DNA of 64,000 nucleotides from Candidatus Omnitrophota bacterium (lineage in GTDB: Bacteria; Omnitrophota; Gorgyraeia; JABMRN01; RBG-13-46-9), in contig JBDRHE010000059.1 of the NCBI GenBank assembly GCA_043817155.1, positions 65,540 through 129,539 of the forward strand. The letters are read 5' to 3'. Made by a program: the position numbers and the translations under genes. Positions 1 through 64,000 of the stretch are shown piece by piece (positions within the stretch are counted from its first letter, which is position 1; the number at the start of each line of letters is the position of its first letter). Below the pieces are notes generated by a model that searched no databases, was not told the DNA's origin, and worked only from the letters and a program-made list of their open reading frames with translations.

Positions 1-28
1 CCGGTGATCAAAACACTCTTTATCTCCT

Positions 29-1585
29 TCATTTCAATAGCCTCGTAATGAATTTCACAAGATCCACGTAACTGACCGGCTCCCTGTTGCATACAATGCG
101 AACCGCAAGTGAGCCCACCGCGTTCCCGATAAAAGATACAAGATCCTGGGGTAGCCCTTTCGCAAAACATGGCGCCACAAAAGAGAAGAACGCATCTCCG
201 GCCCCGATAGCATCGATAACCTGATAAGATAACGCAGGCGATTCATGGAATCCATCCGACCTGGAATAGGATAGTGAACCATGCGGCCCGCGGGTAGCGA
301 TGATATGTCCGCATCCCAACTGGTCATATATTCTCTTAGCAAGTGTACGCAAATTGCTCACCTTGTCGTGCGTAGCAAAGCGAAGTTCCATCTCGTCTAT
401 ACACACGCAGTTTGCGCGCGGATACTTCGTAACAAGATTAAACCCTATATTGGCGCTGTTCGTCTGTACATTTACAGCCAAATATTTAGCTTTTCGGCAG
501 ATGAGTTTTATGAGTTTTTTGGAAAGAAGCCCGTGCCCAAAATCCGAGACTACTATAAGATCATACCCCTTTAGGACCTTTTCCAAATACTGCCCTATCT
601 CAGTTTCAATATCTCGCTCGATAGTGTTATCGCCTATATGACAGATCTCGAATAGCTTCCTGTTGGTTCCTTCGTTAACGAACCTTCTCTTTACGACGGT
701 TTCCGCGTTAAGGCTTCGGAAGAATATCGGGTGGACGTTAGGCATCAACCTCTCCCGGATAAAATTCTCTACCGGGTCGTTCTCCCTGATCAAAGTCACG
801 AGATCAACATGATTACATACGCTTCCAACATTGTTTGCGGTGGCCAGGCTGCCGCCTGTAAATGATTCTTCCGATATGTAGCGGTTGGCGATAAGATGCT
901 CCTTGGAGGACTTCCCCATTGGCGAGCAATAATGGTACTGGTCTATTATGGCATCGCCGATCACCAGAGTCTTCATATTCCTAAGAGAGTTCAGACTATC
1001 CGTTACAGAACCTATGGTGTACCGCTTTCCGAGAGCTTTCAGATACTTTAAAGTTCTGGGAGGATATGGTTCCAGATAATCGCTTATCAGCTTTGATGAA
1101 CTGAATGTTATATCATCGGTAAACGCCATGCGTCCGCCTACCGATTTAACCGCCTCTTCCTCTTCATAGATCTTTCCGGTCACATCATCGGTCCTTCTTG
1201 AATACTCTGCTCCTTTAACATAAACATCGGGTTTCAGGAGCTTGATAGAATCGGTTGCCGTAGAAGAACCTGCTATCGCAACGAAGTCGGTAACGGCCAA
1301 AGATGCAAGTGTCTCCGCCCTTAAATGTTCGTTAAAGATCGGACGACCCGGCCCTCTCTTGACATGCTCGTCTCTTGTAATAGTAACCACGAGGACGTCT
1401 CCCTCTTTCTTCGCCAAATTGAAGTGTCGGATATGACCAAGATGAACAACGTCAAAGACACCGTGGCATTGGACTATCTTCTTTCCTCTCTTTTTGAAAT
1501 TTGCCACTATATCTGCGAGTGAATTTAAAGTCTTTATCTTCTTTGCGGTCTTATGATCCATATTAATCCTTTGCCAAATATGCAA
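29..1585 (-). CDS. Bifunctional sugar-phosphate nucleotidyltransferase / PfkB-family carbohydrate kinase, HldE/RfaE-like with swapped domain order (likely start near 1561, MDHKTAKK)
   Basis: N-terminal cytidylyltransferase-like HxGH motif (CHGVFDVVHLGHIRH) and block resembling HldE domain II; C-terminal PfkB kinase with DAIGAGDAF signature. This order is reversed relative to E. coli HldE. Confidence 0.6.
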   Translation of the reverse strand: MHIWQRINMDHKTAKKIKTLNSLADIVANFKKRGKKIVQCHGVFDVVHLGHIRHFNLAKKEGDVLVVTITRDEHVKRGPGRPIFNEHLRAETLASLAVTDFVAIAGSSTATDSIKLLKPDVYVKGAEYSRRTDDVTGKIYEEEEAVKSVGGRMAFTDDITFSSSKLISDYLEPYPPRTLKYLKALGKRYTIGSVTDSLNSLRNMKTLVIGDAIIDQYHYCSPMGKSSKEHLIANRYISEESFTGGSLATANNVGSVCNHVDLVTLIRENDPVENFIRERLMPNVHPIFFRSLNAETVVKRRFVNEGTNRKLFEICHIGDNTIERDIETEIGQYLEKVLKGYDLIVVSDFGHGLLSKKLIKLICRKAKYLAVNVQTNSANIGFNLVTKYPRANCVCIDEMELRFATHDKVSNLRTLAKRIYDQLGCGHIIATRGPHGSLSYSRSDGFHESPALSYQVIDAIGAGDAFFSFVAPCFAKGLPQDLVSFIGNAVGSLAVRIVCNREPVSYVDLVKFITRLLK

Positions 1586-2561
1586 ACCACTCCCGCGTGG
1601 CTTCCTTTATACTTTCTGGGTTCCACACTGGCGAACCTCGCCAATTATCTATATGACTTAACATAATCTCTACGCCCTCTTCAAAGCTGACTCGAGACTC
1701 CCATCCCAAAGCCTCTTTTACTTTCAGCGTATCAGCATGTGTGCATTCCGGTTCCCCGGGCCTTTTAGGGATGTGCGTACTTTTTCCGCCCAAAAGCTTC
1801 ACAAGAGAATTGATGCTTTGAGGGGTTCCCGAGCCTATATTAAATATTTCGTCCCTTATATTCGATCGCGCGGCACGTATAAATGCCTCTACCACGTCGT
1901 TAACAAACACAAAATCTCTTCTCTGCTCTCCGTCACCGACAATAGTAAATGAGGAACCGGCAAGCTTCTGTGCAAGAAAGACGCCGAATACCGCGCCGTA
2001 CGTTCCGGATGTCCTCGCCCGAGGACCGTAGACGTTGAATAGCCTTAACGAAACACACGGCATATCATATACTCTTCCCCAGTGCGTTACATATTGCTCA
2101 CCAACATACTTGGTAAGGGCATAGGGGTACATGGGCTTTATCGGAGCTGTCTCCCGCGTAGGCAATTCATCCGATATGCCATAACAAGAAGAGGATGCCG
2201 CGTATACAAATCGCCGAACGCCTGCCATTCGCGCTGCCTCCAGCACCGAAATAGTTCCGTCTACATTGGACCTGTGGTATTTTAATGGTTCCCGGATAGA
2301 AGGTACGATATCTGCAAGCGCGGCCAGGTGATATACCGAATGAACACCATGAAAATGATCCTTAATCTTATCGAAATCCGAAACGTCTACGTCGGAAATG
2401 GTTAGCCTGGAGTTGTCCGAAACGTTATCCAGGTTCTCTCTTTTGCCGTTTGAAAAATTATCAAGGACAATAACGTTCTCCCCATCACCGAGCAGGCGCT
2501 CAACCAGATGGCTACCTATAAAACCCGCGCCACCTGTAACAATTACCTTTTGACCGTTCAT
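1563..2561 (-). CDS. NAD-dependent sugar epimerase/dehydratase (extended SDR, UDP-sugar 4-epimerase-like)
   Basis: N-terminal [11 protein letters not shown] Rossmann motif; YxxxK catalytic motif (YALTKYVGE). Confidence 0.7.
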
Positions 2562-2570
2562 AAGATGTCC

Positions 2571-3761
2571 TTATTTATGCTTACCCACGCTATCCAATTT
2601 AAGGTCGAAGAAGGACTTCTTTGCGTTTGAGAGATCGGCCCTTTTCATTATGTCAACTATCCTCTTGGCGGCCCTTCCGTCACCGTACGGATTCTTCACA
2701 TTTCTGCAAATATTTCTAAAGTCAGCGGAATATGCGATTCTGAAAGCTCTCTTAATAGAGTTGAGACTGCCGTCAGCGTCAATGATCGATGCGGTCTTGA
2801 TCCTGCCAAGCTGCCTGGTCCCTACATTGACCGTTGGAATGCCGAAGGAAGGCGCCTCTATTATGCCGCTCGATGAATTACCCGCAACAACATCCATGTG
2901 CCGAAGGGCGCTTAAATATAGCGACCTCCCCATGGATGTGAAGCATGCAACCTTGTCTCTCCGATGAGAAACAAACCTGTCTATTAGAGCGTTTATCATC
3001 TTAGAATACATGTCGGGATTAGGCCGGGTAATTATTACCTTTGTATCCGCAAGCCCGCCCACAACCCCTAAGAGGTGTTTTAATTGTTCTTCCGAAACGG
3101 ATCTCTTTTCAGCCGTCATGGGGTTAAAGGTTATGATTATATTCCTCTTCCCAAGCTTAAACTTTATCTTCTTTTCAAATTCGTCTCTTTTAAATAATTC
3201 AGTATTTGCTATATTGTCCAGGCCCAAAGTACCGACATTGAATACACGCTCCGGCGCCTCACCCATCTGTATTACTCTATTTCTATAAGTATCTGTCGAT
3301 ACAAAATGCAAAAATGACATCTTTGTAATTGCATGCCTGAGGCTCTCATCGAGCGACCCTTCGGTCAATTCTCCACCGTTGATATGAGCGATCGGTATCT
3401 TCAGGAAGAGACATGCTACTCCTGCTGCCAGTGATTCAAACCGGTCACCCAATAAGAATACCGCGTCCGGCTTAAGAGCCCTTAATGCCTTCGTAAAGCC
3501 TGTAATGCCGGCGCTCACCGATCCGGCTATTGCGCCGGCGGTATCGCGGGAGAGCGGAAGCTTCACCTTGCGGTCTATTCTAAAACCGTCTCCTTCAATT
3601 TCTCTATAGGTTAAACCATATTCCGGTGAGAGATGCGCCCCTGTCGCCACAATCTGCAAAATATTGCGCCCCTTATTATTCTTTATCTCTGTAGCCAGGG
3701 GATAGAATAAGCCCCATTCGGCTCTCGTACCCGTCATAATGCAAAGTCTTCTCTTCTTCAT
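2571..3761 (-). CDS. UDP-N-acetylglucosamine 2-epimerase, hydrolysing type (NeuC/LegG-like)
   Basis: N-terminal CIMTGTRAEWGL motif typical of NeuC-type hydrolysing 2-epimerases; length 396 aa; directly downstream of a NeuB-family synthase. Confidence 0.7.
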   Translation of the reverse strand: MKKRRLCIMTGTRAEWGLFYPLATEIKNNKGRNILQIVATGAHLSPEYGLTYREIEGDGFRIDRKVKLPLSRDTAGAIAGSVSAGITGFTKALRALKPDAVFLLGDRFESLAAGVACLFLKIPIAHINGGELTEGSLDESLRHAITKMSFLHFVSTDTYRNRVIQMGEAPERVFNVGTLGLDNIANTELFKRDEFEKKIKFKLGKRNIIITFNPMTAEKRSVSEEQLKHLLGVVGGLADTKVIITRPNPDMYSKMINALIDRFVSHRRDKVACFTSMGRSLYLSALRHMDVVAGNSSSGIIEAPSFGIPTVNVGTRQLGRIKTASIIDADGSLNSIKRAFRIAYSADFRNICRNVKNPYGDGRAAKRIVDIMKRADLSNAKKSFFDLKLDSVGKHK

Positions 3762-5410
3762 AATTCTATAAACTCGTCTTTCTTAAAATCTCTTTTGGCG
3801 GCCCTTCCGAGCACATCATTCCATTCCATCGCGCTGATACCGGTGGCGGGTCTCTTCGTCGTCACATTCCCGGAAACGAATAGTTCCCCTCTTCTTATAG
3901 GCTTTGCCGCAATGATACTCTTGCGAACTATGGATCTATTTCTCATTTCTGAACCCGATACCCTTTTAACACCGTCACCCAGCGCTCTTTCGACATTCCT
4001 TATAGCGGATATCATCCTCTTTAGCTCCCCGGGTTCAACGGAAGCCTTATGGTCAGGACCTTTGGCATTCTTATTCAATGTAAAGTGTTTTTCTATTATC
4101 GAGGCTCCGAGGGCGACCGCTGCCACCGCTGCTTCTATGCCGGAAGTGTGGTCAGAATAACCTATCTTCACATTCAGTACGTCTTTAATCGTCAGCATAG
4201 CCTTTAAATTGGCATCCTCGTAAGGGGTCGGGTAGGCTGTGTTACAATGTAGAACTGTTATCTTCTCTTTTGACGTCCCTGATTCTACCAAAATATTCAC
4301 CGCGCTGTCGATGTCGCTTAGATTGGCCATTCCGGTCGATAGTATGATCTCCTTCCTTAAGCTTCCAACCTTCTTCAGGTACGGTAAGTTCGTAAGCTCT
4401 CCGGAAGGGATCTTTAATCTCTTGAGCTTAAGATCTTTGAGGAGCTCTACGCTCTCCAGATCAAATGGGCTCGACAGGAATTCTATTCCCCGCGCCTTGC
4501 AGTGCCCTATAAGCTCACGGTGCGTCTTAACGTCAAGCTCCAATCTCTTTAGCATATCGAGCTGCGATTCTTTGGCGCCGGATCTGCTCTTCTGGTACCG
4601 GGCTTTGGGCGCGGCGGCGCTTGCTACTCTCTCTGCTTTGAATGTCTGAAATTTGACAGCATCCGCGCCTGCTCTGGCCGCTACATCGACCATCCTCTTT
4701 GCCGTCTTCACGCTACCGTTGTGATTAACGCCGGCTTCAGCTATGATGAAGGTTTTTTTATTCTTGTCATCTGCATCACTATATTTAGGAAGAGATCTCC
4801 GGCCATCCTGTACATCATGTCGGACCGTCATACCGGTTCCAACCATGCACCTCTTGCCGATCTTTATACATTGGATAACATTTGCGCCGGTCCCTATATG
4901 GGCCTCCTCAGCGACCTTAACCCCTCCGCTCAATGTAGCCCTGGGCGCCACATGCACGAAATCCCCTATAATACAATCGTGATCTATTGAAGAGTACGTA
5001 TTGATAATAACATTCCTGCCTATCTTTGCGCCCGGGTTTATAACAGCAGCTGCCGCCACGAATGTTCCCTCTCTCATCTTAACATCCCCTGCCACCACCG
5101 CTTTCGGATGAACAATGACCGGCAACCTGAATCCCAGATCTGCCAGCTTCGAATAGAGCTTCTTCCTTGATCCGCAATTCCCGATCGAGCCGATCGAAAT
5201 AAAGGCATTCTTTACGCCATCCTTGCGCAGTTGTTTAAGCATATTATCGCTTCCCAAAACCTTGATTCCAAGAACGGTAGCGCCCTTTTTCAATTTTGGA
5301 TCAAGTATCCCACGGATATCAAATACGCCGGAACGCTTAATCGCGTCTATAACAACTTTGCAGTGTCCGCCGCCCCCAACAAGGATAATCTCTTCTGGCA
5401 CTCTTTTCAT
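3758..5410 (-). CDS. Fusion protein: N-terminal hexapeptide-repeat sugar N-acetyltransferase (NeuD/PglD-like) + C-terminal NeuB-family nonulosonic acid synthase with SAF domain
   Basis: Residues ~1-200 show a left-handed beta-helix acetyltransferase pattern with GGGGHCKVV N-terminus. Residues ~215-550 carry the NeuB block (IIAEAGVNHNGS, KFQTF) and a C-terminal SAF domain. Confidence 0.7.
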   Translation of the reverse strand: MKRVPEEIILVGGGGHCKVVIDAIKRSGVFDIRGILDPKLKKGATVLGIKVLGSDNMLKQLRKDGVKNAFISIGSIGNCGSRKKLYSKLADLGFRLPVIVHPKAVVAGDVKMREGTFVAAAAVINPGAKIGRNVIINTYSSIDHDCIIGDFVHVAPRATLSGGVKVAEEAHIGTGANVIQCIKIGKRCMVGTGMTVRHDVQDGRRSLPKYSDADDKNKKTFIIAEAGVNHNGSVKTAKRMVDVAARAGADAVKFQTFKAERVASAAAPKARYQKSRSGAKESQLDMLKRLELDVKTHRELIGHCKARGIEFLSSPFDLESVELLKDLKLKRLKIPSGELTNLPYLKKVGSLRKEIILSTGMANLSDIDSAVNILVESGTSKEKITVLHCNTAYPTPYEDANLKAMLTIKDVLNVKIGYSDHTSGIEAAVAAVALGASIIEKHFTLNKNAKGPDHKASVEPGELKRMISAIRNVERALGDGVKRVSGSEMRNRSIVRKSIIAAKPIRRGELFVSGNVTTKRPATGISAMEWNDVLGRAAKRDFKKDEFIEL

Positions 5411-6504
5411 CTTTTAATAACTTTCCTTATCACATCACAAATGTAGTGAATGTCCGCTTGCGAATTGAGTGTAGAACTGGGGAGACACAGGCCCTTATTG
5501 TGTATCTCCTGCGAATTAGCGCAAGTACCCTGTCTATACTTCCGATAAGGTGGAAAATCTTTTACCGGCGTAAAGACACGTCTTGTAACAATATCCCGCT
5601 TTCGTAACCCTAACTGTAGCCTGGGTATATTGCCCTCATATGTGATGCATGAAAGCCAATAGGCGCTTTCTGCGTTGGGATACTCTTCTTGAAAACGGAT
5701 ACTTTTAATACTCTTTAGTTCTTCGCGATAGATCCTATTAAACGTACGCTTCTTTTCCAAAAAGCCATCCAGTCTCTTAAGCTGGGCAAGCCCGAGTGCC
5801 GCTTCGATGTTCGTCATCCTCTCATTAAATCCTATTTCGCGGTGATAGTATTTGCCCGATTCATCCTTTGCCTGATTTGCCAGGAATTTGATGTGCTCAA
5901 GGACCCGGGTACGTTTTCCGACTATCATGCCGCCGCCGCCTGTTGTAATGGTCTTATTTCCATTAAAACTGAAACATCCGAAATCACCGAAAGTACCGGT
6001 ATGCCTTTTCTTAAATTTAGCGCCCAGGCTTGCGGCCGCGTCCTCAACAACATAAACACCATACTTCTTGGCAATGCCCATGATCTGGCTAATGTTGCAG
6101 GGGTTGCCGTAAAGGTGTACCGGTATTATAGCCTTTGTTCTCCTGGTTATATGCTTCCTTACTTTATGCGGATCGATGTTCCATGTGTCCGGATCTACAT
6201 CGACAAATACTGGGGTAGCGCCGACATATATTACCGGATTGACCGTAGCTACAAATGTAAGCGCCGGCACGATCACTTCGTCGCCGGCTCCTATGCCAAG
6301 CTCCCTTAACGCAATATGTATGGCCGTTGTTCCGCTCTGTGTGGAGACTGCCCTATTTGCTCCCAGATATTTCGCAAAGTTCTTTTCAAATTCCGAAACA
6401 AAGGGCCCAACGGTCGAAACATAGCCTTTATCGATAGCGCTGTTTAAATAGCTCTTTTCCAGGGCCCCGACATTTGGAGCATCCAAAAGGATCTTCTTAT
6501 ACAT
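5407..6504 (-). CDS. DegT/DnrJ/EryC1/StrS-family PLP-dependent sugar aminotransferase
   Basis: Typical DegT N-terminus (LLDAPNVGALEKSYLNSAIDKGYVS...GPFVSEFE); length 365 aa. Confidence 0.75.
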   Translation of the reverse strand: MYKKILLDAPNVGALEKSYLNSAIDKGYVSTVGPFVSEFEKNFAKYLGANRAVSTQSGTTAIHIALRELGIGAGDEVIVPALTFVATVNPVIYVGATPVFVDVDPDTWNIDPHKVRKHITRRTKAIIPVHLYGNPCNISQIMGIAKKYGVYVVEDAAASLGAKFKKRHTGTFGDFGCFSFNGNKTITTGGGGMIVGKRTRVLEHIKFLANQAKDESGKYYHREIGFNERMTNIEAALGLAQLKRLDGFLEKKRTFNRIYREELKSIKSIRFQEEYPNAESAYWLSCITYEGNIPRLQLGLRKRDIVTRRVFTPVKDFPPYRKYRQGTCANSQEIHNKGLCLPSSTLNSQADIHYICDVIRKVIKR

Positions 6505-7540
6505 TATAAATATCCGATTTATAAAGATTCAGGTTTTTCTTGTTCTTAAGCCATTTTATGGTCGCATCCAGACCCTGATCAAGTGAAAATTTTGGCCTCC
6601 AATCAGTTAACCTTGTGATCTTCTCATTGCACCCCATAAGACGCATAACTTCTGAACTCTTTGGCCTTACCCTCTTTCGATGCAGTACTATCCTGGCTTT
6701 TGGACTCACCTTGTTGATGATCTTCCTTGCCACATCCCCTATACTGATCTCTTGCCCGGAAGCTATGTTCAATTCCTGCCCGATCGTCTTTTGCGAACAC
6801 GCTATAGCGATAAATCCCCGGCAAACATCCTTTACGTAGTTGAAATCTCTTACCGGAGCAAGTGACCCGAGTTTAATCTTCGTCTCTCCCTTTAGAAGCT
6901 GTGTAATGATGGTAGGTATGATCGCTCTAGCCGACTGCCTGGGTCCATAAGTATTAAAAGGGCGCGCAATGGTAACCGGCGCGTTGAAAGACCTCATAAA
7001 CGATTCGGCAATCTTATCGGCCCCTATCTTGGAAGCGCTATATGGAGACTGCCCTTGCAAGGGATGCGCTTCATTTATGGGCACAGACCTTGCCGTCCCG
7101 TAAACTTCTGATGTAGACGTTACAATGATCCTCTTTACCTTCTGTTCCAATCCGGCCTTGAGAATATTAAGAGTTCCTTTTATGTTGGTATCAATGTAAG
7201 AATCCGGGGAGTAGTATGAAAATGGTATTCCTATTAGCGCGGCCAGATGAAATACAATGTCGATACCTTTCATGGCCCGTCTCACCCCACCGGGATCGCG
7301 CACATCACCTGTAAATATCTCGATCTTATCCACTCTCTTCTTATCAAAGCTATCGAGCCAGCCCCAGGAATTGAAGGAATTGTAAAAGACGAAGGCCCTG
7401 ACCTTACAGCCTTCATCAAGCAAGTGTTCTACAAGGTGGCTTCCTATAAAACCGTCGGCTCCTGTTACGAGGACTTTTCTATTTTTTAATTCCATCGCTC
7501 TCCTTCGTGCCAAACGGAATATTACTCCACAATCTCTCAT
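6497..7540 (-). CDS. NAD-dependent sugar 4,6-dehydratase/epimerase (extended SDR); likely start at internal MELKNRK (~7495)
   Basis: [18 protein letters not shown] Rossmann motif and YSASKIGADK YxxxK motif; position within a legionaminic/pseudaminic-like module. Confidence 0.7.
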   Translation of the reverse strand: MRDCGVIFRLARRRAMELKNRKVLVTGADGFIGSHLVEHLLDEGCKVRAFVFYNSFNSWGWLDSFDKKRVDKIEIFTGDVRDPGGVRRAMKGIDIVFHLAALIGIPFSYYSPDSYIDTNIKGTLNILKAGLEQKVKRIIVTSTSEVYGTARSVPINEAHPLQGQSPYSASKIGADKIAESFMRSFNAPVTIARPFNTYGPRQSARAIIPTIITQLLKGETKIKLGSLAPVRDFNYVKDVCRGFIAIACSQKTIGQELNIASGQEISIGDVARKIINKVSPKARIVLHRKRVRPKSSEVMRLMGCNEKITRLTDWRPKFSLDQGLDATIKWLKNKKNLNLYKSDIYNV

Positions 7541-7700
7541 GTAGATAATATAGCGCTGTTTTCAGTCCGTTTGCCGCTAGGGCTATAACTGTTGATTGCT
7601 TAACGTCTTTAGTAATGAAATAGACAACCACCCAGGTAATAGCCACAGCCATAAACCGCCACGTTATAGTCTTCGCCACTGTTCTCCTGTGTCGCTCCAT
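7479..7700 (-). CDS. Small membrane protein (DUF2061-like)
   Basis: 73 aa with two predicted TM helices (TITWRFMAVAITWVVVYFI); assignment by resemblance only. Confidence 0.35.
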   Translation of the reverse strand: MERHRRTVAKTITWRFMAVAITWVVVYFITKDVKQSTVIALAANGLKTALYYLHERLWSNIPFGTKESDGIKK

Positions 7701-7704
7701 AGCA

Positions 7705-8259
7705 TCACCTCGTTAATGCCATCTCTTTTTTACCATTTCTTTTAGGTTTGATCTTAAATATATTACTCAAGAGTGTTGAATTAACGAGATTGAATAAGGA
7801 TTGGGCCTTGCCATGCAGGCTATTCAATTCATCCAATCTTTGTTTGAACAACCTCATGGTCCCCTGATCTTCTTCACTCGCGGAATTGATCACATTCAAA
7901 GCCTGGTAAGAAGAATCGATCATCTCCTTGAATTCAAGCATCCTATGTTGCGTCATAGACCTTACCCTATCCATTATTACTTTGGATATATCCCCTTCTG
8001 CTTCGTAATAGTCTCTTCTCGATCCCTTTACCCAGATTTTATGCACAGCCCCATACCGTTCAAGGGCCCTCATGTTGATGCTCGCGCTTCCCTTACTTAT
8101 CTTAAGCTGCTCCACCATGTCATTAAGCGACAGTGGCTTGCTGCTTAAGTAAAGAAGCGCATAAAGCTGGGCCATAATATTATTGAGTCCGAATTTAGCG
8201 CATATCTGGTTAATCTTGTCAAGAAATAGATACTGTGCCTGAGCCAATTCTTCATTCAT
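7705..8259 (-). CDS. Winged-helix transcriptional regulator, GbsR/MarR-like
   Basis: HTH region LSLNDMVEQLKISKGSASINMRALERYGAV followed by WVKGSRRDYYEA, reminiscent of the GbsR/OpcR choline-responsive repressor family. Confidence 0.5.
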   Translation of the reverse strand: MNEELAQAQYLFLDKINQICAKFGLNNIMAQLYALLYLSSKPLSLNDMVEQLKISKGSASINMRALERYGAVHKIWVKGSRRDYYEAEGDISKVIMDRVRSMTQHRMLEFKEMIDSSYQALNVINSASEEDQGTMRLFKQRLDELNSLHGKAQSLFNLVNSTLLSNIFKIKPKRNGKKEMALTR

Positions 8260-8420
8260 AAGGAACCTCCTCGTATAGCTTTTAATACTTCATTACTATC
8301 GTTTAGAATGTATTAAACGTATTATACAGTAAATAGCTTTCTTTGCAATCATTTTCTTACGTATTTAATTAGATTTAAAGAGCTTCTCCACAGCTTTGTT
8401 TCTGCTACAAATGCCGCAAG
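8260..8420 (-). promoter_or_regulatory. AT-rich putative promoter region for the regulator gene at 7705-8259
   Basis: AT-rich stretch immediately 5' of the regulator start; no specific -10/-35 elements assigned. Confidence 0.2.
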
Positions 8421-8475
8421 AAAGCACTGTCTACGTTTTGTAAAAAGCCGCCTGGGTTGACAACGCTACAACAGA

Positions 8476-8748
8476 CCCAATGGCGCTGCCGGCAAATGGA
8501 GAGCATTCTGATAATAATCTGATAAGAAGAATTGCCCGCTCACGTTTTGAATTAATTCAAAAAAAATTCATTGCGGGACGGCATCTTCTTGCGGAGAGAA
8601 GAGGGCGCCTGCGGAACTCGGCCGCATGGAAGCGGCCTCATACATCCTCGGCGCTCTTTGCCTCAAAATTGTGGCAAAGAACCTCTTCTCTCCTTAAGAA
8701 GATACCTCAATTCTTAATGCTCTCCATTTGCCGACAGTGCCATTGGGC
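8476..8748 (+). repeat. Structured palindromic element, family C copy 1 (31-nt terminal inverted arms, nested 25-nt inner stem, conserved ~75-nt core)
   Basis: Arms 8476-8507 and 8716-8748 are reverse complements (30/32). The core is nearly identical to 60085-60210 in inverse orientation. Confidence 0.8.
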
Positions 8749-8759
8749 CTCTTCATGCA

Positions 8760-9062
8760 AAAGAAGAAAAACAGAATTCAAAGGAGCCCCATTGGAAAAT
8801 GTTAGCCTTTTATTGAGATGAGGAGAGGTTTCCTTTGTCAGAATATTTTCATACAAAAAAGGATACCACCTGTGTCTGAACCCTACACAATTTTGTCGCA
8901 GACAAAATTGCATTAGGACTGTCCTATAGAAATTCTGCTTTTCTATATTCTAGCAGAATTTCTATAGGGGCCCACACCTTTGGTGTGGGGTGAGTTGCGG
9001 CATCCCCTCTTCTCATTTCAATAAGAGGCATTACCTAATCAAGTAAGGTAAACATTTTCTGG
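8760..9062 (+). repeat. Structured palindromic element, family B copy 1 (19-nt terminal inverted repeat ttattgagatgagaagagg), carrying an inserted perfect 17-bp palindrome at 8923-8968
   Basis: Homologous in inverse orientation to 59398-59640. Internal stem ccacacctttggtgtgg corresponds to ccgcactttatgtgcgg in copy 2. Confidence 0.8.
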
Positions 9063-9118
9063 GAAATGAATTCTGTTTTTCTTCTTTTCTGTAGCTAGGT
9101 CTCGTAGATAATAGGCTT

Positions 9119-9321
9119 GGCAAAAGAGAAGGGGGCCTTCTTCAGGCGCATATTCTCTCTTTGTCTCTTTACAAGGTGAGAGTTGGTATTTTAGGTATAC
9201 GTGAATCTTGGATTACGGCATTTCCTCAATATCCAACGATCACCTTATAAAGAGGCAAGAAGAGAGAATCTTTGCATAATCTTTTATGCATAAGCCTGAA
9301 GAAGGCCCCTTCTCTTTTGCC
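9119..9321. repeat. ~200-bp near-perfect long hairpin (28-bp outer inverted repeat plus nested inner inverted repeats); possible terminator or MITE-like element
   Basis: ggcaaaagagaagggggccttcttcaggc at 9119-9147 versus gcctgaagaaggccccttctcttttgcc at 9294-9321. Lies immediately 3' of the CDS ending at 9383. Confidence 0.6.
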
Positions 9322-9382
9322 TTTAGGGATTCCCGTGGGGGATAGATATGTAACATCGTAAGTATTGTAATTCTCAGATGTT

Positions 9383-10093
9383 TTACCTTGGGTCAAACAG
9401 TGATTTGAACTCAAAAAGGGTTCGTTTTAAGGGAGATTGGATTGTCGACCTGCATAAGCCGGCCGATTTAATTGTAGGCAGAATTGTTATAAAATCGCCA
9501 TAATTGTGATCCGGTAGGGGCTCACCGCTAAGTGTCACCCCTTTCCAATTGCCGGCTTTTATATCATCAAGACTCGCGAACTCACCATGATCATTTACAA
9601 AGTAGACCCCATACTGGGCATCGAAGACAGACCATCTATTATCTAGCTTCACAAATGAGAGTAACGCCGTTCGCTTCTTACCCTCTGTCCCGACCAGTGA
9701 ATAGAACGCTTCGAGACCCGCATAATTGCAAAGTGTCGAGAAGACATCCTGGGATTGGTCATTGGTCCCGTAGCCCCTAACAATTATGTGCCAGACATGG
9801 TCGTCTATAACAGGATAACCATCTGGTACTCTCCTTATATTTCCGTTTATCCAGATAAGTATCTTCATAACCCTTTCCCTCTCGTTATCCGAAGGGGCTA
9901 CGATCTGTTTCACCAAAAGTTGATAATTATAATGCCTGTCGAAGAAATTCAATACTTTAAGGTATAGCGGTAATGTTATGGTATGTACCTTCTGGTTTAT
10001 GCCCTGGCGGGTAGAGACTTCAATATTAAGAGTGAAGATTGCAAAAAAGAACATGCCTATTAAAACTGAAAGGGATATGAGTCTCTTCTTCAT
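9383..10093 (-). CDS. Hypothetical exported/membrane-anchored protein (weak transglutaminase-like resemblance)
   Basis: N-terminal signal/TM segment (LISLSVLIGMFFFAIF). HVWH and RWSVFD motifs vaguely resemble a transglutaminase-like core, but the order is atypical. Confidence 0.3.
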   Translation of the reverse strand: MKKRLISLSVLIGMFFFAIFTLNIEVSTRQGINQKVHTITLPLYLKVLNFFDRHYNYQLLVKQIVAPSDNERERVMKILIWINGNIRRVPDGYPVIDDHVWHIIVRGYGTNDQSQDVFSTLCNYAGLEAFYSLVGTEGKKRTALLSFVKLDNRWSVFDAQYGVYFVNDHGEFASLDDIKAGNWKGVTLSGEPLPDHNYGDFITILPTIKSAGLCRSTIQSPLKRTLFEFKSLFDPR

Positions 10094-10120
10094 TTGATCA
10101 AGTTATCTTCCCCGTATATT

Positions 10121-11188
10121 CTAATCGATAAATCTCTCATGCCACATCTCAAGCATTAAAAGGGACCAGAGCTGGAACGTGTAGTCGCGGGTACCCGAAG
10201 TGTGCTCTTTTACCATTGAGCAAACGGTATCATGATTAAAATATCCTCTTTTCGTAGAGGGTCCCGAAAGTAATGTATCGTGCAAAAGATCCTTTAACTC
10301 ATTTCTGAACCACTTCCCAACCGGCACGCCAAAACCCATCTTACTCCTTACGATATTCTCTCTCGGAAGAAGGTCCTTGACCGCTCTTTTTAGAATGTAC
10401 TTCTTTACAAACCGGCGCATCTTATATTCAGCCGGAAGTTTTGCGACAAATTCCATCAGTTTATGGTCGAGAAACGGCGAACGCGCCTCAAGCGAACAGG
10501 CCATGCTGGCTATATCGACCTTTACAAGAAGATCATCCGGCAGATACGTATGTGTGTCCGTAGCCAGAAGCCTGTCAAGATGGCTTCCCTTCCGGCAATT
10601 GCCGATAAAAGGTTCTATGCGGCTCAATGGACTCTTCATGGTAGTGCGATTCTTAAAATCTTCTGAATATAGCTTCTCCTTTAAATCATTCTGCATTATA
10701 CCTACCCACCTTATGTATCTCTCCGCGAAAGGCAGATCAGCGCCATCAAAGAATCTCTTGATTCTACGCAATCTATTCTTTGAATCCATGGAGTCCGGTA
10801 ACGCGGCCGCAAAACCACTTACTATCCTCTTTAGTGGGGTAGGCATATTCTGATATATCTCCGAAGCGATCATCGCTTTATACCGATCATACCCGGCAAA
10901 CAATTCATCCCCGCCATCGCCGTTCAGCGCTACGGTTACGTAGCGACGCGTCTGGCTTGAAACATAGTAGGTGGGGATGCAGGAAGAATCAGCATATGGT
11001 TCTCCGTACCTCTCTACCAAAAGCGGCAAAATTTCAAGTGCGTTGGGTTTTACTATCAGTTCGTGGTGTATTGTGTTGAACCTCTTAGCCACCCTTCTTG
11101 CGTGTTCTAACTCGTCGTATGATCTCTCCTCAAATCCTATAGAGAATGTCTTAATACGATTTTCGGATAACTGGCTCATAAGGCCCAC
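10121..11188 (-). CDS. Asparagine synthetase-like amidotransferase (AsnB/PseA family), C-terminal synthetase half
   Basis: Asparagine-synthase domain. The PP-loop FLSGGIDSS is encoded just upstream, in frame, immediately after an in-frame TGA. Confidence 0.7.
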   Translation of the reverse strand: MGLMSQLSENRIKTFSIGFEERSYDELEHARRVAKRFNTIHHELIVKPNALEILPLLVERYGEPYADSSCIPTYYVSSQTRRYVTVALNGDGGDELFAGYDRYKAMIASEIYQNMPTPLKRIVSGFAAALPDSMDSKNRLRRIKRFFDGADLPFAERYIRWVGIMQNDLKEKLYSEDFKNRTTMKSPLSRIEPFIGNCRKGSHLDRLLATDTHTYLPDDLLVKVDIASMACSLEARSPFLDHKLMEFVAKLPAEYKMRRFVKKYILKRAVKDLLPRENIVRSKMGFGVPVGKWFRNELKDLLHDTLLSGPSTKRGYFNHDTVCSMVKEHTSGTRDYTFQLWSLLMLEMWHERFID

Positions 11189-11224
11189 GATTGTGCTCGA
11201 ATCTATGCCACCGCTTAAAAACGC

Positions 11225-12013
11225 TCAAAGCGGAACATCGCTGTATAATCTGATATTTACCGCATCCTTAAGGTATCTCATGACTTCCGTTGCAGCGTCT
11301 TCCTCGGATATTTTGATCTTCGCGGAATAGTCAAGGTTCCAGTATCGCCTCAAGGTAGCCTTTTCGTCTTCTAATGTTAGTGTATGGGCCGGCGGCAATT
11401 TGAAGATATCCTCGTATATGGTCAAAGGCGCCGGAATATACCCGAAGGTGAGATAATGGTGCATTGCCTCGTAGCTTATCTTTTTTTCTATGAGTCCGCT
11501 CTCTAAAATCGAAGTGAATTCCGAAGCGAAAACGAATCTCCGGTCCTTATGATAATAGAGCAATGGTTTTTGTCCCGCGCGATCCCTGGCGATAAAAAGC
11601 GTTCGCTTCTTCTGGTCCCATATCGCGAAGGCAAACATGCCACGTAAATACTTGACGCACTCTTCTTTGTGTTCTTCGTAAAGATGTACCGCTACCTCCG
11701 CATCCGTATTTGATCTGAATATATGACCCTTGTTTTTAAGCTCTTCCCTTAAAGTCTTATAATTGTAAATTTCGCCATTCAGCACAAGCCGGATACTTTC
11801 GTCCTCATTAGCCATAGGCTGCGTCCCCTGCGAACTTAAATCGATTATGCTAAGTCTCCTGTGACCCAGTCCGACTTTGGGCGACGATTCAAGGTTAATA
11901 TAAATTCCTCTGTTATCCGGCCCCCTATGCGTCATCTTGTCAGTCATAGCCTGGATCTTATCACGGCTTATAGCGCCGCTTGCATTGTCTATTAGCCCGC
12001 ATATTCCGCACAT
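11225..12013 (-). CDS. Asparagine synthetase-like amidotransferase, N-terminal class II glutamine amidotransferase half (same gene as 10121-11188, interrupted by an in-frame TGA at 11225-11227)
   Basis: MCGICG N-terminal nucleophile Cys; ends ...SDVPL then TGA, then AFLSGGIDSS in the same frame. Confidence 0.7.
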   Translation of the reverse strand: MCGICGLIDNASGAISRDKIQAMTDKMTHRGPDNRGIYINLESSPKVGLGHRRLSIIDLSSQGTQPMANEDESIRLVLNGEIYNYKTLREELKNKGHIFRSNTDAEVAVHLYEEHKEECVKYLRGMFAFAIWDQKKRTLFIARDRAGQKPLLYYHKDRRFVFASEFTSILESGLIEKKISYEAMHHYLTFGYIPAPLTIYEDIFKLPPAHTLTLEDEKATLRRYWNLDYSAKIKISEEDAATEVMRYLKDAVNIRLYSDVPL

Positions 12014-12019
12014 CGCCCG

Positions 12020-13060
12020 TCAAACCCCCTTTACGCAATTTTCTAAAATCTTTAGAAATTTAGGCGCGTTTACATTCAATGAATAGTTCCTCTCGGCTGT
12101 CCTTCTGCCTTCGGCGCCCAATCTTTGGCGTAAAGGCAACGATTCTATGAGCCGGGATAGTTTTTCGCACCACTCCTCAATTCCTGAGGCCAGAAATCCG
12201 TTTACGCCGTCCTGTATAACCTCCGCGTTCATCCCGACAGGAGATGCGACCGCCGGAATGCCGACCGCCATATACTGGATTATCTTAAACGCGCACTTTC
12301 CCCTTGTCCATTCATCGTCAGGCATCGGCATGAGCCCAATATCAAAGTGCTGCAGCTCCGTAACTTCCGAATTCAGTACCCAATCCTTATTCACTAAAGA
12401 GACATCCGCGCTCTTATCGAACCGTGCGCCGATAACGCGATATTCCACGTTATGATATTTTTGCGACAAGATCCTGAAAACTTCTTTGATCTCCGAAAGA
12501 TACTTTGCGGTTGTAGGCGAACCCATCCACCCGATCACAGTTTTTTTGTTATCTCTGAACCGTATAGCCGGTTTATATCTGTCTGTATCGATACATGTGT
12601 GGAGAACCTCCACATTTTTATTGAGCTTCAAGGCATACTCTTTTAAGAACCCGTTTCCCGCTATCACAAAATCCGATAAAGCTATGATCTTCTTTACCTT
12701 TGACGGTTTTGTAAGAAAGATGGAATCGTCAAAATCGTATATCAGTTTTTTTGACAACTTACCGAAAAGCCATTCAAAGATGCAATCATTTGTCGGGAAC
12801 GCTTCCCTGTGTATAAAAACGATCTCATAATTACGGCACTTGAATACATCCGCCAGTCTTAAGACGGTAAAAAAGACCAGGTACAGTATCTTTTGTAAAT
12901 ACCGGCCTTTCTTCAGGAGGATTTTCCTGAAATTACTACTGTAGAACGGCCGCACTGAAAAATTTATCCCTCTCTCCTTTAGCGTTGGCAGATATTGTTC
13001 AACCCGGAACCTGTTGCTTGGCCCTTCTGTCGGATACGGCACTATGAACAAAACTTTCAT
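12020..13060 (-). CDS. Glycosyltransferase family 4 (GT-B, GT1/GT4 type)
   Basis: C-terminal GIPAVASPVGMNAEVIQDGVNGFL motif typical of retaining GT4 enzymes. Confidence 0.7.
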   Translation of the reverse strand: MKVLFIVPYPTEGPSNRFRVEQYLPTLKERGINFSVRPFYSSNFRKILLKKGRYLQKILYLVFFTVLRLADVFKCRNYEIVFIHREAFPTNDCIFEWLFGKLSKKLIYDFDDSIFLTKPSKVKKIIALSDFVIAGNGFLKEYALKLNKNVEVLHTCIDTDRYKPAIRFRDNKKTVIGWMGSPTTAKYLSEIKEVFRILSQKYHNVEYRVIGARFDKSADVSLVNKDWVLNSEVTELQHFDIGLMPMPDDEWTRGKCAFKIIQYMAVGIPAVASPVGMNAEVIQDGVNGFLASGIEEWCEKLSRLIESLPLRQRLGAEGRRTAERNYSLNVNAPKFLKILENCVKGV

Positions 13061-13074
13061 AACAAACCCTGATT

Positions 13075-14292
13075 TTACATCATTAATTTACTATAGATCT
13101 CTTTATACTTCTCTACAGCGGCGTCTAAAGAAAATAGATCTTCCGCAATTTTGCGGCATCGCTTCTTAACAGCTTCCCTGTCCCCGATTAACGCCTTTAT
13201 TTTTTCATATGCCCGCTCATATTCCTCATGGGAGAATTCTTCAATCACGGCGCCAACATCATAATCCCTGATTATACGATCGCAGTCACCAATACCGGAA
13301 TTAATGACAACAGGTACCCCGCATGCCAGGCTTTCACCAAGTTTTATCGGCGAGCATCCGATCCCGGATAGCTTACGGTTATAAAATATCAATGAAAAAT
13401 TCGCGCGTGAAAAAGCTTCTGGCATATCTTTGTAATGGAGGGTATCCACACGGTAATCTGCCGCTCTTATGCCGAAAGAGAGCGCCTTTTTGCGAATTGC
13501 GTCCCTGGAATAGTTTGAAATGATCCAGAGAAAAGCTTCTTTTTTCCGTTCTTTCAAAAAACAGAAAAAATCAAGAATTCCGTTCAGGTTATAAAAACTT
13601 CCTAGATTCCCTGTATATAAAATTACCCATTTGTTCTCAATATCTCCGGCCATAGTCGTACCCTGCGTCTCTCCGGAAACGACGTCTGGTTTATCCGAAA
13701 ATACCTTCAAATCAACACCGCAGGGTATGACGGCAATATCGGATTTTACGTGAAAATGTCCGAGAATCGTTCTTTTTGCAGAGTCCGATAAAACAATTAT
13801 ATAATCCGCTTTTAAAAGAAGATAATTTTCCAATCTCTTGAATACAGAATAGAGGAGCCCTCCTTTTTCCCACGCTCCCGCGTCCACCTTTTCATCGGGC
13901 CAAAAGCCGCGCATATCAAATATGATCTTTATTTTAAGAAAGCGTTTCAGGATACACCCCATCAGCGCCGCTATATACCCTCTTGCATGAACTACGTCGA
14001 TCCCCTCTTTTTTAACAATATAAATTCCGGTAATAACACCCTGAAAAATATCGAAGAGAGTAGCCGGTACCGTAGGATGTTTATGATATCTTTTGCGTAC
14101 CCAGCTTATATGCTTATTCTCTAATGTTTTGCGGAGCTTACGATCCTTATCTCCGACGGGATCTCTCTCTTTTTCAAAACTAAGAAGCGTAATAAGGATC
14201 CCACTGCCTGAAAGCCGCTTAAGATACGGAACAATTTGCGATTCAGAAACGAAGTCCGATATTGCATCATAGGTAATATACAAGATTTTCAT
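13075..14292 (-). CDS. Glycosyltransferase family 4
   Basis: GVPVVINSGIGDCDRII C-terminal GT4 motif; 405 aa. Confidence 0.7.
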   Translation of the reverse strand: MKILYITYDAISDFVSESQIVPYLKRLSGSGILITLLSFEKERDPVGDKDRKLRKTLENKHISWVRKRYHKHPTVPATLFDIFQGVITGIYIVKKEGIDVVHARGYIAALMGCILKRFLKIKIIFDMRGFWPDEKVDAGAWEKGGLLYSVFKRLENYLLLKADYIIVLSDSAKRTILGHFHVKSDIAVIPCGVDLKVFSDKPDVVSGETQGTTMAGDIENKWVILYTGNLGSFYNLNGILDFFCFLKERKKEAFLWIISNYSRDAIRKKALSFGIRAADYRVDTLHYKDMPEAFSRANFSLIFYNRKLSGIGCSPIKLGESLACGVPVVINSGIGDCDRIIRDYDVGAVIEEFSHEEYERAYEKIKALIGDREAVKKRCRKIAEDLFSLDAAVEKYKEIYSKLMM

Positions 14293-15725
14293 TATTGGCG
14301 CAATAATTTATGAGTTTTTTCTTTACCAAGCATGATTACGCAAAATCCATAGCACGAATAAATAATTATAAATGGCATAAACATATCCCTGTGCCTAACC
14401 ACATTGCCGATAAGGCCTTCCGCCATGGCCTGGGGTATCATGAGTGTGGTTAAGACTAAGACTATCGCGGTAGAAATAAGGAAATCCCGACGCATGGAAA
14501 TCAAAATTCCTAAGAGCATAAATGGAAAGGTGAGGAACGTCAGGATTGCCTGGGGATAGAAAATCGCAAGCAAGGGGTGCCCGTATGGGATATCCCATAG
14601 AAATGGTGAATAAAGATAATAAGCCAAAGCTTTGAAGCATGAATAGGCAAGGCCAATGTCAAGGAAGTCATTCAAATCCATGCCTACGGAACCTTTCTCA
14701 TATACAGCTTCCTTATATATCCTAAAAGTTTCCGCTGAAGAAGAATTTTCAAACGAAATATGGTGATCGAACATAGCCGTTATTCCTTCCTTCAGAGAGC
14801 CGGCGATTGTCGGCAAACTGAACATAAGCCGATTTATTAAAACAGCATATAGCAATATTAATAATATTGATTTTGCTAAGTTTTTTCTATCCAGAAAATC
14901 CTTTAAACACTTTATCAGCAGCACAAGAATAAACCCTATCAGAAAGAGGATTGCTGCTTTTGTCTTTAATAAACTTAAAAAAAACAAAGAAATAATAGCG
15001 ATAAATAGTGAAGATTTTTTATTTTGTTTGAAATAGACCAGCACGAAGAGTATGTACACCAAAAATAAAAAATTAACTACCGTATCTTGCAGCAAAGTAA
15101 CAGACCAAAATATTATCGACGGAAAAAACATTACAATACCCGATGATACCTTTGCTGTTATTTCACTCTTGACCAATTTTCTTGCGATAAAGTAAACCAG
15201 TATCGCGCCTAAAGCGCCGAAAAGAGAGTTTAAAAGCTTCGCGGCTATGGGGGCGTAACCTATCCACGCATACAATACGCCTAGCAGGTTTACATAAATA
15301 CCGAATTGATATTCTCCGGGAAGCGGTATAACGCCTTTGTATATATCATATGACATCTTTAATTTGTCTGCCAGAAACGGATCCTTTATGAACTGGCTTA
15401 TAAAATTAGCTCCTTTTAGGACGCTTGCGATATAAAAGGCATTGCTGTTATAAATGATCGCGTCCGGCTGCGTATCAGCCGCCTGCCAGGCGCCTGTCAG
15501 GCCAAAATAATAATTTACTATCGCGAGTACTGCCCTTACTGCAAAGCCAAACACAAATAAGCGCGCCAGGAAATCGCCGGACCCTGTATGCGTATAGCGC
15601 TTTATACAATAAAAAGAGATTGAAAATAGCGCGCATATAAATAAGATGCCGGGAGAAAGGGTAAGCGCGATTCCCAATATCAACCCAAGCAGTAAGATAG
15701 CTATCTTCCTATTGTATCCGGTCAT
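14292..15725 (-). CDS. Polytopic membrane protein, putative GT-C-type glycosyltransferase or glycan polymerase
   Basis: More than 10 predicted TM helices and no soluble domains; located among glycosyltransferases. Confidence 0.4.
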   Translation of the reverse strand: MTGYNRKIAILLLGLILGIALTLSPGILFICALFSISFYCIKRYTHTGSGDFLARLFVFGFAVRAVLAIVNYYFGLTGAWQAADTQPDAIIYNSNAFYIASVLKGANFISQFIKDPFLADKLKMSYDIYKGVIPLPGEYQFGIYVNLLGVLYAWIGYAPIAAKLLNSLFGALGAILVYFIARKLVKSEITAKVSSGIVMFFPSIIFWSVTLLQDTVVNFLFLVYILFVLVYFKQNKKSSLFIAIISLFFLSLLKTKAAILFLIGFILVLLIKCLKDFLDRKNLAKSILLILLYAVLINRLMFSLPTIAGSLKEGITAMFDHHISFENSSSAETFRIYKEAVYEKGSVGMDLNDFLDIGLAYSCFKALAYYLYSPFLWDIPYGHPLLAIFYPQAILTFLTFPFMLLGILISMRRDFLISTAIVLVLTTLMIPQAMAEGLIGNVVRHRDMFMPFIIIYSCYGFCVIMLGKEKTHKLLRQ

Positions 15726-16312
15726 GTTGCGCTTCCCATTTTATCTCTGCTCAATTTGATCATATAAAAAATTTGATTGAACCCGAAAAGGAATCTATGG
15801 TAATCCTGTATCACAAAATCTTGCTTTACCAGATCTTCCATTTTCGGTAAATCGCAATAAAAGACATGATTAGTTTCAATTTCTTTGGCGTACATTTTCA
15901 TAAGACCTTCCGCGGTCTTTAATGGCGTGGTAATGATAAGTATCCCGTTAGGTTTCAAAACCCGCGCGATTTCCGAAATTAACTTTTGAGGCGAACCGAT
16001 ATGCTCTATAACCGCCAGAAGCGTGACATAATCAAAGTAATTATCAGAAAAATTCAATTTATCCTTGACCTCGTCCCCCCACAATCTGTCCAATCCAAAC
16101 CGTTCTTTACATTTTGAGCGTCTTAAGAAATAACCGTCTCCGCAGCCTATATCCAGATGCCTCCTGGCCGGTTTCATATATCTTTCCGCATTAATAGCGC
16201 GAAGCCAGCGCGTTAAAGGGATGATCAATGTACCAAGCAAACCTTTCGGTCTGGCATAAGAGAAAGACGGCACATTTGATTTCGCTGCTTCATCCCCGAC
16301 AATCCTCAACAT
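15722..16312 (-). CDS. Class I SAM-dependent methyltransferase
   Basis: Motif I HLDIGCGDGYF. Confidence 0.7.
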   Translation of the reverse strand: MLRIVGDEAAKSNVPSFSYARPKGLLGTLIIPLTRWLRAINAERYMKPARRHLDIGCGDGYFLRRSKCKERFGLDRLWGDEVKDKLNFSDNYFDYVTLLAVIEHIGSPQKLISEIARVLKPNGILIITTPLKTAEGLMKMYAKEIETNHVFYCDLPKMEDLVKQDFVIQDYHRFLFGFNQIFYMIKLSRDKMGSAT

Positions 16313-16313
16313 A

Positions 16314-17963
16314 CTACTTTTTCACTCCATATGAGATGACAATTTTCTGCGGTTCATGCCCCCCTAAATTTGGTCTCCAGAAAAAAGTTGTCTTACGGGC
16401 AAACTCCTTAATAACATTTTGGTATTTAATTTCTACACCGTAATTACGGATTTTCTCTCTTGTCTTCCAGAAAGAGATCCTATCGGGATGACTAAAAACG
16501 GGAAAGATAACATAATAAGCATGGCTGGTGTTCAATTCTTCAACGAGATCGCCCTCCTCCTCCTCACTCAAGGAATATTGCCTCCCCTTTACAAAGCGTA
16601 TGTTATCGCCGGTATTGAATGCGTCTTTTGCGTCATTCAATAAGAAGGTTATGTCGTAGTCTTTAAATAATTCGTTATGGATAACCCATCCCGGATCACC
16701 GATGATAACGATCTTTTGGCGCTGATCCACATTATTTTTTACCCATGCGCTGGCGTTATAACGGACATCCCCATAGGCATAGATATTGTCACACGCCCAT
16801 GTATAGGCTAAGGATAGCAGCCATATTAAAAAGATCGAAACAAATGCGTACTTTTTGAAAATTCCTTTCAGTTTAAAAATACCATCGGCAATGCTTGAAC
16901 TCAATATAAGCAAAAACGGAACAATCAGAATTATGTATTTCATTTCGAAAGTCACTGGACTTAAACAAGCGAATGCGAAAGATGGGACTACCGTGAGCAT
17001 TATAAGTTTAACCGGAGAAGAATAATTTTTTTTAAACAAGCTAAAAACGATCCCACAGACAACTAACAGAAAAAGCGCCACCCCGAATATATCTTTCAAA
17101 AGCAGAATATATCCCACTATTCCTGATAGGCAAAGATGAACTATAGAATCCCGGGATTGCGGCAGATAGTATGCTTTATAGAATCCCATAGCATTCAGAT
17201 AGGAGGAAAAATTATAGATGGCTCCGGGAAATCCTATGAAGAAGCCGCCCAAAAACGAAGCCCCTGCAAGTGGAATGTACTTTAGATCTCTTTTTGACAC
17301 CTTTATCAGCAAATAGCAAAGTGGAAAGATGACGATGCCGCCGTTATATTTTGTAGCAAGCGCAAGGCCCCCCAAAATAAAAGGAACCACATATCTCTTA
17401 ACCGTATTCTTTTCAAAATAATGGATACACGAAAAAACTGTCGCGAGCACAACAGAGATAAGCAAACTTGTGCTTTTAGCCGTGTGGGCTTCTGAAACAA
17501 AGCCCATCGTAACGCTCAAAAACAATGCGGTAAAAATACCCGCTCTTTTGGAAAAAGAGATCTTCGCGATACGATATGCCATATAGACTGTTAACACAGC
17601 AAAGATTGCCGAAGATAGTCTCGCTGTTATGTAGACGAGCGTAGAAAACATGGGATCTGTATTGGAAAGATGTATCCATGATACCGAAGCAGCCTGCTTA
17701 ACGGCAAGAAGCGGATACCCGACAATCTTTAAAAAGGAAAGTAGCGGCAAGAAAAATATAATGAGCACAAAATAATGAAATGTCGGATGAAAAGGGTCCG
17801 ATTGTGGCACAACGCTCTTTTCTGCGATCATGCGCAGGGCTCCTGCAACCGGCTCATCCGTACACCACCTTGAAGGCAATCCCCAACCTATGCCGTATAT
17901 GCACAGAAAAAAAACGGTGAGCAAGGCAAGAACTAGCAAGAGACCCCTGGCATCTTTTTGCAT
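16314..17963 (-). CDS. GT-C fold glycosyltransferase (ArnT/PMT, GT39/GT83-like)
   Basis: Polytopic protein with N-terminal loop DEP motif (WCTDEPVAGALRM) characteristic of ArnT/PMT-type transferases that use polyprenyl-phosphate sugars. Confidence 0.55.
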   Translation of the reverse strand: MQKDARGLLLVLALLTVFFLCIYGIGWGLPSRWCTDEPVAGALRMIAEKSVVPQSDPFHPTFHYFVLIIFFLPLLSFLKIVGYPLLAVKQAASVSWIHLSNTDPMFSTLVYITARLSSAIFAVLTVYMAYRIAKISFSKRAGIFTALFLSVTMGFVSEAHTAKSTSLLISVVLATVFSCIHYFEKNTVKRYVVPFILGGLALATKYNGGIVIFPLCYLLIKVSKRDLKYIPLAGASFLGGFFIGFPGAIYNFSSYLNAMGFYKAYYLPQSRDSIVHLCLSGIVGYILLLKDIFGVALFLLVVCGIVFSLFKKNYSSPVKLIMLTVVPSFAFACLSPVTFEMKYIILIVPFLLILSSSIADGIFKLKGIFKKYAFVSIFLIWLLSLAYTWACDNIYAYGDVRYNASAWVKNNVDQRQKIVIIGDPGWVIHNELFKDYDITFLLNDAKDAFNTGDNIRFVKGRQYSLSEEEEGDLVEELNTSHAYYVIFPVFSHPDRISFWKTREKIRNYGVEIKYQNVIKEFARKTTFFWRPNLGGHEPQKIVISYGVKK

Positions 17964-17965
17964 AT

Positions 17966-19501
17966 CTACGCCTTCAAAAGCTTAAGTCCCGCCTTTGCCT
18001 TTCTTTTAAATTCTTCGAATGTCCGTATCTTTAACATTCTGCTCATAATATAGGAAGGGCGGGTATAGAATTCTTTATAGGCATAATGCAAAAGCTCCTG
18101 GAGCTCCTTTTCGGACAATATCCCTTCCCAGTATTTTGTTCTGAAATCCTTACGCGGAGACTTCGCAAAATCCCTCCAATAATCCTGTTTGAATATTCCG
18201 CTTTTCAGCGCGTCTTCATAGGCCTCGGTGCCGGGAAATGGCGTAAATATGGTTATGTGGACGTAATCGGGGTCAAGTTTTTTGGCAAAATCTATCGTTT
18301 TCAATATATCATCTCTGGTCTCCTCCGGGGCCCCGATCATGAAATAAGCGAAAGTTGAGATACCAATATCTTTTGTAGCCTTGAATATCTTTATAGCCCT
18401 GTCCAGGTCTATGTCTTTCTTAAGAACCTTCAATATCTTTTCGGTGCCGGCTTCCACGCCATAGTGTATTCTCTGGCAATTTGATTTTTTTAGCGCCATG
18501 AGCATCTCGCGGTCGACATTGCTGACCCTTGTCCTTATGTCCCACCCTATTTTTAAACGCCGCCTGGCTATCTCTTCGCATACTTCCATTACCCTATTCC
18601 TCTGCACGGTAAACGTATCGTCATAAATGAATATCTCTTTTATGCCCATATTCTGACATTCTTCCATCTCGTCTACCACTTTTCCGGGCGAGATAGCCCG
18701 AAAGACCTTTCCCATGCTTGGCCTATAACAGAACGTACACCGATAAGGACAACCCCTGCTTGTAAACATCGTTGTTATGGGGCTTCGCCGCGCCAAAAGA
18801 GACGTATACTTGCCGTACGGCACGAGGCGGCGTGCGGGAGACGGTAGCTTTTCAAGATCTCTTATAAAATCGGGATTGCCTGTATTGACAACATTTCCGT
18901 TCTCCTTAAAGACTACGCCCTTAACCTTTTTAAGATCTTCTATATTATGCATGTTTGACAGAAGCTCTGTAAATACAATTTCGCCCTCACCAAGTACGAC
19001 ATAATCTATCCCATGTAGATCGATCGTCTCTTCCGGAAAAATACACACGTGCGGTCCTCCAAGGACTACCTTGGTATTCTGATTGATACTTTTTACAATA
19101 TCTACCGTCTTTAAAACGTCGATCATCGTAAATGTAAGCGCCGTGATACCTACTACATCCGGACCATATTCTCTTATGCGCCTTTCGAGCTGCGGATACC
19201 CTATCTCTTCTACCGGAACGTCAATTACGTTTATCTCGTGGTCGGAATGTTTCTCCAGATATGCCGCAACATACAGTATGCCGAGCGGCGGGTTGAACCC
19301 TCTCTCTTCATCGATAATCGGAGGATTACAGCTCAATATCTCGTTCTCTACCGAAGGGTTTATAAATAGGACCTTCACGTCTATCTCGTTCTCCTGTCGA
19401 TAAGGTCTGCCAAAAGTCCGATAACCAGCGTTTGAATACCGGCCATTGCCAAAATCATCGTAGTGGTATCCAGTATTTTCGGCAAACAGAACATGCTCCA
19501 A
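17966..19501 (-). CDS. B12-binding domain radical SAM protein (class B radical SAM, putative methyltransferase)
   Basis: N-terminal cobalamin-binding Rossmann region (VLGEGE) followed by the CxxxCxxC cluster RGCPYRCTFC. Confidence 0.8.
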   Translation of the reverse strand: MEHVLFAENTGYHYDDFGNGRYSNAGYRTFGRPYRQENEIDVKVLFINPSVENEILSCNPPIIDEERGFNPPLGILYVAAYLEKHSDHEINVIDVPVEEIGYPQLERRIREYGPDVVGITALTFTMIDVLKTVDIVKSINQNTKVVLGGPHVCIFPEETIDLHGIDYVVLGEGEIVFTELLSNMHNIEDLKKVKGVVFKENGNVVNTGNPDFIRDLEKLPSPARRLVPYGKYTSLLARRSPITTMFTSRGCPYRCTFCYRPSMGKVFRAISPGKVVDEMEECQNMGIKEIFIYDDTFTVQRNRVMEVCEEIARRRLKIGWDIRTRVSNVDREMLMALKKSNCQRIHYGVEAGTEKILKVLKKDIDLDRAIKIFKATKDIGISTFAYFMIGAPEETRDDILKTIDFAKKLDPDYVHITIFTPFPGTEAYEDALKSGIFKQDYWRDFAKSPRKDFRTKYWEGILSEKELQELLHYAYKEFYTRPSYIMSRMLKIRTFEEFKRKAKAGLKLLKA

Positions 19502-20265
19502 AAAAACACTATTGCGCCTGCGGCAATGAAAACAAAACCTAAGGGCACAAAAATTTTGAGCGGATTAAAGAAGAGGATTGTTCTTACGATTAAGGAGAGC
19601 ATGCTTGCCGTATCTTTTATAGGATGAAATTTAGACAGCCTTCCCCTGTGATCGTAGTCTATAGGCACGTATTTTACCGGACGGCCGCTGGTCAGGAAGG
19701 CAAGCGTTACTGTTGTCGTAAAGGAAAAACCGGAAGGTAGAATATTTAGAATCGACCTCACCTGATCTTTCTTCATTAGTCTAAAACCGGAATTCAGATC
19801 AGGTATCTTCTTCCCGCTTAAATAATTCGCCAGAGTCCTCAGTATATACTTCGCGATCTTCCTCAATATCGGTATATGGATATCTTTACCTGTTCTCGCT
19901 GCTACAACCATATCGTATTCGCGTCTATATTTTAGAAGTTCGGGTATCTTATTATTCGGATACGTGCCGTCAGCATCGATAATGATCAGGGTGTCGTACC
20001 GGGACCGGGCTATACCCTTTTTAAGAGATGCTCCATACCCCTCATTGCATTCGCTGCGCATAAAAACGATATCTTCCTTGCCGCCGACGATCTGTGGTGT
20101 AGCATCACTGGAACCGTCGTCAATTACAATAACTTCGTAATCGGACTGTAGCGAATCCAACACGTCTCTTATTTCGTCGATCACTCTGCCTACGGTCTTT
20201 TCCTCGTTATAGGCCGGAATTATAATGCTAACCCCGGCATCGTCGATATTTTCCATGGCCCCCAT
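19381..20265 (-). CDS. GT2 polyprenyl-phosphate sugar synthase (Dpm1/GtrB/ArnC-like) with C-terminal TM helices
   Basis: SIIIPAYNEE ... VIVIDDGSSD GT2 motifs; two C-terminal TM segments as in GtrB/ArnC. Confidence 0.75.
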   Translation of the reverse strand: MGAMENIDDAGVSIIIPAYNEEKTVGRVIDEIRDVLDSLQSDYEVIVIDDGSSDATPQIVGGKEDIVFMRSECNEGYGASLKKGIARSRYDTLIIIDADGTYPNNKIPELLKYRREYDMVVAARTGKDIHIPILRKIAKYILRTLANYLSGKKIPDLNSGFRLMKKDQVRSILNILPSGFSFTTTVTLAFLTSGRPVKYVPIDYDHRGRLSKFHPIKDTASMLSLIVRTILFFNPLKIFVPLGFVFIAAGAIVFFWSMFCLPKILDTTTMILAMAGIQTLVIGLLADLIDRRTR

Positions 20266-20367
20266 TAAACCCTCCTTCTAGTAAACAGATCGTGTCGATC
20301 TTCTGTCTGTGTAATCTCCTCTGCCTTCATAAGTAAAATCTGTATGATCACGATGAGTCTCTTTGCG

Positions 20368-21762
20368 CTAAAACTGAAAATATATAAACTGACTCGACAA
20401 ACTTGACTTATTAAAGAAGAGCAAGAATATACCTGTCGAATATGCGAAATATCTGACATAATACGGCAGCGACATGAAAACCTTATATACAGCGACACGC
20501 GCCCTTAGAATATGGATCGCAAAACAGGCAAGAAGCAACGTCAATGCCCCGGGCGTAAGAAAGACCGTACCCGTCTTTAGCGTAAGTATCGAGCGCGCGA
20601 TAGCGTATCCTTGCGAAAAATTCTCGGCTCTAAAAAATATCCACGCCAGCGAAATGAGCTGGAATGTAACGAATATCTTAAGGAAATTCGCGATAGGATT
20701 TTCCGGAAGCTTTATTTTTTTCTCTGTCAATTTCTCCATCACGAGATAAAAGCCGTGCAGTAGGCCCCATATAACAAACGTCCACCTGGCGCCGTGCCAC
20801 AAGCCGCCCAGAAACATGGTTATCATTACATTTACATATGTCCTTTCGAGACCCATTCGGTTCCCGCCGAGTGGAATATAGAGATAATCCTTAAGCCAGC
20901 TTGAAAGTGATATGTGCCACCGTTTCCAGAAATCGGAAAAACCGGAAGCTATATATGGTAGATTAAAGTTTTCCGGGATATCGTAGCCCATGATCTTCAT
21001 GCATCCTATGGCGATGTCACTGTATGCCGAAAAATCGCAGTATATTTGAAAGCCGAACGCGTATGCCGCCAGAAGCAGTGTAAGCCAATTATATTCCGCG
21101 TGCTGTGCGAAAGCATGATTCACGAAGATCGCCAGATTATCCGCTATAACCATCTTTTTGATCAGCCCCCAAAATATGCGGTGGCTTCCCAATACTAGAT
21201 TGTCAAACCGCAATAGCCTGGTTTTGCTGAATTGCGGAATTACCTGTGTAGCGCGTATGATCGGACCCGCTATTAGCTGCGGAAAAAAAGATATAAAAAG
21301 AGCCGTATCGATAAAGCTTGCGTGCCGGGTCCGGCGCCTGTATACGTCAATAACATAAGACATCGCCTGAAAAGTGAAAAATGATATGCCTATTGGAAGA
21401 ACTATGTTGACGGGCGTAATTGGGCCAATGTTAATAAGCGAGTCCAAAGAATTTATGTTATCAATAACAAAATTCGTGTATTTGAAGGTGCCCAGAAGAA
21501 GTAAGTTCCCTGCTATCGCGAAGGAGACCAGCAGTTTTCGCTTGCGCGCGTTCTGGCTCCTTGCAATGATCCCGGCGATGAAGTAATTAAAGAGTATCGA
21601 CCCTACTATAAGCCACCCATAACTTGCGTTCCAGTGCGCATAGAAAAAGAGGCTGGCCGCTACTAGAAACACCTTTTTGTATGTGTTCTTCTCCTGCAGC
21701 AAAAAGACTATGGCCAACACAACCGGAAAGAAAACAGCGAATGCTACCGAATTAAAAAGCAT
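20368..21762 (-). CDS. MBOAT-family membrane-bound O-acyltransferase (AlgI/DltB-like)
   Basis: Polytopic protein with conserved MBOAT histidine region (GGLWHGARWTFVIWGLLHG) and YIPLGGNR. Confidence 0.8.
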   Translation of the reverse strand: MLFNSVAFAVFFPVVLAIVFLLQEKNTYKKVFLVAASLFFYAHWNASYGWLIVGSILFNYFIAGIIARSQNARKRKLLVSFAIAGNLLLLGTFKYTNFVIDNINSLDSLINIGPITPVNIVLPIGISFFTFQAMSYVIDVYRRRTRHASFIDTALFISFFPQLIAGPIIRATQVIPQFSKTRLLRFDNLVLGSHRIFWGLIKKMVIADNLAIFVNHAFAQHAEYNWLTLLLAAYAFGFQIYCDFSAYSDIAIGCMKIMGYDIPENFNLPYIASGFSDFWKRWHISLSSWLKDYLYIPLGGNRMGLERTYVNVMITMFLGGLWHGARWTFVIWGLLHGFYLVMEKLTEKKIKLPENPIANFLKIFVTFQLISLAWIFFRAENFSQGYAIARSILTLKTGTVFLTPGALTLLLACFAIHILRARVAVYKVFMSLPYYVRYFAYSTGIFLLFFNKSSLSSQFIYFQF

Positions 21763-22650
21763 CTAAAGTCCTTTTTCCTTAATAAATTCCAGTATCTTGG
21801 CGGACATCCTTTCTCCGCCTGTGGGAGAGAGATGAAAATAGTCTGTAAAATCACTTTTTTCGACTTCCTCATTCATAAGATCGATGTACGGTATATCGTA
21901 TCTCTCTAGTATTTCAAGAATCGCATCGTACGCAGCCTTGACATATTTCAGATAAACCCTGCCACCCGCTGAATTCTGAATAAAAGCGTTGGGCGTTATT
22001 ACATAGATTACGTTTTTAAACTTATTTTCGTATATGCTCTTGCAGAACGGTTCTTCGCGTGATTTAAGTAATAGGAGATAGCCTTCAAGCATTTTGTCTG
22101 ATTTCATGGAAGTAAAATTTATATTCTCATCTATGTGCATGTAGAAAGCGAGATTATGGTATAGAAAATCATCTAACTTTGCGCCAAAAAACCTCTTCAG
22201 CACCCTTGCCTCCCTCTTAAGCGTATTATGTATATCAGGATATACGAGAAGTTCGTATAGGACTATATTATTGTTAGAAAATACTATCTCTTTATTCTCA
22301 TTAGGAAACCTGTCGATCCATTCAAGGTCAGGCCTATCTTTCACTATCTTCTCTAATTGCCTTCTTATCGAACGCAAAGCCGAACTCTCTACGGTCATGA
22401 TCTCTCTTGTCCCTTTTGGAGCTTCCTGCGTATAAACAAGCTTGTACGGCTTGAACATATTATCCTTATAATACTGTGGCAGATCTTCGCTTATCTCCTC
22501 CTCTGTCCTAAGCTTAAACTGATGATAAAGGAGCCATTCCGGGTTGCGATAGAGATACGCAAGCCTTACCCGAAGCCCTATCTCGCATGTAAAGACCAGG
22601 ATAAGAGACAGTACAAGCGCTCGTTTAATTATTTCCTTTTTCATACGCAA
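21763..22650 (-). CDS. AlgJ/AlgX/DltD-like partner protein of the MBOAT O-acyltransferase (SGNH-like)
   Basis: N-terminal signal anchor; DYFH(L)S motif resembling the AlgJ DTHW block; immediately downstream of the MBOAT. Confidence 0.4.
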   Translation of the reverse strand: MRMKKEIIKRALVLSLILVFTCEIGLRVRLAYLYRNPEWLLYHQFKLRTEEEISEDLPQYYKDNMFKPYKLVYTQEAPKGTREIMTVESSALRSIRRQLEKIVKDRPDLEWIDRFPNENKEIVFSNNNIVLYELLVYPDIHNTLKREARVLKRFFGAKLDDFLYHNLAFYMHIDENINFTSMKSDKMLEGYLLLLKSREEPFCKSIYENKFKNVIYVITPNAFIQNSAGGRVYLKYVKAAYDAILEILERYDIPYIDLMNEEVEKSDFTDYFHLSPTGGERMSAKILEFIKEKGL

Positions 22651-24154
22651 TGATATCTATATTCCTAAATGACTTTCTTTCAATTGGCCGATACCCTTCC
22701 CTACTAATCCAATCGACAATGGCCTGATTGGCTCCGAATACTTCAGCATTCCCGTAAACGCGGTAAAACCAAATCCTCCTGAAAGGTGATACTTTTCGCT
22801 TCAGTTGTTTCCAAACGTCGTTTGATGCGGCAACGTATTCGGTGCGGTTGTCATTTAGCTTAAAATATTTTCTTACTTCTACAAAGTTCGATACTTCATT
22901 AATTTCCGGAGCGGGATCAAAGGAAAGCAGACACTCGTCTTTGTCAATTGCCTGTGTCTGCAAAAATCTTACCGCAGATGCCGTCCCGAATTCTACGGAA
23001 ACGGCATGTGGAATTCTCATGGCGAAAACAATCAGCACGAACACTAAAAGCGTATTTCCTGCAAAGCGGTTTTTGGTCATTATCGTATGTATAAAAAAAG
23101 CTATCAATATTAGAAAGAGCGCGTGCAGCGCTGCGAGATATCGCGGAATTGGCGACAGTCCGATAAACGACGCCGAAAGCCATGAAATAAGAAGAGGCGC
23201 AACTGAAACAAAAGGTAAGAACCATACAAGATCCGCCTTCTGCGGAAAACGGGCCTTCAGTTTTGCCATTGTAAACAGAGAAAACAGACCGAAACTCACA
23301 AAGACCACAAGCGCAAGCATGCCCAGTACGCGCTTTGAAAAGTGGCCGGTTATCCCTCCGTGAAAGGTCATGAAATAGGGGTCAAAACCTGCAAGCGCCG
23401 CCATGTTACGCGCATAGATCCCAATTCGCAGCGCGCCCACATTAAACCCCTTATCCGCCCAATTGTAAGTGAAGCTCGAAGCATTGTCAAACTGACTAAC
23501 TGCATGAGGCAGCCATATGCAAAAAATGAGAGATGCGACGCAGATAGCTGACAACCATCTCAGTAGAAATCTCGGCTTCGTTCGTTTGAAGATAATAATA
23601 AAGAGCGTCTGCGCAAATAGGAGCGGCATTGCAAAGTAGAATGTAAGCATAGCGAGTACGGCCGAAAGCGCATAGCCAATCCAATATGGGAGATTCTCGC
23701 TACCCTTAATAATTTTAAGCATGAAAAACGTAGACAAGAGCATCCAGAATGCGGAATCTCCATAACTGCGCACATATTGAGAGGCAAATATAAGAAGCGG
23801 AGAGAACGTCGCCAATAATAGAGCTACCCTTGCTACTCCTTCGTTGAAGCACTCTTTCCCGATAAGATATATCAGCATACATACGCCGAGGCCGAACATA
23901 ACAAAATAGAGACGTATCCACCATATCGATTGGCTTAAACTCATCCAACCGGAAAGTAAAAAATACGTTAACGGCGGATATACGCTTCTGGCTTTAAGCA
24001 CGGAAACGATATTATTTAAACCCGACCCGGCAATAAGCATTGTCACTGTCTCATCGCCCGAATATTCCCTGGTCAGGTCGATAACTCTGAAAGAGAGACC
24101 GACGCCTAATAATATCAACACAACAAATAAAGGGTGACGGGTCAGTGCTTTCAA
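22625..24154 (-). CDS. GT-C fold membrane glycosyltransferase (GT39/ArnT-like)
   Basis: Polytopic protein; N-terminal loop GDE motif (EYSGDETVTM). Confidence 0.5.
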   Translation of the reverse strand: MKALTRHPLFVVLILLGVGLSFRVIDLTREYSGDETVTMLIAGSGLNNIVSVLKARSVYPPLTYFLLSGWMSLSQSIWWIRLYFVMFGLGVCMLIYLIGKECFNEGVARVALLLATFSPLLIFASQYVRSYGDSAFWMLLSTFFMLKIIKGSENLPYWIGYALSAVLAMLTFYFAMPLLFAQTLFIIIFKRTKPRFLLRWLSAICVASLIFCIWLPHAVSQFDNASSFTYNWADKGFNVGALRIGIYARNMAALAGFDPYFMTFHGGITGHFSKRVLGMLALVVFVSFGLFSLFTMAKLKARFPQKADLVWFLPFVSVAPLLISWLSASFIGLSPIPRYLAALHALFLILIAFFIHTIMTKNRFAGNTLLVFVLIVFAMRIPHAVSVEFGTASAVRFLQTQAIDKDECLLSFDPAPEINEVSNFVEVRKYFKLNDNRTEYVAASNDVWKQLKRKVSPFRRIWFYRVYGNAEVFGANQAIVDWISREGYRPIERKSFRNIDIIAYEKGNN

Positions 24155-24900
24155 GCTTTGCTCCTTGCGCTTTTACACTCTCTGGCTATCAGGCGCACAT
24201 ATGTGCCGACAGTCTTCCATTTATTCATCTTACTCTTTCCTTTTCTAAAGTCGCAGCGAAGAATCATCGGTACTTCGTCTATCCTTAAGCCCAATTTACT
24301 GAATTTGATGAGCATCTCTACCATACATACGAACCCGTTCTCCTCTATGAGGGAGCTCCCGTAAGCCCCAAAGGCCTTCCGTAAACTGGCCGTCCTATAG
24401 GCTCTGTAAAAAGAGCTATAAGTGTTGATCCCTTTGATCGGAAAGAGCAGTTTAAGCATTCCATTAGCAACGCTGCTTAAAAAAATACGGTCGATAGTCG
24501 TACCTACGATCTTTCCTTCGGGCGCATAGCAGGACGCTAGCACCACATCTGTGTGTGAATCGATCTTGTCCAGCATAGCATCCAGTATATCCAGATCGCT
24601 TGTATTGTCGGCTTCTTTTGTTACGATAATATCGTTATCCCCGGCTATCTCCAATGCGCGAGAAAAACCTGTTCTGAATGCCTGACCAACGCCTCTGTTC
24701 GTTTCATGGCTGATTACTTCCAGCGGGATCCTGTCTCTCGCGCTTAAGGCTTTCTCCTCCGTAGAATCCATGCTCCCATCGTTTATTAAGAGTATGCGAT
24801 AGTCCCCCCGATTCAATTCTTTCATCTTGCGACCAATATTATCCAAAAGCGCATCAATATTTTCCGCTTCATTGTACGCCGGAATAACAAACATTATCAT
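24151..24900 (-). CDS. GT2 glycosyltransferase, Dpm1-like polyprenyl-phosphate sugar synthase
   Basis: FVIPAYNE...LLINDGSMDST motifs; translationally coupled to the GT-C gene at 22625-24154. Confidence 0.7.
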   Translation of the reverse strand: MIMFVIPAYNEAENIDALLDNIGRKMKELNRGDYRILLINDGSMDSTEEKALSARDRIPLEVISHETNRGVGQAFRTGFSRALEIAGDNDIIVTKEADNTSDLDILDAMLDKIDSHTDVVLASCYAPEGKIVGTTIDRIFLSSVANGMLKLLFPIKGINTYSSFYRAYRTASLRKAFGAYGSSLIEENGFVCMVEMLIKFSKLGLRIDEVPMILRCDFRKGKSKMNKWKTVGTYVRLIARECKSARSKA

Positions 24901-25625
24901 GGTAACCCTTCACCTTCTTTCTGCTTCTCGTCATGCTTAATCGCGTATATCAGATATCGCCAGCAGAAGAGTCTTTGCATGTTAACTCTCCTAAGAACCG
25001 CATTGAGCCAATTGTCGAACGTTATGACCATCTTTTTAATAAAGCCGGCATTCGGTACTAGCTCTATCCCAACGTATCCACCACTTAACGGAAGGGCAAT
25101 AATATCGCGCCAGCTGTATTTTATAACTTTAAATCCGTTCTTCTCCAGCGCATCAACAACGTCATCCAGTTGCGCCTCCGGATCCTGATGCCTTATAATT
25201 TTTCGCGCCAATCTCACTATAAAATTCGGGTTTGGGTCAAATATAATAAGCTCTTTGGCGCATACCTCTTTTATCTTTTTCAATGCCGAGCTCATGCTCT
25301 CTTCGGTATCAAAATGATGAATTGTCTCTCTTAAAAGCACCGTATCAAAATGATCTTTCGGAAAATCCATATCGTGGACCGATACCTGCCCTACATTTAT
25401 GCCATATAGATCTTTCGCTATTTTAACCGCCTCGGGATCGGAGTCTATACCGGTTACCTGCGCATCGCGCCTGTTCTCTTTAATTTGCTTCATAAGGTTT
25501 CCGTAGCCGCATCCGATATCCAGGATCCTCCTGCCTGTTATTAGGCCTATAATGTCTCTATTTTGGACCCTGGCGACATCACCGTAGAATCTGTTCAGCC
25601 GGGCTTCTTTATTTGTAATATTCAT
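24897..25625 (-). CDS. Class I SAM-dependent methyltransferase
   Basis: Motif I ILDIGCGYGNL. Confidence 0.7.
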   Translation of the reverse strand: MNITNKEARLNRFYGDVARVQNRDIIGLITGRRILDIGCGYGNLMKQIKENRRDAQVTGIDSDPEAVKIAKDLYGINVGQVSVHDMDFPKDHFDTVLLRETIHHFDTEESMSSALKKIKEVCAKELIIFDPNPNFIVRLARKIIRHQDPEAQLDDVVDALEKNGFKVIKYSWRDIIALPLSGGYVGIELVPNAGFIKKMVITFDNWLNAVLRRVNMQRLFCWRYLIYAIKHDEKQKEGEGLP

Positions 25626-26608
25626 GGCTTACCGACTCTTTCCTGCAGATTCCCTTTACTGCGTTTAATTGTATTTGCAAATGTCTTTAACGTTACAAAA
25701 CTGTATCTCTTTTCTATTTTCCCCAAAATCCTGTGAAAAAGTCTTCTTTTCGTATCCAACGCTACACTCAACCCTGGTTGTTTAACGAAAATCTTATCGC
25801 GGACGGAATCTAACATGTCTGCGGGATGGAAGTTATAATTTAAATTCAGATCCCTTTTCCCTGTCATCCAAAATCCGAAATCGAAGAGTCTCGCCCCAAA
25901 TATGAAGAGAAACGTACTGTTGAACGGAAGATTAAAAAAAGGTATAACGCTGATCGGAATCTCAAGAATATCCCTCCCGTATCCCGCACGCCAAAACTTG
26001 CCTCTTTTCGGAAAATACGCCTTAAGGGGTGGTAACAGTGTTGGCAAAAATTCTGATGCTAAACCCTTCAAGGCATCGCGTTTTAAGATATGCCCGGATC
26101 TGATATAGCTGAACTTACGTAATGCGGGGTACGCGAAAAACTTATAAACCGAAGAATCATATAGATAACCGGCCCTATCGAGGATATCGATGGTAACTTC
26201 ATCTATATCGTATCCGGGAACCCTGAACCCCGAAGGTCTTTGCCCGCACGCCTCTTCTATTATTCTCGTAGATTCAAATATATCCTTCTCCTTCTCTTTT
26301 CTCGGCAGTAGCGAAAATCCGAACGCATGATTCAGACTGTGATTTGCGATCTCATGTCCTTCATCAATTACCCTCTGAAGCATAGTTTGCTTAGACGGAC
26401 TCGAACAATCGCTTGCTACTACAAAGAATGTGGCCTTGACACCATGTTCGCTAAAAAGTCGGAGGAATCTCGGCAAGACTTTCTCGTAGATAGGGTCGTT
26501 TGCGCGATAAGCGATAGATGGGCTTTGGCCATGAAATCTCAAGATAGAGTCCAGCGAGTCGACATCAACCGAAATGGTACAGTAGGGCTTTGATGATAAT
26601 GCGCTCAT
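25622..26608 (-). CDS. Polysaccharide deacetylase (CE4/NodB-like)
   Basis: ISVDVD ... ATFFVV ... HEIANHSLNH motifs of NodB homology domain. Confidence 0.6.
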   Translation of the reverse strand: MSALSSKPYCTISVDVDSLDSILRFHGQSPSIAYRANDPIYEKVLPRFLRLFSEHGVKATFFVVASDCSSPSKQTMLQRVIDEGHEIANHSLNHAFGFSLLPRKEKEKDIFESTRIIEEACGQRPSGFRVPGYDIDEVTIDILDRAGYLYDSSVYKFFAYPALRKFSYIRSGHILKRDALKGLASEFLPTLLPPLKAYFPKRGKFWRAGYGRDILEIPISVIPFFNLPFNSTFLFIFGARLFDFGFWMTGKRDLNLNYNFHPADMLDSVRDKIFVKQPGLSVALDTKRRLFHRILGKIEKRYSFVTLKTFANTIKRSKGNLQERVGKP

Positions 26609-27237
26609 ATGTCGGTCTTCTTCCTATCCTTCACTTCGAAATAATCTCCTATATCATCTATAAATTCTATGCCAAGCTTATCAAGCATTCTTAAAGATTT
26701 AATATTTTTCTTACATACGGCAGAAAAGGGGGTAAAACCCAAATTCCTGATCAAGGCCAGCTCTTTTTCTAACGCAGCCGTTCCGATACCTTTGCCCTGC
26801 CAATCCTGGGCAACAAATATCGCATATGACCCTTTTTTGGGAAAGAATAGTCTGATCAAAGCGTACCCGATTAAATCGCCGTTACAGAAGATTCCCAACG
26901 GGATATGTGAAGTCCTTTGAAAAATATCCGCTACTGATTTCATGTCGGTTTTATGCGGCATTGAAAAGATCGAAAGATCCACTTTAACCGAACGTTCGAA
27001 AAAAGTGTAGACATCTTTTATCGCCTCACGTGTCAATGTCTTCACTGTAAAACGCTCTCCTTTACAAGAAAAGTTATCCGAATAGTCTGCAATCGATACT
27101 TTTGGCTTGAAGAGCGAAAAATAACATTTAATGAATAGCTCATTGATCATAAGCATACATTTAAAGAGAATGCCCTGATTTGTCTGTAATCGCAACAGTA
27201 AATTGAAAATCTTTTTTTTCACGGTTAAGAATTTCAT
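26605..27237 (-). CDS. GNAT-family N-acetyltransferase
   Basis: Acetyl-CoA binding motif A QDWQGKGIGTAAL. Confidence 0.6.
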   Translation of the reverse strand: MKFLTVKKKIFNLLLRLQTNQGILFKCMLMINELFIKCYFSLFKPKVSIADYSDNFSCKGERFTVKTLTREAIKDVYTFFERSVKVDLSIFSMPHKTDMKSVADIFQRTSHIPLGIFCNGDLIGYALIRLFFPKKGSYAIFVAQDWQGKGIGTAALEKELALIRNLGFTPFSAVCKKNIKSLRMLDKLGIEFIDDIGDYFEVKDRKKTDI

Positions 27238-28214
27238 TCCGATTTTAACAATCTCTTCCTGTGATCAATAGTTCTTTTTATACCTTCCGTTAAGTCCACC
27301 ATTGCCTGGTATCCTAGTATCCGTTTAGATTTTTCCAGATCCGGCACACGCCTCATTACATCCCTGTATGTCCCGAATATGCGCTTATGCGGTGTACGTT
27401 TCAATTTTAGTCTGTTCTTAGTATTCGCGATTTTATGTATCAAATGCGCCGTATCGATTACGCTCAATTCTTCGTCGTTTCCGATATTGAAAATTTCACC
27501 GATCGCGCGTGGGTTTTCCAAAGCCAGAACTGTTCCTCTGACCAGATCATCCACGTATGCCATAGAACGGGTCTGCTTTCCGTCTCCGTGAATAACGACC
27601 TGCCTATTATTGAGGACAGCATCAATAAAAAGCGGCACATGTCCTCCGCTCCAGGTAAAGCTGGCCCGCGGGCTGAATCCACCGAAGTAGCGAATAACGA
27701 CTACCGGAACTTTGTGCTCTTTATAATAGGCAAATGCCAGCTGTTCGCCGTAAATTTTAGACACAGCATATGTCCACCTTTTTGCTGTCGGAGGCCCGAT
27801 AACCAGGCTTCCGTCTTCACTGAACGGTAATTCGCCTGATGTTCCGTAGACATCGGAAGTAGACGCAAAGATGACCTTTGCGCGTTTTTTTCTGGCCGCC
27901 TCGAAAATATTACGCGTTCCTTCAACGTTGACACGTAAAGTTCTGAACGCATCCCCTTTTTCATCGATCTTTTTGGAAGCCGCAAGGTGGATAATGATAT
28001 CGACACCTCTGGCGATCTGCTTTACTGCCTCAAGATCCAATATGTCAGCCTTTACAAACGTAAATCGCCTGTTTTTAAGATTATGTCGTATATTGACGAG
28101 TTTGCCGATCTTTAGATTATCTATGCCGACTACCCTATAGTTCCTTTTCAGAAGTTCATCCAAAAGATGCGAACCAATCAGCCCTGAGACACCGGTTATG
28201 AGGACTCTCTTCAT
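27234..28214 (-). CDS. NAD-dependent sugar epimerase/dehydratase (extended SDR)
   Basis: VLITGVSGLIGSHL Rossmann motif; YAVSKIYGE YxxxK. Confidence 0.7.
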   Translation of the reverse strand: MKRVLITGVSGLIGSHLLDELLKRNYRVVGIDNLKIGKLVNIRHNLKNRRFTFVKADILDLEAVKQIARGVDIIIHLAASKKIDEKGDAFRTLRVNVEGTRNIFEAARKKRAKVIFASTSDVYGTSGELPFSEDGSLVIGPPTAKRWTYAVSKIYGEQLAFAYYKEHKVPVVVIRYFGGFSPRASFTWSGGHVPLFIDAVLNNRQVVIHGDGKQTRSMAYVDDLVRGTVLALENPRAIGEIFNIGNDEELSVIDTAHLIHKIANTKNRLKLKRTPHKRIFGTYRDVMRRVPDLEKSKRILGYQAMVDLTEGIKRTIDHRKRLLKSE

Positions 28215-28215
28215 A

Positions 28216-29271
28216 TTATCCTTTCATTTTATTCGCTAAAATCTTCGCTATCCGTTCATGCGCTAAACCGTCCCCATAAAATCTTTCAGGGTCCATTATC
28301 TTGCGCAGCTTCGACATCTTCTTTACAGCCATAACTATCTTTTTGACATTCACTCCCGTTACACAATTGAGCCCGGCTTTCACCGTCTCCAGCCACTCGG
28401 TCTCGTTTCTGATTGTAACACACGGTGTGTTAAATATAAATGCTTCCTTCTGCACGCCGCCTGAATCAGTGACAATAACTTCGGCATTCTTCTCGAGATC
28501 CAGCATTTTTGAGTAGCTTACGGCTTTTGTAACTTTTATATTTCCGGCGATACGTATATTGTATCTCTTTATACATTTCGATGTCCGTGGATGAATCGGC
28601 AATATTACACATTTTTTTAACATGCCGAGTGCTTTAAATATATTCTTAATATTTTTTAAATTATCGGTATTTTCGGCTCTGTGTATCGTACAGAGTATAT
28701 ACTTCTCGGATTCCCCTTTCTTCTTTATTAGACTGCTGAATTTTTTTAAGCTATCATACATAACATCCCCGACAAGATGGACGCCTCGCGTCCTCCCTTC
28801 TCTTCTTAGATTGTCTACCGCTACCCTGGTAGGACAGAAGAGTACGCCGGAAATACTGTCCGTTACAACCCTATTGATCTCTTCCGGCATACTGCTATTG
28901 AAACTTCTAAGCCCCGCTTCCACATGCGCTATGCCAATATTGAGTTTTGAAGCGGCCAGCGCGCCTGCAAGGGTGGAGTTGGTATCCCCATAGACTAACA
29001 CCATATCCGGCTTTTCTTTAAGCAATACATCTTCTACCCCGATAAGCATCTTTGCGGTTTGCTTTGCGTGCGATCCGCAGCCCGCTCCAAGTTCATAGTC
29101 GGGCCTTCGTATATTAAGCTCACTAAAGAATACATCGGACATGTTTCTGTCATAATGTTGGCCCGTATGAATTACAACCTCTTTTATGTGTTGTGATTTA
29201 AGTGCCCTGGAGACTAATGCCATTTTAATGAACTGAGGCCTTGCGCCTATTATTGTCACTATCTTTTTCAT
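28216..29271 (-). CDS. UDP-N-acetylglucosamine 2-epimerase, non-hydrolysing (WecB-like)
   Basis: IIGARPQFIKMA...HTGQHYD motifs characteristic of WecB/MnaA. Confidence 0.8.
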   Translation of the reverse strand: MKKIVTIIGARPQFIKMALVSRALKSQHIKEVVIHTGQHYDRNMSDVFFSELNIRRPDYELGAGCGSHAKQTAKMLIGVEDVLLKEKPDMVLVYGDTNSTLAGALAASKLNIGIAHVEAGLRSFNSSMPEEINRVVTDSISGVLFCPTRVAVDNLRREGRTRGVHLVGDVMYDSLKKFSSLIKKKGESEKYILCTIHRAENTDNLKNIKNIFKALGMLKKCVILPIHPRTSKCIKRYNIRIAGNIKVTKAVSYSKMLDLEKNAEVIVTDSGGVQKEAFIFNTPCVTIRNETEWLETVKAGLNCVTGVNVKKIVMAVKKMSKLRKIMDPERFYGDGLAHERIAKILANKMKG

Positions 29272-30824
29272 CCTTTGACCCCTCTTGTCCGTTTCTCGCT
29301 TTCTCTTGTTCCGGAGTCAGAAAGCGTTTTCGTGTTATGAATATACTTTAAGTAGACATACCTTCGAAAACCGGTTAAAGCTCGGATTAACTTGGTATCC
29401 AGATTAAACAGTCGGATCCCGTGAACAAGACCGATAAATCTCAATTTGCAATACTGTCTACGAATGTTGTATAAAGAACGCATTGCTCTATTATTGCTGA
29501 TGGGGGCATTGATTGAAAATGCCGATATCCACCTGATCTCTTCTATATAGCTTTTGAAATTTTTACTAAACCAGGGCAGTCTCGAATTCTTGTACCAGAT
29601 ATAATTTTCCCAGCCTTCCAAGCGATCCGGCGGAATAAACCCTAATTCAATGCACCTGTCATATAAAGGTGTACCGGGATATGGGACATATATATTTGGC
29701 CCGTTAATGCTTGACTGTTTGTCTCTGGCCAAAATGCGGATTAATTTCATCGTTTCTTTTATGTCGTTTTTCGTCTCTTCGGGGAACCCTACCATAAAGT
29801 GATAATTTATTTTAAAATCAAACCTTTTCGCTTTCTCATGGGCGTTTATAACGGTCTCGTTTCTAATATCTTTATTAATCATTTTCAAGATCCTATCGGA
29901 ACCGCTCTCTATGCCGAAGGTCATGCTGACGCAACCGCTTCTCTTTATCAATTCAATAAGATCGTCCTCATAACTCAGAAAAGTATCGGCTCTTATGTCA
30001 GTATGCCATTCGATCTCGATCTTTCTATCAATTAAGCCCTTACAGATCTCATGAACACGCTTCTTATTCGCAAAAAAGTTATCCGACACGAAGGTGATCG
30101 CGTTTACGCTGTATTTTTTTGTCAGCGCTTCAATCATATTAAGTATCTTTTCCGAGGTCATCGAGCGCCACCGTCTTTTATTAAATCTTAGATTATAACA
30201 GAATGCGCACCTATTCGGACATCCTCTGTCAACATTCAGGTCGAGCCCCCTCTGCTTACTCTGAAAATACGGCCTCTTATGTGAGGCGTAATAATTAACA
30301 TCGACCAGATCGAAGCGAGGCGTAGATAAAGAGTTTAAATCGAGCAGGTTATCTTCCGGTTGGGAACGGTTTATCTTTCCGCTTCGCTTAAATAAGATAC
30401 CCTTTACGCTGTCCAGGCTCTTATGATTTCTGATACATTCAACCACGTCCAAGAACTTTTTTTCACCTTCACCCGTAACGACTATATCAACAAGATCATT
30501 TTTTATAGTTTGCTCGGGTAGAAAACTCGGATGTATGCCTCCCCACACAATGGGAATTTGTTTTATCTTTTTTACTGCCTTTGAAAAATCGAGGGCGGAT
30601 TTGATCGAACCGCCGGTCATAACGCTTACACCGGCGCAGATGGTCGATGAATCTATGGCATTTTCTACTTCAGTACGCCAATCCGGATAGGCCTCTCCGT
30701 CAACTATTTTAACCGTAAACCCTTTGTCGGCTAAAGGCGTAGCTATATAAATTACGCCCAAAGGATATGACCCGGAGATAACCGCTCTATCTGATTTTGG
30801 CCGAAACAAAACAATCTCTGCCAT
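29268..30824 (-). CDS. B12-binding domain radical SAM protein
   Basis: VTGEGE cobalamin-domain motif; DRGCPNRCAFC CxxxCxxC. Confidence 0.8.
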   Translation of the reverse strand: MAEIVLFRPKSDRAVISGSYPLGVIYIATPLADKGFTVKIVDGEAYPDWRTEVENAIDSSTICAGVSVMTGGSIKSALDFSKAVKKIKQIPIVWGGIHPSFLPEQTIKNDLVDIVVTGEGEKKFLDVVECIRNHKSLDSVKGILFKRSGKINRSQPEDNLLDLNSLSTPRFDLVDVNYYASHKRPYFQSKQRGLDLNVDRGCPNRCAFCYNLRFNKRRWRSMTSEKILNMIEALTKKYSVNAITFVSDNFFANKKRVHEICKGLIDRKIEIEWHTDIRADTFLSYEDDLIELIKRSGCVSMTFGIESGSDRILKMINKDIRNETVINAHEKAKRFDFKINYHFMVGFPEETKNDIKETMKLIRILARDKQSSINGPNIYVPYPGTPLYDRCIELGFIPPDRLEGWENYIWYKNSRLPWFSKNFKSYIEEIRWISAFSINAPISNNRAMRSLYNIRRQYCKLRFIGLVHGIRLFNLDTKLIRALTGFRRYVYLKYIHNTKTLSDSGTRESEKRTRGVKG

Positions 30825-31950
30825 TTTTCCCTTTCTTCATTTTTTTATCGATCAGATAAGTATATAAATTTTCTAAGCTCTTAACGTAATCCCCCGGAAG
30901 ATATCCTGAGGCTATCTTATCTCTGGCTTTTAAGCCCATGCTGTTTCGCAGCGCGGGATCTTTGTACAGGATACGAATTTTGTCTGTCATAGCAGCATGA
31001 TCTCCGGGTGGCACTAAGCAACCGTTTTCACCGTCTAATATGACCTCTGGAATACCGCTTATATTCGAAGCCACAACCGGAATTCCCGAATACATAGCCT
31101 CGATTAGAGTCCTGGGAAAACCCTCCTGCAAAGAAGGTAACGCGAATATATCTAGTAGCTTCATAAGCTCAGGCACATCCATTCGCGCTCCTAGAAATTG
31201 GACGTTTTCCTGAGATTTGTATAATCTTGCCAATTCTGTCAAATACCCCCTGCTCTCCCCTTCTCCGATCACTAACAACTTAAGCCCGGGAATATACTCA
31301 TTCAATTCAGATATAGCCTTAATAAGAAACCTGTGCCCCTTTTTAGGAATAAGGGATCCTACAGTTCCTATTATAAACTGGTCATTCGAAAACCCATATT
31401 CAGCCCTAAGTGCCTCTTTCGGCTTTGAAATGTTAAATCTTTCGGTATCAACTGCATTATAGATTAGACAGAATTTATCCCTATCTATGCCTTCCTGCCT
31501 GACTGTAAAATCCAATACCGAATTTGAGCAGACTATGATCTTGTCTGTAAAGACGCTCAATATTTTGTCAATAACAACATGATAGAATCTCTTTTCTGTA
31601 TACATACTTCTTTCTTCGATTATCACAACGCGCGGCCTAGCCAGCAGAGCCGCGCATCTTCCGAAGAAATTAGCGTAGAAAAGAGACGTATGCAATATAT
31701 CGGGTCTCTCTTCTTTCAAAATTTGTGTGATCTTCCATATCAAAAAAATATTAAAGAGACCCGCCTTGCTGTCTAAATAGATAACTTTAAAACCGAGCTT
31801 CCCTATCAAAGCGCCTACCGGGCCCTTTTTCTCTATACTTACTATAACGAAATTAAATTTGTCCCTATCGATGTTCTTCAAGGTTGTAAGTAGCCCCATT
31901 TCGGCTCCGCCATAGTTTAAATGCCGACAGAGGTATAATACTTTCTTCAT
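30787..31950 (-). CDS. Glycosyltransferase family 4
   Basis: EGFPRTLIEAMYSGIPVVASNISG GT4 motif. Confidence 0.75.
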   Translation of the reverse strand: MKKVLYLCRHLNYGGAEMGLLTTLKNIDRDKFNFVIVSIEKKGPVGALIGKLGFKVIYLDSKAGLFNIFLIWKITQILKEERPDILHTSLFYANFFGRCAALLARPRVVIIEERSMYTEKRFYHVVIDKILSVFTDKIIVCSNSVLDFTVRQEGIDRDKFCLIYNAVDTERFNISKPKEALRAEYGFSNDQFIIGTVGSLIPKKGHRFLIKAISELNEYIPGLKLLVIGEGESRGYLTELARLYKSQENVQFLGARMDVPELMKLLDIFALPSLQEGFPRTLIEAMYSGIPVVASNISGIPEVILDGENGCLVPPGDHAAMTDKIRILYKDPALRNSMGLKARDKIASGYLPGDYVKSLENLYTYLIDKKMKKGKNGRDCFVSAKIR

Positions 31951-32843
31951 CTCTTCTCCAATATAAGGCTAAACTGCGGAGCAGATTTCGGAAAGAATAA
32001 TCTGTTCAGTAAGCGCACTATCGCTTGAGTCCCCTCATAATGATATACAACCCGTGCTTTGTAATTCTGAAATATATTATTTGTAAGTTCAGCTACATCA
32101 AAACCTTTGGAATAATCTATCTTTTCACCCGCATTAGGAGAATGCGCGTCAACATGCTTTAGAATATCTGTCTTCGATAACGGCTCTGCAATTGCGTTCT
32201 CCCTGATCAAGCGCTCATTAACATTCTCGCAAATAGTTTCGTATCCTATCGCCACTTTATTGGAATTAAGACTAATTCTGGAGACCATCCGGTATAAAAA
32301 AGAGAGTGGTTTTGTGGTCCAGAATCTTCTGTTTGATTCGAAACCTATGATCAGCGTACCACCGGCAACCAGTACGCGATCCAGCTCCCGCGCAAATGCG
32401 CTAATCGAAGGAAAATGGTGCATCGCGGCATTGCACGTGATAATGTCAAAGGAGTCGCGCTTAAAAGGCATCTCTTCCGCGTCAGACACAGCGAATAGTG
32501 TTTCAGATTTTGAATTTGCGTCTGACCTAATTGCATTTAGCATCTCGTAGGAAATATCAACACATACAAAGTAGCAATCATATCCAGATATCGCTTTTGC
32601 GACCAGACCTGTTCCCGCTCCCACATCCAATATTCTGACAGGTTTATTTTTTCTGTCAAAATAATTTTTAAAAAAATCCCGGTATAGAATAAGTTCCTTC
32701 TTCATGCGCGTTTCGTGCCTGCCTTGAAACGAACGTGCTTCCTCATCGTGAAAATATCGGTTTATCTTTTTTACTAATGCCGCTTCCATCTTATAGCTCT
32801 TTCCCGAATACGCCACGCAACCAACGCAGCGTATTTCTGCCAA
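31947..32843 (-). CDS. Class I SAM-dependent methyltransferase
   Basis: Motif I ILDVGAGTG. Confidence 0.7.
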   Translation of the reverse strand: MAEIRCVGCVAYSGKSYKMEAALVKKINRYFHDEEARSFQGRHETRMKKELILYRDFFKNYFDRKNKPVRILDVGAGTGLVAKAISGYDCYFVCVDISYEMLNAIRSDANSKSETLFAVSDAEEMPFKRDSFDIITCNAAMHHFPSISAFARELDRVLVAGGTLIIGFESNRRFWTTKPLSFLYRMVSRISLNSNKVAIGYETICENVNERLIRENAIAEPLSKTDILKHVDAHSPNAGEKIDYSKGFDVAELTNNIFQNYKARVVYHYEGTQAIVRLLNRLFFPKSAPQFSLILEKR

Positions 32844-33849
32844 ACAATGTACCTATGCAATATAATAATGCGGACGCGTTATAGGGATTGGTTTTAAGAG
32901 ATTCGAAAAATTTCGATCGAGCGCGTGCCAGATTTCCCCTTTTAACGTATCCTGTCGCTATAATATGATTAAATTTCGACATTATCTTACCCAGATCTTC
33001 TGTCTTCCGCGGTTGAACGTCATTAAATCCTTTAAGAATTCTATCCACCGCGCTATCCGCGCACTCGAAATCAACGTCGCTTAACGCCGCGGGGTCATAA
33101 AAACAATCGCAGATCTTTTCCGAATCTTCGAGAGATATGTCGACTCCCGTCAAGGAAGAGACATTCCTCTTGATAATTCTCGAAGCTTCGACATTAAATC
33201 GATCGCGGCGCAACCTGTGAGTTAATGAATCGCTATGTATGCGCAAAAAGATTAGCGGTTCCTTGATATTAGTTATGCGATACCCCGATAGTACCATACG
33301 CGACCATAATTCATAGTCCTGACCCAGCAGAAACTCTTCATCGTAATGTCCGATATCTTTCAGCACATCTTTGCGGAAAATAATCGAAGAATGTAATATC
33401 GGATTGATAAACAGAAGCTCCAATTTTATCTCTTCGGTGTCTGTAGGGGAGGGGCGCAATCCTAACTTTTTACCGGAATTATCGATGACTACTCCGGAAG
33501 ATCCTATGCCAACGATATCCTCATGCTCTGATAAAAATTTTACCTGCTTTTCAAATCTGTTCTTAAACGATATGTCGTCTGTGTCCATTCTTGCGATTAA
33601 TTCGCCTTCTGCAAAGCCGATTGCTTTGTTAAGGGTTTTGGTCTGGCCGATGTTCCGCTCGTTTCGAAATAACCTGATCCTTGGATCTTTGTAACGCCTT
33701 ATTATATCCGGAGTATTATCGGAACTTCCGTCATCAACAATGATAAGTTCGAAATCAGCGTACGTCTGATTTAAGACACTTTCGATGCTATGGGCTATAT
33801 ATTTTCCGGCGTTATAGGCCGGGGTCAACACGCTGATCATTTTGTTCAT
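32791..33849 (-). CDS. Glycosyltransferase family 2
   Basis: SVLTPAYNAGKYI...LIIVDDGSSD motifs; RxxDxD. Confidence 0.75.
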   Translation of the reverse strand: MNKMISVLTPAYNAGKYIAHSIESVLNQTYADFELIIVDDGSSDNTPDIIRRYKDPRIRLFRNERNIGQTKTLNKAIGFAEGELIARMDTDDISFKNRFEKQVKFLSEHEDIVGIGSSGVVIDNSGKKLGLRPSPTDTEEIKLELLFINPILHSSIIFRKDVLKDIGHYDEEFLLGQDYELWSRMVLSGYRITNIKEPLIFLRIHSDSLTHRLRRDRFNVEASRIIKRNVSSLTGVDISLEDSEKICDCFYDPAALSDVDFECADSAVDRILKGFNDVQPRKTEDLGKIMSKFNHIIATGYVKRGNLARARSKFFESLKTNPYNASALLYCIGTLFGRNTLRWLRGVFGKEL

Positions 33850-33852
33850 AAT

Positions 33853-35316
33853 CTACCTGAAAACCTTTGTGATCGGAAACAGAAAGATCCTTTTAGCCAG
33901 TCTCCTTAGAAATAAGAGCGGATGTGTTTTATAGAAATGCATCTTGAGATAGTAATACCCCCTCTTGAAGGTCCTTCTAAGATCATCTCTTGTCCAATTT
34001 TCCGTTGATACGCTAAAACTTGATATGTATAAGTTTTCGAGTAGGCGTTCTGCATCAACATATTTATTTTCAGTGCATATCTTATAAAGCTCCGACCCCG
34101 GATATGGCGTTGCGACAGATACAAAAGCGTCATAAATTTTAACTTCCCTGGCGAAACGGTATGAGTCCCAGATCTGATCCAGTGTTTCGCCGGGCATCCC
34201 TATAATTAAAAAAATCCCGGTCTGGAGTCCTATGCTTCTGGCATACTTGATCAATCGTTTTACCTTTTCCAGATCCAGGGGTTTTTTTATGATATTCTTT
34301 AAAACATCTTTGTTGCCTGACTCAACGGCAATATTCAATTTATAGCAACCGGAATCTTTCATCTTCTTGATAAGCGCCTCATCGAGAGCGAATGCCGCGA
34401 CGCCATTAGGAGTATCCCATTTAAGGTTCAGGCGCTCTTCTATCATAAGATCGAAAATCCGTTCACCGCGCTTCACATCCAGGGTTACATTATCATCTTC
34501 AAAAAGAAGTTCTTCAATGTCGTATTTGTCTTTTAATTCTTTCATCTCCTTGATCACATTTTCAGGACTTCTCTTACGAAAATTCTTGCCCCATACGTGA
34601 TGGGCCGTACAGAAAGCGCATCCTATGGGGCAGCCCCTCGATGTCACAATGGGAGAAAACTTTTCGCACCTTCTTGAACCGTGTGAAGAAGATAATCCAA
34701 AATATTTCGTTATACCCAAAAGATGCCATGCGGGAAAAGGCAGGCTATCGAGGTCTTCTATAAAATATTTTTTGGGACACACCTTTATTTTGCCGTTCTC
34801 TCGAAAAGCAATGCCATCTAGCTTATCAAACGTCGCGCCGTTTTCCAGACAGTCTATTAAAGTTTTCAGGGTGTATTCGCCTTCGCCTATCACCACAAAA
34901 TCAACATTCCTGTCCTCCATTACGGCTTCAGGTAATACCGATGGGTGCGCTCCGCCCGCTATAACAACCATGCGGGAATCTATCTTTTTCGCCAATCGAT
35001 ATATTTCATGAGCGTTTTCAGATTGCCTGGAAAAGAGATTGCTTACGCCCAGTATATCCGGAGAGAACCTCTTTATCTCATCTTCGATCATCGCGAAAGG
35101 AGCGCCTATTCGTACGGTATCTTTATCTATATGTGTCCTGTTATGGAACCCTTCTATAAGCGAATCGAAGATCTTTACCTCTATTCCACGTTCTTCCAGC
35201 ACAGCGCCCAGATACCCCAGCCCCAGCGGAGGAATGGGGTTGATATCGGTCGCGTCCCTGGATGTAAACGCCGGAGGAGTCAGGAGCATTACCTTTTTTA
35301 TTTTTTTTGAGCTCAT
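33853..35316 (-). CDS. B12-binding domain radical SAM protein
   Basis: VIGEGE; SRGCPIGCAFC. Confidence 0.8.
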   Translation of the reverse strand: MSSKKIKKVMLLTPPAFTSRDATDINPIPPLGLGYLGAVLEERGIEVKIFDSLIEGFHNRTHIDKDTVRIGAPFAMIEDEIKRFSPDILGVSNLFSRQSENAHEIYRLAKKIDSRMVVIAGGAHPSVLPEAVMEDRNVDFVVIGEGEYTLKTLIDCLENGATFDKLDGIAFRENGKIKVCPKKYFIEDLDSLPFPAWHLLGITKYFGLSSSHGSRRCEKFSPIVTSRGCPIGCAFCTAHHVWGKNFRKRSPENVIKEMKELKDKYDIEELLFEDDNVTLDVKRGERIFDLMIEERLNLKWDTPNGVAAFALDEALIKKMKDSGCYKLNIAVESGNKDVLKNIIKKPLDLEKVKRLIKYARSIGLQTGIFLIIGMPGETLDQIWDSYRFAREVKIYDAFVSVATPYPGSELYKICTENKYVDAERLLENLYISSFSVSTENWTRDDLRRTFKRGYYYLKMHFYKTHPLLFLRRLAKRIFLFPITKVFR

Positions 35317-35320
35317 CTTC

Positions 35321-36295
35321 TTAATCTATTTCCCGTAAAGCCAGGTTAGCAAGTGTCTCTAAAAATTCCATCCTTTGCATGGGTATGCGCTTATGCCTTC
35401 CATAGCCATTCCGCATAACATCCACGGTATCCTTGACAGAAGCCAAATAAAAGAGCGATTTGTCAATACCCAATAAAAAACAATAATCCTCCAAATGATG
35501 ATTGACAAGCTCAAACGTTAACGAGTCCCTCTTGAAAAAATGATTAAAGTTTTCAATATGGTCGATCTTTGCGCCACAAAATAACCCTGCGTGAAACAGC
35601 AAAAATTCTATATCCAGAAACGGCAGCGCATTATCACAATAATCCTCCCAATCAGTTACACAGACCCTACCGTCATTCTGGATTAAGATGTTGTTAAAGC
35701 TAAAATCGCCCTGCAAAGAAGAAAGTGGGAGATCCTTTGGGCGGCGCCGTTCAACAGCATTTACTATGCGATCTAGTTTCCTTCTCAATCCATGATCCAA
35801 TTCCATTCCGGCAACGCTTTTGGTAAACTCATTCTTAAAAATGGACCACGGTAGCACGCTACCTTCCTTTCTCGTTACTAAATAGAAGTTCTTGATCCAG
35901 TCCATCGCCTTTGCCAGAAAGATCTTTAAATCATTATACTTATGTAATAACACGAATCTTCCATGTATGTATTCCTCAACAAGAATCATCGTAAAATCGT
36001 CAATGGACCCTAAAAAAACCGCTTTCGGTATGGTGCCCTTATAATCACCTCCGAGAAGCTGCCCTGCCCGCTCAAGAGCTGAAAATTCTTCCTTAAGCCG
36101 CGAGAGATCAACGGGTCTCCTATTCACCTTTACGAAATAACTGGGATGGGCATCGTTATTCTCAAAAAGGAGCAGATTCATGCAGGCTTCCGACGTCTCC
36201 TGACCACTCAGTTTTATTATGTTGAGGCGGTCCGGAATATCACGTTTGCGATTTACTGATCGCCAATTCTCTTTTATGTATTCTTCGATCATCAC
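35321..36295 (-). CDS. Aminoglycoside phosphotransferase / choline-ethanolamine kinase-like small-molecule kinase
   Basis: Brenner-like motif NILIQNDGRVCVTDWEDY (catalytic loop and DWE) typical of APH/LicA-type kinases. Confidence 0.5.
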   Translation of the reverse strand: MMIEEYIKENWRSVNRKRDIPDRLNIIKLSGQETSEACMNLLLFENNDAHPSYFVKVNRRPVDLSRLKEEFSALERAGQLLGGDYKGTIPKAVFLGSIDDFTMILVEEYIHGRFVLLHKYNDLKIFLAKAMDWIKNFYLVTRKEGSVLPWSIFKNEFTKSVAGMELDHGLRRKLDRIVNAVERRRPKDLPLSSLQGDFSFNNILIQNDGRVCVTDWEDYCDNALPFLDIEFLLFHAGLFCGAKIDHIENFNHFFKRDSLTFELVNHHLEDYCFLLGIDKSLFYLASVKDTVDVMRNGYGRHKRIPMQRMEFLETLANLALREID

Positions 36296-36300
36296 AAAGA

Positions 36301-37425
36301 TTATTTCTCAACTGTAATAAGGTAACTCGGGACAAAATGTTTCATAAGATTAAACCTGGTAAGGGCCAGGGGAATCAGTCTCTTTATGCCCCTTGCGCCT
36401 CGGAGCCCGTAGTGCCCGTAATAATATTTGATCTGTCTATCGCTATCCAGGGGGATAATAACATCTAATTCCCTGTATGAGGGCGATGCTGCGTAGAACG
36501 ACGACGATTTAAATCCGACTCTCTTTAAGATTTTCTTATATCCATTATATGAATGGGTATACTCAGAATAGTCTTGATTCTTAGTGATCCTCATATAAAT
36601 ATCTGCCATCCACCTGGGCATTATCGATGAAAAAGACATTGCCGTATGCGGATCCGGGAAACCGAAGAAGTGCTTATAGAAATATCTGTTTTCGATAGCT
36701 ATTAAAGCTGTCCCCCCTTCCTTTAAAACACGATGGATCTCTGAGAGCGCCTTCATCTGGAGCGATGTTGGACTATCAGGCCGCGGTGGCTTTGTCTCTC
36801 TCGCTTTTCCATAATGCTCCGTCAAAACAAAATCGGAGTCTGATCCCAACCACTCCAGAACTCCGATGAGTAGCACGATATCAAAAGAATTGTCGGAAAA
36901 CGGAAGTTTGTGGGCAGACCCCAGGGCTATCTTCATATTATCGATCTTATCCTGTTTTGTTCTGACTGACAGAAACTGAAGTGTTTCATATGTTGTATCC
37001 ATGGCGTAAACTTCCTTTGCGTACCTTGACAGGGGAGCCGCGACCCCGCCCCACATCGAACCTATATCAAGGACCTTCTTGTCCTTCAGGCAGGGAAGAA
37101 TATATCGAAAATCGATCCTTTTTTCGGAACCCACATGGTCTATCACGTTCCCTTTGAGATGTCTGCGAACAGCATCTTTCCAATTGCCACTTATAGCGTC
37201 GGCGTTTAACTCTTTCATTTTTTCTTTTGGGACATTACACCAATATCGTTCTTTTTCGGCAAATATGGGGATGCCATCTCTCACCTCAAATTGATGTTGG
37301 CAGTCTTCGCACACAAGACGGCTATCGCACATATGTAAATTTCCCAGACATTGGACGCAGCGATAGGCCTCCTCTAATACCGTCACTTTATCCATATAGC
37401 TTCCTTTGCAGATTCTCGCACTCAT
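36301..37425 (-). CDS. SAM-dependent methyltransferase with N-terminal zinc-ribbon (Trm112-like) domain
   Basis: N-terminal CxxC...CxxC ribbon; motif I LDIGSMWGG. Confidence 0.6.
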   Translation of the reverse strand: MSARICKGSYMDKVTVLEEAYRCVQCLGNLHMCDSRLVCEDCQHQFEVRDGIPIFAEKERYWCNVPKEKMKELNADAISGNWKDAVRRHLKGNVIDHVGSEKRIDFRYILPCLKDKKVLDIGSMWGGVAAPLSRYAKEVYAMDTTYETLQFLSVRTKQDKIDNMKIALGSAHKLPFSDNSFDIVLLIGVLEWLGSDSDFVLTEHYGKARETKPPRPDSPTSLQMKALSEIHRVLKEGGTALIAIENRYFYKHFFGFPDPHTAMSFSSIMPRWMADIYMRITKNQDYSEYTHSYNGYKKILKRVGFKSSSFYAASPSYRELDVIIPLDSDRQIKYYYGHYGLRGARGIKRLIPLALTRFNLMKHFVPSYLITVEK

Positions 37426-38218
37426 AATCCAATCGGTTTTTAAAAAGGGCGAGATATAGCCTCAACAAAAAAGTCACGCACATCCACACTAAAAACATGC
37501 AATAGTATATCCACAAAACGCGTATTGTAAAAAACGCCTCTATCAGGATAAAGAGACAGATTCCATCCACAACGCATGTATTGTGAGCAAACAATACCTT
37601 ATCTATCCAGTCTTTTATCTTTCGAGCACCCGGTTTCTCTAGCTTATCATTCGTCCGCTCAGTTTTGCCTTCACCTGTATTTGTCGACCTGGATCTGGCA
37701 AATGCGTAGATAAATCTCTCTTGAGCGCTCTTATATATATCAAGGGCAAAGACTGTTGGAATCACCGGAGCTAAATAAAAAAATATTGGACTCGTTGTAT
37801 TGCCCAAATATATACCCAGGCCGGCCCATAGAGTAATCCAATCGACAGACGCTGAGTAATAATCGAGTATATCTCCGCCTGCTGATTTTTTGTTTTTCAT
37901 ATGAGCAAGCGAACCATCCGCCCAATCCAAAGTGGGTTTTAGAAATAATAAAACGACGGCAACCAATACACATATCACAGGTGGAAGCGCCAATAGGATG
38001 CCTGCGCAAACACTTAGGGCAATGTAAACAACTGTAACGGTGTTTGGAGAAATGGGGGTCTTTAATAACGTAAATACAATAACGCTTGCGCACTCACTAT
38101 AAAAATTTCTTTTGAGCCTACGATATGAAAGACCCCACTTAAATACATCCGGATAGGATCCCATGTGACGTTCGTAGATCTTATGCCTTACTTCGGAATA
38201 TGTTAATGCCATTACCAC
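37388..38218 (-). CDS. CDP-alcohol phosphatidyltransferase-family membrane protein (putative phospho-alcohol/phosphonate headgroup transferase)
   Basis: Polytopic protein with DG..AH.......GG.ILD...D block (DWADGSLAHMKNKKSAGGDILDYYSASVD) approximating the CDP-OH phosphotransferase signature. Confidence 0.5.
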   Translation of the reverse strand: MVMALTYSEVRHKIYERHMGSYPDVFKWGLSYRRLKRNFYSECASVIVFTLLKTPISPNTVTVVYIALSVCAGILLALPPVICVLVAVVLLFLKPTLDWADGSLAHMKNKKSAGGDILDYYSASVDWITLWAGLGIYLGNTTSPIFFYLAPVIPTVFALDIYKSAQERFIYAFARSRSTNTGEGKTERTNDKLEKPGARKIKDWIDKVLFAHNTCVVDGICLFILIEAFFTIRVLWIYYCMFLVWMCVTFLLRLYLALFKNRLDYECENLQRKLYG

Positions 38219-39687
38219 CCCATTTTTTCGTAGTATTCCTCTTTCAGTCCTCTAAAACATTTATTGCCTTCTCGGTCCAAGCGCTCGGCTTTTCTGATAA
38301 TTGGATATCTTGACTTTGGAAGATGAGCATAGAGAGGCGCTGTTCTCCATAATCCTATAATGTCTTTTTCGCTAAAACCATTGTTGCGCAAAACGTACTT
38401 ATTCTGGAAATAATCCTCACCGATAAAGTCTCTGTCTATCATATCATTCTCTTCGCAAATGCGTCTGAGAACAGAGCCTTTGTACGGAGTAAAAAAGAAG
38501 GTGGTCACACCTTCCGGTTTTGATCTTCGCATCAATTCGATCCCGTCGAAAATCATCTTTCGCGTTTCAAATGGCAGGCCGATTATCAAGTTCATCGAAA
38601 AGCCGATCCCGTACTTATGCAATATGCGCGCTGCCTCCGTTACATGCTTATTGGAATATCCGCGATTGAGATATTTCTTTCTATACGCTTCGTTCCCGCT
38701 TTCGACGCCTACACTTACGCGGATACAATTCAACTCCGAAAGCATCTTTCCAGTCTCTTCATTTATTGTTTCGGGCCTTGTCTCCACCCAAAAAGGCAGA
38801 CGGTATCTCTTATATACAGCATAGTAGTCTTTCAATCTCGCCTTACTTACCGCCAAAAAAGATTCGGAGACCTTGAAAACGAACTCAGGTTTATACTTTT
38901 CCACTAATAGCGAATACTCTTCGTCTATTTTTGAAATGGACTTCAGTCTGTACCACCTACCTAATTGCCTGAATTGATCGGTAAGATAGGCATCTGCGCA
39001 ATATGTGCATTTATACGGGCATCCCCGCGATAACTCGATACTTACCGTTCGGCGGATCTTACCCATCATCGGTTTCATCAAAAAGCGATCTCCAAATGCA
39101 GAATAGTCAGGTACAGGCAAAGTATCTATGTTCACGAGGGAGACAGGCCTATTTTTGCGCCATTTTGTACCGACCCTAATCCAGAAACCGGGTTGATCTT
39201 TATAGCTTTTACCATCAGAGATACAGTTGCACAAATCGACAAATGTATTTTCGGCCTCGGATACCGATATAAAATCCACGCCCGTAAGCGCAGAGCAAGA
39301 TTCCGGCCAACATATCGCATGTACCCCACCTACGGCAACCTTAATTTGACTCGAACTGATAATATCGCATGCTGAATTTAGAAGTTTTTTAAAGATGTGG
39401 AAACTGGGTTCAACTACGGAAAACCCTATCACTTCAGGTGAAAAACTTTGGATTTTAGCGCGAAAATCCTCGCACATATCGCTTGAGTTGTATTGCAGGG
39501 TGCACGACTTAAACTGTAAGCCCTCAACCCTTAATTCAGTAGAGCTCTTATAGGCCTGGCGGTAAAATGTCGTATGGAACAATTCTACCTCATGGCCCGC
39601 TTTTTTAAGCGATGTGATTACGCGCGTAACCCCTATAGGCACGACATTGCCCTGCGGCATATCACAATAGACCATTAAGATCTTCAT
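38212..39687 (-). CDS. B12-binding domain radical SAM protein
   Basis: SRGCPYKCTYC; N-terminal cobalamin-binding domain. Confidence 0.8.
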   Translation of the reverse strand: MKILMVYCDMPQGNVVPIGVTRVITSLKKAGHEVELFHTTFYRQAYKSSTELRVEGLQFKSCTLQYNSSDMCEDFRAKIQSFSPEVIGFSVVEPSFHIFKKLLNSACDIISSSQIKVAVGGVHAICWPESCSALTGVDFISVSEAENTFVDLCNCISDGKSYKDQPGFWIRVGTKWRKNRPVSLVNIDTLPVPDYSAFGDRFLMKPMMGKIRRTVSIELSRGCPYKCTYCADAYLTDQFRQLGRWYRLKSISKIDEEYSLLVEKYKPEFVFKVSESFLAVSKARLKDYYAVYKRYRLPFWVETRPETINEETGKMLSELNCIRVSVGVESGNEAYRKKYLNRGYSNKHVTEAARILHKYGIGFSMNLIIGLPFETRKMIFDGIELMRRSKPEGVTTFFFTPYKGSVLRRICEENDMIDRDFIGEDYFQNKYVLRNNGFSEKDIIGLWRTAPLYAHLPKSRYPIIRKAERLDREGNKCFRGLKEEYYEKMGW

Positions 39688-39756
39688 ACAACCTGTTCTC
39701 CTGGATCTATCGTTTTTACCGCAGTTACTCTTACTTTGTTCATAAATAAGCTCGCG

Positions 39757-40461
39757 TTAATCTATGTTTAAACTCTTCGCTTTCTTCAAATCTTTAGGAA
39801 AATCGATCTCTACCCATTTTAAACCGTCTATCAGCTCATACGATATGGTCATGCTCTTAAAGAGATCCGGTATGATAAACTCATAACCGGCCTGCCTCTC
39901 TCCTGCAATAATTTTCTTCTCGAGCAATGCCTTCAATCTTCTTGAGCCAGGCAACGAGAATTTTGTAACGCCGGCCCATTCTCCCAGAATGCCATAATCC
40001 CCGCTCAGTCCTCTGGCCAGGCGAACGGCCCGGCCATTAGTGAATCCGACCCGCACCGCCTCGTCATCATTGCCCGATTTTTGGTCGATCAAAAAGAAGT
40101 TCTGTTTTTTCGATCTAAACACCGTTTCTATAACATCCCTTTCAAAGTACGTGTCCGAATCTATAAGCAACGTACTCCCATTCAAATGCTCTCTTGCCCT
40201 CCACAGAGAAAGGATGCTGCCTTCTCCAAAATCGTCATTGTTGATAAAGCTGACCTTTAGCCTGTGTTTTTTAACTTTATCAATTACTTTTTTTGCCTTG
40301 TATCCCACGACAATAACTATATTTCGCACACCGCATTCCTTGAGCATCTTTATCATTCGTACGATAAGCGCTTCTTTGTTTACCTCCGCGAGGCATTTCG
40401 GGTCATTCGTATAACCCCTGAGACGCTTTCCCTCCCCGGCAGCAAGTATGATGGCCTTCAT
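39757..40461 (-). CDS. LicC-like sugar/phospho-alcohol nucleotidyltransferase (putative CTP:phosphonate or phosphocholine cytidylyltransferase, PntC/LicC family)
   Basis: MKAIILAAGEGKRL NTP-transferase motif; ~234 aa; overall resemblance to LicC. Translationally coupled to PhnW. Confidence 0.65.
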   Translation of the reverse strand: MKAIILAAGEGKRLRGYTNDPKCLAEVNKEALIVRMIKMLKECGVRNIVIVVGYKAKKVIDKVKKHRLKVSFINNDDFGEGSILSLWRAREHLNGSTLLIDSDTYFERDVIETVFRSKKQNFFLIDQKSGNDDEAVRVGFTNGRAVRLARGLSGDYGILGEWAGVTKFSLPGSRRLKALLEKKIIAGERQAGYEFIIPDLFKSMTISYELIDGLKWVEIDFPKDLKKAKSLNID

Positions 40462-41522
40462 AATAGTTTCTTAAAAATAGCTAAAAACATATTTATATCT
40501 TTTTTTGAAATAACGCCGACAGTTCCAAGCCGAAAGGTCGTATCCTTAAGTTCTCCCGGTGAGGCGTATATAACAAATCCCCTCTTTTTGAATTCATCAT
40601 GAAGCCATGGATAACTCTTGCCTTTCGGCATATAGACTGCGGTCATTGTATTTGACATCAATCTTCCCGGCAGAAAAAAACGCATGCCGAGTTTTTTTAA
40701 GCCCCTTCGCAGATATCCGGTCGTATCTCTATATTTTTTTATTCTATTATGGACGCCTTCGCTCTTAAGCTCTTTTAACGCCTCATCGAATGCGTAAAAC
40801 GCCTGGACAGGAGGCGTAAAAGGCGTCTGGCCACCCCTCTCTGTATCAAGATGCCGGGAGAGGTTCGTATAAAAAGAATGTGACGTGCAATCCTCTATCG
40901 TCTTAAGAAAGCGTTTACTCGCTACCGCAAATGATATACCTGGAACTGCGCGGATACATTTATTTACTGACCCTATAACGACATCTATGCCCCAACCCTT
41001 AATGTCGATATTCTCGCTTGCGATGCTGCTTATGGCGTCGGTTAAAACAAGTCTCTTATATTTTTTTGCCACCAGAGATATCTCTTTTAGGGGGTTGACA
41101 AGGCCGGTTGTCGTTTCGTGATGCACAATATAGACAGCTCCGAAACGCGCCTGCCTCAATTTAGATCGTATGTGACCAAGATCCGGCAGACTGCCCCATT
41201 TGCACTTCATCTCTTCAATTTTTATATTGCATACTCGCGCGATATCCGCGGCGCGCTCTCCATAGATCCCGTTTGATACCACTAATATCTCTTTATCGTA
41301 CCCACCAAACGCCGCTATGACGCTCTCGATAGCCGCTGTACCCGAACCTCCCAGAAAGACGCTTTCGTATCCATCGCGCACACCCAAAATATCCATAAGA
41401 TTCGCCCTGGCACCGTTTAATAGGTCTGAAAATTCCGTATCCCGGTGGCTAATATCGGGTTTTAAAAGCGCCCTTCTTACTCTTTCGGATATGTTCGCCG
41501 GTCCCGGTGAAAATATTACCAT
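40458..41522 (-). CDS. phnW: 2-aminoethylphosphonate:pyruvate aminotransferase (PhnW-type class V aminotransferase)
   Basis: Class V AT N-terminus (IFSPGPANIS); PLP-lysine region SVNKCIRAVPGISF. Located directly downstream of PEP mutase and phosphonopyruvate decarboxylase. Confidence 0.7.
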   Translation of the reverse strand: MVIFSPGPANISERVRRALLKPDISHRDTEFSDLLNGARANLMDILGVRDGYESVFLGGSGTAAIESVIAAFGGYDKEILVVSNGIYGERAADIARVCNIKIEEMKCKWGSLPDLGHIRSKLRQARFGAVYIVHHETTTGLVNPLKEISLVAKKYKRLVLTDAISSIASENIDIKGWGIDVVIGSVNKCIRAVPGISFAVASKRFLKTIEDCTSHSFYTNLSRHLDTERGGQTPFTPPVQAFYAFDEALKELKSEGVHNRIKKYRDTTGYLRRGLKKLGMRFFLPGRLMSNTMTAVYMPKGKSYPWLHDEFKKRGFVIYASPGELKDTTFRLGTVGVISKKDINMFLAIFKKLL

Positions 41523-41550
41523 TATCCACCCCTTATCTGATAGGTCTCTT

Positions 41551-43056
41551 TTACATATATTCTTTCAAATATATCTCTTTCAATCGCTCAAATTGCTTAT
41601 CGCCTTCTGCGTCAAACTTTTCACACCTTTCGATTGCCGGCCACATCTCTTCGGGAAACTTCACGTACATAGAAAATGTCCTCTGGAGCCCTTTGATCTC
41701 ATGCGGCGGCAAATGGGGCATTCTTATGTCGGTATCCAATCTGTAATCTCCCGCTATTGCCTTTGGATCGAGGTATCCCTTATCGATAGATAGCTGCCGG
41801 AGCTTGGTACCCCTGTAAGGTGTGAATATATTCACGATGACATTATCGGCCTTGAGCTCTCTGTTCAGTCTTATCGTATCGAAAATAAGTTTTCGTGTCT
41901 CGGTAGGAAACCCGATTATGTTATTGGCGCATGTTCTTATTCCTGTTTTTTTTGCTATACGAAATGCTTTGGCAATCGTATCATTCTTTATCTTTTTGTT
42001 GAGTATGTCTGTGCGGAATTTGTCATTACCGTGCTCTACACCGATACTGATACCCTCGCAACCAACACCGCGCAATAACGAGATCCTATCTTCCATTACC
42101 GAATCGGGGCGCGTCTCAATCCAAAAAGGTAACCCTATTTTTTTGTAGTGTTCTATGAAAGATGCGAATCGTTCTTCGCTCATCATAAGAAAATTTTCGG
42201 CTATAATATATATGTATTGAAGCCCGTAACGCGAACGTTTCTTTTCTATCTCGTCCATTAAGATCTCTATGCTTTTTTCTCTGTAATAGCGTCCCTGGGT
42301 CTTATAGATATCCTGTAATTTTTTGTTGCAACAGAAGGCGCAGTCATAGGGGCATCCTCTATTCATTTCGAACGCGCCGGCTATGTAGATCTTGCCGCCC
42401 ATCGGCTTGTAGAAACGTTGTTTTTCGTATTCTTCCCAATCTTGATATGGCAGGTCATCCAAATTCACGAGTGCCCCTTGGGGGCTACTGTGAATCCTGC
42501 CATCTCTCTTTGTCCAGATATTAGGTATATCCTCATAAGCCTTACCATGCCGCAAACGCTCGGCGAGTTCCAACAGAGCCCTTTCTCCCTCACCCACGCA
42601 TATCATATCTACAGCTTCTTCCTTTATCACCTCATCGGGAGAAAACGTAACATGCACACCTCCCATAATTGTCGGGATACCGCATCCTTTTATGGCATCT
42701 AACAGTTGCAGCCCGATCAAGTAAGTAGATTCCACGACAGAAACGGCTATGAGATCCGGCTCAAATTCCCGTATAAGCTTCTTAAAATCGGAGGTGATCT
42801 CCGTCTCTTTGGGGAAAATTCCGAGCGCCGCAAAATCCGTATATTTCACCTGTAGTGTAGCTACACGGGCATCGTCACCTGTCCTTTCCCGCGTTTTGTA
42901 GAATGTCGTATCAAAGAGTCTAACTTCATGTCCTGCTTGTTTTAAACAACCCGCGAGAAGCGATATGCCAAGGGGTATGAGATTATCTAAAAAACTATTG
43001 GCCAGAACCAATAATACCTTTGTTCCGCGTTTTTTGTCTTTTGCGCCCTTTTGCAT
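41551..43056 (-). CDS. B12-binding domain radical SAM protein
   Basis: NRGCPYDCAFC; CVGEGE cobalamin-domain motif. Confidence 0.8.
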   Translation of the reverse strand: MQKGAKDKKRGTKVLLVLANSFLDNLIPLGISLLAGCLKQAGHEVRLFDTTFYKTRERTGDDARVATLQVKYTDFAALGIFPKETEITSDFKKLIREFEPDLIAVSVVESTYLIGLQLLDAIKGCGIPTIMGGVHVTFSPDEVIKEEAVDMICVGEGERALLELAERLRHGKAYEDIPNIWTKRDGRIHSSPQGALVNLDDLPYQDWEEYEKQRFYKPMGGKIYIAGAFEMNRGCPYDCAFCCNKKLQDIYKTQGRYYREKSIEILMDEIEKKRSRYGLQYIYIIAENFLMMSEERFASFIEHYKKIGLPFWIETRPDSVMEDRISLLRGVGCEGISIGVEHGNDKFRTDILNKKIKNDTIAKAFRIAKKTGIRTCANNIIGFPTETRKLIFDTIRLNRELKADNVIVNIFTPYRGTKLRQLSIDKGYLDPKAIAGDYRLDTDIRMPHLPPHEIKGLQRTFSMYVKFPEEMWPAIERCEKFDAEGDKQFERLKEIYLKEYM

Positions 43057-44516
43057 TAAGTGACCCTTCCCATGATCATTTCCGAAAGTTCAGGGTGTTT
43101 TATCAGAAATCCTTCAAACTTGTTTTCCCACGCCTTGGGATTCCTTCTTCTAGAAGCCTCGTTAAATTCTCTCGTTCTCCTCTCGACCATTTTTTCCAGC
43201 TTCTCGGGCTCTATGCCGTAATTATCCGGTGAATCTTTGGGAATACGTATCTTGACTTTTTTGAGATCCATCCCAAAATCTCCGCCGTATAGATAGCCCT
43301 TCTCCAGGCTGTAATCATATAACTCGGAACCCGGAAGAGGACTTGCTATAAAAAAAGAGATGCTATCCGCCTCTGTTTGTGAAGGAAAATCGAGCGTCTG
43401 ATAGATCTCTTCCTTTGTCTCTCCGGGAAGTCCGACCAAAAATAAGAGATGGACGCTTATTCCGTTCTCATGCGCCTTGCGAATGAGATGTTTCGACTTA
43501 TCCAAATCGACATTCTTGTGTACAATCTCCTTCAACACCCGGGGAGAAGCGCTCTCTATAGCCATGCTTATCTGGTAACAGCCGCTCTGGCCCATGACGC
43601 GCAGAAGTTCTTCGTCAACGGTATTTGTCATAAGGCCGTGGGGGGTACACCAGTGGATGTTGAGATGCTTCATCCTGCGAAAGAGTTCCTTTGCCCTTTT
43701 CGGATCAGCGGTAAGATTATCATCGATAAACTGAACCTCTCCGATATTATACCTTTCTTTGAGTAGCTCTATCTCTTCCATAATGTTATCAACGCTTCTC
43801 TTTCTGAATTTCCTTCCCCAGTAATTTACCGTAGAACAGAAATTGCACTTTCCGGGACATCCTCTCGATGTCAATATTTGAACAACCCTGTTACTCTTAA
43901 AAAAAGGCGCGTAGGGTACGGCAATATCGAAATAACGTTCTAAATCGACCAGATGCCTGGCGGGGAGAGGCAATGAGTCGAGGTCTTCGATCCGTGAGGT
44001 CGGCTGGTTTATTATTACACGACCTCCTTTTTTATAAGCTATTCCGTCTATATCGAGATCTCCCTCTAGGAGTTTCACGAGTCTCTCTTCCCCCTCTCTC
44101 ATAACGATATAATCGACATTGCGATCCGCCAAAATGTCCCGGGGGTAAAGAGACGGATGGAGCCCACCTACTATGACGGTAATGTCGCCCGCTTCTTTCG
44201 CCAGTTTACATATCTTAAGCGTCTCCTGTATGCGTGCGGAAAATAGGGAACTGACGCCTACTGCATCCGGCTGAAAAGTCTTTATTCTCTTTAGGATCTC
44301 TTGATCGCTTAAACCATAGTGAATGTACCCCCCTCCGAGATCCGTTATTTCGTTATAGCCCTCGGCGCTTGAATCCAATATATTTACCTTATAGCCGTGC
44401 TTTTCCAGGGACGAAGCAATGTACAGTAAACCTAAAGGCTCTCCGATTCTGCGGATACTGTCATTGGGCATAACCATGCCAGGTTCTATTAACATGATCT
44501 TATTAATTTTCTTCAT
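43056..44516 (-). CDS. B12-binding domain radical SAM protein (start placed at internal MKKINKIM, which gives an ATGA overlap with the upstream gene)
   Basis: SRGCPGKCNFC; MREGEE cobalamin-domain motif. The ORF track extends to 44648, but those 44 upstream codons overlap the preceding decarboxylase subunit. Confidence 0.75.
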   Translation of the reverse strand: MKKINKIMLIEPGMVMPNDSIRRIGEPLGLLYIASSLEKHGYKVNILDSSAEGYNEITDLGGGYIHYGLSDQEILKRIKTFQPDAVGVSSLFSARIQETLKICKLAKEAGDITVIVGGLHPSLYPRDILADRNVDYIVMREGEERLVKLLEGDLDIDGIAYKKGGRVIINQPTSRIEDLDSLPLPARHLVDLERYFDIAVPYAPFFKSNRVVQILTSRGCPGKCNFCSTVNYWGRKFRKRSVDNIMEEIELLKERYNIGEVQFIDDNLTADPKRAKELFRRMKHLNIHWCTPHGLMTNTVDEELLRVMGQSGCYQISMAIESASPRVLKEIVHKNVDLDKSKHLIRKAHENGISVHLLFLVGLPGETKEEIYQTLDFPSQTEADSISFFIASPLPGSELYDYSLEKGYLYGGDFGMDLKKVKIRIPKDSPDNYGIEPEKLEKMVERRTREFNEASRRRNPKAWENKFEGFLIKHPELSEMIMGRVT

Positions 44517-45088
44517 TCCAGCGCTACTCCTGCCATCTCTTGTTTGATTCTGGATGTAAGCTCCTCCGGAGAAACGGCAACTCTCTTGGATGCTCTTTCG
44601 GTTCCGGAGAGACTTATTTTCAATAAAATAAAGACTGGACCTTTGCAAGTCAAGATCTCGCCAATCGAATCCCTAAGAATCTTCAAGTTGCTGAGCTTAA
44701 AAACCTTTTTATACCCGGCTGATTTCGCTATCTTCGAAAGGTCGACACGCCTGGTAAGCGTTGGCTGTCCCCCCGTGGATTCGTAACTCTCATTATCCAA
44801 TACAATGTGCGCTAAGTTAGGAGGATTGTGGCTCGCGATCATACCAAGCGATCCCATATCCATCAGAACGCTGCCGTCACCATCGAATATAAAAACTTTT
44901 TTTTCTGTACTTAGCGCCATACCCAATCCTACAGAGGAGACTAAACCCATGGAGCCCACGATGTAAAAATTGCCAGGTCTGTCGCTCTTTGAAAATGCGT
45001 AACGGGAGATATAGCCTGTCGTAAAAAGAGCGATATCTTCGCTTCCCAGATGATTCAACATAATGGCCAAAGCTTCACGACTCTTCAT
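44513..45088 (-). CDS. Phosphonopyruvate decarboxylase, beta subunit (TPP-binding C-terminal domain; ComE-like)
   Basis: ThDP-binding GDG motif FDGDGS...NESYESTGGQ. Confidence 0.7.
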   Translation of the reverse strand: MKSREALAIMLNHLGSEDIALFTTGYISRYAFSKSDRPGNFYIVGSMGLVSSVGLGMALSTEKKVFIFDGDGSVLMDMGSLGMIASHNPPNLAHIVLDNESYESTGGQPTLTRRVDLSKIAKSAGYKKVFKLSNLKILRDSIGEILTCKGPVFILLKISLSGTERASKRVAVSPEELTSRIKQEMAGVALE

Positions 45089-45573
45089 CCAATTATTCCT
45101 TTTTTAACGATAAGAGCGCAGGGAACCGAATGCCGTCTCATTGTCTCAAGCGCCCAATCAACGTCTCTCTTATAATGCCCGCTTAAAACCCGATAAGGTA
45201 TCTCCAGACTTTCGAGGAGATCGGTTGTTATTTTACCCATAATGCTATGCTGCGGCGCATCTTTTCCCTGAAACCCGCGCCATGTAATAAACATAAGTAC
45301 GGGGATCTTGTAAATAAGGTTAAATGACGTGAGTGCATTTATTGTGTTGCCCAACCCTGAATTTTGCATTAGAATGCAAGACGGTTTCCCGGCCAAATAG
45401 GCTCCGCTTGCCACGCCCAAGGCAGCATTCTCTCTTACCGCCGACACGTATTTAACTTCACGGTCATTCAATATTACCTGAAGCATACCCTGAAGAATAG
45501 AGCAAGGTACTCCCGAATAGAATAGCAAACCGTTATTTTTTAAATAAGTAATAAGTCGTGACGCGTTTATCAT
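45085..45573 (-). CDS. Phosphonopyruvate decarboxylase, alpha subunit (TPP pyrimidine-binding N-terminal domain; ComD-like)
   Basis: YSGVPCS...ENAALGVASGAYLAG pattern of the sulfopyruvate/phosphonopyruvate decarboxylase family; ATGA overlap with the beta subunit. Confidence 0.7.
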   Translation of the reverse strand: MINASRLITYLKNNGLLFYSGVPCSILQGMLQVILNDREVKYVSAVRENAALGVASGAYLAGKPSCILMQNSGLGNTINALTSFNLIYKIPVLMFITWRGFQGKDAPQHSIMGKITTDLLESLEIPYRVLSGHYKRDVDWALETMRRHSVPCALIVKKGIIG

Positions 45574-47207
45574 ATAAACTTTTTTAGAAGAGAACAGGCC
45601 AGCTTATAGTCCTCCATGGAGTGAATCTCCATCCAACCTGAGTCCGCTTCCATACAGAAAACATCGAATCCTGAATCGACTACTTCACTCAGAAAGTCAG
45701 CCAGGCTTGCCTTCTTAAACCTCCTCCTATTCTTCTTATAGACCTCTTTGAAAATCTTTACGCCCTTTGGCGAGAGAAATGTCATCCCCGGGAATTCTCC
45801 GATTGCTTCTTCGCGATCTATCCTTGAGCCTATTCTTCTTACTAACTTCAAGGAGTCGGCAGAAAGGAGCCTTCTCGCCTTTCGCGATTTCCCGTCCGTA
45901 ACCACGAAATCGACCTTCTTCTCGGGTCCATAATCCTTGGAGTCCCATGTTTTGTCAAGTAGGATCGTTATATCCTTCCTGCTCTCCGCCATTCTCTGCA
46001 ATATAATGTGGTCAAATAAAACATCACCGTAAATAATAAACGCGCGCTGATTGACTTTATCCAGCGCCTCCATAATCGAATAGAGTACGCCGGTCTCTCT
46101 ATATAAGTCATTATTGATGACCTTTACGCCCGGAACGGTAATTTTATCCTGCTTATAGCCGGCAATAACGTTAACGTCATACACCCTGCAACGATTCAAT
46201 GTTTCAAGCTGCTTTTGAAGTAAGGGTTTTCCGTTTATATCGAGCATAGATATGGGAATGTCATTCGAAATATCCTTCATGGAATGCTCTTCAAGATGAT
46301 CGCCGGCAGCGGGAATTATCGCAACGATCCCATCTTTTGCGGATTCTGAAAAGATCTTCTCATCCTCTTTCATCTTATGCATACCCTGAATGTCAAAAAC
46401 CTCCTTCATCGAAGCGATATTATTTTCGACAATAGAGGTCGAGCCGTGCTTCATGATCTCCCTGAACGTCTTTTGCATTGACCGGATAGCCGCACGTATG
46501 CCATGATTTGCGTAAATGACCATTTTAACATTCATCTTCTCGAGCTGCCGCACGGTTACTCTAAAATACGTAGTGGGCACTACCACAAGCGGCGCCTTAT
46601 TTTTCCACCTCCTTATAAATTCCTTTATCTCCTTATCGGTATTGGATTTGCTGTGTATCAATATTGCATCGGCTCCTGCCTGGGCGTAGGCATTTGCCCT
46701 TTTCACAGCTTCGCTTACTCCCCATCCGGCTATTAATGCCTCGACCCTGGCAATAACCATAAAATCTTTTCCCGTCTGCGCGTTCTTTGCGGCGAGTATC
46801 TTTCCTACGAACTCGGATAACGGCGCCAGTTCCTGCCTGCCCGGTACAAAGCTATTGACTTTCGGAAAATGCTTGTCTTCGATCGATACAGCCGCTATTC
46901 CTGCGGCCTCGTACTTCTTAACCATATGAATCACATTGTTTGAGTTCCCGAAACCGGTATCACAATCCGCCACGATCGGTATAGAGACGCTCTCGTTCAT
47001 TGATATGGCGCAATTTAGAAAATCGGTCATGGTCAGTATATTCGCGTCGGGCACTCCAAAGCTTGTTGAGATCTCAAGCCCGCTTGACCACACACAGTCG
47101 AAACCCGCGTTTTCAGCCAGCTTCGCGCCCATTGCGCTATGAGCCCCCATAACACGAATAATGCCATTACGCCTGAATAGCTCTCTTAGCTTCTTTGCTT
47201 TATTCAT
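45570..47207 (-). CDS. pepM: Phosphoenolpyruvate phosphomutase fused to a C-terminal nucleotidyltransferase (cytidylyltransferase-like) domain
   Basis: N-terminal ~290 aa with PEP mutase/isocitrate-lyase superfamily blocks (VMGAHSAMGAKLAENAGFDCVW, PIVADCDTGFGN, SIEDKHFPKVNSF). C-terminal ~240 aa carries an NTP_transferase fold (IIPAAGDHLE...GKPLL). Confidence 0.8.
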   Translation of the reverse strand: MNKAKKLRELFRRNGIIRVMGAHSAMGAKLAENAGFDCVWSSGLEISTSFGVPDANILTMTDFLNCAISMNESVSIPIVADCDTGFGNSNNVIHMVKKYEAAGIAAVSIEDKHFPKVNSFVPGRQELAPLSEFVGKILAAKNAQTGKDFMVIARVEALIAGWGVSEAVKRANAYAQAGADAILIHSKSNTDKEIKEFIRRWKNKAPLVVVPTTYFRVTVRQLEKMNVKMVIYANHGIRAAIRSMQKTFREIMKHGSTSIVENNIASMKEVFDIQGMHKMKEDEKIFSESAKDGIVAIIPAAGDHLEEHSMKDISNDIPISMLDINGKPLLQKQLETLNRCRVYDVNVIAGYKQDKITVPGVKVINNDLYRETGVLYSIMEALDKVNQRAFIIYGDVLFDHIILQRMAESRKDITILLDKTWDSKDYGPEKKVDFVVTDGKSRKARRLLSADSLKLVRRIGSRIDREEAIGEFPGMTFLSPKGVKIFKEVYKKNRRRFKKASLADFLSEVVDSGFDVFCMEADSGWMEIHSMEDYKLACSLLKKFI

Positions 47208-47234
47208 GATCTTCTCTCTTTTTTATTTGCCCTC

Positions 47235-48815
47235 TTATCGATGGGCAAAGCCCAACTTCCCTTTTACCTTTTTAAAAATTAACCTTATTTCTTCTTTATC
47301 CGTACCCGCAATTTTGGGAAATAGATATACGAGTCCGGCAATAACCGCGAAATATATAACCATCTCCGTTACGAGCCTCGCAATAAGAAGGCTGGTTCCC
47401 CGGTCTTTTAAAAAAAACCCAACAATCGCTTTCAAAAGATACATAACAGAGGCTAAGATCGCCCCGCAATAGATCTGGTGCCACCAGAAATGCCCGGGTC
47501 GAATTTTAAAGAATCGACAATTATAAACAAGATAAACTTGAACAACAACAAATTGCCAGATTACAGTCTTAAGGGCAAGGCCCAGCGCGCCCAATTCTAA
47601 TCCGGGTATCGCGAAATTTTTTGGCGCGAGAAAATAATAGGTTAAAGGAATGCCTGAAATCATGGCAATTACGGATATGTTTCTAAGCTGTGCGGTTCTT
47701 TCCGTAGCGTAAAAAGCGGTCCCTCCTAACTGGCCGTATACCTGGTGGATAGGATAAAAAGCCATGATCACGACAACGGTCGTCGCCGGTAAAAATTTCG
47801 GGCCTGCGATCAGTCCCAGCAATTGTTTCGCGTGAAAAGCAAGAAATACGGCCAGTAACAAGGTAAGAAAGTACATTATTTTTAAAAAGCGTGAAAATAT
47901 GCTCGAGGCGCGCGCGGTGTCATGTTTACCGATCGAACTGGCCATTTCACGGTTATATATGGCCAGGATCGACGTAGTAAAAAGAGTGGCAAATGCCGCC
48001 CAGCTGGAGGCTATATGAAAGTACCCCTGATTTATCGATCCTGAGAATCTCTGCAGAATCATCCTGTCAAAATACTCAAATACAAGGCCCACCAGGAGAA
48101 TGGCAACAAGCGGTGAGCAAAACTTATAGAAATAATCAAAAAACTCTTTCAGTTTCCCTTTTACCCTGCCTTCCCAGTATAGGTTCCTGTTGGGAATTAT
48201 TATCCAGAATATAATAGAAAGAGAAATGGTCGCCGAGCAGATCGTCTGTATCGCTATATATCGTCCCAGGTTTAATAATCCGTTCAGAGCGAAATATACA
48301 AGTACCGCGATATTGAGAAGCCCTATACAAAGGCTGATGATCTGGGCGGGCCTGGTGAATCCCTTGCTATCACTCAATTGTTTAAGCGTGCTTACTGAAA
48401 AGAAGACCCAGTCAAAAACCAGTACCCAGATTATATATTTTAGCCCTTGCCCGGGCCAGATAAAGCTGGATATCCCTATCATCACCGCAAATCCTACCAG
48501 AGAGAGCGTAATCAAAAGCTGTCCTACTAACCATACGGAATAGGCCTTGACGAGGGGACCGGTCTTTTCATGCTTTGAATTATAGTTAAAGAACGCGCTT
48601 GAGGTGCCAAGGTTTAAAAAATTCCTGAGCGCGGTACTCACCTTCATCAGGAAGCTAAAGTCCCCCAGCTGCTTCGGCCCCAGCGCCCTGGGGACAATGC
48701 CCGCAGTAACAAGGCTTACGAAGAAAAAGACTGCGTTACTAAATAACGTTACAAAGTATCTCTTGCCTACAGAGTCTACAGCACGCGGTTTTGTGTCATC
48801 TTTAACAATACTCAT
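47235..48815 (-). CDS. Wzx-like oligosaccharide flippase (MOP superfamily polysaccharide biosynthesis protein)
   Basis: 526 aa, ~12-14 TM helices; N-terminal region typical of RfbX/Wzx. Confidence 0.65.
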   Translation of the reverse strand: MSIVKDDTKPRAVDSVGKRYFVTLFSNAVFFFVSLVTAGIVPRALGPKQLGDFSFLMKVSTALRNFLNLGTSSAFFNYNSKHEKTGPLVKAYSVWLVGQLLITLSLVGFAVMIGISSFIWPGQGLKYIIWVLVFDWVFFSVSTLKQLSDSKGFTRPAQIISLCIGLLNIAVLVYFALNGLLNLGRYIAIQTICSATISLSIIFWIIIPNRNLYWEGRVKGKLKEFFDYFYKFCSPLVAILLVGLVFEYFDRMILQRFSGSINQGYFHIASSWAAFATLFTTSILAIYNREMASSIGKHDTARASSIFSRFLKIMYFLTLLLAVFLAFHAKQLLGLIAGPKFLPATTVVVIMAFYPIHQVYGQLGGTAFYATERTAQLRNISVIAMISGIPLTYYFLAPKNFAIPGLELGALGLALKTVIWQFVVVQVYLVYNCRFFKIRPGHFWWHQIYCGAILASVMYLLKAIVGFFLKDRGTSLLIARLVTEMVIYFAVIAGLVYLFPKIAGTDKEEIRLIFKKVKGKLGFAHR

Positions 48816-48819
48816 ACTT

Positions 48820-50694
48820 TTACCTAAGCGCTTTTACAACCGTAGAAACCGTCTTCTCGGCAGCGTCAAAATCTCCGTAGCCGATTCCGTAGGCCTTCCA
48901 AAACGCATCGTCATTTATATCCGCATCATATCTGCCGCGAACAATAAAATCTTCTACCTTCCCCATTAATGCTTCCGGCTCCTGGCAGCATACTGTTCTT
49001 TTTGTTAGCATCTCTTTTGCTTCATCGAAGTAGAGAACGTGCTTGGTTACAATAAACACCGGGATCTTCCCGGCCACGGCCTGGAGGCATGTCGTGGAGG
49101 GAGCATCGATAACTATGAAATCCGCGATATCCAGCAAGTCTATGCACTGCGCTTCATCCTGTACAACAAAGATATTTTCCGAATCGGTTTCCACGAGAGG
49201 AGGTCTGCCCCATTCGCGCAGGGGATGAAGCTTCCACACCAGCAATGTATCGTCCCTTTTCTTAAAGAAGTCGATTATTGCGCTTTGCGTTTTAAAAAAT
49301 ATCCTGTCAGACCACGCCGGGCGAAAATAGTAATACAGGGTACGCCCAAGATATAGTGTCGTCACATATACGCATACCTTCTTCTTGCCATCAATATTTT
49401 TTTCTTTCAGCCACTTTTTTAAATTTGCCGGCACTTTTCCTCTTCGGGTTTTAAGACGTTCGAGCTTAGGTGAGCCTGTAGAGACAACTGTCATGTTACT
49501 TAAACCGGCTTCGCCTAATCCCTTATAAAGTTTTACGGCTTTATCGGTGTTTGCCAGGTAATAATCGGCGTACAAGAGTTCGTTGTCTAATACTTTTATC
49601 ATCTCAAAAGACCCGGTCGCCCCGTGAGATTTGCAAAAAGCGGGGATCTCTTGTTGAGCGAAAGCTTCACCGGCGCTTCTCCATTCAGGGGTTCCCAGCG
49701 AACTGAATAGTAATGCCCTGGGATTCTCTCTGGCAATATAGTCTTTGGTGGTATCGAATGCTTCAACACAACGTTTCGCGCCCTCTTTAAAAATAAAGAG
49801 TAGACGCGGTAATATCAAATCGGAAATATTCAAGCCATCAAGATCTAGTATGTCGCTTAATTCGCGCGATATCTCCTTCTCAACTTCGGTATCTCCTACG
49901 GGAATACCATCATTAGCGTACTTTATATCGAGCTTTTTGAGATTTATGCCGCTGGCATTAAAAAAGTCTTCGCATTCCCCCCACTCATATTCTCCGCCCA
50001 ATAGAACGCAAGTAGTTTTTTTCTTGAATACCATTGATAATCTTCTCAGTAAAGCTGATATGCCGTTTTTCTTAATTTCATATATTATCGAAAAATGTTT
50101 TTTGATGTAATTCTTTGCTCTAATTGACGCATCCGAAAGAATCACGCTGGGACGAGGCTCCGGACCGTCTTTCGCCTTGTATCCAAAAGATTCCAAAAAA
50201 TGGATCTCTTCCTGCCAGTTGCAGTCTTCCAGAATTCTCGAGTATATAAATTCGCGCTTATCGAACCCTATGCCGCGCCAGGAAAAGGGAAATATTCCTG
50301 ATCTGTAACAGAATACCCTGCCGGGCTTGTGACTCCTGAAAATTGATTTTAATTGGAATACCCTGCCGAGTATGCTATCAAGTACTACGCACAGCGACAC
50401 GTTAAAATTAGTGTACAATTTAATATTCCTCTTCTTCAGTTCTTCGGATCTTGAAAACGCAAAAGCATCCAGTCTCAGACATATTTTTTTAACTATGTCG
50501 AAAGATCGTAGGCCAACCTGCCACAGCTCTTCCTCCGTATAGAATTCTTCGGGCAGGTGGTATTTGACATCTCTTTTATCGAGCGCGTGCATCGCATGCG
50601 GAGTAAGCGCGATCAGTATACCATGCTCACCTTTCTGCTTGTCCAATACATCTTCAACGTGTTCTTCTGTTTCAACTAAATAGATATCTTTCAT
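48820..50694 (-). CDS. Large hypothetical protein, possibly a TagF/KpsS-like polymer phosphotransferase or capsule biosynthesis protein
   Basis: 624 aa soluble protein. The C-terminal region has a KLHP histidine motif and general resemblance to CDP-glycerol glycerophosphotransferase/capsule-synthesis families. The match is weak. Confidence 0.3.
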   Translation of the reverse strand: MKDIYLVETEEHVEDVLDKQKGEHGILIALTPHAMHALDKRDVKYHLPEEFYTEEELWQVGLRSFDIVKKICLRLDAFAFSRSEELKKRNIKLYTNFNVSLCVVLDSILGRVFQLKSIFRSHKPGRVFCYRSGIFPFSWRGIGFDKREFIYSRILEDCNWQEEIHFLESFGYKAKDGPEPRPSVILSDASIRAKNYIKKHFSIIYEIKKNGISALLRRLSMVFKKKTTCVLLGGEYEWGECEDFFNASGINLKKLDIKYANDGIPVGDTEVEKEISRELSDILDLDGLNISDLILPRLLFIFKEGAKRCVEAFDTTKDYIARENPRALLFSSLGTPEWRSAGEAFAQQEIPAFCKSHGATGSFEMIKVLDNELLYADYYLANTDKAVKLYKGLGEAGLSNMTVVSTGSPKLERLKTRRGKVPANLKKWLKEKNIDGKKKVCVYVTTLYLGRTLYYYFRPAWSDRIFFKTQSAIIDFFKKRDDTLLVWKLHPLREWGRPPLVETDSENIFVVQDEAQCIDLLDIADFIVIDAPSTTCLQAVAGKIPVFIVTKHVLYFDEAKEMLTKRTVCCQEPEALMGKVEDFIVRGRYDADINDDAFWKAYGIGYGDFDAAEKTVSTVVKALR

Positions 50695-50711
50695 AGTGTT
50701 ATAGTCTTTAT

Positions 50712-51713
50712 TTACGAAAACACGGAGTGGTAAACCTTGCTCGCGATCTTGTCAAAATGGAAACGCGAGAGAAACTTTTTCGTGTAATGTTTGATCATCA
50801 TATTTCTCAAATAGCTCGATACCTCCTCTGAATGATTTGCGAGATCCTGTCCGTCACAACTGCCGGCAGATATCTCAAAAATAGAGAACATATGTATTGT
50901 TTGGGCCGGACCATGCGTCAGACGCCGCAAGCCTGCTAAAGAGCAATAGTGGTTAAGTGTCTCCGGATCAAAATAGTATGTATGGGCATTCTGAAGTTGC
51001 CCCATGCAAAAATTCATGATATTTGGAACTGCTATGTATAAGAGACCACCGGTTTTAAGATGCAATATGATCTTTTTGAGCGAATCCACCGGATCAAGAA
51101 AGTGCTCCAGTGCGTGGTTTATTATTATAACGTCATGATCTCCTTTTATGCGCTCAACATCCCCTTGTGACATATCGATTCCGTGTTCTCTTCCTAAGGA
51201 TACGAGACTCGGACTGTGATCTATGCCGGCAACGCCGGCGCCCTTTTCCAGGAACGGTATGAGGTTCCACCCTCCTCCTGCCGCGCATTCCAGAACAGAT
51301 ACTTCCGGACCTATCTTCTTGACCTTACTTATCTCGTCAAATATATGCTGACCTGTTCGATTGGTATATTTCTGCTCATATCTAGATAAGTAATTATCCG
51401 AGTCGTAGCATCTTCTGTAGAAATCGGATGAGTAGAATCGAGCGTACTCTCCTGGGGTCATCCGCGGGTTTGACTGCATAAGTCCGCACTTTCGGCATAA
51501 TACGGTCTTTTGAAGCATCAGATGTCTTTCCACCGATGCCACGAGCTCAAACTCTTCTGAACCACAAAGGCAGGGAACGTATTCAAGTCGCACATCGCCA
51601 CGCAACACTTCTTCATTAAAATTCTTTACGAGATCACCCTGCCCCTTATCAAGGCACATATAGGAAGCCTGGCGCGTTGAATGAAACTCTTTATAGGGTA
51701 ATATCTTCTTCAT
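50712..51713 (-). CDS. Class I SAM-dependent methyltransferase with N-terminal zinc-ribbon
   Basis: CxCG...CxxCG ribbon; motif I VLECAAGGG. Confidence 0.6.
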   Translation of the reverse strand: MKKILPYKEFHSTRQASYMCLDKGQGDLVKNFNEEVLRGDVRLEYVPCLCGSEEFELVASVERHLMLQKTVLCRKCGLMQSNPRMTPGEYARFYSSDFYRRCYDSDNYLSRYEQKYTNRTGQHIFDEISKVKKIGPEVSVLECAAGGGWNLIPFLEKGAGVAGIDHSPSLVSLGREHGIDMSQGDVERIKGDHDVIIINHALEHFLDPVDSLKKIILHLKTGGLLYIAVPNIMNFCMGQLQNAHTYYFDPETLNHYCSLAGLRRLTHGPAQTIHMFSIFEISAGSCDGQDLANHSEEVSSYLRNMMIKHYTKKFLSRFHFDKIASKVYHSVFS

Positions 51714-53098
51714 GTCTGTCTGAAACCGCGGAATGCCGCATTCTTCTTCACGTAGAGTTCCTCACATTGCCTGCGGCTTGCCAAAAGCTTCTTATTATAA
51801 TAATTATCGAGCAACCTCTCGTTGGCGTCCTTAAGACACATGTGAAACTCATCATCGCTTAACTCGGTAAAATTTACCGCCGGCAGGTCTGAATTCATAT
51901 GCTTATTTTCGTAAAAATCTTTTACATCTTTGAGAAGGCCTTTTTCGATAGCGTAATAGTAGAGCGGCGAGCCGGGGTACGGTGTTACGGGACGCAGAGT
52001 TCTTAGCTGCGCCCCGTCATCGTACTTGATCAGAAAGTCCACGGCTTTCTTAAGTGTCCGGTTTGTATCGCCTATGTTGCCGAATAACAGGTTAAGGCCG
52101 GGAGTTATGCCTGCGCTTATGGTGCCTTCTACGCCTTTTATAATAATATCGACCGTCAAAGCCTTCTTCATATTTTTCAATACTTCATTATCCATGGCCT
52201 CAATACCATAATTGATGAACACGCATCCGGATTCCTTCATCAACTTTAATACATCTTTTTTGGCGTAGTTCAATCTGCCGTTACACTTCCACCTTATGTT
52301 CAGCCCGGCCCTGATAAAACTTTCGCATAATGAAACAGTCCTCTCTTCTGAGGACATCAGAAGTTCATCGGTAAAATCGATATAATTTATGTCGTATTGA
52401 GTCTTTAAAAGCTCGATCTCTTCGATAATGCTCTTCTCGCTTCTGGGCCTGAACCCCTCATCCATTCTGTAACAGAAATTACAGTTAAAGGTGCATCCCC
52501 TTCCCGATAAAATAGGCATCATAAAATCACTCTTTCCCATGGTGATGTCTCTAAATAGCCTGTAATAATCTATGGGAAAGAGCCCATATGCAGGAAACGG
52601 TATTGAATCTATATCTTTTATGAGACCTCGTCGTTTATTGATTACTACCTTCTTTCCATCGAGATATGCTATACCATCGATCTTCGTAAGTGGTTTACGA
52701 TTAGCGACGCTTTCGATGAGTTCTATTACAGTCTCTTCCCCTTCTCCGATTATAGCCGCATCGGCGCCACTCTTCTTTAGAAAGTACTCCGGTTCGGGAG
52801 AAGGGCCGTGGCCGCCAATCATATAAAATGGCCTTTGTCTCGATCTGTTTATCGCATCCGATATTTTTAATAACTTTCTATATTGATAGTATCCCCCTAT
52901 AACACCCAACCCGACAAAATCGAATCTATTGTTATCCAGGTATCGCGTGAGATGTTCTTCGGAGTAGTGGAACTTGTCTTGGTTATAAAGCTCCACATCA
53001 TGGCCCTGCTTCAACAGCACAGAAGCTATATAGGCTATGCCTTGCGGAAATATGTGAATGTATGAACCGTTATCGTAAGCTATCAATAGGATTCTCAT
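51710..53098 (-). CDS. B12-binding domain radical SAM protein
   Basis: IGEGEE; GRGCTFNCNFC. Confidence 0.8.
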   Translation of the reverse strand: MRILLIAYDNGSYIHIFPQGIAYIASVLLKQGHDVELYNQDKFHYSEEHLTRYLDNNRFDFVGLGVIGGYYQYRKLLKISDAINRSRQRPFYMIGGHGPSPEPEYFLKKSGADAAIIGEGEETVIELIESVANRKPLTKIDGIAYLDGKKVVINKRRGLIKDIDSIPFPAYGLFPIDYYRLFRDITMGKSDFMMPILSGRGCTFNCNFCYRMDEGFRPRSEKSIIEEIELLKTQYDINYIDFTDELLMSSEERTVSLCESFIRAGLNIRWKCNGRLNYAKKDVLKLMKESGCVFINYGIEAMDNEVLKNMKKALTVDIIIKGVEGTISAGITPGLNLLFGNIGDTNRTLKKAVDFLIKYDDGAQLRTLRPVTPYPGSPLYYYAIEKGLLKDVKDFYENKHMNSDLPAVNFTELSDDEFHMCLKDANERLLDNYYNKKLLASRRQCEELYVKKNAAFRGFRQT

Positions 53099-53240
53099 AC
53101 TTCTGTTCCTTTTATACCTTATACTTCGCTTTTAAAATGCAGAAACGCCACGTAAGGAGCGAGAAGAACTCTCTCTACTCTCTACTTGCTACTCGCTACT
53201 TAAGAAAATCTGTGCCTATCTGTCCTCTGTAGCCTTGGCT

Positions 53241-53403
53241 ATTCAAGTCCCGGGCTTTCTAGGTAAACCATCTTTATCAAGCCCGGGACTTGAATACAAT
53301 CTCCTTGACTGCATCCCAGGACTTCAAATTCCGGTAATAAGCCTGCGTTCAGGTCCCGGGCTTGATAAAAGAGGTTGTCATAGAAAGCCCGGGACCTGAA
53401 CGC
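53241..53403. repeat. Two tandem hairpin repeats with a tcccgggc core (stems 53241-53257/53279-53295 and 53345-53363/53385-53403); REP-like intergenic palindromes
   Basis: Perfect 17-19-bp stems. The second loop is roughly the reverse complement of the first. Confidence 0.6.
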
Positions 53404-53429
53404 ACCCAAAAGGCTGCGCCTATATAACA

Positions 53430-54119
53430 TTAGCGTTTCTTACCGTACCCCAATACCATCAGCTCCACCGACCATCTGAAAAACTTAATTCCGGTTGCCC
53501 TCGTGATCTTTCTGGCCAGGGGTGTCGATATTAAAGACCTTATTACGAAACTTAGCATTCTGAGCGCCGGAAAACGCCAGATAGCGGGCAATTGATAAAA
53601 TAGCTCGGCGCCTTCTTCTTTGAACCCATATATCTTTAAAGCATCCTCAAGGGCTCTTGCGTCATAAGGCTTCTCGTGCGTGATATCCTCAAAGAAGACC
53701 TTCATCTGGCTTCCCCAGTCAGGCGTAAGTATGATGACCATGCCCCCTGGTTTAAGAACCCTGTACGTCTCCTTCATAAGGCGTTCGGGAGACCGCAAAT
53801 GCTCGATAAGCGACTTGTGATAAACATAATCGAAGCTATTGTCGACAAAGGGGAGAGATTCCTTAGTTATGTCAACGCATGTAAAGGTATCGGCCCCGCC
53901 ATCTTTAACACAGTGATCGCTTAAATCCACTCCCTTGCAATCCAGTTTCAATTCCTGAAAAGCCTTCAAGAACTCTCCCCTTCCGCATCCTACCTCAAGA
54001 AGCCTCTGGCCCTCTTTCATATTGAATCTATCAAAGAGATATCCTGTAAGCCTCCTTGGGTAATCGGTCTTTGGAGCTCTCTTTTCACTATAAACGACCG
54101 ATAAGTAATCCCTCTTCAT
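53430..54119 (-). CDS. Class I SAM-dependent methyltransferase
   Basis: Motif I LLEVGCGRGEF. Confidence 0.65.
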   Translation of the reverse strand: MKRDYLSVVYSEKRAPKTDYPRRLTGYLFDRFNMKEGQRLLEVGCGRGEFLKAFQELKLDCKGVDLSDHCVKDGGADTFTCVDITKESLPFVDNSFDYVYHKSLIEHLRSPERLMKETYRVLKPGGMVIILTPDWGSQMKVFFEDITHEKPYDARALEDALKIYGFKEEGAELFYQLPAIWRFPALRMLSFVIRSLISTPLARKITRATGIKFFRWSVELMVLGYGKKR

Positions 54120-54553
54120 TTCTTAGTAATCTCCTCCACCAATTCTACGAGGTTCCCTTCAGGATCCCTGCAGAATGCGACTTTCGCAAAACCACCTGTT
54201 GATAACATGGGCTCTGAATTAAAACACACCCCTTTTACCCTTAATCTATTGTAGACTGAATTAAGATCGGAGACGGTAAACGCGATATGCGATAAGCCCG
54301 GATCATAAGGAGCGCTTTGATCTTCTCTCTTTGTCAGATGCGATCCAAACCATAGAAGTTCTAAAAGCCCCCCTGTGTCCGCTTCCATTTTGATCGTTCT
54401 GACCCTAGTGCCTTTAGTATCTAAAACCGCGTCTATGTACGGCCCTGTCTCTACCTCATCCTTTACTATCCTTAGACCCAGCAGATCGCGGTAGAAATGG
54501 AGCTCCTTATCCAGATCGAATATTACTATGCCTGTATGTCTAAAGGCTTTCAT
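54116..54553 (-). CDS. VOC-family (glyoxalase/bleomycin-resistance/dioxygenase fold) protein
   Basis: HTGIVIFDLDKELHFYRDLLGL N-terminal VOC motif; 145 aa. Confidence 0.6.
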   Translation of the reverse strand: MKAFRHTGIVIFDLDKELHFYRDLLGLRIVKDEVETGPYIDAVLDTKGTRVRTIKMEADTGGLLELLWFGSHLTKREDQSAPYDPGLSHIAFTVSDLNSVYNRLRVKGVCFNSEPMLSTGGFAKVAFCRDPEGNLVELVEEITKK

Positions 54554-55944
54554 CTTCTTGTCTTGTCTGCCTCCAATATCGCTTCTTCAAACACATCAAG
54601 TCCCTCAATAAGCGCGGAGTCCGGAATTGTTAAAGGGGGACCGATCTTAACGGACTCCCTTCCGGTATGCACGAGAAGCAACCCTTTCTGCATAGCTTTT
54701 TCGCAGACCCTATTTGAAAAGTCTACATCCGGCTTACCTGTTACAGGATCTTTAAATATGATCGCCGCAATAAGTCCGTTACTGAAATAGTATGCTATTC
54801 TGTTTGAAAACCTCTCTTTTAGTTCAGCAAGCCTGGCTCTTAATATATTACCCTTCCTTGCGGATTCTCCGACTAAATCACCCTCTTCAATAACTTCCAG
54901 ATTGGCAAGTCCCGCCGTACAGCATAACGGATTTGCAGAATGTGTGCTGCTCATCGACCCGACTCCGGGTAGATCCATTATCCCTCTCGAGCCCAGAACG
55001 GCCGAGAGCGGCAGGGACCCGCTCAGGGCTTTCCCTATGCATAAGATATCGGGCTTTACACCATAATGCTGGTACGCGAATAACTTCCCGCTTCTTCCAA
55101 AGCCTCCTTGTATATCATCGAATATTAACAGGCTCTTGTTTTTTTTAGCAAAATTATTAAGCGCTTTAATGTAGTCTTTTGGATAGAAGTATGCTGCCCA
55201 ACCCACGTAAGATTCTATGAAGAAACCGGCTATATTCTTTGGCTTCAATCCTCTTTTCTGTAGCGCTTTGATGTCGCGGGTAAAACGCTTCCCCCAATCG
55301 GGCTTACCGCTTTCACCATCACTCATGGTCCATGGATATGGAATCTGCAGATGGTATATGTGAGGGTCTCTATGACCTATCCACGCTGACGAAGCCGGAT
55401 CGCCTTTTAACATCTCGGCTCCCATGGTTCGGCCGTGCATGCTTCCCTTAAATGAAATTATGACTCTCTTTGACGGTCTTATGGTCTGACCGTAAAGCCT
55501 GGCAAGCTTTAAAGCGCACTCGGTCGCCTCTGTACCCGAGGATAGCAAGAAGGCTTTTTGAAACTGGCGCGGCGTAATAGCGATCAACTTCCTTAAGAAC
55601 TTTACCCGTGATTCATTAGCAAAGGTGTACGAATGGAGAAGATCCTGATCGAGCGCCTTCTTAAGCGCCGAAACGATTTTAGGATTTGCGTGCCCGGAGT
55701 TTGTAACAAATATAGTTGAAGTGAAGTCGATCCAGCAATTACCGTACCTGTCAAATACCTTATAATCCTTCGCTCTATTCCAGACGACCGGCAGCTGACC
55801 GTGCATGGACCTGGACTCCACCCGTTCCAGTTCTTTAAGAATGGCTATTGAAGCCGGCACCGGGATCTTCGTCTTGATTCTCCTGTTCCTGGTATGCACG
55901 AGCCTCACGCTCTTTGGCGCTTTTGTGAATTTGTAACCGCTCAT
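54550..55944 (-). CDS. Class III PLP-dependent aminotransferase
   Basis: SGTEATECALKLAR; PLP lysine region DILCIGKALSG; D-I-Q..FGR motif. Confidence 0.7.
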   Translation of the reverse strand: MSGYKFTKAPKSVRLVHTRNRRIKTKIPVPASIAILKELERVESRSMHGQLPVVWNRAKDYKVFDRYGNCWIDFTSTIFVTNSGHANPKIVSALKKALDQDLLHSYTFANESRVKFLRKLIAITPRQFQKAFLLSSGTEATECALKLARLYGQTIRPSKRVIISFKGSMHGRTMGAEMLKGDPASSAWIGHRDPHIYHLQIPYPWTMSDGESGKPDWGKRFTRDIKALQKRGLKPKNIAGFFIESYVGWAAYFYPKDYIKALNNFAKKNKSLLIFDDIQGGFGRSGKLFAYQHYGVKPDILCIGKALSGSLPLSAVLGSRGIMDLPGVGSMSSTHSANPLCCTAGLANLEVIEEGDLVGESARKGNILRARLAELKERFSNRIAYYFSNGLIAAIIFKDPVTGKPDVDFSNRVCEKAMQKGLLLVHTGRESVKIGPPLTIPDSALIEGLDVFEEAILEADKTRR

Positions 55945-56702
55945 ACTTTTACTCGTTTTGAATAATTATCTCTTAAATGATCGTAAATAGGATTTCCATA
56001 TTTTTCGAGCTGATACTCAAGATAGCCGAAGTCCTCCGGAAGGTCAACCTCGGTTGTAACGGGAGTAACGAATCCAAGCATAGCTGTCCCGTATAAAGAT
56101 CCGGTCTCTTCTACAAAGGATCTCTTTACTATATCAACATACCCGTTTGCGTGATAGGCTTTTGGGAAGAGTTGTCTTGGAAGATTGTAATACTCGGGCC
56201 TCTTGTCTCCGGGGAAGAAACCCTTAAAGAATCCTTTCTCATCAAGCTGGAATTCCTTTTGTGGAGGCTCTGCAAGTTCGTGCGCCGACCGCAGTGACGT
56301 AGAATCCGCCTTCTCTCCGATAAGCGCGACAGCCCGATCTATCACTTCTGCGTCTCTTAGCGGTGTAGTAGGCCGGAGGTGCACCAAGAGACCGGCAGCT
56401 CCATTCTCATTTTCCTTAAACCAGGAGATGGCATGCTGAAATAATTCAAGATCTGTAGATCTATCTTGCGATATCTCCGCCGGCCGCAAAAATGGTACCT
56501 CTGCTCCAAATGCCTTTGAGATATCTGCGATCTGGTCAGAATCGGTCGATACAATTACCCGCTCTATCTTCTTAGAGAGCGACGCTGCCAATATTGAGTA
56601 AGCGATCAAGGGATACCCGCCAAGGAGTTTAATATTCTTACCCGGCACGCCTTTCGAACCGCCCCTTGCGGGTATCAGGGCTATTATATCGGCTCTCTTC
56701 AT
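55941..56702 (-). CDS. Acylneuraminate cytidylyltransferase (CMP-nonulosonic acid synthetase, NeuA/LegF/PseF family)
   Basis: N-terminal IALIPARGGSKGVPGKNIK motif diagnostic of CMP-NeuAc/CMP-Kdo synthetase family. Confidence 0.75.
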   Translation of the reverse strand: MKRADIIALIPARGGSKGVPGKNIKLLGGYPLIAYSILAASLSKKIERVIVSTDSDQIADISKAFGAEVPFLRPAEISQDRSTDLELFQHAISWFKENENGAAGLLVHLRPTTPLRDAEVIDRAVALIGEKADSTSLRSAHELAEPPQKEFQLDEKGFFKGFFPGDKRPEYYNLPRQLFPKAYHANGYVDIVKRSFVEETGSLYGTAMLGFVTPVTTEVDLPEDFGYLEYQLEKYGNPIYDHLRDNYSKRVKV

Positions 56703-56705
56703 CTT

Positions 56706-57551
56706 CTATCCTTCTTTCATCGCGCCATCATTTACACAAGGGTCCTCGATATCGTAATCATGCGCCGTAGGAACACCCCAGAAATGGCAATACGAACAGA
56801 GCGGTATCTTATTCCTGCTCCCTCTTTTATGCAACTCCATCCACTCGGCCCTTCTCTTACCGTTCCATATCTCATCTAAAGAATCTCTCTTCGCATCCCC
56901 GATCACTCCAAGGCCTTTCGGATCAAAGCGGACGCATATAGAGACCTTGCCGCAGATGTTAACGCAAAGATGGTGGAGAAAATCCCAGCATATTCCGATC
57001 TCCGGTATAGTCGGGTTCTTCTTCCTGTAGTTGAAGCTGCCCATCTTGGCATGTAGTACCCTTCTTATAATAAGAGATCCCAGCTCCTGGTACCTTGCAG
57101 GATCCACATCCCCAATGAGCCGTAGACTGGTAAAAGGCTTTCTCGCGCCTTTAAGCTTAAGAAATCTCTTTATGAGCTTATATTGCTCATCCGCCTCTGT
57201 ATCACCTTCAAATACGGATACAGAGATGGTGTCCAGATTGTCGATGATCTCTTCGGACTTCTCAAGTAAGAGCTTGCCGTTAGTGACTATATTCTTTATC
57301 TGCTTTGAGAATAATTTAACCGCATCACCAAAACGCGGATAGAGGAGCGCCTCTCCATCCCTATGAAACTGGACAACTATATTCTCCGGCAGCTGCGAAG
57401 CCAGCCTTCCGACAAGTTCAAAATCCATGTCACCGTACTTGAGAGCAAGTTCCGGATGATCCCTGTCTACCTTACGCCTGCCGCACATCCAGCAGGCCTT
57501 GTTACACCTGGAGGTAAGCTCAATGTTGATGCATGCAAGTCCGCTTAGCAT
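56706..57551 (-). CDS. Radical SAM protein (non-B12), with C-terminal Cys-rich SPASM/twitch-like region
   Basis: CNKACWMC CxxxCxxC near N-terminus; additional Cys clusters CVNICGKVSIC and CSYCHFWG. Confidence 0.6.
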   Translation of the reverse strand: MLSGLACINIELTSRCNKACWMCGRRKVDRDHPELALKYGDMDFELVGRLASQLPENIVVQFHRDGEALLYPRFGDAVKLFSKQIKNIVTNGKLLLEKSEEIIDNLDTISVSVFEGDTEADEQYKLIKRFLKLKGARKPFTSLRLIGDVDPARYQELGSLIIRRVLHAKMGSFNYRKKNPTIPEIGICWDFLHHLCVNICGKVSICVRFDPKGLGVIGDAKRDSLDEIWNGKRRAEWMELHKRGSRNKIPLCSYCHFWGVPTAHDYDIEDPCVNDGAMKEG

Positions 57552-57610
57552 TGTATTGCCTCTGTCATCTTAACAAAATTCGTTATCCTTCGAATCGTCC
57601 GTATTCCGTC

Positions 57611-57905
57611 ATCTCTCTTCTGTCTTTGCGAGGCACATTGTCATTCGAAGCGTGCCGAAGCCTGCCTGCCGGCAGGCAGGCAGGCAATCTCGCTTTCCTT
57701 CGTCTTTGCGAGGCACCGGAATATTCGAGCGTGCCGAAGCAATCTCTGCTTACCTCGTCTTTGCGAGGCACCGTAAAATTCGAGCGTGCCGAAGCAATCT
57801 CATTCGAGCTAGTTTGAGATTGCTTCGGTGCGCTAACCTATTTACGGCACCTCGCAAAGACGGGTAAAACATTGCTTCGGTGCGCTAGCTCTTTACGGCA
57901 CCTCG
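57611..57905. repeat. BIME/REP-like array: three direct ~46-bp units (gtctttgcgaggcac-N7-ttcgagcgtgccgaagcaatctc) followed by two inverted units; first unit carries an inserted ctgcctgccggcaggcagg palindrome
   Basis: Direct reading of repeats in the 408-bp intergenic region. Related partial unit at 59757-59830; related gc-palindrome at 59526-59547. Confidence 0.75.
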
Positions 57906-57959
57906 CAAAGACGAGTAAATAATCGTCCTACGTCCTACGTCCATCGTAGCGTAAAATTG

Positions 57960-58841
57960 TCATATATGCGATCCCATGCGCCTTAGTTTCTTAATAATAG
58001 GTATCTCGCTATCATATATCTTTATATCGCCGTCACCTTTTGCCGTTTCCCAGTTTCTTATATCGGTAACTAGTCTAACCAAACCCTGCGGCTCAACGGA
58101 CGCTGCTTGATCACTCCCCCACATGGACCTATCTAATGTTATATGCCTTTCAACGCAAGATGCCCCAAGCACAGCAGCTGCAAAAGTTGTATATAATCCA
58201 ACCTCGTGGCCTGAATAGCCGATTGGCACATCATATTCTTCTCTCAAAGTTACAATACCTCTTAAGTTTAACTCCTCAGACTTCGAAGGATATGTGCTTG
58301 TACAATGCATTATGATCAAATTATCCGTTCCAAGTATATTTACCGCGCGTTCGATCATCTTCGCGTCGCTCATGCCTGTAGACAGGATCATGGGCTTCCC
58401 TTTCTCTTTATGATACCGTAACAGGCTCTCGTCGGTAAGGGTAGCTGACGCGATCTTGTAGCACGGAGGATCGAACTGGCTGATAAAATCTACGGAAGCC
58501 TCATCCCACGAGGAGGCGAACCAATCGATACCCCTCTCTTTGCAGTACCTGTCGATCTCTTTATATTTTTTGAGATCGAACTCAAGCCCTCTTTTCAAAT
58601 CTCCGTTAGTAGGGCCGAATGGATTCTCCCTCGGCTTTGAAAGCTCCTCCTGGCTGTAAACTGTTTCGACTGTTCTCTTTTGAAATTTAACTGCATCGCA
58701 ACCCGAGTTCAGGGCAACATCGATCAGTTTCTTTGCGATATCCACACTCCCGTTGTGGTTGATCCCGATCTCAGCTATTACGTAGCAAGAATGCTCGTCT
58801 CCGATCACCTTATCTCCTATTCTTACTGTCTTCCTTGCCAT
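57960..58841 (-). CDS. NeuB-family nonulosonic acid synthase lacking the C-terminal SAF domain
   Basis: VIAEIGINHNGS and KFQK blocks of NeuB/PseI/LegI; 293 aa, so the ~60-aa SAF domain is absent. Confidence 0.7.
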   Translation of the reverse strand: MARKTVRIGDKVIGDEHSCYVIAEIGINHNGSVDIAKKLIDVALNSGCDAVKFQKRTVETVYSQEELSKPRENPFGPTNGDLKRGLEFDLKKYKEIDRYCKERGIDWFASSWDEASVDFISQFDPPCYKIASATLTDESLLRYHKEKGKPMILSTGMSDAKMIERAVNILGTDNLIIMHCTSTYPSKSEELNLRGIVTLREEYDVPIGYSGHEVGLYTTFAAAVLGASCVERHITLDRSMWGSDQAASVEPQGLVRLVTDIRNWETAKGDGDIKIYDSEIPIIKKLRRMGSHI

Positions 58842-58866
58842 AATAAAACCCCCCTTCTTTAATGAT

Positions 58867-59235
58867 CTAAACCTTGATCTCCTTCTTAAAATTCTCGATC
58901 TCGAGCTTTAGCCTCGCATATTGTTGGGTCTTCCAGGTTAAGAATTCGCGTGCCAGGCGTATCTTCGTCTTAATACCGTATGGCGTGAGCAAATACATGT
59001 AAGCAAGTTTTCTCTTTGAATTCTTAAAATTCTGTATCTTTATAACGCCTTTATCCACAAGGGCGTTGATAAGAAAGTTTATCTTCCCTAGGCTAACTGT
59101 CATCTTTTCGGCAAGATAGCGCTGGGTAGCCTGCGGGTTCTTCTCTATCTCCCTTATCAGATGGTAGGCCTCTTCAGATTCAAAAATATCAACAACCTTG
59201 CCGTTTGTTATCTTCTTCTGGTTACCGTTCTTCAT
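58867..59235 (-). CDS. MarR-family winged-helix regulator (EPS-locus-associated type); start placed at internal MKNGNQK
   Basis: wHTH region QRYLAEKMTVSLGKINFLINALVDKGVI; ~120 aa from the internal Met. The ORF track extends to 59397. Confidence 0.5.
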   Translation of the reverse strand: MKNGNQKKITNGKVVDIFESEEAYHLIREIEKNPQATQRYLAEKMTVSLGKINFLINALVDKGVIKIQNFKNSKRKLAYMYLLTPYGIKTKIRLAREFLTWKTQQYARLKLEIENFKKEIKV

Positions 59236-59397
59236 GTGTTCAACCTCTGAACATATAGTATCAAAATAGACCATTTTAGTCAAGCCTATATGCCAAATAA
59301 TATTACATTTAGCACCCCACCTCTCAACCGGAGTATGCCAGCAGCCTGGGGCGCATGAGAGCATTCTGCGCATAGCAGAAAGAAGAAGAGAATTCAT

Positions 59398-59640
59398 TCC
59401 CCAGAAAATGTTTACCTCCGCTTATTAGGTAACGCCTTTTATTGAGATGAGAAGAGGGGATGCCGAACTCACCCCGCACATAAAGTGCGGGGTTCAAACA
59501 TTGCGTCATCCTTTTTGTATGAAAATCCCTGCCTGCCGGCAGTGCAGGTTCTTACAAAGAAAACCTCTTCTCATCTCAATAAAAGGCTAACATTTTCCAA
59601 TGGGGCCCCTTTGAATTCTCTTCTTCTTCTCTCTTAGAGG
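59398..59640 (-). repeat. Structured palindromic element family B copy 2 (inverse orientation to 8760-9062), with inserted gc-palindrome
   Basis: Terminal inverted repeat ttattgagatgagaagagg / cctcttctcatctcaataa. Flanks (ggtaaacattttctgg; aaaggggccccattggaaaatgttagcc) match copy 1 as reverse complement. Confidence 0.8.
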
Positions 59641-59719
59641 ACTGTTGTTAATACTCACTAATTGTGCCCCATTTTTAATGTGTAATATCGGTCTAATTAT
59701 TGATAAAGTTCTTTCATCC

Positions 59720-59848
59720 CCGCGAAAGAGGCTGTATCGCAATACCGTTTTAGGCCTCAAAACATCGTCTTTGCGAGGAGGCGCGAAGCGCCAACGTAGC
59801 AATCTCCGACGAGACACAGGTGAGATTGCTACACAGCCTCGAAAGCGG
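59720..59848. other. Compact structured element (candidate small RNA or REP unit): outer stem ccccgc...gcgggg enclosing hairpins ggcgc-gaa-gcgcc and gtagcaatctc/gagattgctac
   Basis: Nested stems read directly; contains a family-A-like cgtctttgcgagg motif. Confidence 0.3.
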
Positions 59849-60049
59849 GGATCCATAAGTGTACTCTTTCTAATGCATTGGGGCTAGACTGGATTCCCGC
59901 TGTAGTTTAGACCTCGGCAGCGGTCCGGGAATAACAGAGTGTTGAGCAAGCTTATTAAGAGCTCCAAAAGGTTAACGACTTATTGAGCTTGTACAACTGT
60001 CCCCATACGAAGTCTATCCCTTTCTTTAAAGAGAGGCCACAGGGTTTGA

Positions 60050-60301
60050 GCCGGTAAACGAAGAGCGTTAAAAATTGAGGTATCTTCTGAAGGAGAGAAG
60101 AGGTTATCTGCCACAATATTTTGAGGCAAAGAGCGCCGAGGATGTTCGAGGCCGCTTCCATGCGGCCGAGTTCCCGAAGGCGCCCTCTTCTCTCCTTCAG
60201 AAGATACCGTACCGTAGGGGGTATATCCCGGATTAGCTAAAGGCATAGGAGGGCAATTTTTCTTATCAGATTATTATCAGAACGCTCTTCGTTTACCGGC
60301 T
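60050..60301 (-). repeat. Structured palindromic element family C copy 2 (31-nt perfect terminal inverted arms, 25-nt perfect inner stem, conserved core)
   Basis: Arms 60050-60080 / 60271-60301 are perfect reverse complements; the core matches 8590-8715 in reverse complement with few mismatches. Confidence 0.8.
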
Positions 60302-60402
60302 CAAACCCTGTAGCCCGTGGTTTTCATGTGAGATGGGCCCAGTCTCCGTATCGGCGACAGGTCCCTTTGCTGACAGAATCTCTGCCCAACTTTCTTGCAG
60401 TC

Positions 60403-61590
60403 TTATTTAAGGAAGGATTTTATGGAGTCGGCTATGCGGGAGATCTCGTCCTCTTTAAGTCCCGGGTAGACAGGCACCGCAAGAGTGGTCCTTGCGGCCT
60501 CTTCGGCATGCGGGAAATCGCCTTCTTTGCCGTTTAGGGATTTATAGCATTCCTGGAGATGGAGCGGTATAGGATAATAGACTCTGCTTGCAACACCAAG
60601 ATTTTCCAGATGCTGGGCGAGAGAGTCCCTTTTTGAATCTTTTACACGAATTATATACTGGTGATATACGTGTACATTATGACCCGGTACGTATGGCGTT
60701 GTGACGCCGCTATTCTTAAAACATTCATTGTAAAGCAGGGCGTTCTTCCTCCTGGACTCTGCCCAGGAATCGAGAACCTTTAACTTGACCCTGAGAATTG
60801 CTGCTTGAAGATTATCTAAACGCGAATTCGTTCCAACTATGGAATGGACGTATTTCTTGGAGCTACCGTGCTCTCTCATTAGCTTCAATTTCGAGGCCAG
60901 GTCTTTATTGTTTGTGACGACCATACCCCCATCGCCAAAAGCTCCCAGATTCTTGCTCGGAAAGAAACTTATGGCGCCTGCCTGGCCCATCGATCCTGCT
61001 TTTCGCCCCTTGTAGGTAGCCCCGATAGCCTGGGCGCAATCCTCTATAACAGTAAGTTTGTTAGCCCTTCCAACCTCCAGGATCTTATCCATGTCAGCAC
61101 ATTGACCATAGAGGTGAACAGGAATGATGGCCCTGGTTCTATCCGACATGCGTCGTTTGATCTCCTCCGGATCTATATTGTACGTCTCCGGATCTATATC
61201 GCAGAATACCGGGGTTCCTCCGCTATTTGTAATAGCGCCGGCGGTCGCCATAAATGTAAAAGGCGTTGTTATAACCTCTTCTCCCTGTTTAATATCGATT
61301 GCCTTAAGCGACAAAATAAGCGCATCGGTCCCTGAAGATACTCCGATAGCAAAGTTCGCGTCACAAAATTTGGCCATCTCCTCCTCGAAAAGCTTGACCT
61401 CCCTACCCATTATGAACTCTTGGGCATCGATCACTCCCTTTATTGCGCTATCTATCTCTTCTTTAATAGATCTGTATTGCTGTTTCAGATCGATGAGCGG
61501 TATGCGCCTGCCCATATTCTTTATCTGCGTCTTCATTGCTCCGTTACGCCTCTTTTTCCTTTCAAGAATCTTCGCTCGCAGCCGAAACAC
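60403..61590 (-). CDS. DegT/DnrJ/EryC1-family sugar aminotransferase (WbpE-like); true start probably at an internal Met near 61515-61536
   Basis: IPLIDLKQQYRSIKEEIDSAI...FIMGREVKLFEEE N-terminal DegT pattern. Confidence 0.75.
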   Translation of the reverse strand: MFRLRAKILERKKRRNGAMKTQIKNMGRRIPLIDLKQQYRSIKEEIDSAIKGVIDAQEFIMGREVKLFEEEMAKFCDANFAIGVSSGTDALILSLKAIDIKQGEEVITTPFTFMATAGAITNSGGTPVFCDIDPETYNIDPEEIKRRMSDRTRAIIPVHLYGQCADMDKILEVGRANKLTVIEDCAQAIGATYKGRKAGSMGQAGAISFFPSKNLGAFGDGGMVVTNNKDLASKLKLMREHGSSKKYVHSIVGTNSRLDNLQAAILRVKLKVLDSWAESRRKNALLYNECFKNSGVTTPYVPGHNVHVYHQYIIRVKDSKRDSLAQHLENLGVASRVYYPIPLHLQECYKSLNGKEGDFPHAEEAARTTLAVPVYPGLKEDEISRIADSIKSFLK

Positions 61591-62117
61591 TTGCTCTCTC
61601 TTTTCCTAAATTTAAGTTTCTCGCCGCAAACACAGATCCATCCCTTCAGCCTGGCGGGGTTACCATAGACCAGGCCAAAATCCGGTACATTCCTTGTAAC
61701 TACCGCGCCCGCGCCTACGAACGCATGCCGTCCGAGCGTGATCCCGCAAACTATAGTGGCATTCGCACCGATCGATGCGCCCTCTTTTATATGGGTTATC
61801 TTGTAAAAATTACTATTATTCCGCGGATAGAGAGAGCGCGGGTTTATAACGTTTGTAAAGACGCTCGACGGCCCGCAAAAGACATTGTCCTCCAATATGA
61901 CGCCTTCATATAGAGCTACGTTATTCTGGATCTTGACGTTATTTCCTATGGTAACATTCGGCGCAATAAAAACATTCTGCCCTATCCTGCAATTCATCCC
62001 GATCTTTGCTCTTTTGCAAACATGCGAAAAATGCCATATCGTAGTGCCCTTCCCTACGCTGGACCCCTTATCAACGCATGATGTTCTGTGAATTGAGATC
62101 GCGGCTTTACTCTTCAC
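61533..62117 (-). CDS. Hexapeptide-repeat sugar N-acetyltransferase (WbpD/WlbB-like)
   Basis: Left-handed beta-helix repeats; N-terminal IHRTSCVDKGSSVGKGTTIWHFSHV resembles WlbB/WbpD. Confidence 0.65.
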   Translation of the reverse strand: MKSKAAISIHRTSCVDKGSSVGKGTTIWHFSHVCKRAKIGMNCRIGQNVFIAPNVTIGNNVKIQNNVALYEGVILEDNVFCGPSSVFTNVINPRSLYPRNNSNFYKITHIKEGASIGANATIVCGITLGRHAFVGAGAVVTRNVPDFGLVYGNPARLKGWICVCGEKLKFRKRESKCFGCERRFLKGKRGVTEQ

Positions 62118-63173
62118 TCATCGCCCTACCTTCCTTACCTTCACGGCCCTTCCTGAAAGCTTGAGGGATCTTTCGGCGGCATCAAGTACGCTAAGAACCT
62201 CGACGCCATTTCTCCCATCGGTAAAGGGCCTTCGTCTTCCCGATACCGAATCTACAAAGTGCTGGCACTCCAGTTTCAGGGGCTCCCGCAGCTTCACCTT
62301 TGGAATGTGGACATCGCCATGCCTTAAGGTAAAGAACGACTGATAGTTATACTCGCCCGTTCTTTCAACGCCCTTATCATATATCTTTACCTTGTCAACC
62401 GGTTCCATATCATCGAAAACGGCCATCTTCCTTGAGCCTACTATCGTAAATTTCCTGATCTTATGCGGGTCGAGCCAGCTTACATGAATGTTTGAAAACC
62501 TTCTCTTCCCGAACTTGAGTGACATGAAGATAACGTCCTCGATTCCTTTTTGCAGATAGGCCTCTCCCCTGGCCATTACTTCGGTAGGCGTCTGGCCCAG
62601 CAGGTACATGGCAACCGAAACGTCGTGAGGGGCAAGGCTCCACATTGCATTCTCTTCCAGGCGTACCTGCCCGAGGTTAACCCTCGTGGAGTACATATAC
62701 AAAACCTTACCGAGCTCCCCTTGATCTATTATTCTTTTAAGGAGCCTGACTGCAGGATGGTAGAGCAGAAGGTGCCCGACCATCAGCACAAGGCCGGAAC
62801 TTTCCGCCATCCTTAAGATCCTCAGCGCATCTTTCATCTTAAGGGCTATAGGCTTTTCAACGAACACATGCTTTCTATTCTTCAAGCTAAGCTCTGCCAA
62901 TTTGCCGTGTGTCGAAGGCGGCGTGGCAATGATTATCGCGTCAAGCTCATGTTTCTCAAATAGGTCCTGCACTCTCGTCGTGGTTGCCATCCCGGGATAA
63001 AGACCCTGGACATCTCTCAGCTTCCCTTTGTCCTTATCGCAACATGCTACGACTCTTGCATTCCTTACCGCCGCAAAATTGCGTAAAAGATTACTGCCCC
63101 ATATACCTACCCCTATCTGCCCAAGCCTTAGCATGTGACCATTATCTCCCGGATTTATCTTTGAAGTATTCAA
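62118..63173 (-). CDS. Gfo/Idh/MocA-family NAD-dependent oxidoreductase (WbpB-like UDP-sugar 3-dehydrogenase); likely start at MLRLGQIG (~63134)
   Basis: N-terminal [17 protein letters not shown] Rossmann motif; EKP motif (VFVEKPIA). Confidence 0.65.
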
Positions 63174-63990
63174 TCGTAGCCTTTAAACCATCTGTAAGCC
63201 TTACCCTCGGCTCCCACTTGAGGATCTTCCTTGCAAGCTTTACATTCGGTTTTCTGACTTTGGGGTCGTCTGTCGGTAGCTTTTTGAAAGCGATCCTGCC
63301 CTTGCCACCCGTCATCCGGGTTAGTATCCTCGCAAGCTCAAGAACCGTTATCTCATGCGGGTTTCCGATATTAACGGGATAATTGACGCGCGATCTGAGC
63401 AACCTGTATATGCCGTTAACCATGTCCGATACGTAGCAGAAGCTGCGCGTCTGTTTACCGTTGCCATAGACAGTCAGCGCCTGGCCATTAAGCCTCTGAT
63501 CGATGAAGTTGGGTATCACACGACCGTCGCGCTCGCGCATCCTTTCGCCGTAAGTATTGAAGATGCGTACGATCTTTGCATCGACACCGTGGGCCCGGTG
63601 ATAAGCCATAGTGATCGCTTCGGCAAAACGCTTCGCTTCATCGTAAACTCCGCGCGGCCCCACGCAATTGACATTTCCCCAATATGATTCAGGCTGCGGA
63701 TTCACAAGAGGGTCGCCATATACTTCTGAGGTCGAAGCGAGTAAAAATTTAGCTTTGTGTTTCTTCGCGACACCGAGGGCATTGTGCGTGCCGAGCGATC
63801 CAACCTTTAATGTCTTTATGGGGTACTTTAAATAATCGATCGGGCTCGCGGGCGAAGCAAAATGCAGCACGTAATCGATCCGTCCTTCAGTCTTTATAAA
63901 TTTGCTTACGTCATGTTTCACGAACCGGAAGCGCCTCTCCTTTAAGATATGCTTTATATTTTCTAGCGAACCTGTTATAAGATTATCCAT
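63142..63990 (-). CDS. UDP-glucuronate decarboxylase-like extended SDR (UXS/ArnA-decarboxylase type), 5' end beyond window
   Basis: DNLITGS...HFASPASP...YDEAKRFAE...NIGNP blocks typical of the UXS family. The N-terminal Rossmann motif is missing, so the gene continues past position 64000. Confidence 0.7.
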
Positions 63991-64000
63991 GCATATAACG

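Follow-up and report, generated by a model that had tools for sequence, protein, structure and literature searches.

Probable extracytoplasmic glycosylation by two lipid-carrier sugar synthases and three GT-C transferases encoded in a large Omnitrophota surface-glycan operon

Does a group of glycosyltransferase genes from an uncultured Omnitrophota bacterium, set in a very large operon for surface glycan, serve glycosylation outside the cytoplasm? The window, meaning the whole 64-kb stretch of DNA that was analysed, had been read in the original prediction as encoding two Dpm1/GtrB-like GT2 synthases, each paired with a GT-C membrane transferase. All the ORFs named there are present on the minus strand at the positions it gave, and its interpretation as a whole is partly supported. 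The analysis favours, with reasonable confidence, an extracytoplasmic glycosylation module in which two GT2 enzymes probably charge a membrane lipid carrier with single sugars and three membrane transferases, not two, probably pass the lipid-linked sugars on to an extracytoplasmic target. For this module the analysis shows enzyme classes, folds, motifs and a conserved order of genes. The genes are tightly packed (junctions range from −4 to +2 nt), and their ribosome-binding sites are strong.

GT2a (19381–20265, minus strand, 294 aa) is a membrane-anchored candidate polyprenyl-phosphate sugar synthase of the GtrB/ArnC/AglJ type, containing a DAD motif and a Glycos_transf_2 domain (PF00535, E 3.9e-28 in the Pfam search). 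A hydropathy scan located two C-terminal hydrophobic helices (about residues 229–255 and 264–290), confirming the predicted membrane anchor; the alignment to the solved GtrB structure (5eke, 5e-15) runs through the catalytic domain and these membrane helices, and ArnC and then DPMS follow among the solved structures. The best curated NCBIfam match is AglJ (1.6e-35), followed by Dol-P-hexose transferase (1.5e-24), PgfS (6e-21) and ArnC (1.4e-19). GT2b (24151–24900, minus strand, 249 aa; PF00535, E 1.4e-18 in Pfam) is a soluble candidate synthase of the DPMS/PpgS type, with no membrane helix in the hydropathy scan and E-A-D replacing the DXD motif. Its best solved match, the Pyrococcus Dol-P-Man synthase (5mlz, E 1.4e-15), covers residues 3–242 and thus the full length; ArnC comes next, and the NCBIfam matches include PpgS (1.9e-10), AglJ and ArnC. 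A partial N-terminal match to PgaC tops the NCBIfam list of GT2b and is the sole exception to the lead of polyprenyl-phosphate glycosyltransferases among the NCBIfam and solved-structure matches of both enzymes. As a control, another GT2 of the same operon (32791–33849) matched EpsE, TuaG and WcaA, which elongate lipid-linked oligosaccharides. Both GT2a and GT2b group with polyprenyl-phosphate sugar synthases rather than with processive synthases, and their Dpm1/GtrB-like assignment holds. The missing anchor and the E-A-D motif of GT2b count against the best explanation.

GT-C1 (16314–17963, minus strand, 549 aa) and GT-C2 (22625–24154, minus strand, 509 aa) are PMT_2-family GT-C membrane glycosyltransferases, scoring 59.1 and 43.3 bits (E 5.8e-11), respectively, where the Pfam cut-off is 26.1 bits. 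The DEP loop motif predicted for GT-C1 was found as WGLPSRWCTD36-E37-P38; across 15 homologues D36 never varies and E37 hardly does. GT-C2 likewise keeps an acidic motif after the first membrane helix (D34-E35, both invariant in 22 homologues), and the two Asp-Glu motifs superpose when the families are aligned by hhalign (probability 97.2%, E 3e-11). GT-C1 also bears a C-terminal mixed α/β domain of about 150 aa. A third paralogue, GT-C3 (14292–15725, minus strand), had been missed in the original prediction; its 477 aa comprise the membrane domain only, with an invariant D88. The GT-C fold is seen in predicted models of GT-C1 and GT-C3, and the structural matches of the GT-C models include ArnT near the top, Pmt4 and Pmt2 among the best, ALG12, ALG9 and ALG3 as strong matches, and also AftA, AftB and PimE. 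None of the three GT-Cs matched a curated NCBIfam family and neither the GT-C1 nor the GT-C2 family matched a solved structure at the sequence level, so donor and acceptor specificity is unreadable from homology.

In Pfam the GT-Cs match PMT_2 and PMT and no other family. Together with the structural matches to Pmt4 and Pmt2 and the PgfS match of GT2a, a likeness to streptococcal PgfS/PgfM1, this is consistent with O-glycosylation of proteins in the manner of PMT/Ppm1 or streptococcal GtrB/PgtC2-Pgf, in which Und-P-sugars would be used to modify Ser/Thr-rich regions of secreted or surface proteins. Streptococci offer a precedent: a single GT-A synthase and GT-C enzymes glycosylate Ser/Thr-rich regions (10.1101/2024.05.05.592596). 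A target protein near the module, which the original prediction had proposed to search for, was not found, there being no candidate acceptor among the genes of the 64-kb window, and we consider a protein target unlikely.

In 12 related loci, drawn from different metagenomes and MAGs, GT2b is the next gene upstream of GT-C2, and the order deacetylase, methyltransferase, GT2b, GT-C2 is shared by the window with three related loci, making four arrangements. At the junction (gcTTGAaa) the TTG start of GT-C2, with an AAGGAG ribosome-binding site 6 nt ahead of it, overlaps the TGA stop of GT2b. The 4-nt overlap behind the proposed translational coupling is thus present, but it is not special to this pair, as six junctions in a row between 24154 and 27237 show an identical −4 overlap. 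The conserved adjacency better fits a donor synthase and its user than a scheme, modelled on haloarchaeal N-glycosylation, in which at least one GT-C acts as an oligosaccharyltransferase, ligase or polymerase on a lipid-linked oligosaccharide instead of using monosaccharides, and GT2a is an AglJ-like initiator on a monophosphate carrier. The large C-terminal domain that STT3, AglB and PglB possess is also missing from the GT-Cs, and the STT3 model appears only as a trace (0.0039); we regard such a role as highly improbable. An initiating transferase may be encoded beyond the window, which is less than half of the 137-kb contig.

The claim that each GT2 is paired with a GT-C stands for GT2b and GT-C2, but there are three GT-Cs for two synthases. 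All three GT-Cs cluster in three related loci, and a DPMS-like GT2 lies within 10 kb of a GT-C1 homologue in 11 of 14 distinct loci. Four loci contain GT-C1 and GT-C3 with GT2b only, which makes 'each paired' too neat; GT2a is an optional member of the module, and one-to-one pairing is therefore only half right. One polyprenyl-P-sugar synthase feeds several GT-Cs in other systems, namely RgtE with RgtA-D, Ppm1 with PimE/Mpt, and PpgS with Rv3779. The locus resembles these Rhizobium and mycobacterial systems in that one or two DPMS-like synthases serve several GT-C paralogues; GT2b, moreover, has no TM segment, as is the case for PpgS, which it matches, and for the Ppm1 catalytic domain, and AftA, AftB and PimE are among the structural matches of the GT-C models. 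For the proposed three-component system of the GtrA-B-V type, no third component was found in the window: its 64 kb encode no GtrA-type or ArnE/F-type small flippase, which counts against the module favoured here. The module is like Gtr O-antigen glucosylation (GtrA/GtrB/GtrC) in the alignment of GT2a to GtrB over both catalytic domain and C-terminal helices, and like Gtr and streptococcal GtrB/PgtC2 in that an Und-P-sugar would be made first and used outside the cytoplasm. It differs in having no GtrA and in GT-Cs of the PMT_2 family, not the GtrC or YfhO families.

Directly upstream of GT2b, Pfam identified a SAM methyltransferase (24897–25625) and a Polysacc_deac_1 deacetylase (25622–26608), both on the minus strand and both candidates for tailoring the donor sugar or the lipid-linked sugar. 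The deacetylase, which adjoins GT2b in three related loci, best matches TIGR03006, the XrtA-system deacetylase (7e-20), and has no ArnD match among NCBIfam hits at E ≤ 1e-5. Further upstream (26605–29271, minus strand; Pfam), a GNAT acetyltransferase, an SDR 4,6-dehydratase/decarboxylase-like enzyme and a non-hydrolysing UDP-GlcNAc 2-epimerase (WecB, 316 bits against a cut-off of 210) probably supply the donor sugar. The best matches of the SDR are LegB, UDP-xylose synthase and, as a partial likeness, the ArnA C-terminal domain (1.9e-34). Epimerase_2 and then SDR genes stand upstream of GT2b in six related loci.

The Arn (ArnC/ArnD/ArnT), Bordetella Lgm (LgmA/LgmC/LgmB) and Francisella Flm/NaxD (FlmF2/NaxD/FlmK) pathways combine a GT2 that makes an Und-P-sugar with a PF01522 deacylase and a GT-C whose acidic motif is periplasmic. 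The Francisella flmF2/flmK genes are described in PMC2233673. The window holds the same set, and could accordingly be read as modifying lipid A phosphates or the LPS core: GT2b would make Und-P-HexNAc, the deacetylase would, like ArnD and NaxD, de-N-acylate the carrier-linked sugar, and the GT-Cs would add a cationic amino sugar. The deacetylase adjoins or is near GT2b in the window and six related loci, a Formyl_trans_N gene occupies the GT2b position in another, and the partial likeness of the SDR to ArnA and the presence of ArnT among the top structural matches point the same way. ArnC too is among the best solved matches. However, no ArnT or ArnD model is among the NCBIfam matches and no ArnT, ArnD or ArnC model reaches its cut-off; the deacetylase is nearest to an XrtA-system enzyme, and the window contains neither lipid A genes nor an ArnE/F-type flippase. 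Three GT-Cs, moreover, exceed the needs of known lipid A amino-sugar systems, though Rhizobium Rgt has four GT-Cs, and the module sits among GT4-GT4-AsnB-Wzx polysaccharide genes, with which it is syntenic. We consider a role in lipid A modification unlikely.

Those polysaccharide genes comprise two GT4 glycosyltransferases (12020–13060 and 13075–14292) and an AsnB-type amidotransferase (10121–12013) with one in-frame TGA in place of a conserved Gly, all of them conserved downstream partners of the GT-C genes, on the minus strand and assigned by Pfam. In NCBIfam they come closest to PEP-CTERM/XrtA-system glycosyltransferases and amidotransferase, in each case under the cut-off, and the block is syntenic in four related loci. 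A Wzx/Rft1-type flippase gene (47235–48815) belongs to the same operon. Between GT-C3 and GT-C1 lies a SAM-dependent methyltransferase (15722–16312, minus strand; Methyltransf_23, E 2.8e-15), and between GT-C1 and GT2a a B12-binding radical SAM enzyme (17966–19378, minus strand; Radical_SAM 3.8e-29, B12-binding 3.8e-27), a candidate sugar-tailoring enzyme that is syntenic in five related loci. Its best NCBIfam match is HpnJ (2.5e-69, under cut-off). The likely start is the GTG at 19378, 2 nt past the GT2a stop; the longest ORF (17966–19501) runs into GT2a only when it is read from an earlier TTG.

The predicted MBOAT/AlgJ-like O-acetylation pair was borne out for its first member, an MBOAT-family membrane O-acyltransferase of the DltB/AlgI/PatA-like kind (20368–21762, minus strand; PF03062, E 1e-30), which is DltB-like in NCBIfam (E 1.6e-52, under the curated cut-off). 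The second, given previously as 21763–22650, likely starts at ATG 22644 (21763–22644, minus strand, 293 aa), in agreement with the NCBI annotation. This orphan protein has no Pfam or NCBIfam match at normal thresholds. A set of 5.8 billion proteins contains just 12 clusters of it; all lack a precomputed Pfam domain, and the sole one with a name is labelled hypothetical. It matches AlgJ, AlgX, DltD, PatB or any SGNH family at best E 0.04–0.06, below significance; 'AlgJ-like' accordingly reduces to position, a single-pass N-terminal membrane anchor and sub-threshold C-terminal traces of Lipase_GDSL_2 (0.04) and DltD (0.064). Its invariant residues (S87/S88, G154, N211/N219 and D268-x-x-H271) follow the SGNH order, making it a candidate SGNH-like acyl-transfer partner, and it lies directly upstream of the MBOAT gene in two related loci. 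In AlgI/AlgJ/AlgX, PatA/PatB, DltB/DltD and WssH/WssI, the MBOAT gene is likewise directly preceded by that of a single-pass anchored extracytoplasmic protein, but the partner here is without their family matches and, unlike the Dlt system, the window has no DltA/DltC-type ligase or carrier protein.

Assembly in two compartments is known from Haloferax Agl (AglJ/AglD GT2, AglS/AglB GT-C, Wzx-like AglR, AglP methyltransferase) and eukaryotic ALG (Dpm1/Alg5 with lumenal GT-Cs). There, as proposed here, GT-B and GT2 steps are cytoplasmic and GT-C steps use polyprenyl-P-monosaccharides; AglJ as the best curated match of GT2a, the ALG structural matches and the Wzx/Rft1-type gene extend the likeness. 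Unlike these systems, the locus has every score under the family cut-offs and no STT3/AglB-type oligosaccharyltransferase in the window. In a bacterial host the carrier would presumably be undecaprenyl phosphate, not dolichyl phosphate.

What follows on sugar identity, flipping, acceptor and order of steps is inferred. Both GT2s would act on the cytoplasmic face, each charging undecaprenyl phosphate with one sugar taken from a nucleotide sugar. GT2a would be held there by its two helices, as GtrB and ArnC are; GT2b, soluble like DPM1/PpgS, may rely on its partner GT-C2 for membrane attachment. As donor GT2b probably uses an N-acetylhexosamine derivative, which the adjacent WecB and SDR enzymes would make and the deacetylase, GNAT enzyme and methyltransferase would tailor. 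Some flippase would then turn the lipid-linked sugars over for use by GT-C2, GT-C1 and GT-C3, each with its invariant acidic residue predicted to lie in the first outward-facing loop. The most likely acceptor would be the glycan made by the GT4, GT2 and Wzx genes of the same operon, and the MBOAT and its anchored partner probably acylate the same product. This explanation is, overall, a probable one. The kind of system is already familiar; its arrangement here is uncharacterised yet conserved.

The two candidate polyprenyl-phosphate sugar synthases, GT2a (19381–20265) and GT2b (24151–24900), both contain a Glycos_transf_2 domain (PF00535, E 3.9e-28 and 1.4e-18, respectively); all the ORFs cited in the original prediction are present in the window. 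The GT-A domain of GT2a carries a DXD-type motif (IIIDADG). In GT2b, KEAD is aligned to the DAD of the Pyrococcus DPMS structure 5mlz, giving E-A-D, with a Glu in place of the first Asp, versus D-A-D of DPMS. The top NCBIfam matches of GT2a are AglJ (1.6e-35), a haloarchaeal dolichyl-phosphate hexose transferase, PgfS, and ArnC, and its top solved structures are GtrB (5eke), three ArnC entries, and the Pyrococcus Dol-P-Man synthase. GT2b best matches 5mlz among solved structures (residues 3–242, E 1.4e-15), with ArnC and GtrB next; its NCBIfam matches are PpgS, AglJ, ArnC, and a Dol-P-hexose transferase, together with a partial match to PgaC that covers the N-terminal part of PgaC alone, the shared GT-A core. 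Both sequences lack QxxRW as well as any membrane domain at the N-terminus. Another GT2 from the same operon (32791–33849), taken as an internal control, matches the cytoplasmic elongating enzymes EpsE, TuaG, and WcaA in NCBIfam instead, and the subclass assignment is therefore discriminating. GT2a and GT2b thus cluster with polyprenyl-phosphate sugar synthases rather than with processive synthases, the outcome on which the original prediction mainly depended. GT2b was ruled out as a processive synthase, despite the partial PgaC match, by its full-length alignment to DPMS and the lack of a membrane domain and QxxRW. Since all scores fall below the equivalog cut-offs, the two proteins are relatives and not orthologues of the named enzymes; their broad class is that of polyprenyl-phosphate GT2 synthases, a candidate activity assigned from sequence.

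The two synthases have different relations to the membrane. The proposed C-terminal anchor of GT2a was borne out as two hydrophobic helices that align to the membrane helices of solved GtrB. GT2b has no membrane helix and ends in a basic C-terminal tail only, resembling in this respect DPM1, PpgS, and the Ppm1 catalytic domain, each of which requires a partner in the membrane. The conserved adjacency of their genes suggests that GT2b may be anchored through the GT-C membrane transferase GT-C2 (22625–24154).

The window encodes three GT-C transferases on the minus strand. GT-C1 (16314–17963) and GT-C2, the two that were predicted, match PMT_2 (PF13231) with 59.1 and 43.3 bits against a gathering cut-off of 26.1; the predicted number did not hold, as a third, GT-C3 (14292–15725, 477 aa), adjoins the GT-C1 region. 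GT-C3 on its own gives a sub-threshold match to PMT (20.4 bits vs 22.7). An exhaustive HMMER search collected 1064 representative sequences related to it, and PMT_2 is matched by 32 of 41 aligned family members (best 3e-14). Profile-profile comparison links the GT-C3 family to the GT-C1 family (hhalign, 96.4%, E 1.3e-9), and likewise the GT-C2 family to the GT-C1 family (probability 97.2%, E 3e-11, 410 columns). Predicted models of GT-C1 and GT-C3 display the GT-C membrane fold. The DEP motif reported for GT-C1 is real: WGLPxRWxxD is invariant in 15 homologues and the next Glu (E37) is conserved in at least 90%. The invariant D36 of the GT-C1 family and E37 are aligned with D34 and E35 of GT-C2, both invariant, and GT-C3 has an invariant D88 after its third hydrophobic segment. 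A conserved acidic residue is therefore retained in all the three proteins, and loss of the periplasmic-loop D/E motif, which would have spoken against the prediction, was not seen. By the positive-inside rule only, these residues are predicted to face outward. No ArnT model appears among the NCBIfam matches of GT-C1, GT-C2, or GT-C3 at E ≤ 0.01, nor do they match solved ArnT at the sequence level, the likeness being structural only. The three are best described as putative transferases that belong to the PMT_2 class but to no named orthologue group.

Pairing of synthases with GT-Cs was examined in 26 related loci (L001–L026), onto which the window proteins were mapped by tblastn. A GT2b homologue lies directly upstream of a GT-C2 homologue in 12 loci (L004, L005, L006, L010, L013, L018, L020, L021, L023, L024, L025, and L026), that is, in all metagenome loci with enough upstream DNA, with the exceptions of L001/L007, where a Formyl_trans_N gene occupies the GT2b position, and L012, where GT2b is three genes away from GT-C2. 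The order deacetylase-methyltransferase-GT2b-GT-C2 is shared by the window, L010, L021, and L025; WecB followed by SDR is found upstream in six loci. The three GT-C genes are contiguous in L010, L012, and L013. GT2a belongs to a sub-module of an orphan protein, an MBOAT protein, a B12-radical-SAM enzyme, GT2a, and a methyltransferase, which separates GT-C2 from GT-C1 in the window, L001, and L003. L005, L006, L010, and L021 lack this sub-module, and their GT-C1-like genes directly follow GT-C2. The comparative gene order identifies GT2b/GT-C2 as a robust pair and makes GT2a an accessory synthase, but does not establish that GT2a serves GT-C1 one-to-one. The proposal that each synthase is paired with a GT-C is thus upheld for GT2b and GT-C2 but not for GT2a and GT-C1. 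Several GT-Cs served by one synthase have precedents in Rhizobium RgtE, which feeds RgtA–D, and in mycobacterial Ppm1. The overlap at the GT2b/GT-C2 junction was also seen, with a TTG start overlapping a TGA stop (gcTTGAaa) and AAGGAG 6 nt upstream. The identical 4-nt overlap occurs at six junctions in a row, between 24154 and 27237, and is therefore a sign of the operon, not of a specific pair.

The proposed O-acetylation pair stands in one of its two members. The MBOAT protein (20368–21762) is unambiguous (PF03062 E 1e-30, 107.6 bits vs a cut-off of 27) and is DltB-like (1.6e-52). Its neighbor (21763–22644), previously termed AlgJ-like, has a likely ATG start at 22644, which gives 293 aa as in the NCBI model, and an N-terminal anchor. 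No significant family or PDB match was obtained for this orphan protein in Pfam, NCBIfam, or a profile search of the PDB, which returned noise and GDSL traces only, and none of the 12 clusters in its family has a precomputed Pfam domain. Its invariant residues S87/S88, G154, N211/N219, and D268-x-x-H271 follow the order of SGNH blocks, and the C-terminus gives trace matches to Lipase_GDSL_2 (0.04), DltD (0.064), and two SGNH/GDSL PDB chains. These features suggest that the orphan is better named a candidate SGNH-like partner of the MBOAT protein.

A working scheme can be proposed for the module. GT2a and GT2b would act at the cytoplasmic side of the membrane, loading single sugars on undecaprenyl phosphate; the sugar of GT2b would probably be a HexNAc derivative produced by WecB and SDR and tailored by the GNAT protein (the three encoded at 26605–29271), the deacetylase (25622–26608), and the methyltransferase (24897–25625). 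After flipping, GT-C2, GT-C1, and GT-C3 would pass the sugars to an acceptor on the outer face, and the MBOAT pair would then acylate the product. This logic is like that of ArnC/D/T, Gtr, Ppm1/PMT, Rgt, Agl, and ALG. The third component expected of a Gtr/Arn-type system, a small flippase, was not found in the window: no GtrA-family or ArnE/F (SMR)-type protein is present among the scanned ORFs (Pfam), and no unassigned ORF of 50–200 aa has three or more membrane helices, except one antisense artefact. The sole flippase-like gene is of the Wzx type (47235–48815).

The most likely acceptor is the operon's own glycan, because the GT-C genes are conserved beside GT4-GT4-AsnB-(transglutaminase-like)-Wzx genes. 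The position of the deacetylase next to GT2b makes lipid A modification of the Arn/Lgm/Flm type a serious rival (PMC2233673). The deacetylase (PF01522 E 3.6e-20) recurrently adjoins GT2b and has neither signal peptide nor membrane helix, compatible with a role at the cytoplasmic face; its best curated match is an XrtA-system polysaccharide deacetylase, and ArnD is absent from its NCBIfam matches at E ≤ 1e-5. Protein O-glycosylation of the PMT/Pgf type, another serious rival, would place the sugars on a protein, and ORF scans of the 64-kb window returned no plausible protein acceptor. Genes for an initiating phosphoglycosyltransferase (Bac_transf or MraY/WecA type), for Wzy/WaaL, or for an STT3-type enzyme are likewise absent from the scanned ORFs and may be encoded on the remainder of the 137-kb contig. 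A bolder and rather improbable reading would make the module a bacterial counterpart of ALG/lipomannan logic: a glycan begun in the cytoplasm by GT4/GT2 enzymes would be flipped by Wzx and extended in three successive periplasmic GT-C steps, using Und-P-monosaccharide donors tailored on the carrier by de-N-acetylation, SAM-dependent methylation, and, through the B12-radical-SAM enzyme encoded between GT2a and GT-C1 (17966), C-methylation or rearrangement. We know of no description of radical-SAM chemistry on a polyprenyl-phosphate sugar.

The roughly 56 genes of the window lie close together in what is essentially a single array on the minus strand, with a steady negative GC skew, and nearly all of them are glycan-related in Pfam/NCBIfam scans of the ORFs; the inventory contains GT4 and GT2 transferases, one Wzx-type flippase, and six SAM methyltransferases. 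A promoter/terminator scan of 14–30 kb gave a number of sites not above that in shuffled sequence, so no separate transcription units are claimed, and the same scan of the 102-nt gap upstream of GT2a was empty. Rfam and tRNA scans revealed no RNA genes in the window. The two largest non-coding gaps, 8260–9382 (about 1.1 kb) and 59398–60402 (about 1.0 kb), the rest of the operon being gap-free, contain no Rfam family or tRNA; a gene for a small winged-helix (MarR/TrmB-like) regulator is located near each (7705–8259 and 58867–59397), and the gaps may be regulatory or promoter regions.

Several other genes in the array were characterized. The AsnB-type amidotransferase (10121–12013, minus strand; best curated match an XrtA/PEP-CTERM-system amidotransferase, 6.5e-89) is one gene interrupted at codon 263 by one in-frame TGA, where GGA has changed to TGA, replacing the invariant Gly of DVPLGAFLSGGIDSS in relatives. 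Recoding of UGA to Gly was rejected: TGA is the commonest genuine stop in the window, ending 24 of the 56 genes, and a nonsense mutation or assembly error is thus more likely. The module also has conserved membrane-anchored proteins that weakly match the transglutaminase core. One (9383–10093, minus strand) comes after AsnB in the window as well as in L001 and L003, another of 420 aa (L004 11523–12785) that is not in the window lies between GT-C2 and the orphan in L001/L003/L004, and L006 has a 309-aa Transglut_core protein after GT-C2. L004 (ERR7850083) also carries, between SDR and deacetylase-GT2b-GT-C2 (2257–8294), genes for a radical-SAM enzyme, an 80-aa PP-binding carrier protein, a cyclase, an HMGL-like enzyme, and an AMP-binding ligase. 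By analogy with Dlt, these genes hint that in some lineages an acyl or aminoacyl group activated on a carrier protein may be attached by the module.

A full phosphonate branch is encoded on the minus strand (33853–35316 and 37388–47207), comprising a PEP mutase (above the NCBIfam cut-off) in fusion with a nucleotidyltransferase domain, a split phosphonopyruvate decarboxylase, an AEP aminotransferase, a second nucleotidyltransferase, and a CDP-alcohol phosphatidyltransferase-like membrane protein. Two B12-radical-SAM enzymes, 43056–44648 and 33853–35316, best match the Sden_1168 P-methyltransferase family (1.5e-116 and 5.9e-91, both sub-cut-off), and the region hints at a glycan that may be decorated with methylated phosphonate or phosphinate. 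In total there are seven B12-binding radical-SAM genes (17966, 29268, 33853, 38212, 41551, 43056, and 51710) and one SPASM radical-SAM gene (56706); together with the six SAM methyltransferases, they give a density of methylation/rearrangement enzymes that is unusually high for a glycan cluster. Two nonulosonic-acid synthase genes (3758–5410 and 57960–58841, minus strand) are present, the former a NeuD-type acetyltransferase fused to NeuB (497 bits vs a cut-off of 400), and the aminotransferases, cytidylyltransferases, and 2-epimerases tied to them are located at both window ends. Beside the Wzx gene, a 624-aa protein (48820–50694, minus strand) matches the BFO_1060-family glycosyltransferase domain (4.4e-9) and, weakly, CDP-glycerol glycerophosphotransferase, and is a candidate transferase for nonulosonic acid or a phospho-substituent.

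Decoration of lipid A, O-antigens, cell-wall polymers, and proteins on the extracytoplasmic side is carried out in cells by a polyprenyl-phosphate sugar synthase paired with a GT-C. No new mechanism is revealed here, and the logic itself is familiar; as far as a literature search showed, the conserved module is undescribed, with nothing specific to it found in the literature on Omnitrophota glycosyltransferases. The phosphonate branch and the P-methyltransferase-like radical-SAM enzymes arguably make the surrounding operon more unusual than the module. A third GT-C family, comprising over 1000 representative clusters, is added by the analysis; Pfam largely misses its member in the window. It also defines, in Omnitrophota and neighboring uncultured lineages, a conserved and uncharacterised version of these systems, in which GT2b and GT-C2 are accompanied by two more GT-C paralogues and by deacetylase, methyltransferase, and radical-SAM tailoring genes, providing candidates for the biochemistry by which very small bacteria that depend on a host heavily modify their surface glycans.

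What the first reader, a model, noticed from the sequence alone, without database searches (positions are those of the whole stretch)
17966..53098. Exceptional density of B12-binding radical SAM paralogues (7) plus 6 class I methyltransferases inside one glycan gene cluster
Seven ~460-530 aa proteins share an N-terminal cobalamin-binding domain (xGEGE) and a CxxxCxxC radical SAM core. They lie at 17966-19501, 29268-30824, 33853-35316, 38212-39687, 41551-43056, 43056-44516 and 51710-53098. They are interleaved with GT2/GT4 transferases, six SAM methyltransferases and a further non-B12 radical SAM (56706-57551). Class B radical SAM enzymes such as Fom3, PhpK and GenK/GenD1 methylate unactivated carbon or phosphorus. 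A cluster this rich implies a glycan, or glycan-phosphonate, with many unusual C/O/N-methyl or epimerised positions. The paralogue expansion looks lineage-specific, and the functions are essentially undescribed.
Basis: partly seen in the sequence, partly recalled or inferred. Interest (0 to 1): 0.85.

Follow-up and report, generated by a model that had tools for sequence, protein, structure and literature searches.

The report
Modular glycan-phosphonate island with seven B12-radical-SAM enzymes

Summary
Observation confirmed. Seven intact ORFs each have a B12-binding domain, a radical SAM domain and CxxxCxxC. Six class I methyltransferases and a radical SAM/SPASM gene lie in the same co-directional cluster.

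Interpretation partly supported. The window comes from a Candidatus Omnitrophota MAG.

The seven paralogues are only 22-39% identical. Five of them have much closer orthologues (50-70%) in other phyla, so this is not a lineage-specific expansion.
- **R6** (with R3, R5, R4) belongs to a conserved phosphonate cassette. R6 orthologues sit next to PepM or Ppd in 10 of 13 loci and occur fused to the transaminase or the nucleotidyltransferase.
- **R7** (about 70% conserved across phyla) sits inside legionaminic-acid-type operons.
- **R1** is part of a GT2-rSAM-methyltransferase-GT-C module found in Brocadia, CPR and Chloroflexota.

Most likely mechanism (inferred): Fom3-like, cobalamin-dependent C-methylation of module-specific intermediates. 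None of the seven reaches any curated family cut-off, and their chemistry is untested. Dense B12-rSAM arrays recur in other uncultured anaerobes.

The parts
17966..19378 (-). R1: class B radical SAM. Member of a ~470-aa family conserved at ~60% identity across phyla. Sits in a GT2-R1-MT-GT-C module.
   Evidence: Pfam B12-binding 95 bits and Radical_SAM 102 bits. Best NCBIfam hit is HpnJ, 234 bits vs cut-off 578. Orthologues at 57-67% in Patescibacteria, Ca. Brocadia and Chloroflexota. GT2-R1 adjacency in L095-L097. R1::methyltransferase fusion P0260. Start at 19378.
29268..30824 (-). R2: class B radical SAM, an orphan paralogue between a GT4 and a UDP-GlcNAc 2-epimerase.
   Evidence: Pfam B12-binding 58 bits and Radical_SAM 103 bits. 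Best NCBIfam hit is BchE, 158 bits vs cut-off 481. Nearest homologue in the fetched loci is only ~33% identical.
33853..35316 (-). R3: class B radical SAM, SD_1168-like. Last gene of the phosphonate cassette.
   Evidence: NF038361, 306 bits vs cut-off 575. 39% identical to R6. Orthologue at 63% at the same cassette position in L001, 52% in L002 and 46% in L022.
38212..39687 (-). R4: the most divergent class B radical SAM. Has SEAE in place of GEGE. An old duplicate of the R5 type, inserted between the nucleotidyltransferase and the CDP-alcohol transferase.
   Evidence: Pfam B12-binding 47 bits and Radical_SAM 66 bits. 35% identical to R5. Its nearest neighbours are R5-type genes.
41551..43056 (-). 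R5: class B radical SAM directly downstream of R6.
   Evidence: Pfam. R5 orthologue at 56% identity next to PepM in L044. R6-R5 adjacency in L023. R5-like genes near PepM in L001, L060 and L067. Belongs to a large diffuse family: 3005 cluster representatives at E<=1e-30, best 50% identity.
43056..44516 (-). R6: class B radical SAM, SD_1168-like. Core phosphonate-pathway enzyme.
   Evidence: NF038361, 390 bits vs cut-off 575. Orthologues >=47% identical have PepM or Ppd nearby in 10/13 loci and the transaminase in 11/13. Fusions P0036 (transaminase::R6) and P0043 (nucleotidyltransferase::R6). AF2 model pLDDT 93. Class B fold.
51710..53098 (-). R7: class B radical SAM from a very conserved 462-aa family associated with nonulosonic-acid pathways. 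Flanked here by two methyltransferases.
   Evidence: More than 120 clusters at 66-71% identity in Omnitrophota, Nitrospirota, Bacillota and Thermodesulfobacteriota. Lies inside Leg-type operons in L093, L094 and L098/L099.
45570..47207 (-). PEP mutase fused to a MobA-like nucleotidyltransferase (Ppm-PntC type).
   Evidence: PF13714 198 bits plus PF12804. TIGR02320 320.9 bits vs cut-off 319.55. EDKHFPKVNS at residue 110. This fusion type is common among Ppm enzymes (PMC6697681).
44513..45573 (-). Split phosphonopyruvate decarboxylase: alpha 45085-45573, beta 44513-45088.
   Evidence: TPP_enzyme_N and TPP_enzyme_C. TIGR03297 scores 154 + 175 bits, covering profile positions 2-155 and 173-357. 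These are higher than the sulfopyruvate decarboxylase models.
40458..41522 (-). Class V aminotransferase, 2-aminoethylphosphonate aminotransferase-like.
   Evidence: PF00266. TIGR03301 PhnW-AepZ 320 bits vs cut-off 361, the best hit. Homologues sit next to R6 orthologues in 11/13 loci.
39757..40461 (-). Stand-alone nucleotidyltransferase (second NTP_transf_3).
   Evidence: PF12804 53 bits. Weak hits to inositol-1-P cytidylyltransferase and to the Sden_1164 family. Conserved in the cassette.
37388..38218 (-). Membrane CDP-alcohol phosphotransferase-like protein. Candidate transferase of the CMP-activated phosphonate.
   Evidence: PF01066 25.6 bits, GA 22. Weak hits to archaetidylinositol-phosphate synthase. 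Four hydrophobic segments. Conserved in L001, L002, L022 and L024.
35321..37425 (-). Cassette methyltransferase with an N-terminal Cys4 ribbon (36301-37425) and an APH/choline-kinase-like protein (35321-36295).
   Evidence: Pfam. Orthologues at 57% and 33% at the same positions in L001.
47235..50694 (-). Wzx-type flippase (47235-48815) and a 624-aa soluble putative glycosyl or nonulosonate transferase (48820-50694).
   Evidence: PF01943. The flippase precedes PepM in L001, L022 and L024. The 624-aa protein has only weak hits: Glyphos_transf 19 bits and BFO_1060 family 36 bits vs cut-off 200. BFO_1060 is a Tannerella Pse/Leg transferase homologue (PMC5420450).
53430..58841 (-). Nonulosonate-like set upstream of R7: short NeuB (57960-58841), radical SAM/SPASM (56706-57551), CMP-sugar synthetase (55941-56702), class III aminotransferase (54550-55944), methyltransferase (53430-54119).
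   Evidence: Pfam. NeuB_NnaB 251 bits and PseF 136 bits, both below cut-off. NeuB and SPASM orthologues at 78% and 77% sit upstream of the PepM cassette in L001.
14292..20265 (-). Lipid-linked sugar module around R1: GT2 with C-terminal TM helices (19381-20265), R1, GT-C/PMT_2 (16314-17963), methyltransferase (15722-16312), second GT-C-like protein (14292-15725).
   Evidence: Pfam. The GT2's best NCBIfam hits are AglJ, dolichyl-P hexose transferase, ArnC and PpgS, all below cut-off. TM predictions. The same module occurs in L095-L097.
22625..26608 (-). Second ArnC/ArnD/ArnT-like set: polysaccharide deacetylase (25622-26608), methyltransferase (24897-25625), GT2 (24151-24900), GT-C/PMT_2 (22625-24154).
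   Evidence: Pfam. NCBIfam. Nine TM segments in the GT-C.
29..7540 (-). Legionaminic/neuraminic-type nonulosonate pathway: dehydratase, DegT aminotransferase, PglD-NeuB-SAF fusion, NeuC-type 2-epimerase, epimerase, cytidylyltransferase-PfkB fusion.
   Evidence: Pfam. NeuB_NnaB 497 bits vs cut-off 400, and NeuD 205 bits vs cut-off 161.

Best explanation
The window is one co-directional, 64-kb cell-surface glycoconjugate island of an uncultured Omnitrophota bacterium. It is built from several pre-existing pathway modules, and each module brings its own cobalamin-type (class B) radical SAM enzyme.

1. Phosphonate module. PEP mutase (fused to a cytidylyltransferase-type domain) and a split phosphonopyruvate decarboxylase make phosphonoacetaldehyde. 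An AEP-type transaminase makes a 2-aminoethylphosphonate-like compound. A nucleotidyltransferase activates it as the CMP ester. R6, helped by R5, R4 and R3, modifies the short carbon chain. The most likely chemistry is methylcobalamin-dependent radical C-methylation, as Fom3 does on CMP-2-hydroxyethylphosphonate. A class I methyltransferase may N-methylate the product. A CDP-alcohol-transferase-like membrane protein then hands the head group to a glycan or lipid acceptor.
2. Nonulosonate module. R7, flanked by two methyltransferases, modifies a legionaminic-acid-type nine-carbon sugar or its CMP derivative.
3. Lipid-linked sugar module. A GT2 loads a sugar on polyprenyl phosphate. R1 and a class I methyltransferase modify it on the lipid. 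A GT-C enzyme transfers it outside the membrane, following ArnC/ArnD/ArnT logic.
4. R2 acts on a nucleotide sugar or growing glycan near a GT4 and a 2-epimerase.

Shown here: domain content, motifs, module membership, synteny across phyla and gene fusions. Inferred: that the reactions are methylations, the exact substrates, and the acceptor.
For: Class B identity:
- Pfam domains above threshold in 7/7 and CxxxCxxC in 7/7.
- Gly-Gly motif in 7/7 and Gly-Glu motif in 6/7 (motifs defined in PMC9204698).
- The profile of the seven aligns over the B12 domain with QCMT/MgmA, OxsB, TsrM, TokK and CysS.
- The R6 model (pLDDT 93) matches the same structures at TM 0.63-0.66.

Source organism: 100% identical proteins are annotated as Candidatus Omnitrophota MAG on a 137,462-bp contig.

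Phosphonate core:
- TIGR02320 passes its cut-off, and the EDKxxxxxNS motif is present.
- The two Ppd halves cover the whole TIGR03297 model, and PhnW-AepZ is the best hit for the transaminase.

The cassette Flippase-PepM-PpdAB-R6-AT-NTP-CDPOH-MT-(kinase)-R3 is syntenic in a Planctomycetia MAG (L001) and in L022 and L024.

R6 linkage to the phosphonate pathway:
- R6 orthologues >=47% identical have PepM or Ppd in 10/13 loci and the transaminase in 11/13.
- R3-like-only loci have PepM or Ppd in 0/11, which serves as an internal control.
- Rosetta-stone fusions join the transaminase to R6 (P0036) and the nucleotidyltransferase to R6 (P0043).
- R6 and R3 are closest to SD_1168 (390 and 306 bits). 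Two reviews place SD_1168 with Fom3, MoeK5, HpnJ and GenK among methylases, with physiological substrate unknown (PMC9204698; PMC12931638).
- The precedent is Fom1 (a Ppm with a fused cytidylyltransferase) plus Fom3, which acts on CMP-HEP (PMC6697681; PMC9204698).

R7:
- 66-71% identity, 462 aa, across four or more phyla.
- It lies inside Leg-type operons between the NeuC/NeuB/PtmF-like genes and the CMP-synthetase in L093 (a flagellin glycosylation island), L094 and L098/L099.

R1:
- GT2-R1 abut or overlap in Brocadia, Portnoybacteria and Chloroflexota, with a methyltransferase and PMT_2 nearby.
- There is an R1::MT fusion.
- The GT2 resembles polyprenyl-P sugar synthases and has C-terminal TM helices.
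Against: - No paralogue reaches the curated cut-off of any characterised family, so no function can be transferred by homology.
- The best structural and PDB-sequence match of R6 and of the seven-paralogue profile is AprD4, a radical SAM 1,2-diol dehydratase of an aminosugar. I recall that AprD4 has a B12-like domain but does not use cobalamin; I did not check this here. If it is right, a B12-domain fold does not prove methylation.
- R4 lacks the Gly of the Gly-Glu motif.
- Four rSAM enzymes on a two-carbon phosphonate is more than simple methylation needs.
- R7 also occurs in a second context without NeuB (L092, L100). In this window it lies 45 kb from the complete Leg-type set.
- Nothing is known about cobalamin supply. 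No cobalamin riboswitch, and no Rfam hit of any kind, is present in the window, and the rest of the genome was not available.
- The CDP-alcohol transferase and kinase-like genes fit a phosphonolipid as well as they fit a phosphonoglycan.
Confidence: 0.6

Rival explanations
1. Some or all of the seven are not methyltransferases. They would perform other radical chemistry on sugars or phosphonates: 1,2-diol or amino-alcohol dehydration as in AprD4, ring contraction as in OxsB or HpnJ, epimerisation or oxidation. The B12-like domain might not bind cobalamin.
For: - AprD4 is the top hit of the seven-paralogue profile in PDB sequences (166 bits) and of the R6 model in Foldseek (TM 0.74).
- AprD4 acts on an aminosugar (entry title).
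- R1's best family hit is HpnJ, whose function the review lists as 'other or unknown'.
- R4 has a degenerate Gly-Glu motif.
- The cluster already has six class I methyltransferases.
Against: - The Gly-Gly and Gly-Glu cobalamin-tail motifs are kept in 7/7 and 6/7.
- The AprD4 sequence match covers only the radical SAM core (profile positions 175-411). The cobalamin-dependent enzymes align from the B12 domain onwards.
- AprD4's NCBIfam model scores only 57-132 bits against a cut-off of 500.
- Most characterised class B enzymes, and the nearest named relative SD_1168, are methylases.
Confidence: 0.22
2. R6 and R3 are P-methyltransferases, as the NCBIfam name of their nearest family says. They would convert an H-phosphinate into a P-methyl phosphinate head group, as PhpK does in phosphinothricin biosynthesis.
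For: - The nearest model is NF038361, 'Sden_1168 family B12-binding radical SAM P-methyltransferase' (390 and 306 bits).
- SD_1168 is cited for P-methyl transfer in vitro (reference 48 in PMC9204698).
Against: - Both scores are below the 575-bit cut-off.
- The PhpK model scores only 103-108 bits against a cut-off of 600.
- The reviews say SD_1168 may do C- or P-methylation and that its physiological substrate is unknown.
- The window encodes the ordinary PnPy to PnAA to AEP route, with a transaminase. As I recall the phosphinothricin pathway (not checked here), an H-phosphinate needs HEP dioxygenase and carboxy-PEP mutase type steps. Pfam found none of these.
Confidence: 0.08
3. The phosphonate cassette makes a membrane phosphonolipid head group by a Kennedy-like route (kinase-like protein, cytidylyltransferase, CDP-alcohol phosphotransferase, N-methyltransferase) rather than a glycan decoration. 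The rSAM enzymes would tailor that lipid head group.
For: - The CDP-alcohol phosphatidyltransferase family hit, the archaetidylinositol-phosphate synthase similarity, the choline-kinase/APH-like protein and the methyltransferase are all conserved in the cassette.
- The transferase is an integral membrane protein.
Against: - In the window and in L001, L022 and L024, the cassette is preceded by a Wzx-type flippase and embedded among glycosyltransferases and nonulosonate genes.
- The Pfam hits for the transferase (25.6 bits) and the kinase (22.1 bits, below GA) are weak.
Confidence: 0.25
4. The seven genes are a recent, lineage-specific paralogue expansion within this Omnitrophota lineage.
For: Seven same-architecture genes lie in one cluster. 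R4 and R5 (35%) and R3 and R6 (39%) are each other's closest in-window relatives.
Against: - Pairwise identity is only 22-39%.
- Closer orthologues exist in other phyla: R7 at 66-71%, R1 at 57-67%, R3 at 63%, R5 at 56% and R6 at ~50-55%. R6 also has 71-79% matches on contigs of unknown taxon.
- Orthologues keep their own module neighbours in those phyla.
Confidence: 0.03
5. The cluster is a secondary-metabolite gene cluster (a phosphonate antibiotic or aminoglycoside-like compound), not a cell-surface pathway.
For: Fom3, PhpK, GenK and AprD4 all come from antibiotic pathways. antiSMASH-type tools call B12-rSAM-rich clusters in Omnitrophota 'ladderane' or phosphonate BGCs (PMC9902471).
Against: - The cluster has a Wzx flippase, three GT-C enzymes with 9-10 TM segments, polyprenyl-P-type GT2s, an MBOAT, two nonulosonate pathways with CMP-synthetases and a WbpB/D/E-like set.
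- I saw no NRPS, PKS or resistance genes in the Pfam scans.
- A Ppm fused to PF12804 is the commonest Ppm fusion, and the survey reporting it says most bacterial phosphonate capacity goes to cell-surface tailoring (PMC6697681).
Confidence: 0.05

Closest known systems
Fom1/Fom3 step of fosfomycin biosynthesis (Ppm with fused cytidylyltransferase; class B rSAM C-methylating CMP-2-hydroxyethylphosphonate)
   Same: A PEP mutase fused to a nucleotidyltransferase domain, a phosphonopyruvate decarboxylase and a class B radical SAM lie side by side. R6 orthologues are even fused to a nucleotidyltransferase. Reviews group SD_1168 with Fom3.
   Different: - The fused domain here is PF12804 (PntC/LicC type), not PF01467.
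- The pathway has a transaminase, which points to AEP rather than HEP.
- There is no epoxidase, and up to four rSAM genes are present.
- The setting is a surface-glycan island, not an antibiotic cluster.
- Sequence membership with Fom3 could not be tested because no model or sequence was available.
SD_1168 (Shewanella denitrificans) / NCBIfam NF038361
   Same: It is by far the best-scoring named family for R6 (390 bits) and R3 (306 bits). The window's nucleotidyltransferase also weakly hits the neighbouring Sden_1164 family.
   Different: Both scores are below the 575-bit equivalog cut-off. SD_1168's own physiological substrate is unknown, so it offers no function to transfer.
Phosphonyl tailoring (Pnt) pathway: Ppm-PntC, Ppd, AEP transaminase, CMP-AEP (Rice et al. 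2019, PMC6697681)
   Same: Ppm with the EDKxxxxxNS motif fused to PF12804, Ppd, an AEP-transaminase-like gene, a second nucleotidyltransferase, and a cell-surface context.
   Different: The papers I read on Pnt pathways and phosphonate branch points do not describe class B radical SAM genes as part of these pathways. The only mention found is a radical SAM near ppm-ppd in Campylobacter (PMC8942020).
Sugar-modifying class B rSAM enzymes of antibiotic pathways (GenK/GenD1, MoeK5, Fms7) and AprD4
   Same: They share the architecture, and their substrates are sugars or aminosugars. AprD4 is the best structural match of R6.
   Different: Those act on secondary metabolites. Here the context is nonulosonate, polyprenyl-P sugar and O-antigen-like pathways. 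No model reached threshold: AprD4 scores 57-132 bits against 500. GenK and MoeK5 were not testable.
ArnC/ArnD/ArnT lipid-linked sugar modification and transfer
   Same: A GT2 with C-terminal TM helices resembling polyprenyl-P sugar synthases, a modifying enzyme or enzymes, and a GT-C transferase lie in one module. A second set even has an ArnD-type deacetylase.
   Different: The modifying enzymes are a class B rSAM and a class I methyltransferase. All NCBIfam scores are below cut-off, and the logic is inferred from gene order only.

Membership tests
Class B (cobalamin-dependent) radical SAM enzymes | CxxxCxxC cluster motif within a Radical_SAM (PF04055) core | tested here: met
   One CxxxCxxC in each of the seven. 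PF04055 scores 66-103 bits against GA 29.5.
Class B (cobalamin-dependent) radical SAM enzymes | N-terminal Rossmann-type B12-binding domain (PF02310) | tested here: met
   47-95 bits against GA 32.1 in 7/7. The profile aligns with the B12 domains of QCMT, OxsB, TsrM, TokK and CysS.
Class B (cobalamin-dependent) radical SAM enzymes | Gly-Gly motif on beta4 and Gly-Glu motif at alpha5, which hold the cobalamin tail (PMC9204698) | tested here: met
   Gly-Gly is invariant (G117, G118 in R6 numbering). Gly-Glu is present in 6/7; R4 has Ala-Glu. In the R6 model the motifs lie at the end of strand 113-118 and just before helix 145-150.
Class B (cobalamin-dependent) radical SAM enzymes | Actual cobalamin binding and dependence | not testable with these tools
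   R6's top fold match is AprD4. I recall that AprD4 has the domain but does not use cobalamin (not checked here). Sequence alone therefore cannot settle this.
NF038361 Sden_1168 family P-methyltransferase | Score at or above the 575-bit equivalog cut-off | tested here: not met
   R6 390 bits, R3 306 bits, the others 98 bits or less.
TIGR04479 PhpK/BcpD P-methyltransferase | Score at or above 600 bits; pathway able to make an H-phosphinate | tested here: not met
   77-156 bits. No HEP dioxygenase or carboxy-PEP mutase type genes were found in the window.
Fom3-type CMP-phosphonate C-methyltransferase | Class B rSAM encoded with Ppm, Ppd and a phosphonate cytidylyltransferase | tested here: met
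   R6 lies directly downstream of Ppm-NTP and Ppd. This holds in 10/13 orthologue loci, and NTP::R6 fusions exist.
Fom3-type CMP-phosphonate C-methyltransferase | Sequence orthology to Fom3 and C-methylation of a CMP-phosphonate | not tested
   No Fom3 model or sequence was available in the tools. Activity needs an experiment.
TIGR03471 HpnJ (hopanoid-associated rSAM) | Score at or above 577.6 bits and hopanoid (hpn) gene context | tested here: not met
   R1 scores 234 bits, the best of the seven. No hpn or squalene-hopene cyclase genes are in the window. R1 orthologues sit after a GT2 in glycan contexts.
TIGR04072 ladderane-lipid B12 rSAM | Score at or above 360 bits | tested here: not met
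   R7 scores 135 bits and R1 161 bits.
NF033070 AprD4 diol dehydratase | Score at or above 500 bits | tested here: not met
   57-132 bits. Fold similarity only: TM 0.74, 21% identity.
PEP mutase (true Ppm) | EDKxxxxxNS motif and TIGR02320 at or above 319.55 bits | tested here: met
   EDKHFPKVNS at residue 110. 320.9 bits, only just above the cut-off.
Phosphonopyruvate decarboxylase (TIGR03297) | Full-length match at or above 312.5 bits | tested here: inconclusive
   The gene is split. The halves score 154.3 and 175.3 bits and together cover profile positions 2-357. Each alone is below the cut-off. Both exceed their sulfopyruvate decarboxylase scores.
AEP aminotransferase (TIGR03301 PhnW-AepZ) | Score at or above 360.8 bits | tested here: inconclusive
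   320.2 bits. It is the best hit, full length, but below the cut-off.

The most novel reading that the evidence does not exclude
Uncultured anaerobes across many phyla (Omnitrophota, Planctomycetota, CPR/Patescibacteria, Nitrospirota, Chloroflexota, some archaea) may use dedicated families of cobalamin-dependent radical SAM enzymes to put carbon-bound methyl or short branched alkyl groups on cell-surface building blocks. This would give three new kinds of product:
- C-alkylated aminophosphonate head groups (R6, R5, R4, R3). This would also reveal the long-unknown physiological role of the SD_1168 family.
- C-methylated legionaminic-type nonulosonic acids (R7), including on flagellins.
- C-methylated polyprenyl-phosphate-linked sugars (R1).

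Surface glycan C-methylation would then be a general, cobalamin-demanding trait of anoxic microbial communities.
Probability: 0.3. Interest if true: 0.8.

Novelty: new variant of a known kind. Interest (0 to 1): 0.62.

Why it matters
Class B radical SAM enzymes form a very large family. The R5 query alone matched more than 41,000 50%-identity clusters at E<=0.001. Only a few dozen have known functions, nearly all in antibiotic, cofactor or lipid pathways.

This island gives three concrete, testable family-to-pathway assignments in primary cell-surface biosynthesis:
- a B12-rSAM step inside the common Ppm-PntC-Ppd-AEP transaminase phosphonate tailoring route;
- a B12-rSAM inside legionaminic-acid operons;
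- a GT2-rSAM-methyltransferase-GT-C module that even reduced CPR genomes keep.

If the products are C-methylated phosphonates and nonulosonic acids, three things follow. They would be new natural structures. They would explain what the SD_1168 family does in vivo. They would add to the cobalamin demand of these uncultured organisms (several are thought to be host-dependent) and to the pool of hydrolysis-resistant organic phosphorus in anoxic waters and sediments.

Tried and rejected
- **Exact-protein look-ups** of the window's PepM and of P0001 found no contig on record. The rest of the MAG could therefore not be read, and cobalamin synthesis and uptake could not be checked.
- **S-layer glycan paper.** I expected the Kuenenia S-layer glycan paper to describe such a gene cluster. 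It does not; it reports only a methylated O-glycan. That lead was dropped, and the organism is Omnitrophota, not an anammox bacterium.
- **Literature searches** found nothing specific. The combinations tried were radical SAM with aminoethylphosphonate or phosphonoglycan, with legionaminic or nonulosonic acid, with Omnitrophota or Patescibacteria glycosyltransferases, and 'Sden_1168'. The SD_1168 primary paper is not held.
- **Rfam** at gathering threshold gave no hit in the window, so there is no cobalamin or SAM riboswitch. No tRNAs were found.
- **R7's flanking proteins.** I tested whether the large unannotated proteins flanking R7 orthologues in L092 and L100 match the window's 624-aa protein. 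They do not. The only match is a 23% hit to an L094 protein.
- **R2 and R4** could not be placed in a conserved neighbourhood.
- **Alternative genetic code.** Rejected as the cause of the in-frame TGA in the asnB-like gene, because TGA ends 24 of 56 genes.

Full report
**1. Observation.**

All large ORFs of the window lie on the minus strand and form one tightly packed, co-directional array from 63990 down to 29.
- Each has a single CxxxCxxC.
- Each scores above the Pfam gathering thresholds for both PF02310 B12-binding (47-95 bits, GA 32.1) and PF04055 Radical_SAM (66-103 bits, GA 29.5).
- All are full length and uninterrupted.

Two start codons needed checking. R1 most likely begins at 19378 (GTG with a GGAG upstream). 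That gives 470 aa, identical to the database protein P0241.

A review of the OxsB, TsrM and TokK structures defines two cobalamin-tail motifs: a Gly-Gly on beta4 and a Gly-Glu at the start of alpha5 of the B12 domain (PMC9204698).
- The Gly-Gly is invariant in the seven.
- The Gly-Glu is present in six. R4 has SEAE.

Six class I methyltransferases, three GT2, three GT1/GT4, three GT-C-like proteins and one radical SAM/SPASM protein are interleaved. Only four of the six methyltransferases lie inside 17966-53098.

**2. Source and overall anatomy.**

Three of the paralogues have 100% identical database proteins named 'MAG: radical SAM protein [Candidatus Omnitrophota bacterium]' on a 137,462-bp contig. 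The contig itself could not be retrieved.

Pfam and NCBIfam scans of all 56 ORFs show a composite surface-glycoconjugate island. In transcription order it holds:
- a WbpB/D/E-like diacetamido-sugar set (63990-60403);
- a short NeuB, a radical SAM/SPASM, a CMP-sugar synthetase and a class III aminotransferase (58841-54550);
- methyltransferase, R7, methyltransferase (54119-50712);
- a 624-aa putative transferase and a Wzx flippase (50694-47235);
- the phosphonate module (47207-33853);
- GT2, methyltransferase, GT4, R2, 2-epimerase, epimerase and GNAT (33849-26605);
- an ArnD-like deacetylase, methyltransferase, GT2 and GT-C (26608-22625);
- an MBOAT (21762-20368);
- GT2, R1, GT-C, methyltransferase and a GT-C-like protein (20265-14292);
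- two GT1/GT4 genes and an asnB-like gene (14292-10121);
- a complete NeuB-type nonulosonate pathway (7540-29).

**3.

The ORF at 45570-47207 is a true PEP mutase.
- PF13714 scores 198 bits, and TIGR02320 scores 320.9 bits against a cut-off of 319.55.
- It has the diagnostic EDKxxxxxNS motif, as EDKHFPKVNS.
- It is fused to a PF12804 nucleotidyltransferase. This is the commonest Ppm fusion, found in a third of all Ppm enzymes (PMC6697681).

The pathway genes that follow it are listed below. R6, R5 and R4 lie between them and R3 closes the cassette (section 5).
- Two ORFs that together cover the whole phosphonopyruvate decarboxylase model, at 154 + 175 bits.
- A class V aminotransferase whose best hit is the AEP aminotransferase model (320 bits; cut-off 361).
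- A second nucleotidyltransferase.
- A CDP-alcohol-phosphotransferase-like membrane protein.
- A methyltransferase with a Cys4 ribbon.
- A kinase-like protein.

**4. Not a lineage-specific expansion.**

The seven are only 22-39% identical pairwise. The best pairs are R3/R6 at 39% and R4/R5 at 35%. In contrast:
- R7 has more than 120 database clusters at 66-71% identity. Nearly all are exactly 462 aa. They come from Omnitrophota, Thermodesulfovibrionales/Nitrospirota, Bacillota and Thermodesulfobacteriota.
- R1 has orthologues at 57-67% in Patescibacteria, Ca. Brocadia, Chloroflexota and Omnitrophota.
- R6 has several thousand homologues. About 50% identity is found in Riflebacteria, Elusimicrobiota, Magnetococcales, Nanoarchaeota and Promethearchaeia.
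- R3 has a 63% orthologue in a Planctomycetia MAG, and R5 a 56% orthologue in a metagenome contig.

In a distance analysis of 157 B12-rSAM ORFs from the fetched loci, every window paralogue except R2 and R4 is nearest to foreign orthologues, not to another window paralogue.

**5. Phosphonate module (R6, R5, R4, R3).**

I searched one genome per GTDB species with the PepM fusion. The nearest relatives were in Planctomycetia MAGs (68% and 62%), Omnitrophota (62%) and Ca. Scalindua (58%).

L001 (Planctomycetia) shows the same order as the window: short NeuB (78%), DegT, SPASM-rSAM (77%), CMP-synthetase, two R5-like genes, flippase, PepM, PpdA, PpdB, R6, transaminase, nucleotidyltransferase, CDP-alcohol transferase, methyltransferase, kinase-like protein, R3. 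L022 and L024 carry the same core.

A metagenome scan seeded with an R6-family alignment returned 80 loci. Among loci of at least 8 kb:
- R6 orthologues at 47% identity or more have PepM or Ppd nearby in 10 of 13 loci and the transaminase in 11 of 13.
- More distant R6-like genes (38-47%) have PepM in 10 of 21.
- Loci whose central gene is R3-like have PepM in 0 of 11. This is an internal control for specificity.

Two Rosetta-stone fusions tie R6 to its neighbours:
- P0036 is transaminase::R6. Its residues 12-355 match the window transaminase (E 9e-45), and residues 359-848 are 51% identical to R6.
- P0043 is nucleotidyltransferase::R6.

R6-R5 adjacency recurs in L023. R5-type genes lie near PepM in L044, L060 and L067.

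R6 and R3 score highest against NF038361, the SD_1168 family, at 390 and 306 bits. That is far above any other model but below the 575-bit cut-off. Two reviews state that SD_1168 groups with Fom3, MoeK5, HpnJ and GenK, and that its physiological substrate is unknown (PMC9204698; PMC12931638).

**6. Nonulosonate module (R7).**

Five genomic contexts of R7 orthologues (68-70% identical) were read.
- **L093 (Bacillota MAG).** The gene lies in a flagellin glycosylation island, between a NeuC-type epimerase and NeuB-SAF. Upstream are a dehydratase, DegT and a PglD-type acetyltransferase. Downstream are a CBS-nucleotidyltransferase and a CMP-synthetase.
- **L094 (Thermodesulfobacteriota MAG).** It follows a dehydratase, DegT, acetyltransferase, epimerase, NeuB-SAF and a further epimerase/dehydratase-family gene, and it precedes a CMP-synthetase. 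A short NeuB, a methyltransferase, a class III aminotransferase and a second CMP-synthetase lie a few genes further on, as in the window.
- **L098/L099 (Nitrospirota).** It is the penultimate gene of a canonical GDP-GlcNAc-type legionaminic acid operon, between a GFO/IDH/MocA gene and the CMP-synthetase.
- **L092 and L100.** The context differs: large unannotated proteins, an ABC exporter and three further B12-rSAM genes.

In the window, R7 is flanked by two methyltransferases. It is preceded by the short-NeuB set and followed by a 624-aa protein. That protein's only NCBIfam hit is weak (36 bits) and is to the BFO_1060 family, homologues of the Tannerella Pse/Leg transferases.

**7. Lipid-linked sugar module (R1).**

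In Ca. Brocadia (L095), a Portnoybacteria CPR genome (L096) and a Chloroflexota MAG (L097), the R1 orthologue directly follows a GT2 of about 290 aa. The genes overlap by 4 bp in L095 and L097, and a 16-nt gap separates them in L096. A class I methyltransferase, a GT-C (PMT_2) gene, or both are nearby. P0260 is an R1::methyltransferase fusion.

The window has the same set: GT2 19381-20265, R1, PMT_2, methyltransferase, and a second GT-C-like protein.
- The GT2's best hits are AglJ, dolichyl-phosphate hexose transferase, ArnC and PpgS, all below cut-off.
- It has C-terminal hydrophobic helices.
- The GT-C proteins have 9-10 predicted TM segments.

**8. Density elsewhere.**

Dense arrays are recurrent:
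- six B12-rSAM genes in 21 kb (L059, L080);
- five in 12.9 kb (L065);
- four within about 8 kb of a CPR genome (L096);
- four plus a SPASM enzyme in L092;
- four in L001.

Seven in 35 kb is at the high end, but it is not a singular event. The sample is biased, because every locus was fetched for having one such gene.

**9. Mechanism: shown versus inferred.**

Shown: class B architecture and motifs, the presence of a genuine phosphonate pathway, module-specific synteny across phyla, and fusions.

Inferred: that the reactions are methylcobalamin-dependent radical C-methylations. The inference rests on four points.
- The nearest named relative (SD_1168) and most characterised class B enzymes are methylases.
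- There is a Fom1/Fom3 precedent: a Ppm with a fused cytidylyltransferase and a class B enzyme acting on the CMP-phosphonate.
- The cobalamin-tail motifs are conserved.
- R6 is fused to the nucleotidyltransferase and to the transaminase.

For R6 I therefore propose C-methylation of an AEP-type intermediate, most likely as the CMP ester, giving an aminopropylphosphonate-type head group. R5, R4 and R3 would add further or iterative alkylations, and the cassette methyltransferase would N-methylate.

The main caveat is structural. The AlphaFold model of R6 (pLDDT 93, pTM 0.92) matches AprD4 best (TM 0.74). TsrM, MgmA/QCMT, CysS, TokK and OxsB follow at 0.63-0.66. AprD4 is a radical SAM diol dehydratase acting on an aminosugar. 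I recall that it does not use cobalamin, but I did not check this here. Non-methylating chemistry therefore cannot be excluded.

P-methylation, which is the NCBIfam label, is unlikely. The pathway is the ordinary PnPy to PnAA to AEP route. As I recall the phosphinothricin pathway (not checked here), making an H-phosphinate needs HEP dioxygenase and carboxy-PEP mutase type steps, and the Pfam scans found neither.

Whether the head group ends on a glycan or on a lipid is open. The flippase and glycan context favours a glycan. The CDP-alcohol transferase and kinase-like genes would also fit a Kennedy-type phosphonolipid route.

**10. Comparison with the known, and novelty.**

None of the seven meets the curated threshold of any NCBIfam family: HpnJ, BchE, ladderane rSAM, PhpK, SD_1168, AprD4, MJ_0865 and others. 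They are members of the class B superfamily, but not of any characterised family.

The two phosphonate-genomics papers I read do not describe class B rSAM genes in cell-surface Pnt pathways. A marine phosphonate survey has no mention of radical SAM or cobalamin. Searches that paired radical SAM with nonulosonic acids, or with Omnitrophota and CPR glycan clusters, found nothing specific. One metagenomic study reports 'ladderane' BGC calls in Omnitrophota and other non-anammox phyla (PMC9902471). Clusters like this one may be what triggers such calls; this is my inference.

I rate the finding a new variant of a known kind. The enzyme class and the pathway logics are known. The pairings are new and testable, and the R1, R6 and R7 families are widespread.

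**11. Limits.**
- R2 and R4 have no informative orthologue context.
- Cobalamin supply could not be checked.
- No Fom3, GenK or SD_1168 sequences were available for a direct tree.
- Neighbourhood counts come from small, biased samples.
- All chemistry is inferred.

Noticed in passing
window 8470-9088, 59380-60315 and 57700-57914: The two ~1-kb gene-free gaps share repeated sequence. Each gap lies just upstream of an HTH regulator gene (7705-8259 and 58867-59397).
- 8488-8733 matches 60300-60052 at 82% over 249 nt.
- 8971-9083 matches 59491-59380 at 85%.
- 8762-8843 matches 59630-59549 at 93%.

Each ~280-nt unit is a long nested inverted repeat. The stretch 60030-60320 folds at -162 kcal/mol, z = -15.9 against shuffles. 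A third palindromic stretch lies at 57700-57914. No Rfam family matches, and no copy of the 25-nt inner-arm motif is present in the 101 fetched loci. The element could be MITE/REP-like or a structured regulatory RNA.
   Followed up: partly
window 10121-12013 (stop at 11225-11227): The asparagine-synthase-like amidotransferase is split into two same-frame ORFs by one in-frame TGA. By my recollection of the AsnB PP-loop consensus (VPxGxxLSGGxDSS), the TGA falls at the position of the conserved Gly; the window reads ...SDVPL*AFLSGGIDSS.... TGA is a normal stop in 24 of 56 genes here, so this is a nonsense mutation, an assembly error or a recoding event, not an alternative genetic code.
   Followed up: partly
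P0106 (homologue of R6, 797 aa): An R6-family protein from a metagenome carries an insertion of about 300 aa that looks like an intein. Precomputed Pfam hits on the protein are PF13392 and PF14890. The insertion sits exactly inside the radical SAM cluster motif, between CPFRC and VFC.
   Followed up: no
L096 8001-15496 (Candidatus Portnoybacteria, GCA_028688325.1): A CPR/Patescibacteria genome carries four B12-binding radical SAM genes within about 8 kb, next to a GT2, a methyltransferase and an LPG_synthase_TM protein. If these enzymes use cobalamin, that is a notable cofactor demand for a group generally described as having small genomes.
   Followed up: no
L093 1-17000 (Bacillota MAG GCA_040755295.1): The R7 orthologue lies in a flagellin glycosylation island, with three flagellin genes, an MptE-like protein and a legionaminic-type operon. 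This suggests that some flagellins carry a radical-SAM-modified nonulosonic acid.
   Followed up: partly
window 56706-58841 and L001 (first ~3.5 kb): A short NeuB homologue (293 aa, no SAF domain) and a small radical SAM/SPASM protein (281 aa) are 78% and 77% identical to a pair in a Planctomycetia MAG. In both genomes they lie upstream of the PepM cassette, with a CMP-sugar synthetase close by. In L001 a DegT-like gene separates the pair. This conserved trio has unknown function and may make a non-standard ulosonic acid.
   Followed up: no
window 21763-22650: A 295-aa ORF between the MBOAT and a GT-C gene has no Pfam family, even at E<=0.01, and a single N-terminal hydrophobic segment.
   Followed up: no

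Follow-up and report, generated by a model that had tools for sequence, protein, structure and literature searches.

A 2-aminoethylphosphonate gene set with a conserved B12 radical-SAM gene inside an Omnitrophota cell-surface glycan locus

Introduction

Genes for making a C-P bond compound within a large cell-surface sugar locus raise the question of what is being made and onto what it is transferred. We analyzed a window of 64,000 nucleotides (the whole stretch of DNA considered here) from a MAG of an uncultured Omnitrophota bacterium, in which a phosphonate module lies inside a nonulosonic-acid glycan locus of ~60 kb. A first-pass annotation had proposed a complete pathway to 2-aminoethylphosphonate (AEP) in this glycan context. 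All genes given below with coordinates are on the minus strand.

Results

A full AEP gene set within a glycan locus

Every gene named in the first-pass annotation was recovered as an intact ORF, with the position and domains it had been given and with E-values far past chance. The PEP mutase (PepM) domain (46338..47207) forms aa 1-290 of a 545-aa fusion protein (whole ORF 45570-47207). It matches PF13714 (E=2e-58, 198 bits) and TIGR02320 (320.9 bits, cut-off 319.55), its best PDB match is the PEP phosphomutase 5UNC (373.6 bits), and the EDKxxxxxNS motif is present as EDKHFPKVNS at aa 110-119. Phosphonopyruvate hydrolase, methylisocitrate lyase and CPEP mutase were rejected as alternative assignments, since the protein scores below their cut-offs and above that of the PepM equivalog; these results speak against an isocitrate-lyase-family paralogue, which the first-pass annotation had named as what a missing motif could mean.

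Downstream of PepM, the phosphonopyruvate decarboxylase (Ppd) is split into an alpha subunit (TPP_enzyme_N, 45085..45573) and a beta subunit (TPP_enzyme_C, 44513..45088). Both score higher with the Ppd model TIGR03297 than with the sulfopyruvate models (154.3 versus 127.3 bits for alpha, 175.3 versus 150 bits for beta), and the window is devoid of coenzyme-M genes, so a sulfopyruvate decarboxylase was discarded. The nearest solved relative of this two-subunit enzyme is RhiEF, with RhiE (9IZ3_A, 133 bits) as the best structure for alpha and RhiF (9IZ3_B, 101.7 bits) for beta. Regarding the third step, the class-V aminotransferase (Aminotran_5, 40458..41522) is of the AEP-transaminase (PhnW/AepZ) type: its top match is TIGR03301 (320.2 bits, below the cut-off of 360.8) and its best PDB matches are the AEP transaminases 9KK8, 1M32 and 6PD1 (175-185 bits). 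We therefore confirm a full predicted AEP gene set, surrounded in the window by Wzx, glycosyltransferases, two NeuB genes and a PseF-like gene.

The genes had been described as four consecutive, coupled ones. This holds for PepM, PpdA and PpdB, with PpdA overlapping each of its neighbours by 4 nt, but PhnW is set apart from Ppd-beta by a 28-nt gap and by two B12-radical-SAM (rSAM) genes, which span ~3 kb. The remaining overlaps are of 4 nt (PpdB/rSAM and PhnW/nucleotidyltransferase) or 1 nt (rSAM/rSAM and rSAM/CDP-OH). Upstream, 27 nt from PepM, lies a Wzx-type (Polysacc_synt) flippase (47235..48815; PF01943, 32.9 bits) with 60-63% identity to the genes immediately 5' of PepM in loci L001 and L003, an arrangement also found in L150. 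It is preceded by a gene for a 624-aa protein (48820..50694) with only weak matches (Glyphos_transf, 19.4 bits; BFO_1060 family glycosyltransferase, 35.9 bits). It may be a GT-B-type transferase for glycosyl groups or nonulosonic acids, an uncertain assignment. Proteins of ~600-630 aa occupy the same position in L003 and L001 (20-23% identity, E=7e-9), as does a 629-aa gene upstream of Wzx in L150; the L003 counterpart falls under Pfam LIC12162. The whole block (~620-aa protein, Wzx, PepM-nucleotidyltransferase fusion, PpdA, PpdB, rSAM, aminotransferase, standalone nucleotidyltransferase and CDP-OH) is found again in L001, L003 and L150. What the sequence itself shows is which protein families are encoded, how their genes are ordered and coupled, and that the arrangement is conserved.

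Nucleotidyltransferases and a divergent membrane transferase

Two domains could activate AEP. The one fused to PepM (45570..46337) had been called an NTP-transferase, and it does match PF12804 (37.1 bits), but only over aa 321-411 and from profile position 18, and it lacks the canonical GxGxR…PK signature, in whose place it has AAGDHLEEHSMKD…IPISML. Aligned with the standalone enzyme (27% identity), it shows Ser and Ile at the positions of the signature Arg and Lys, and this replacement motif is kept in 116 fusion homologues. The standalone LicC/PntC-like nucleotidyltransferase (39757..40461; PF12804, 53.4 bits) carries a canonical signature, AAGEGKRLR. In line with the original LicC-like assignment, its top match among solved structures is LicC (1JYK, 69.8 bits); the score for Tde PntC (6PD1) is 45.9 bits. 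PntC enzymes make CMP-AEP (PMC6697681). Given how atypical the fused domain is, the standalone protein is the safer candidate for CMP-AEP synthase and likely a CTP:AEP cytidylyltransferase.

The last gene of the block encodes a polytopic membrane protein that is a divergent member of the CDP-alcohol-phosphotransferase family (37388..38212; ORF 37388-38218, with the ATG at 38212 as the likelier start). The family assignment stands by PF01066 (25.6 bits, cut-off 22), by a profile match to AF2299 (4O6M, E=8e-22) and by an AF2 model (pLDDT 75.8) whose top Foldseek matches are all CDP-alcohol phosphotransferases. Its motif, DWADGSLAH-x8-GDILD-YYS-A, lacks the fourth catalytic Asp, which complicates its suggested role as a headgroup transferase. 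This residue is missing in all 140 subfamily representatives (140/140), and the protein of the window also has His where the motif has Arg. A transferase subfamily that never has the fourth Asp appears to be new. We propose that it acts as a CMP-phosphonate:acceptor transferase. In L146 and L149, LicD stands in place of or beside CDP-OH, which fits a transferase using a CMP/CDP-activated head group.

One could argue that the acceptor is a lipid. Lipids are the classical substrates of CDP-alcohol phosphotransferases, and the characterised CDP-OH_P_transf members among the PDB matches are mostly lipid synthases. Besides, the set of Ppm-PntC, Ppd, AEPT, second PntC and CDP-OH has been classed as a predicted phosphonolipid cluster (PMC8942020, PMC5987646). 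We nevertheless consider a phosphonolipid, rather than a phosphonoglycan, an unlikely product, although it is the alternative that survives best. The adjacency of Wzx and PepM is kept in L001, L003 and L150, the module sits within a glycosyltransferase and nonulosonic-acid locus, and the neighbouring genes include neither an acyltransferase nor any other gene for phospholipids. LicD, the occasional substitute or companion of CDP-OH, places head groups onto glycans, and AF2299, the closest solved relative, is grouped with IPCT-DIPPS, which has a soluble acceptor.

A conserved B12 radical-SAM gene in the module

The rSAM gene following PpdB (43056..44516; B12-binding and Radical_SAM domains) is nearest to the Sden_1168 family. 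Its ORF is open up to 44648; a start at the ATG of position 44516 fits the 486-aa NCBI protein P0121. It scores 390 bits (E=1.5e-116) with NF038361, under the cut-off of 575, and the next-best families include HpnJ, BchE and AprD4. B12-rSAMs are also known for chemistry other than methylation. In L001, L003 and L150, orthologues with 48-52% identity occupy the place after PpdB and before the aminotransferase, and relatives in L146, L147 and L149 have PepM and Ppd at most 10 kb away, in different gene orders and with a different PepM fusion type. Natural fusions occur within the family, with a class-V aminotransferase (P0155) or a nucleotidyltransferase (P0163, P0227 and P0228). When the count was restricted to loci of 10 kb or more, PepM was nearby for 5/7 relatives with at least 44% identity, for 1/14 with 35-44% and for 0/67 below 35%. 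Four independent loci keep this gene as part of their core, which appears to be new. Its fixed position, together with the fusions and the strong enrichment of its relatives beside PepM, supports a Fom3-like modification of what would be a cytidylylated AEP, and we propose the enzyme as a C-methylase of (CMP-)AEP. In L145 and L148, rSAM, nucleotidyltransferase and CDP-OH genes are present with no PepM within 10 kb, so the module may not be strictly phosphonate-specific.

The analogy with Fom1/Fom3 had originally been extended to all flanking rSAM genes; of the three, this one gains independent support from the evidence above. The other two, rS41551 (41551..43056) and rS38212 (38212..39687), both with B12-rSAM domains, are paralogues sharing 35% identity, and rS41551 is 26% identical to the core gene. 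Both are missing at these positions in L001, L003 and L150, while L086 and L087, the closest relatives, do have rS41551. We read both genes as lineage-specific insertions.

Downstream of CDP-OH lies a class-I SAM methyltransferase (36301..37425; Methyltransf_11, 64.8 bits), possibly an N-methylase. It is a conserved partner, with a 56%-identical orthologue after CDP-OH in L003 and a 33%-identical one in L145. It is followed by a kinase-fold (APH-like) protein (35321..36295; PF01636, 22.1 bits, below the cut-off of 23.2), which has a 33%-identical orthologue in L003, and L147 carries a methyltransferase::APH fusion. A further Sden_1168-like B12-rSAM (33853..35316; NF038361, 305.7 bits) is a paralogue of the core enzyme (39% identity), with orthologues in L003 (63%) and L145 (45%).

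Could the rSAM enzymes instead C-methylate glycan sugars or nonulosonic acids, being merely interleaved with the AEP genes, so that the head group is plain AEP? The window has seven B12-rSAM and six SAM methyltransferase genes scattered across the whole glycan locus, the L003 relatives of rS41551 and rS38212 adjoin a CMP-nonulosonate synthetase gene, and in L148 the rSAM adjoins NeuB genes with PepM out of reach. For the core gene, however, the fixed position that it holds in four loci, with PpdB on one side and the aminotransferase on the other, the fusions, a PepM adjacency more frequent than in other B12-rSAM clades and a PepM link that persists in the rearranged loci L146, L147 and L149 all argue against this explanation, which we regard as somewhat less probable still than a lipid product.

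A phosphinate (C-P-C) head group, made by a P-methyltransferase, is very improbable. The name of the top family, 'Sden_1168 family B12-binding radical SAM P-methyltransferase', and a match to the PhpK family (108 bits) point that way, and SD_1168 reportedly P-methylated demethylphosphinothricin in vitro (Allen and Wang, 2014). P-methylation requires a P-H phosphinate substrate, yet no HEPD/PhpD-type dioxygenase, iron alcohol dehydrogenase or second PEP-mutase-family (carboxy-PEP mutase) gene that could supply it was found among the window ORFs of at least 130 aa, and the NF038361 score is below the family cut-off. Reviews place SD_1168 in one similarity-network cluster with Fom3; its physiological substrate is unknown, its reaction may be C- or P-methylation (PMC9204698), and a 2026 review lists it among Csp3-methyltransferases (PMC12931638).

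Least probable of all is a diffusible, antibiotic-like phosphonate natural product instead of a surface decoration: PepM, Ppd, a Fom3-like rSAM and a nucleotidyltransferase resemble early fosfomycin biosynthesis, but an aminotransferase here replaces the reductase, the surroundings are Wzx, glycosyltransferases and nonulosonic-acid genes, and the window holds no Fe-alcohol dehydrogenase, HppE-type epoxidase, FomD-type hydrolase, ATP-grasp/NRPS ligase or dedicated exporter/resistance gene.

Discussion

We consider it probable, with moderate confidence, that the locus encodes a Pnt-type phosphonyl-tailoring module placing AEP, or a C-methylated derivative, onto a Wzx-exported, nonulosonic-acid-containing surface glycan. 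From gene families and context we infer its cytidylylation, its methylation chemistry and substrate, its acceptor and its product. The PepM domain would convert PEP into phosphonopyruvate, and the heteromeric RhiEF-type TPP decarboxylase would yield phosphonoacetaldehyde, pulling the unfavourable mutase equilibrium forward. The class-V aminotransferase would then form AEP, and the standalone LicC/PntC-like cytidylyltransferase CMP-AEP. The core rSAM may modify this activated phosphonate, most likely by Fom3-like methylation of an sp3 carbon; Fom3 methylates cytidylyl-HEP, according to work cited in PMC9204698. The CDP-OH enzyme would take the phosphonyl head group off its CMP donor and attach it, at the inner membrane face, to a hydroxyl of a lipid-linked glycan, and Wzx would flip the decorated product.

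The finding is real and mostly ordinary. Both the PepM-nucleotidyltransferase fusion and the split Ppd were already known (PMC6697681; PMC12141560), with 33% of Ppm enzymes fused to PF12804 (PMC6697681). The commonest ppm neighbourhood comprises Ppm-PntC, Ppd, AEPT, a second PntC and CDP-OH (PMC8942020), and the gene logic seen here is that of this already described, commonest type of bacterial phosphonate cluster. The AEP pathway is well known; what is unusual is a conserved B12 radical enzyme in its operon, together with an atypical membrane transferase.

Glycan context of the phosphonate module

ORFs of at least 130 aa in the window were scanned against Pfam and NCBIfam, and every one with a family match lies on the minus strand. 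The G+C content is 39-49% and the GC skew of the window is constantly negative. Judged from these family assignments, the scanned ORFs make up a single long surface-glycan locus. They include a nonulosonic-acid synthase in the form of a NeuD-NeuB fusion (3758-5410, minus strand, above the TIGR03569 cut-off), a second one as a short NeuB (57960-58841, minus strand) and a PseF-like CMP-nonulosonate synthetase (55941-56702, minus strand), together with DegT aminotransferases, dehydratases/epimerases, two UDP-GlcNAc 2-epimerases, GT2 and GT4 glycosyltransferases, three PMT_2/ArnT-like GT-C proteins, an MBOAT protein and a Wzx flippase. The same scans detected six class-I SAM methyltransferases, seven B12-binding radical-SAM genes (17966-19501, 29268-30824, 33853-35316, 38212-39687, 41551-43056, 43056-44516 and 51710-53098, all on the minus strand) and one SPASM radical-SAM gene (56706-57551, minus strand). 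This richness in radical-SAM enzymes and methyltransferases suggests that the surface glycans of these anaerobes are heavily C-methylated.

Several other features of the locus deserve mention. The two largest non-coding gaps of the window, which flank ~51 kb of the glycan locus, are occupied by two homologous ~280-nt elements in mutually opposite orientation (8470-8753 and 60035-60315; also 59434-59587 and 9005-9029). They contain nested long inverted repeats, with outer arms of 35-38 nt and inner arms of 25 nt, and give no match to Rfam, as is the case anywhere in the window. A small MarR/TrmB-like wHTH gene adjoins each of the two gaps (7705-8259 and 58867-59397). Possible identities for these elements are MITE-like repeats, structured leaders and island boundaries. 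In the gap between the SPASM radical-SAM and short NeuB genes (57622-57919), direct and inverted repeats of ~55 nt form a cluster. Besides, an asparagine-synthase-like gene that is intact in the related locus L147 (659 aa) is present here as two ORFs (GATase_7, 10121-11188; Asn_synthase, 11225-12013); the gene may be genuinely split or a pseudogene, or a frameshift or sequencing error may account for the two ORFs. Finally, an abundance of radical-SAM genes in a co-directional glycan locus was also seen in the related loci L145 and L147-L150.

Gene order and conservation of the module

A first-pass annotation had proposed a complete 2-aminoethylphosphonate (AEP) pathway within a glycan operon, and Pfam and NCBIfam scans of the window ORFs recovered all the genes that it had named, each where it had been placed. 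Its overall interpretation is essentially right and the finding is real; the chemistry beyond AEP we only infer. One detail has to be corrected: the AEP transaminase gene (phnW) is not consecutive with those of phosphonopyruvate decarboxylase (Ppd), as two radical-SAM genes stand between them. Most gene junctions of the module show 4-nt or 1-nt overlaps, and the gene for the Ppd alpha subunit overlaps the stop codon of the PEP mutase (PepM) gene by 4 nt.

The Wzx flippase gene lies 27 nt upstream of PepM, an adjacency found in three other loci. Around PepM homologues with 68-71% identity (L001 and L003) and around a 52%-identical radical-SAM homologue (L150) we found a shared block, in the order ~620-aa protein, Wzx, PepM fused to a nucleotidyltransferase (NT) domain, Ppd alpha, Ppd beta, B12-radical-SAM enzyme, class-V aminotransferase, standalone nucleotidyltransferase (NTase) and CDP-alcohol-phosphotransferase-family membrane protein (CDP-OH). 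Because the Wzx adjacency is conserved and the surrounding genes are glycan genes, we favor a phosphonoglycan as the product of the module over its main rival, a phosphonolipid. The AEP core itself is ordinary and the pathway is of a known kind; what is new here is the B12-radical-SAM enzyme as a core member, together with a transferase subfamily devoid of the fourth Asp of its motif.

The protein at the head of the shared block, of ~600-630 aa, is always encoded directly upstream of Wzx-PepM (48820-50694 in the window, 6619-8430 in L003, 5656-7560 in L001 and 3902-5791 in L150). It evolves fast (20-23% identity), shows weak TagF-like or BFO_1060-glycosyltransferase similarity, with the L003 copy falling under Pfam LIC12162, and may be a nonulosonic-acid transferase.

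Downstream of CDP-OH there are a SAM methyltransferase (36301-37425), a kinase-fold protein (35321-36295) and a second radical-SAM enzyme (33853-35316) that is nearest to the Sden_1168 family (NF038361, 306 bits). All three also follow CDP-OH in L003, a partial set is present in L145, and L147 carries a methyltransferase::APH fusion adjoining a radical-SAM gene. A PDB sequence search with the APH-like protein at 35321-36295 gave no significant relative, and its Pfam support is sub-threshold. As a speculation, these three partners may modify the head group further.

PepM, Ppd and the aminotransferase

Regarding PepM (45570-47207), the match to PF13714 reaches 198 bits (E=2e-58) and the diagnostic motif of true PEP mutases is present as EDKHFPKVNS at aa 110-119, with these columns holding the majority residue in ~90% or more of 116 homologues. 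The protein passes the TIGR02320 equivalog model marginally (320.9 bits, cut-off 319.55) and stays under the cut-offs of the sister models for phosphonopyruvate hydrolase (287.8 vs 374.4), methylisocitrate lyase (185 vs 354) and CPEP mutase (112 vs 420). Its closest solved structure is the PEP phosphomutase 5UNC (373.6 bits), and an exact look-up of the window PepM returned no entry. On the model scores, the readings as a phosphonopyruvate hydrolase or an isocitrate-lyase paralogue were rejected. A PepM-NT fusion with 58% identity also occurs in L004 and L005 (Candidatus Scalindua MAG), where no Ppd, aminotransferase or radical-SAM gene is nearby and only an EamA transporter gene follows. Hence the fusion protein is not confined to the seven-gene core.

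The reading of Ppd as a split enzyme, and not as a sulfopyruvate decarboxylase, is borne out. The two subunits carry TPP_enzyme_N and TPP_enzyme_C, respectively, and both score higher on the Ppd model TIGR03297 than on the ComDE models (alpha, 154.3 bits vs 127.3 for ComD; beta, 175.3 bits vs 150 for ComE). The closest solved structures of the two halves are RhiE and RhiF, which form a heteromeric phosphonopyruvate decarboxylase. Pfam and NCBIfam scans detected no coenzyme-M genes among the window ORFs, and the sulfopyruvate decarboxylase/coenzyme M reading was rejected on the scores of the two halves.

The aminotransferase had been called PhnW. Its top family is indeed TIGR03301 (PhnW-AepZ) by a wide margin, and AEP transaminases fill its top four PDB matches, but the score is below the curated cut-off (320.2 vs 360.8), as it is for NF010006 (245.8 vs 296) and TIGR02326 (237 vs 400). 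A catabolic role was rejected, since PepM and Ppd are present while PhnX and PhnA are absent from the window.

Two nucleotidyltransferases and a divergent CDP-OH protein

The module encodes two nucleotidyltransferases. The standalone NTase (39757-40461) presents the canonical AAGEGKRLR…PK signature and matches, over nearly its full length, LicC (1JYK, 69.8 bits) and then Treponema denticola PntC (6PD1, 45.9 bits), so 1JYK is its best solved relative and its description as LicC-like holds. It also matches the 'Sden_1164 family' model. The specificity positions discussed in PMC6697681 are mixed, with Asp at Tde-E104/LicC-D105 and Glu at Tde-E196/LicC-D192. In the PepM fusion, the C-terminal NT domain is there as the first-pass annotation had claimed, but the GxGxR…PK signature is missing: the domain reads AAGDHLEEHSMKD…IPISML, with Ser at the Arg position and Ile at the Lys position in the alignment, and the match to Pfam does not begin before profile position 18. 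Across 116 fusion homologues the variant is strongly conserved, so it is under selection. By its residues, then, the fused domain is not a canonical active site. Given that the standalone NTase is canonical, we assign the predicted CMP-AEP formation to the latter.

The CDP-OH protein (37388-38212) passes PF01066 weakly (25.6 bits, cut-off 22). A profile of eight orthologues matched AF2299 (4O6M, E=8e-22) and IPCT-DIPPS (E=4e-10) in the PDB, and the top 17 Foldseek PDB matches of the AF2 model (pLDDT 75.8) were all CDP-alcohol phosphotransferases, with TM-scores of only 0.28-0.44. The full motif D1xxD2GxxARx8GxxxD3xxxD4 is incomplete: D1, D2, G, A, G and D3 are kept (D96xxD99G…A-H…G113xxxD117), while Arg is replaced by His and D4 by Ala. 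As one defining feature of the family fails, we describe the protein as a divergent member.

An exhaustive profile search yielded 130 cluster representatives at E<1e-30 and 662 at E<1e-10. Among the best 150 matches plus the window protein, the motif was readable in 140, and the D4 position was never Asp (A in 77, G in 45, S in 13, T in 4 and E in 1). There were no fusion proteins among the best 150 matches. On these alignments, the D4-less proteins are a defined subfamily and not a decayed gene. The protein probably works like a head-group transferase. LicD stands in place of, or beside, CDP-OH in the related loci L146 and L149, which fits a role in moving a CMP/CDP-activated head group.

A B12-radical-SAM enzyme in the core

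We placed the start of the core radical-SAM gene, rS43056 (43056-44516), at the ATG at 44516 and not at an upstream TTG, giving a protein of 486 aa. It matches PF02310 (84.4 bits) and PF04055 (101.6 bits), and its CxxxCxxC cysteines (C220, C224 and C227) are invariant across 13 family members. The best family by more than 200 bits is NF038361 (Sden_1168; 390.2 bits, E=1e-116, nearly full length), whose cut-off of 575 is not reached, followed by HpnJ (176 bits). We read rS43056 from these scores as belonging to a sister clade of the Sden_1168 family and not to the same equivalog.

All-against-all BLASTP identified the core radical-SAM gene of the related loci as the orthologue of rS43056 (48-50% identity). 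The other two radical-SAM genes of the module, rS41551 (41551-43056) and rS38212 (38212-39687), are mutual paralogues (35% identity in BLASTP) that, on this comparison, were inserted into the operon within this lineage. When metagenome contigs were scanned with a single radical-SAM protein, L086 and L087 were the only close relatives obtained, and both share the insertion of rS41551.

Three lines of evidence tie the rS43056 clade to the phosphonate pathway. The first is natural fusions, of the radical-SAM enzyme to a class-V aminotransferase (P0155) or to an NTase (P0163, P0227 and P0228). The second is linkage in rearranged loci: in L146, L147 and L149 the radical-SAM gene is less than 10 kb from PepM, Ppd, aminotransferase, NTase, and CDP-OH or LicD, with different gene orders, an unsplit Ppd in L146 and L147, and a PF01467 fusion of PepM in L146 and L149. 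The third is enrichment. Counting loci of 10 kb or more, PepM was nearby in 5 of 7 with at least 44% radical-SAM identity (a biased figure, 2 of these 5 having been fetched via PepM), in 1 of 14 at 35-44% and in none of 67 below 35%. As a negative control for this linkage we used a genome contig scan with the radical-SAM alignment, in which all relatives among the matches listed had at most 40% identity; Shewanella denitrificans was not among them. For rS43056, these results support the proposed analogy with Fom1/Fom3. Within the same family, P0218 (797 aa) contains intein-splicing and HNH endonuclease domains and appears to be an intein-containing radical-SAM enzyme.

Regarding the reaction, the most economical reading is a Fom3-like one, in which rS43056 would act on a cytidylylated C2 phosphonate. 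P-methylation was rejected as a route and a P-methylase role is unlikely, because no enzymes generating a P-H bond were matched among the window ORFs of at least 130 aa. Literature searches on C-methylated AEP compounds and on 'Fom3-like' or 'Fom3 homolog' returned nothing relevant. The loci L145 (Riflebacteria MAG, 5508-12350) and L148 (9265-12264) combine radical-SAM, NTase and CDP-OH genes with no PepM or Ppd within 10 kb, and in L145 the neighbors are an aminotransferase, a transaldolase-family gene and a transketolase-like gene. This suggests that L145 carries a variant of the module for a head group other than a phosphonate, and, given both loci, the module may also serve phosphate-ester head groups.

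A tentative joint reading

We tentatively propose a joint reading, to which we give somewhat less than an even chance: the rS43056 clade would C-methylate AEP species independently of O2, the D4-less CDP-OH protein would act as a phosphonyl transferase, and the whole would amount to an anaerobic equivalent of the Group 1 clusters, which contain an oxygenase. The clade, the nearest relative of the orphan SD_1168, would be the tailoring enzyme of anaerobic AEP pathways, methylating carbon in CMP-AEP (or AEP, or phosphonoacetaldehyde) and producing a head group so far undescribed in nature, such as 2-aminopropylphosphonate. The paralogous radical-SAM enzyme at 33853-35316 and the SAM methyltransferase might add further modifications, and the D4-less subfamily would function specifically as a CMP-phosphonate:glycan phosphonyl transferase.

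Roughly half of the phosphonate pathways in bacteria are believed to serve cell-surface decoration. For the B12-radical-SAM clade, whose best-studied relative SD_1168 lacks a known role in physiology (PMC9204698), the present locus and the related ones yield a concrete, testable hypothesis on the substrate, and they point to a distinct transferase subfamily attaching phosphonates. They would also widen the range of phosphonoglycan biosynthesis to take in Omnitrophota and further uncultured anaerobes, which bears on environmental phosphonate sources.

Comparison with known phosphonate systems

The split Ppd resembles RhiEF (PDB 9IZ3) in that two neighboring genes, which overlap, encode an alpha (TPP_enzyme_N) and a beta (TPP_enzyme_C) subunit. 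RhiEF is the heteromeric Ppd of the Bacillus pathway for rhizocticin, a peptide antibiotic (Nakamura et al. 2024; reviewed in PMC12141560), whereas the window Ppd would feed a surface-decoration pathway.

As in Fom1/Fom3 and SD_1168 (Shewanella denitrificans), a cobalamin radical-SAM gene accompanies those for PepM, Ppd and a cytidylyltransferase. The substrate of Fom3 is a cytidylylated C2 phosphonate, and rS43056 is likened to it through its family match and gene context. SD_1168, which reviews group with Fom3, MoeK5 and HpnJ in one similarity-network cluster, has an unknown physiological substrate (PMC9204698, PMC12931638), and rS43056 matches its family but under the NF038361 cut-off. In contrast to the fosfomycin pathway, the window has no FomD or HppE, and an aminotransferase replaces the alcohol dehydrogenase, so the radical-SAM substrate would be an amino, not a hydroxy, phosphonate.

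About 60% of Ppm enzymes (PEP mutases) are nucleotidyltransferase-fused, 33% with PF12804, and PntC enzymes make CMP-AEP (Rice et al. 2019, PMC6697681). Like PntC (Treponema denticola Tde1415, Atopobium rimae) and LicC/LicD, the module places a LicC-like cytidylyltransferase beside AEP and glycan genes, with CMP-AEP as the proposed donor. The standalone NTase is LicC-like at one specificity position (Asp) and Tde-PntC-like at the other (Glu). LicD, which holds the transferase slot in L146 and L149, is absent here, and the CDP-OH membrane protein fills that slot.

The closest comparison is with the most abundant ppm neighborhood, 'Burkholderiales_CDP-OH', Group 1 in the grouping of Yu et al. 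2013 (Li and Horsman 2022, PMC8942020). Its seven-gene core comprises a Ppm-PntC fusion, Ppd, AEPT (AEP transaminase), a 2OG/Fe(II) oxygenase, a second PntC and two phospholipid-type genes (PMC8942020), and a similar cluster, with a CDP-alcohol phosphatidyltransferase, has been drawn for a lichen Nostoc (PMC5987646). The products of this commonest type of phosphonate cluster are uncharacterized, likewise the steps after CMP-AEP (PMC8942020). Each of these traits of the module has a precedent in earlier descriptions (PMC6697681, PMC8942020, PMC5987646, PMC12141560): the fusion, the split Ppd, the pair of NTases and the CDP-OH partner. Group 1 and the window have in common a PF12804-fused Ppm, Ppd, AEPT, a standalone PntC-type NTase and a CDP-OH-family membrane protein. 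They differ in that the window Ppd is in two subunits, and may also differ in the CDP-OH protein, which in the window belongs to a subfamily with no fourth Asp. The host here, unlike that of Group 1, is an anaerobic candidate phylum, and the context is one of Wzx, glycosyltransferase and nonulosonic-acid genes instead of phospholipid genes. No 2OG-Fe(II) oxygenase was matched among the window ORFs of at least 130 aa; where the Group 1 core has this enzyme, predicted to give 1-hydroxy-AEP, the window core has a cobalamin radical-SAM enzyme.
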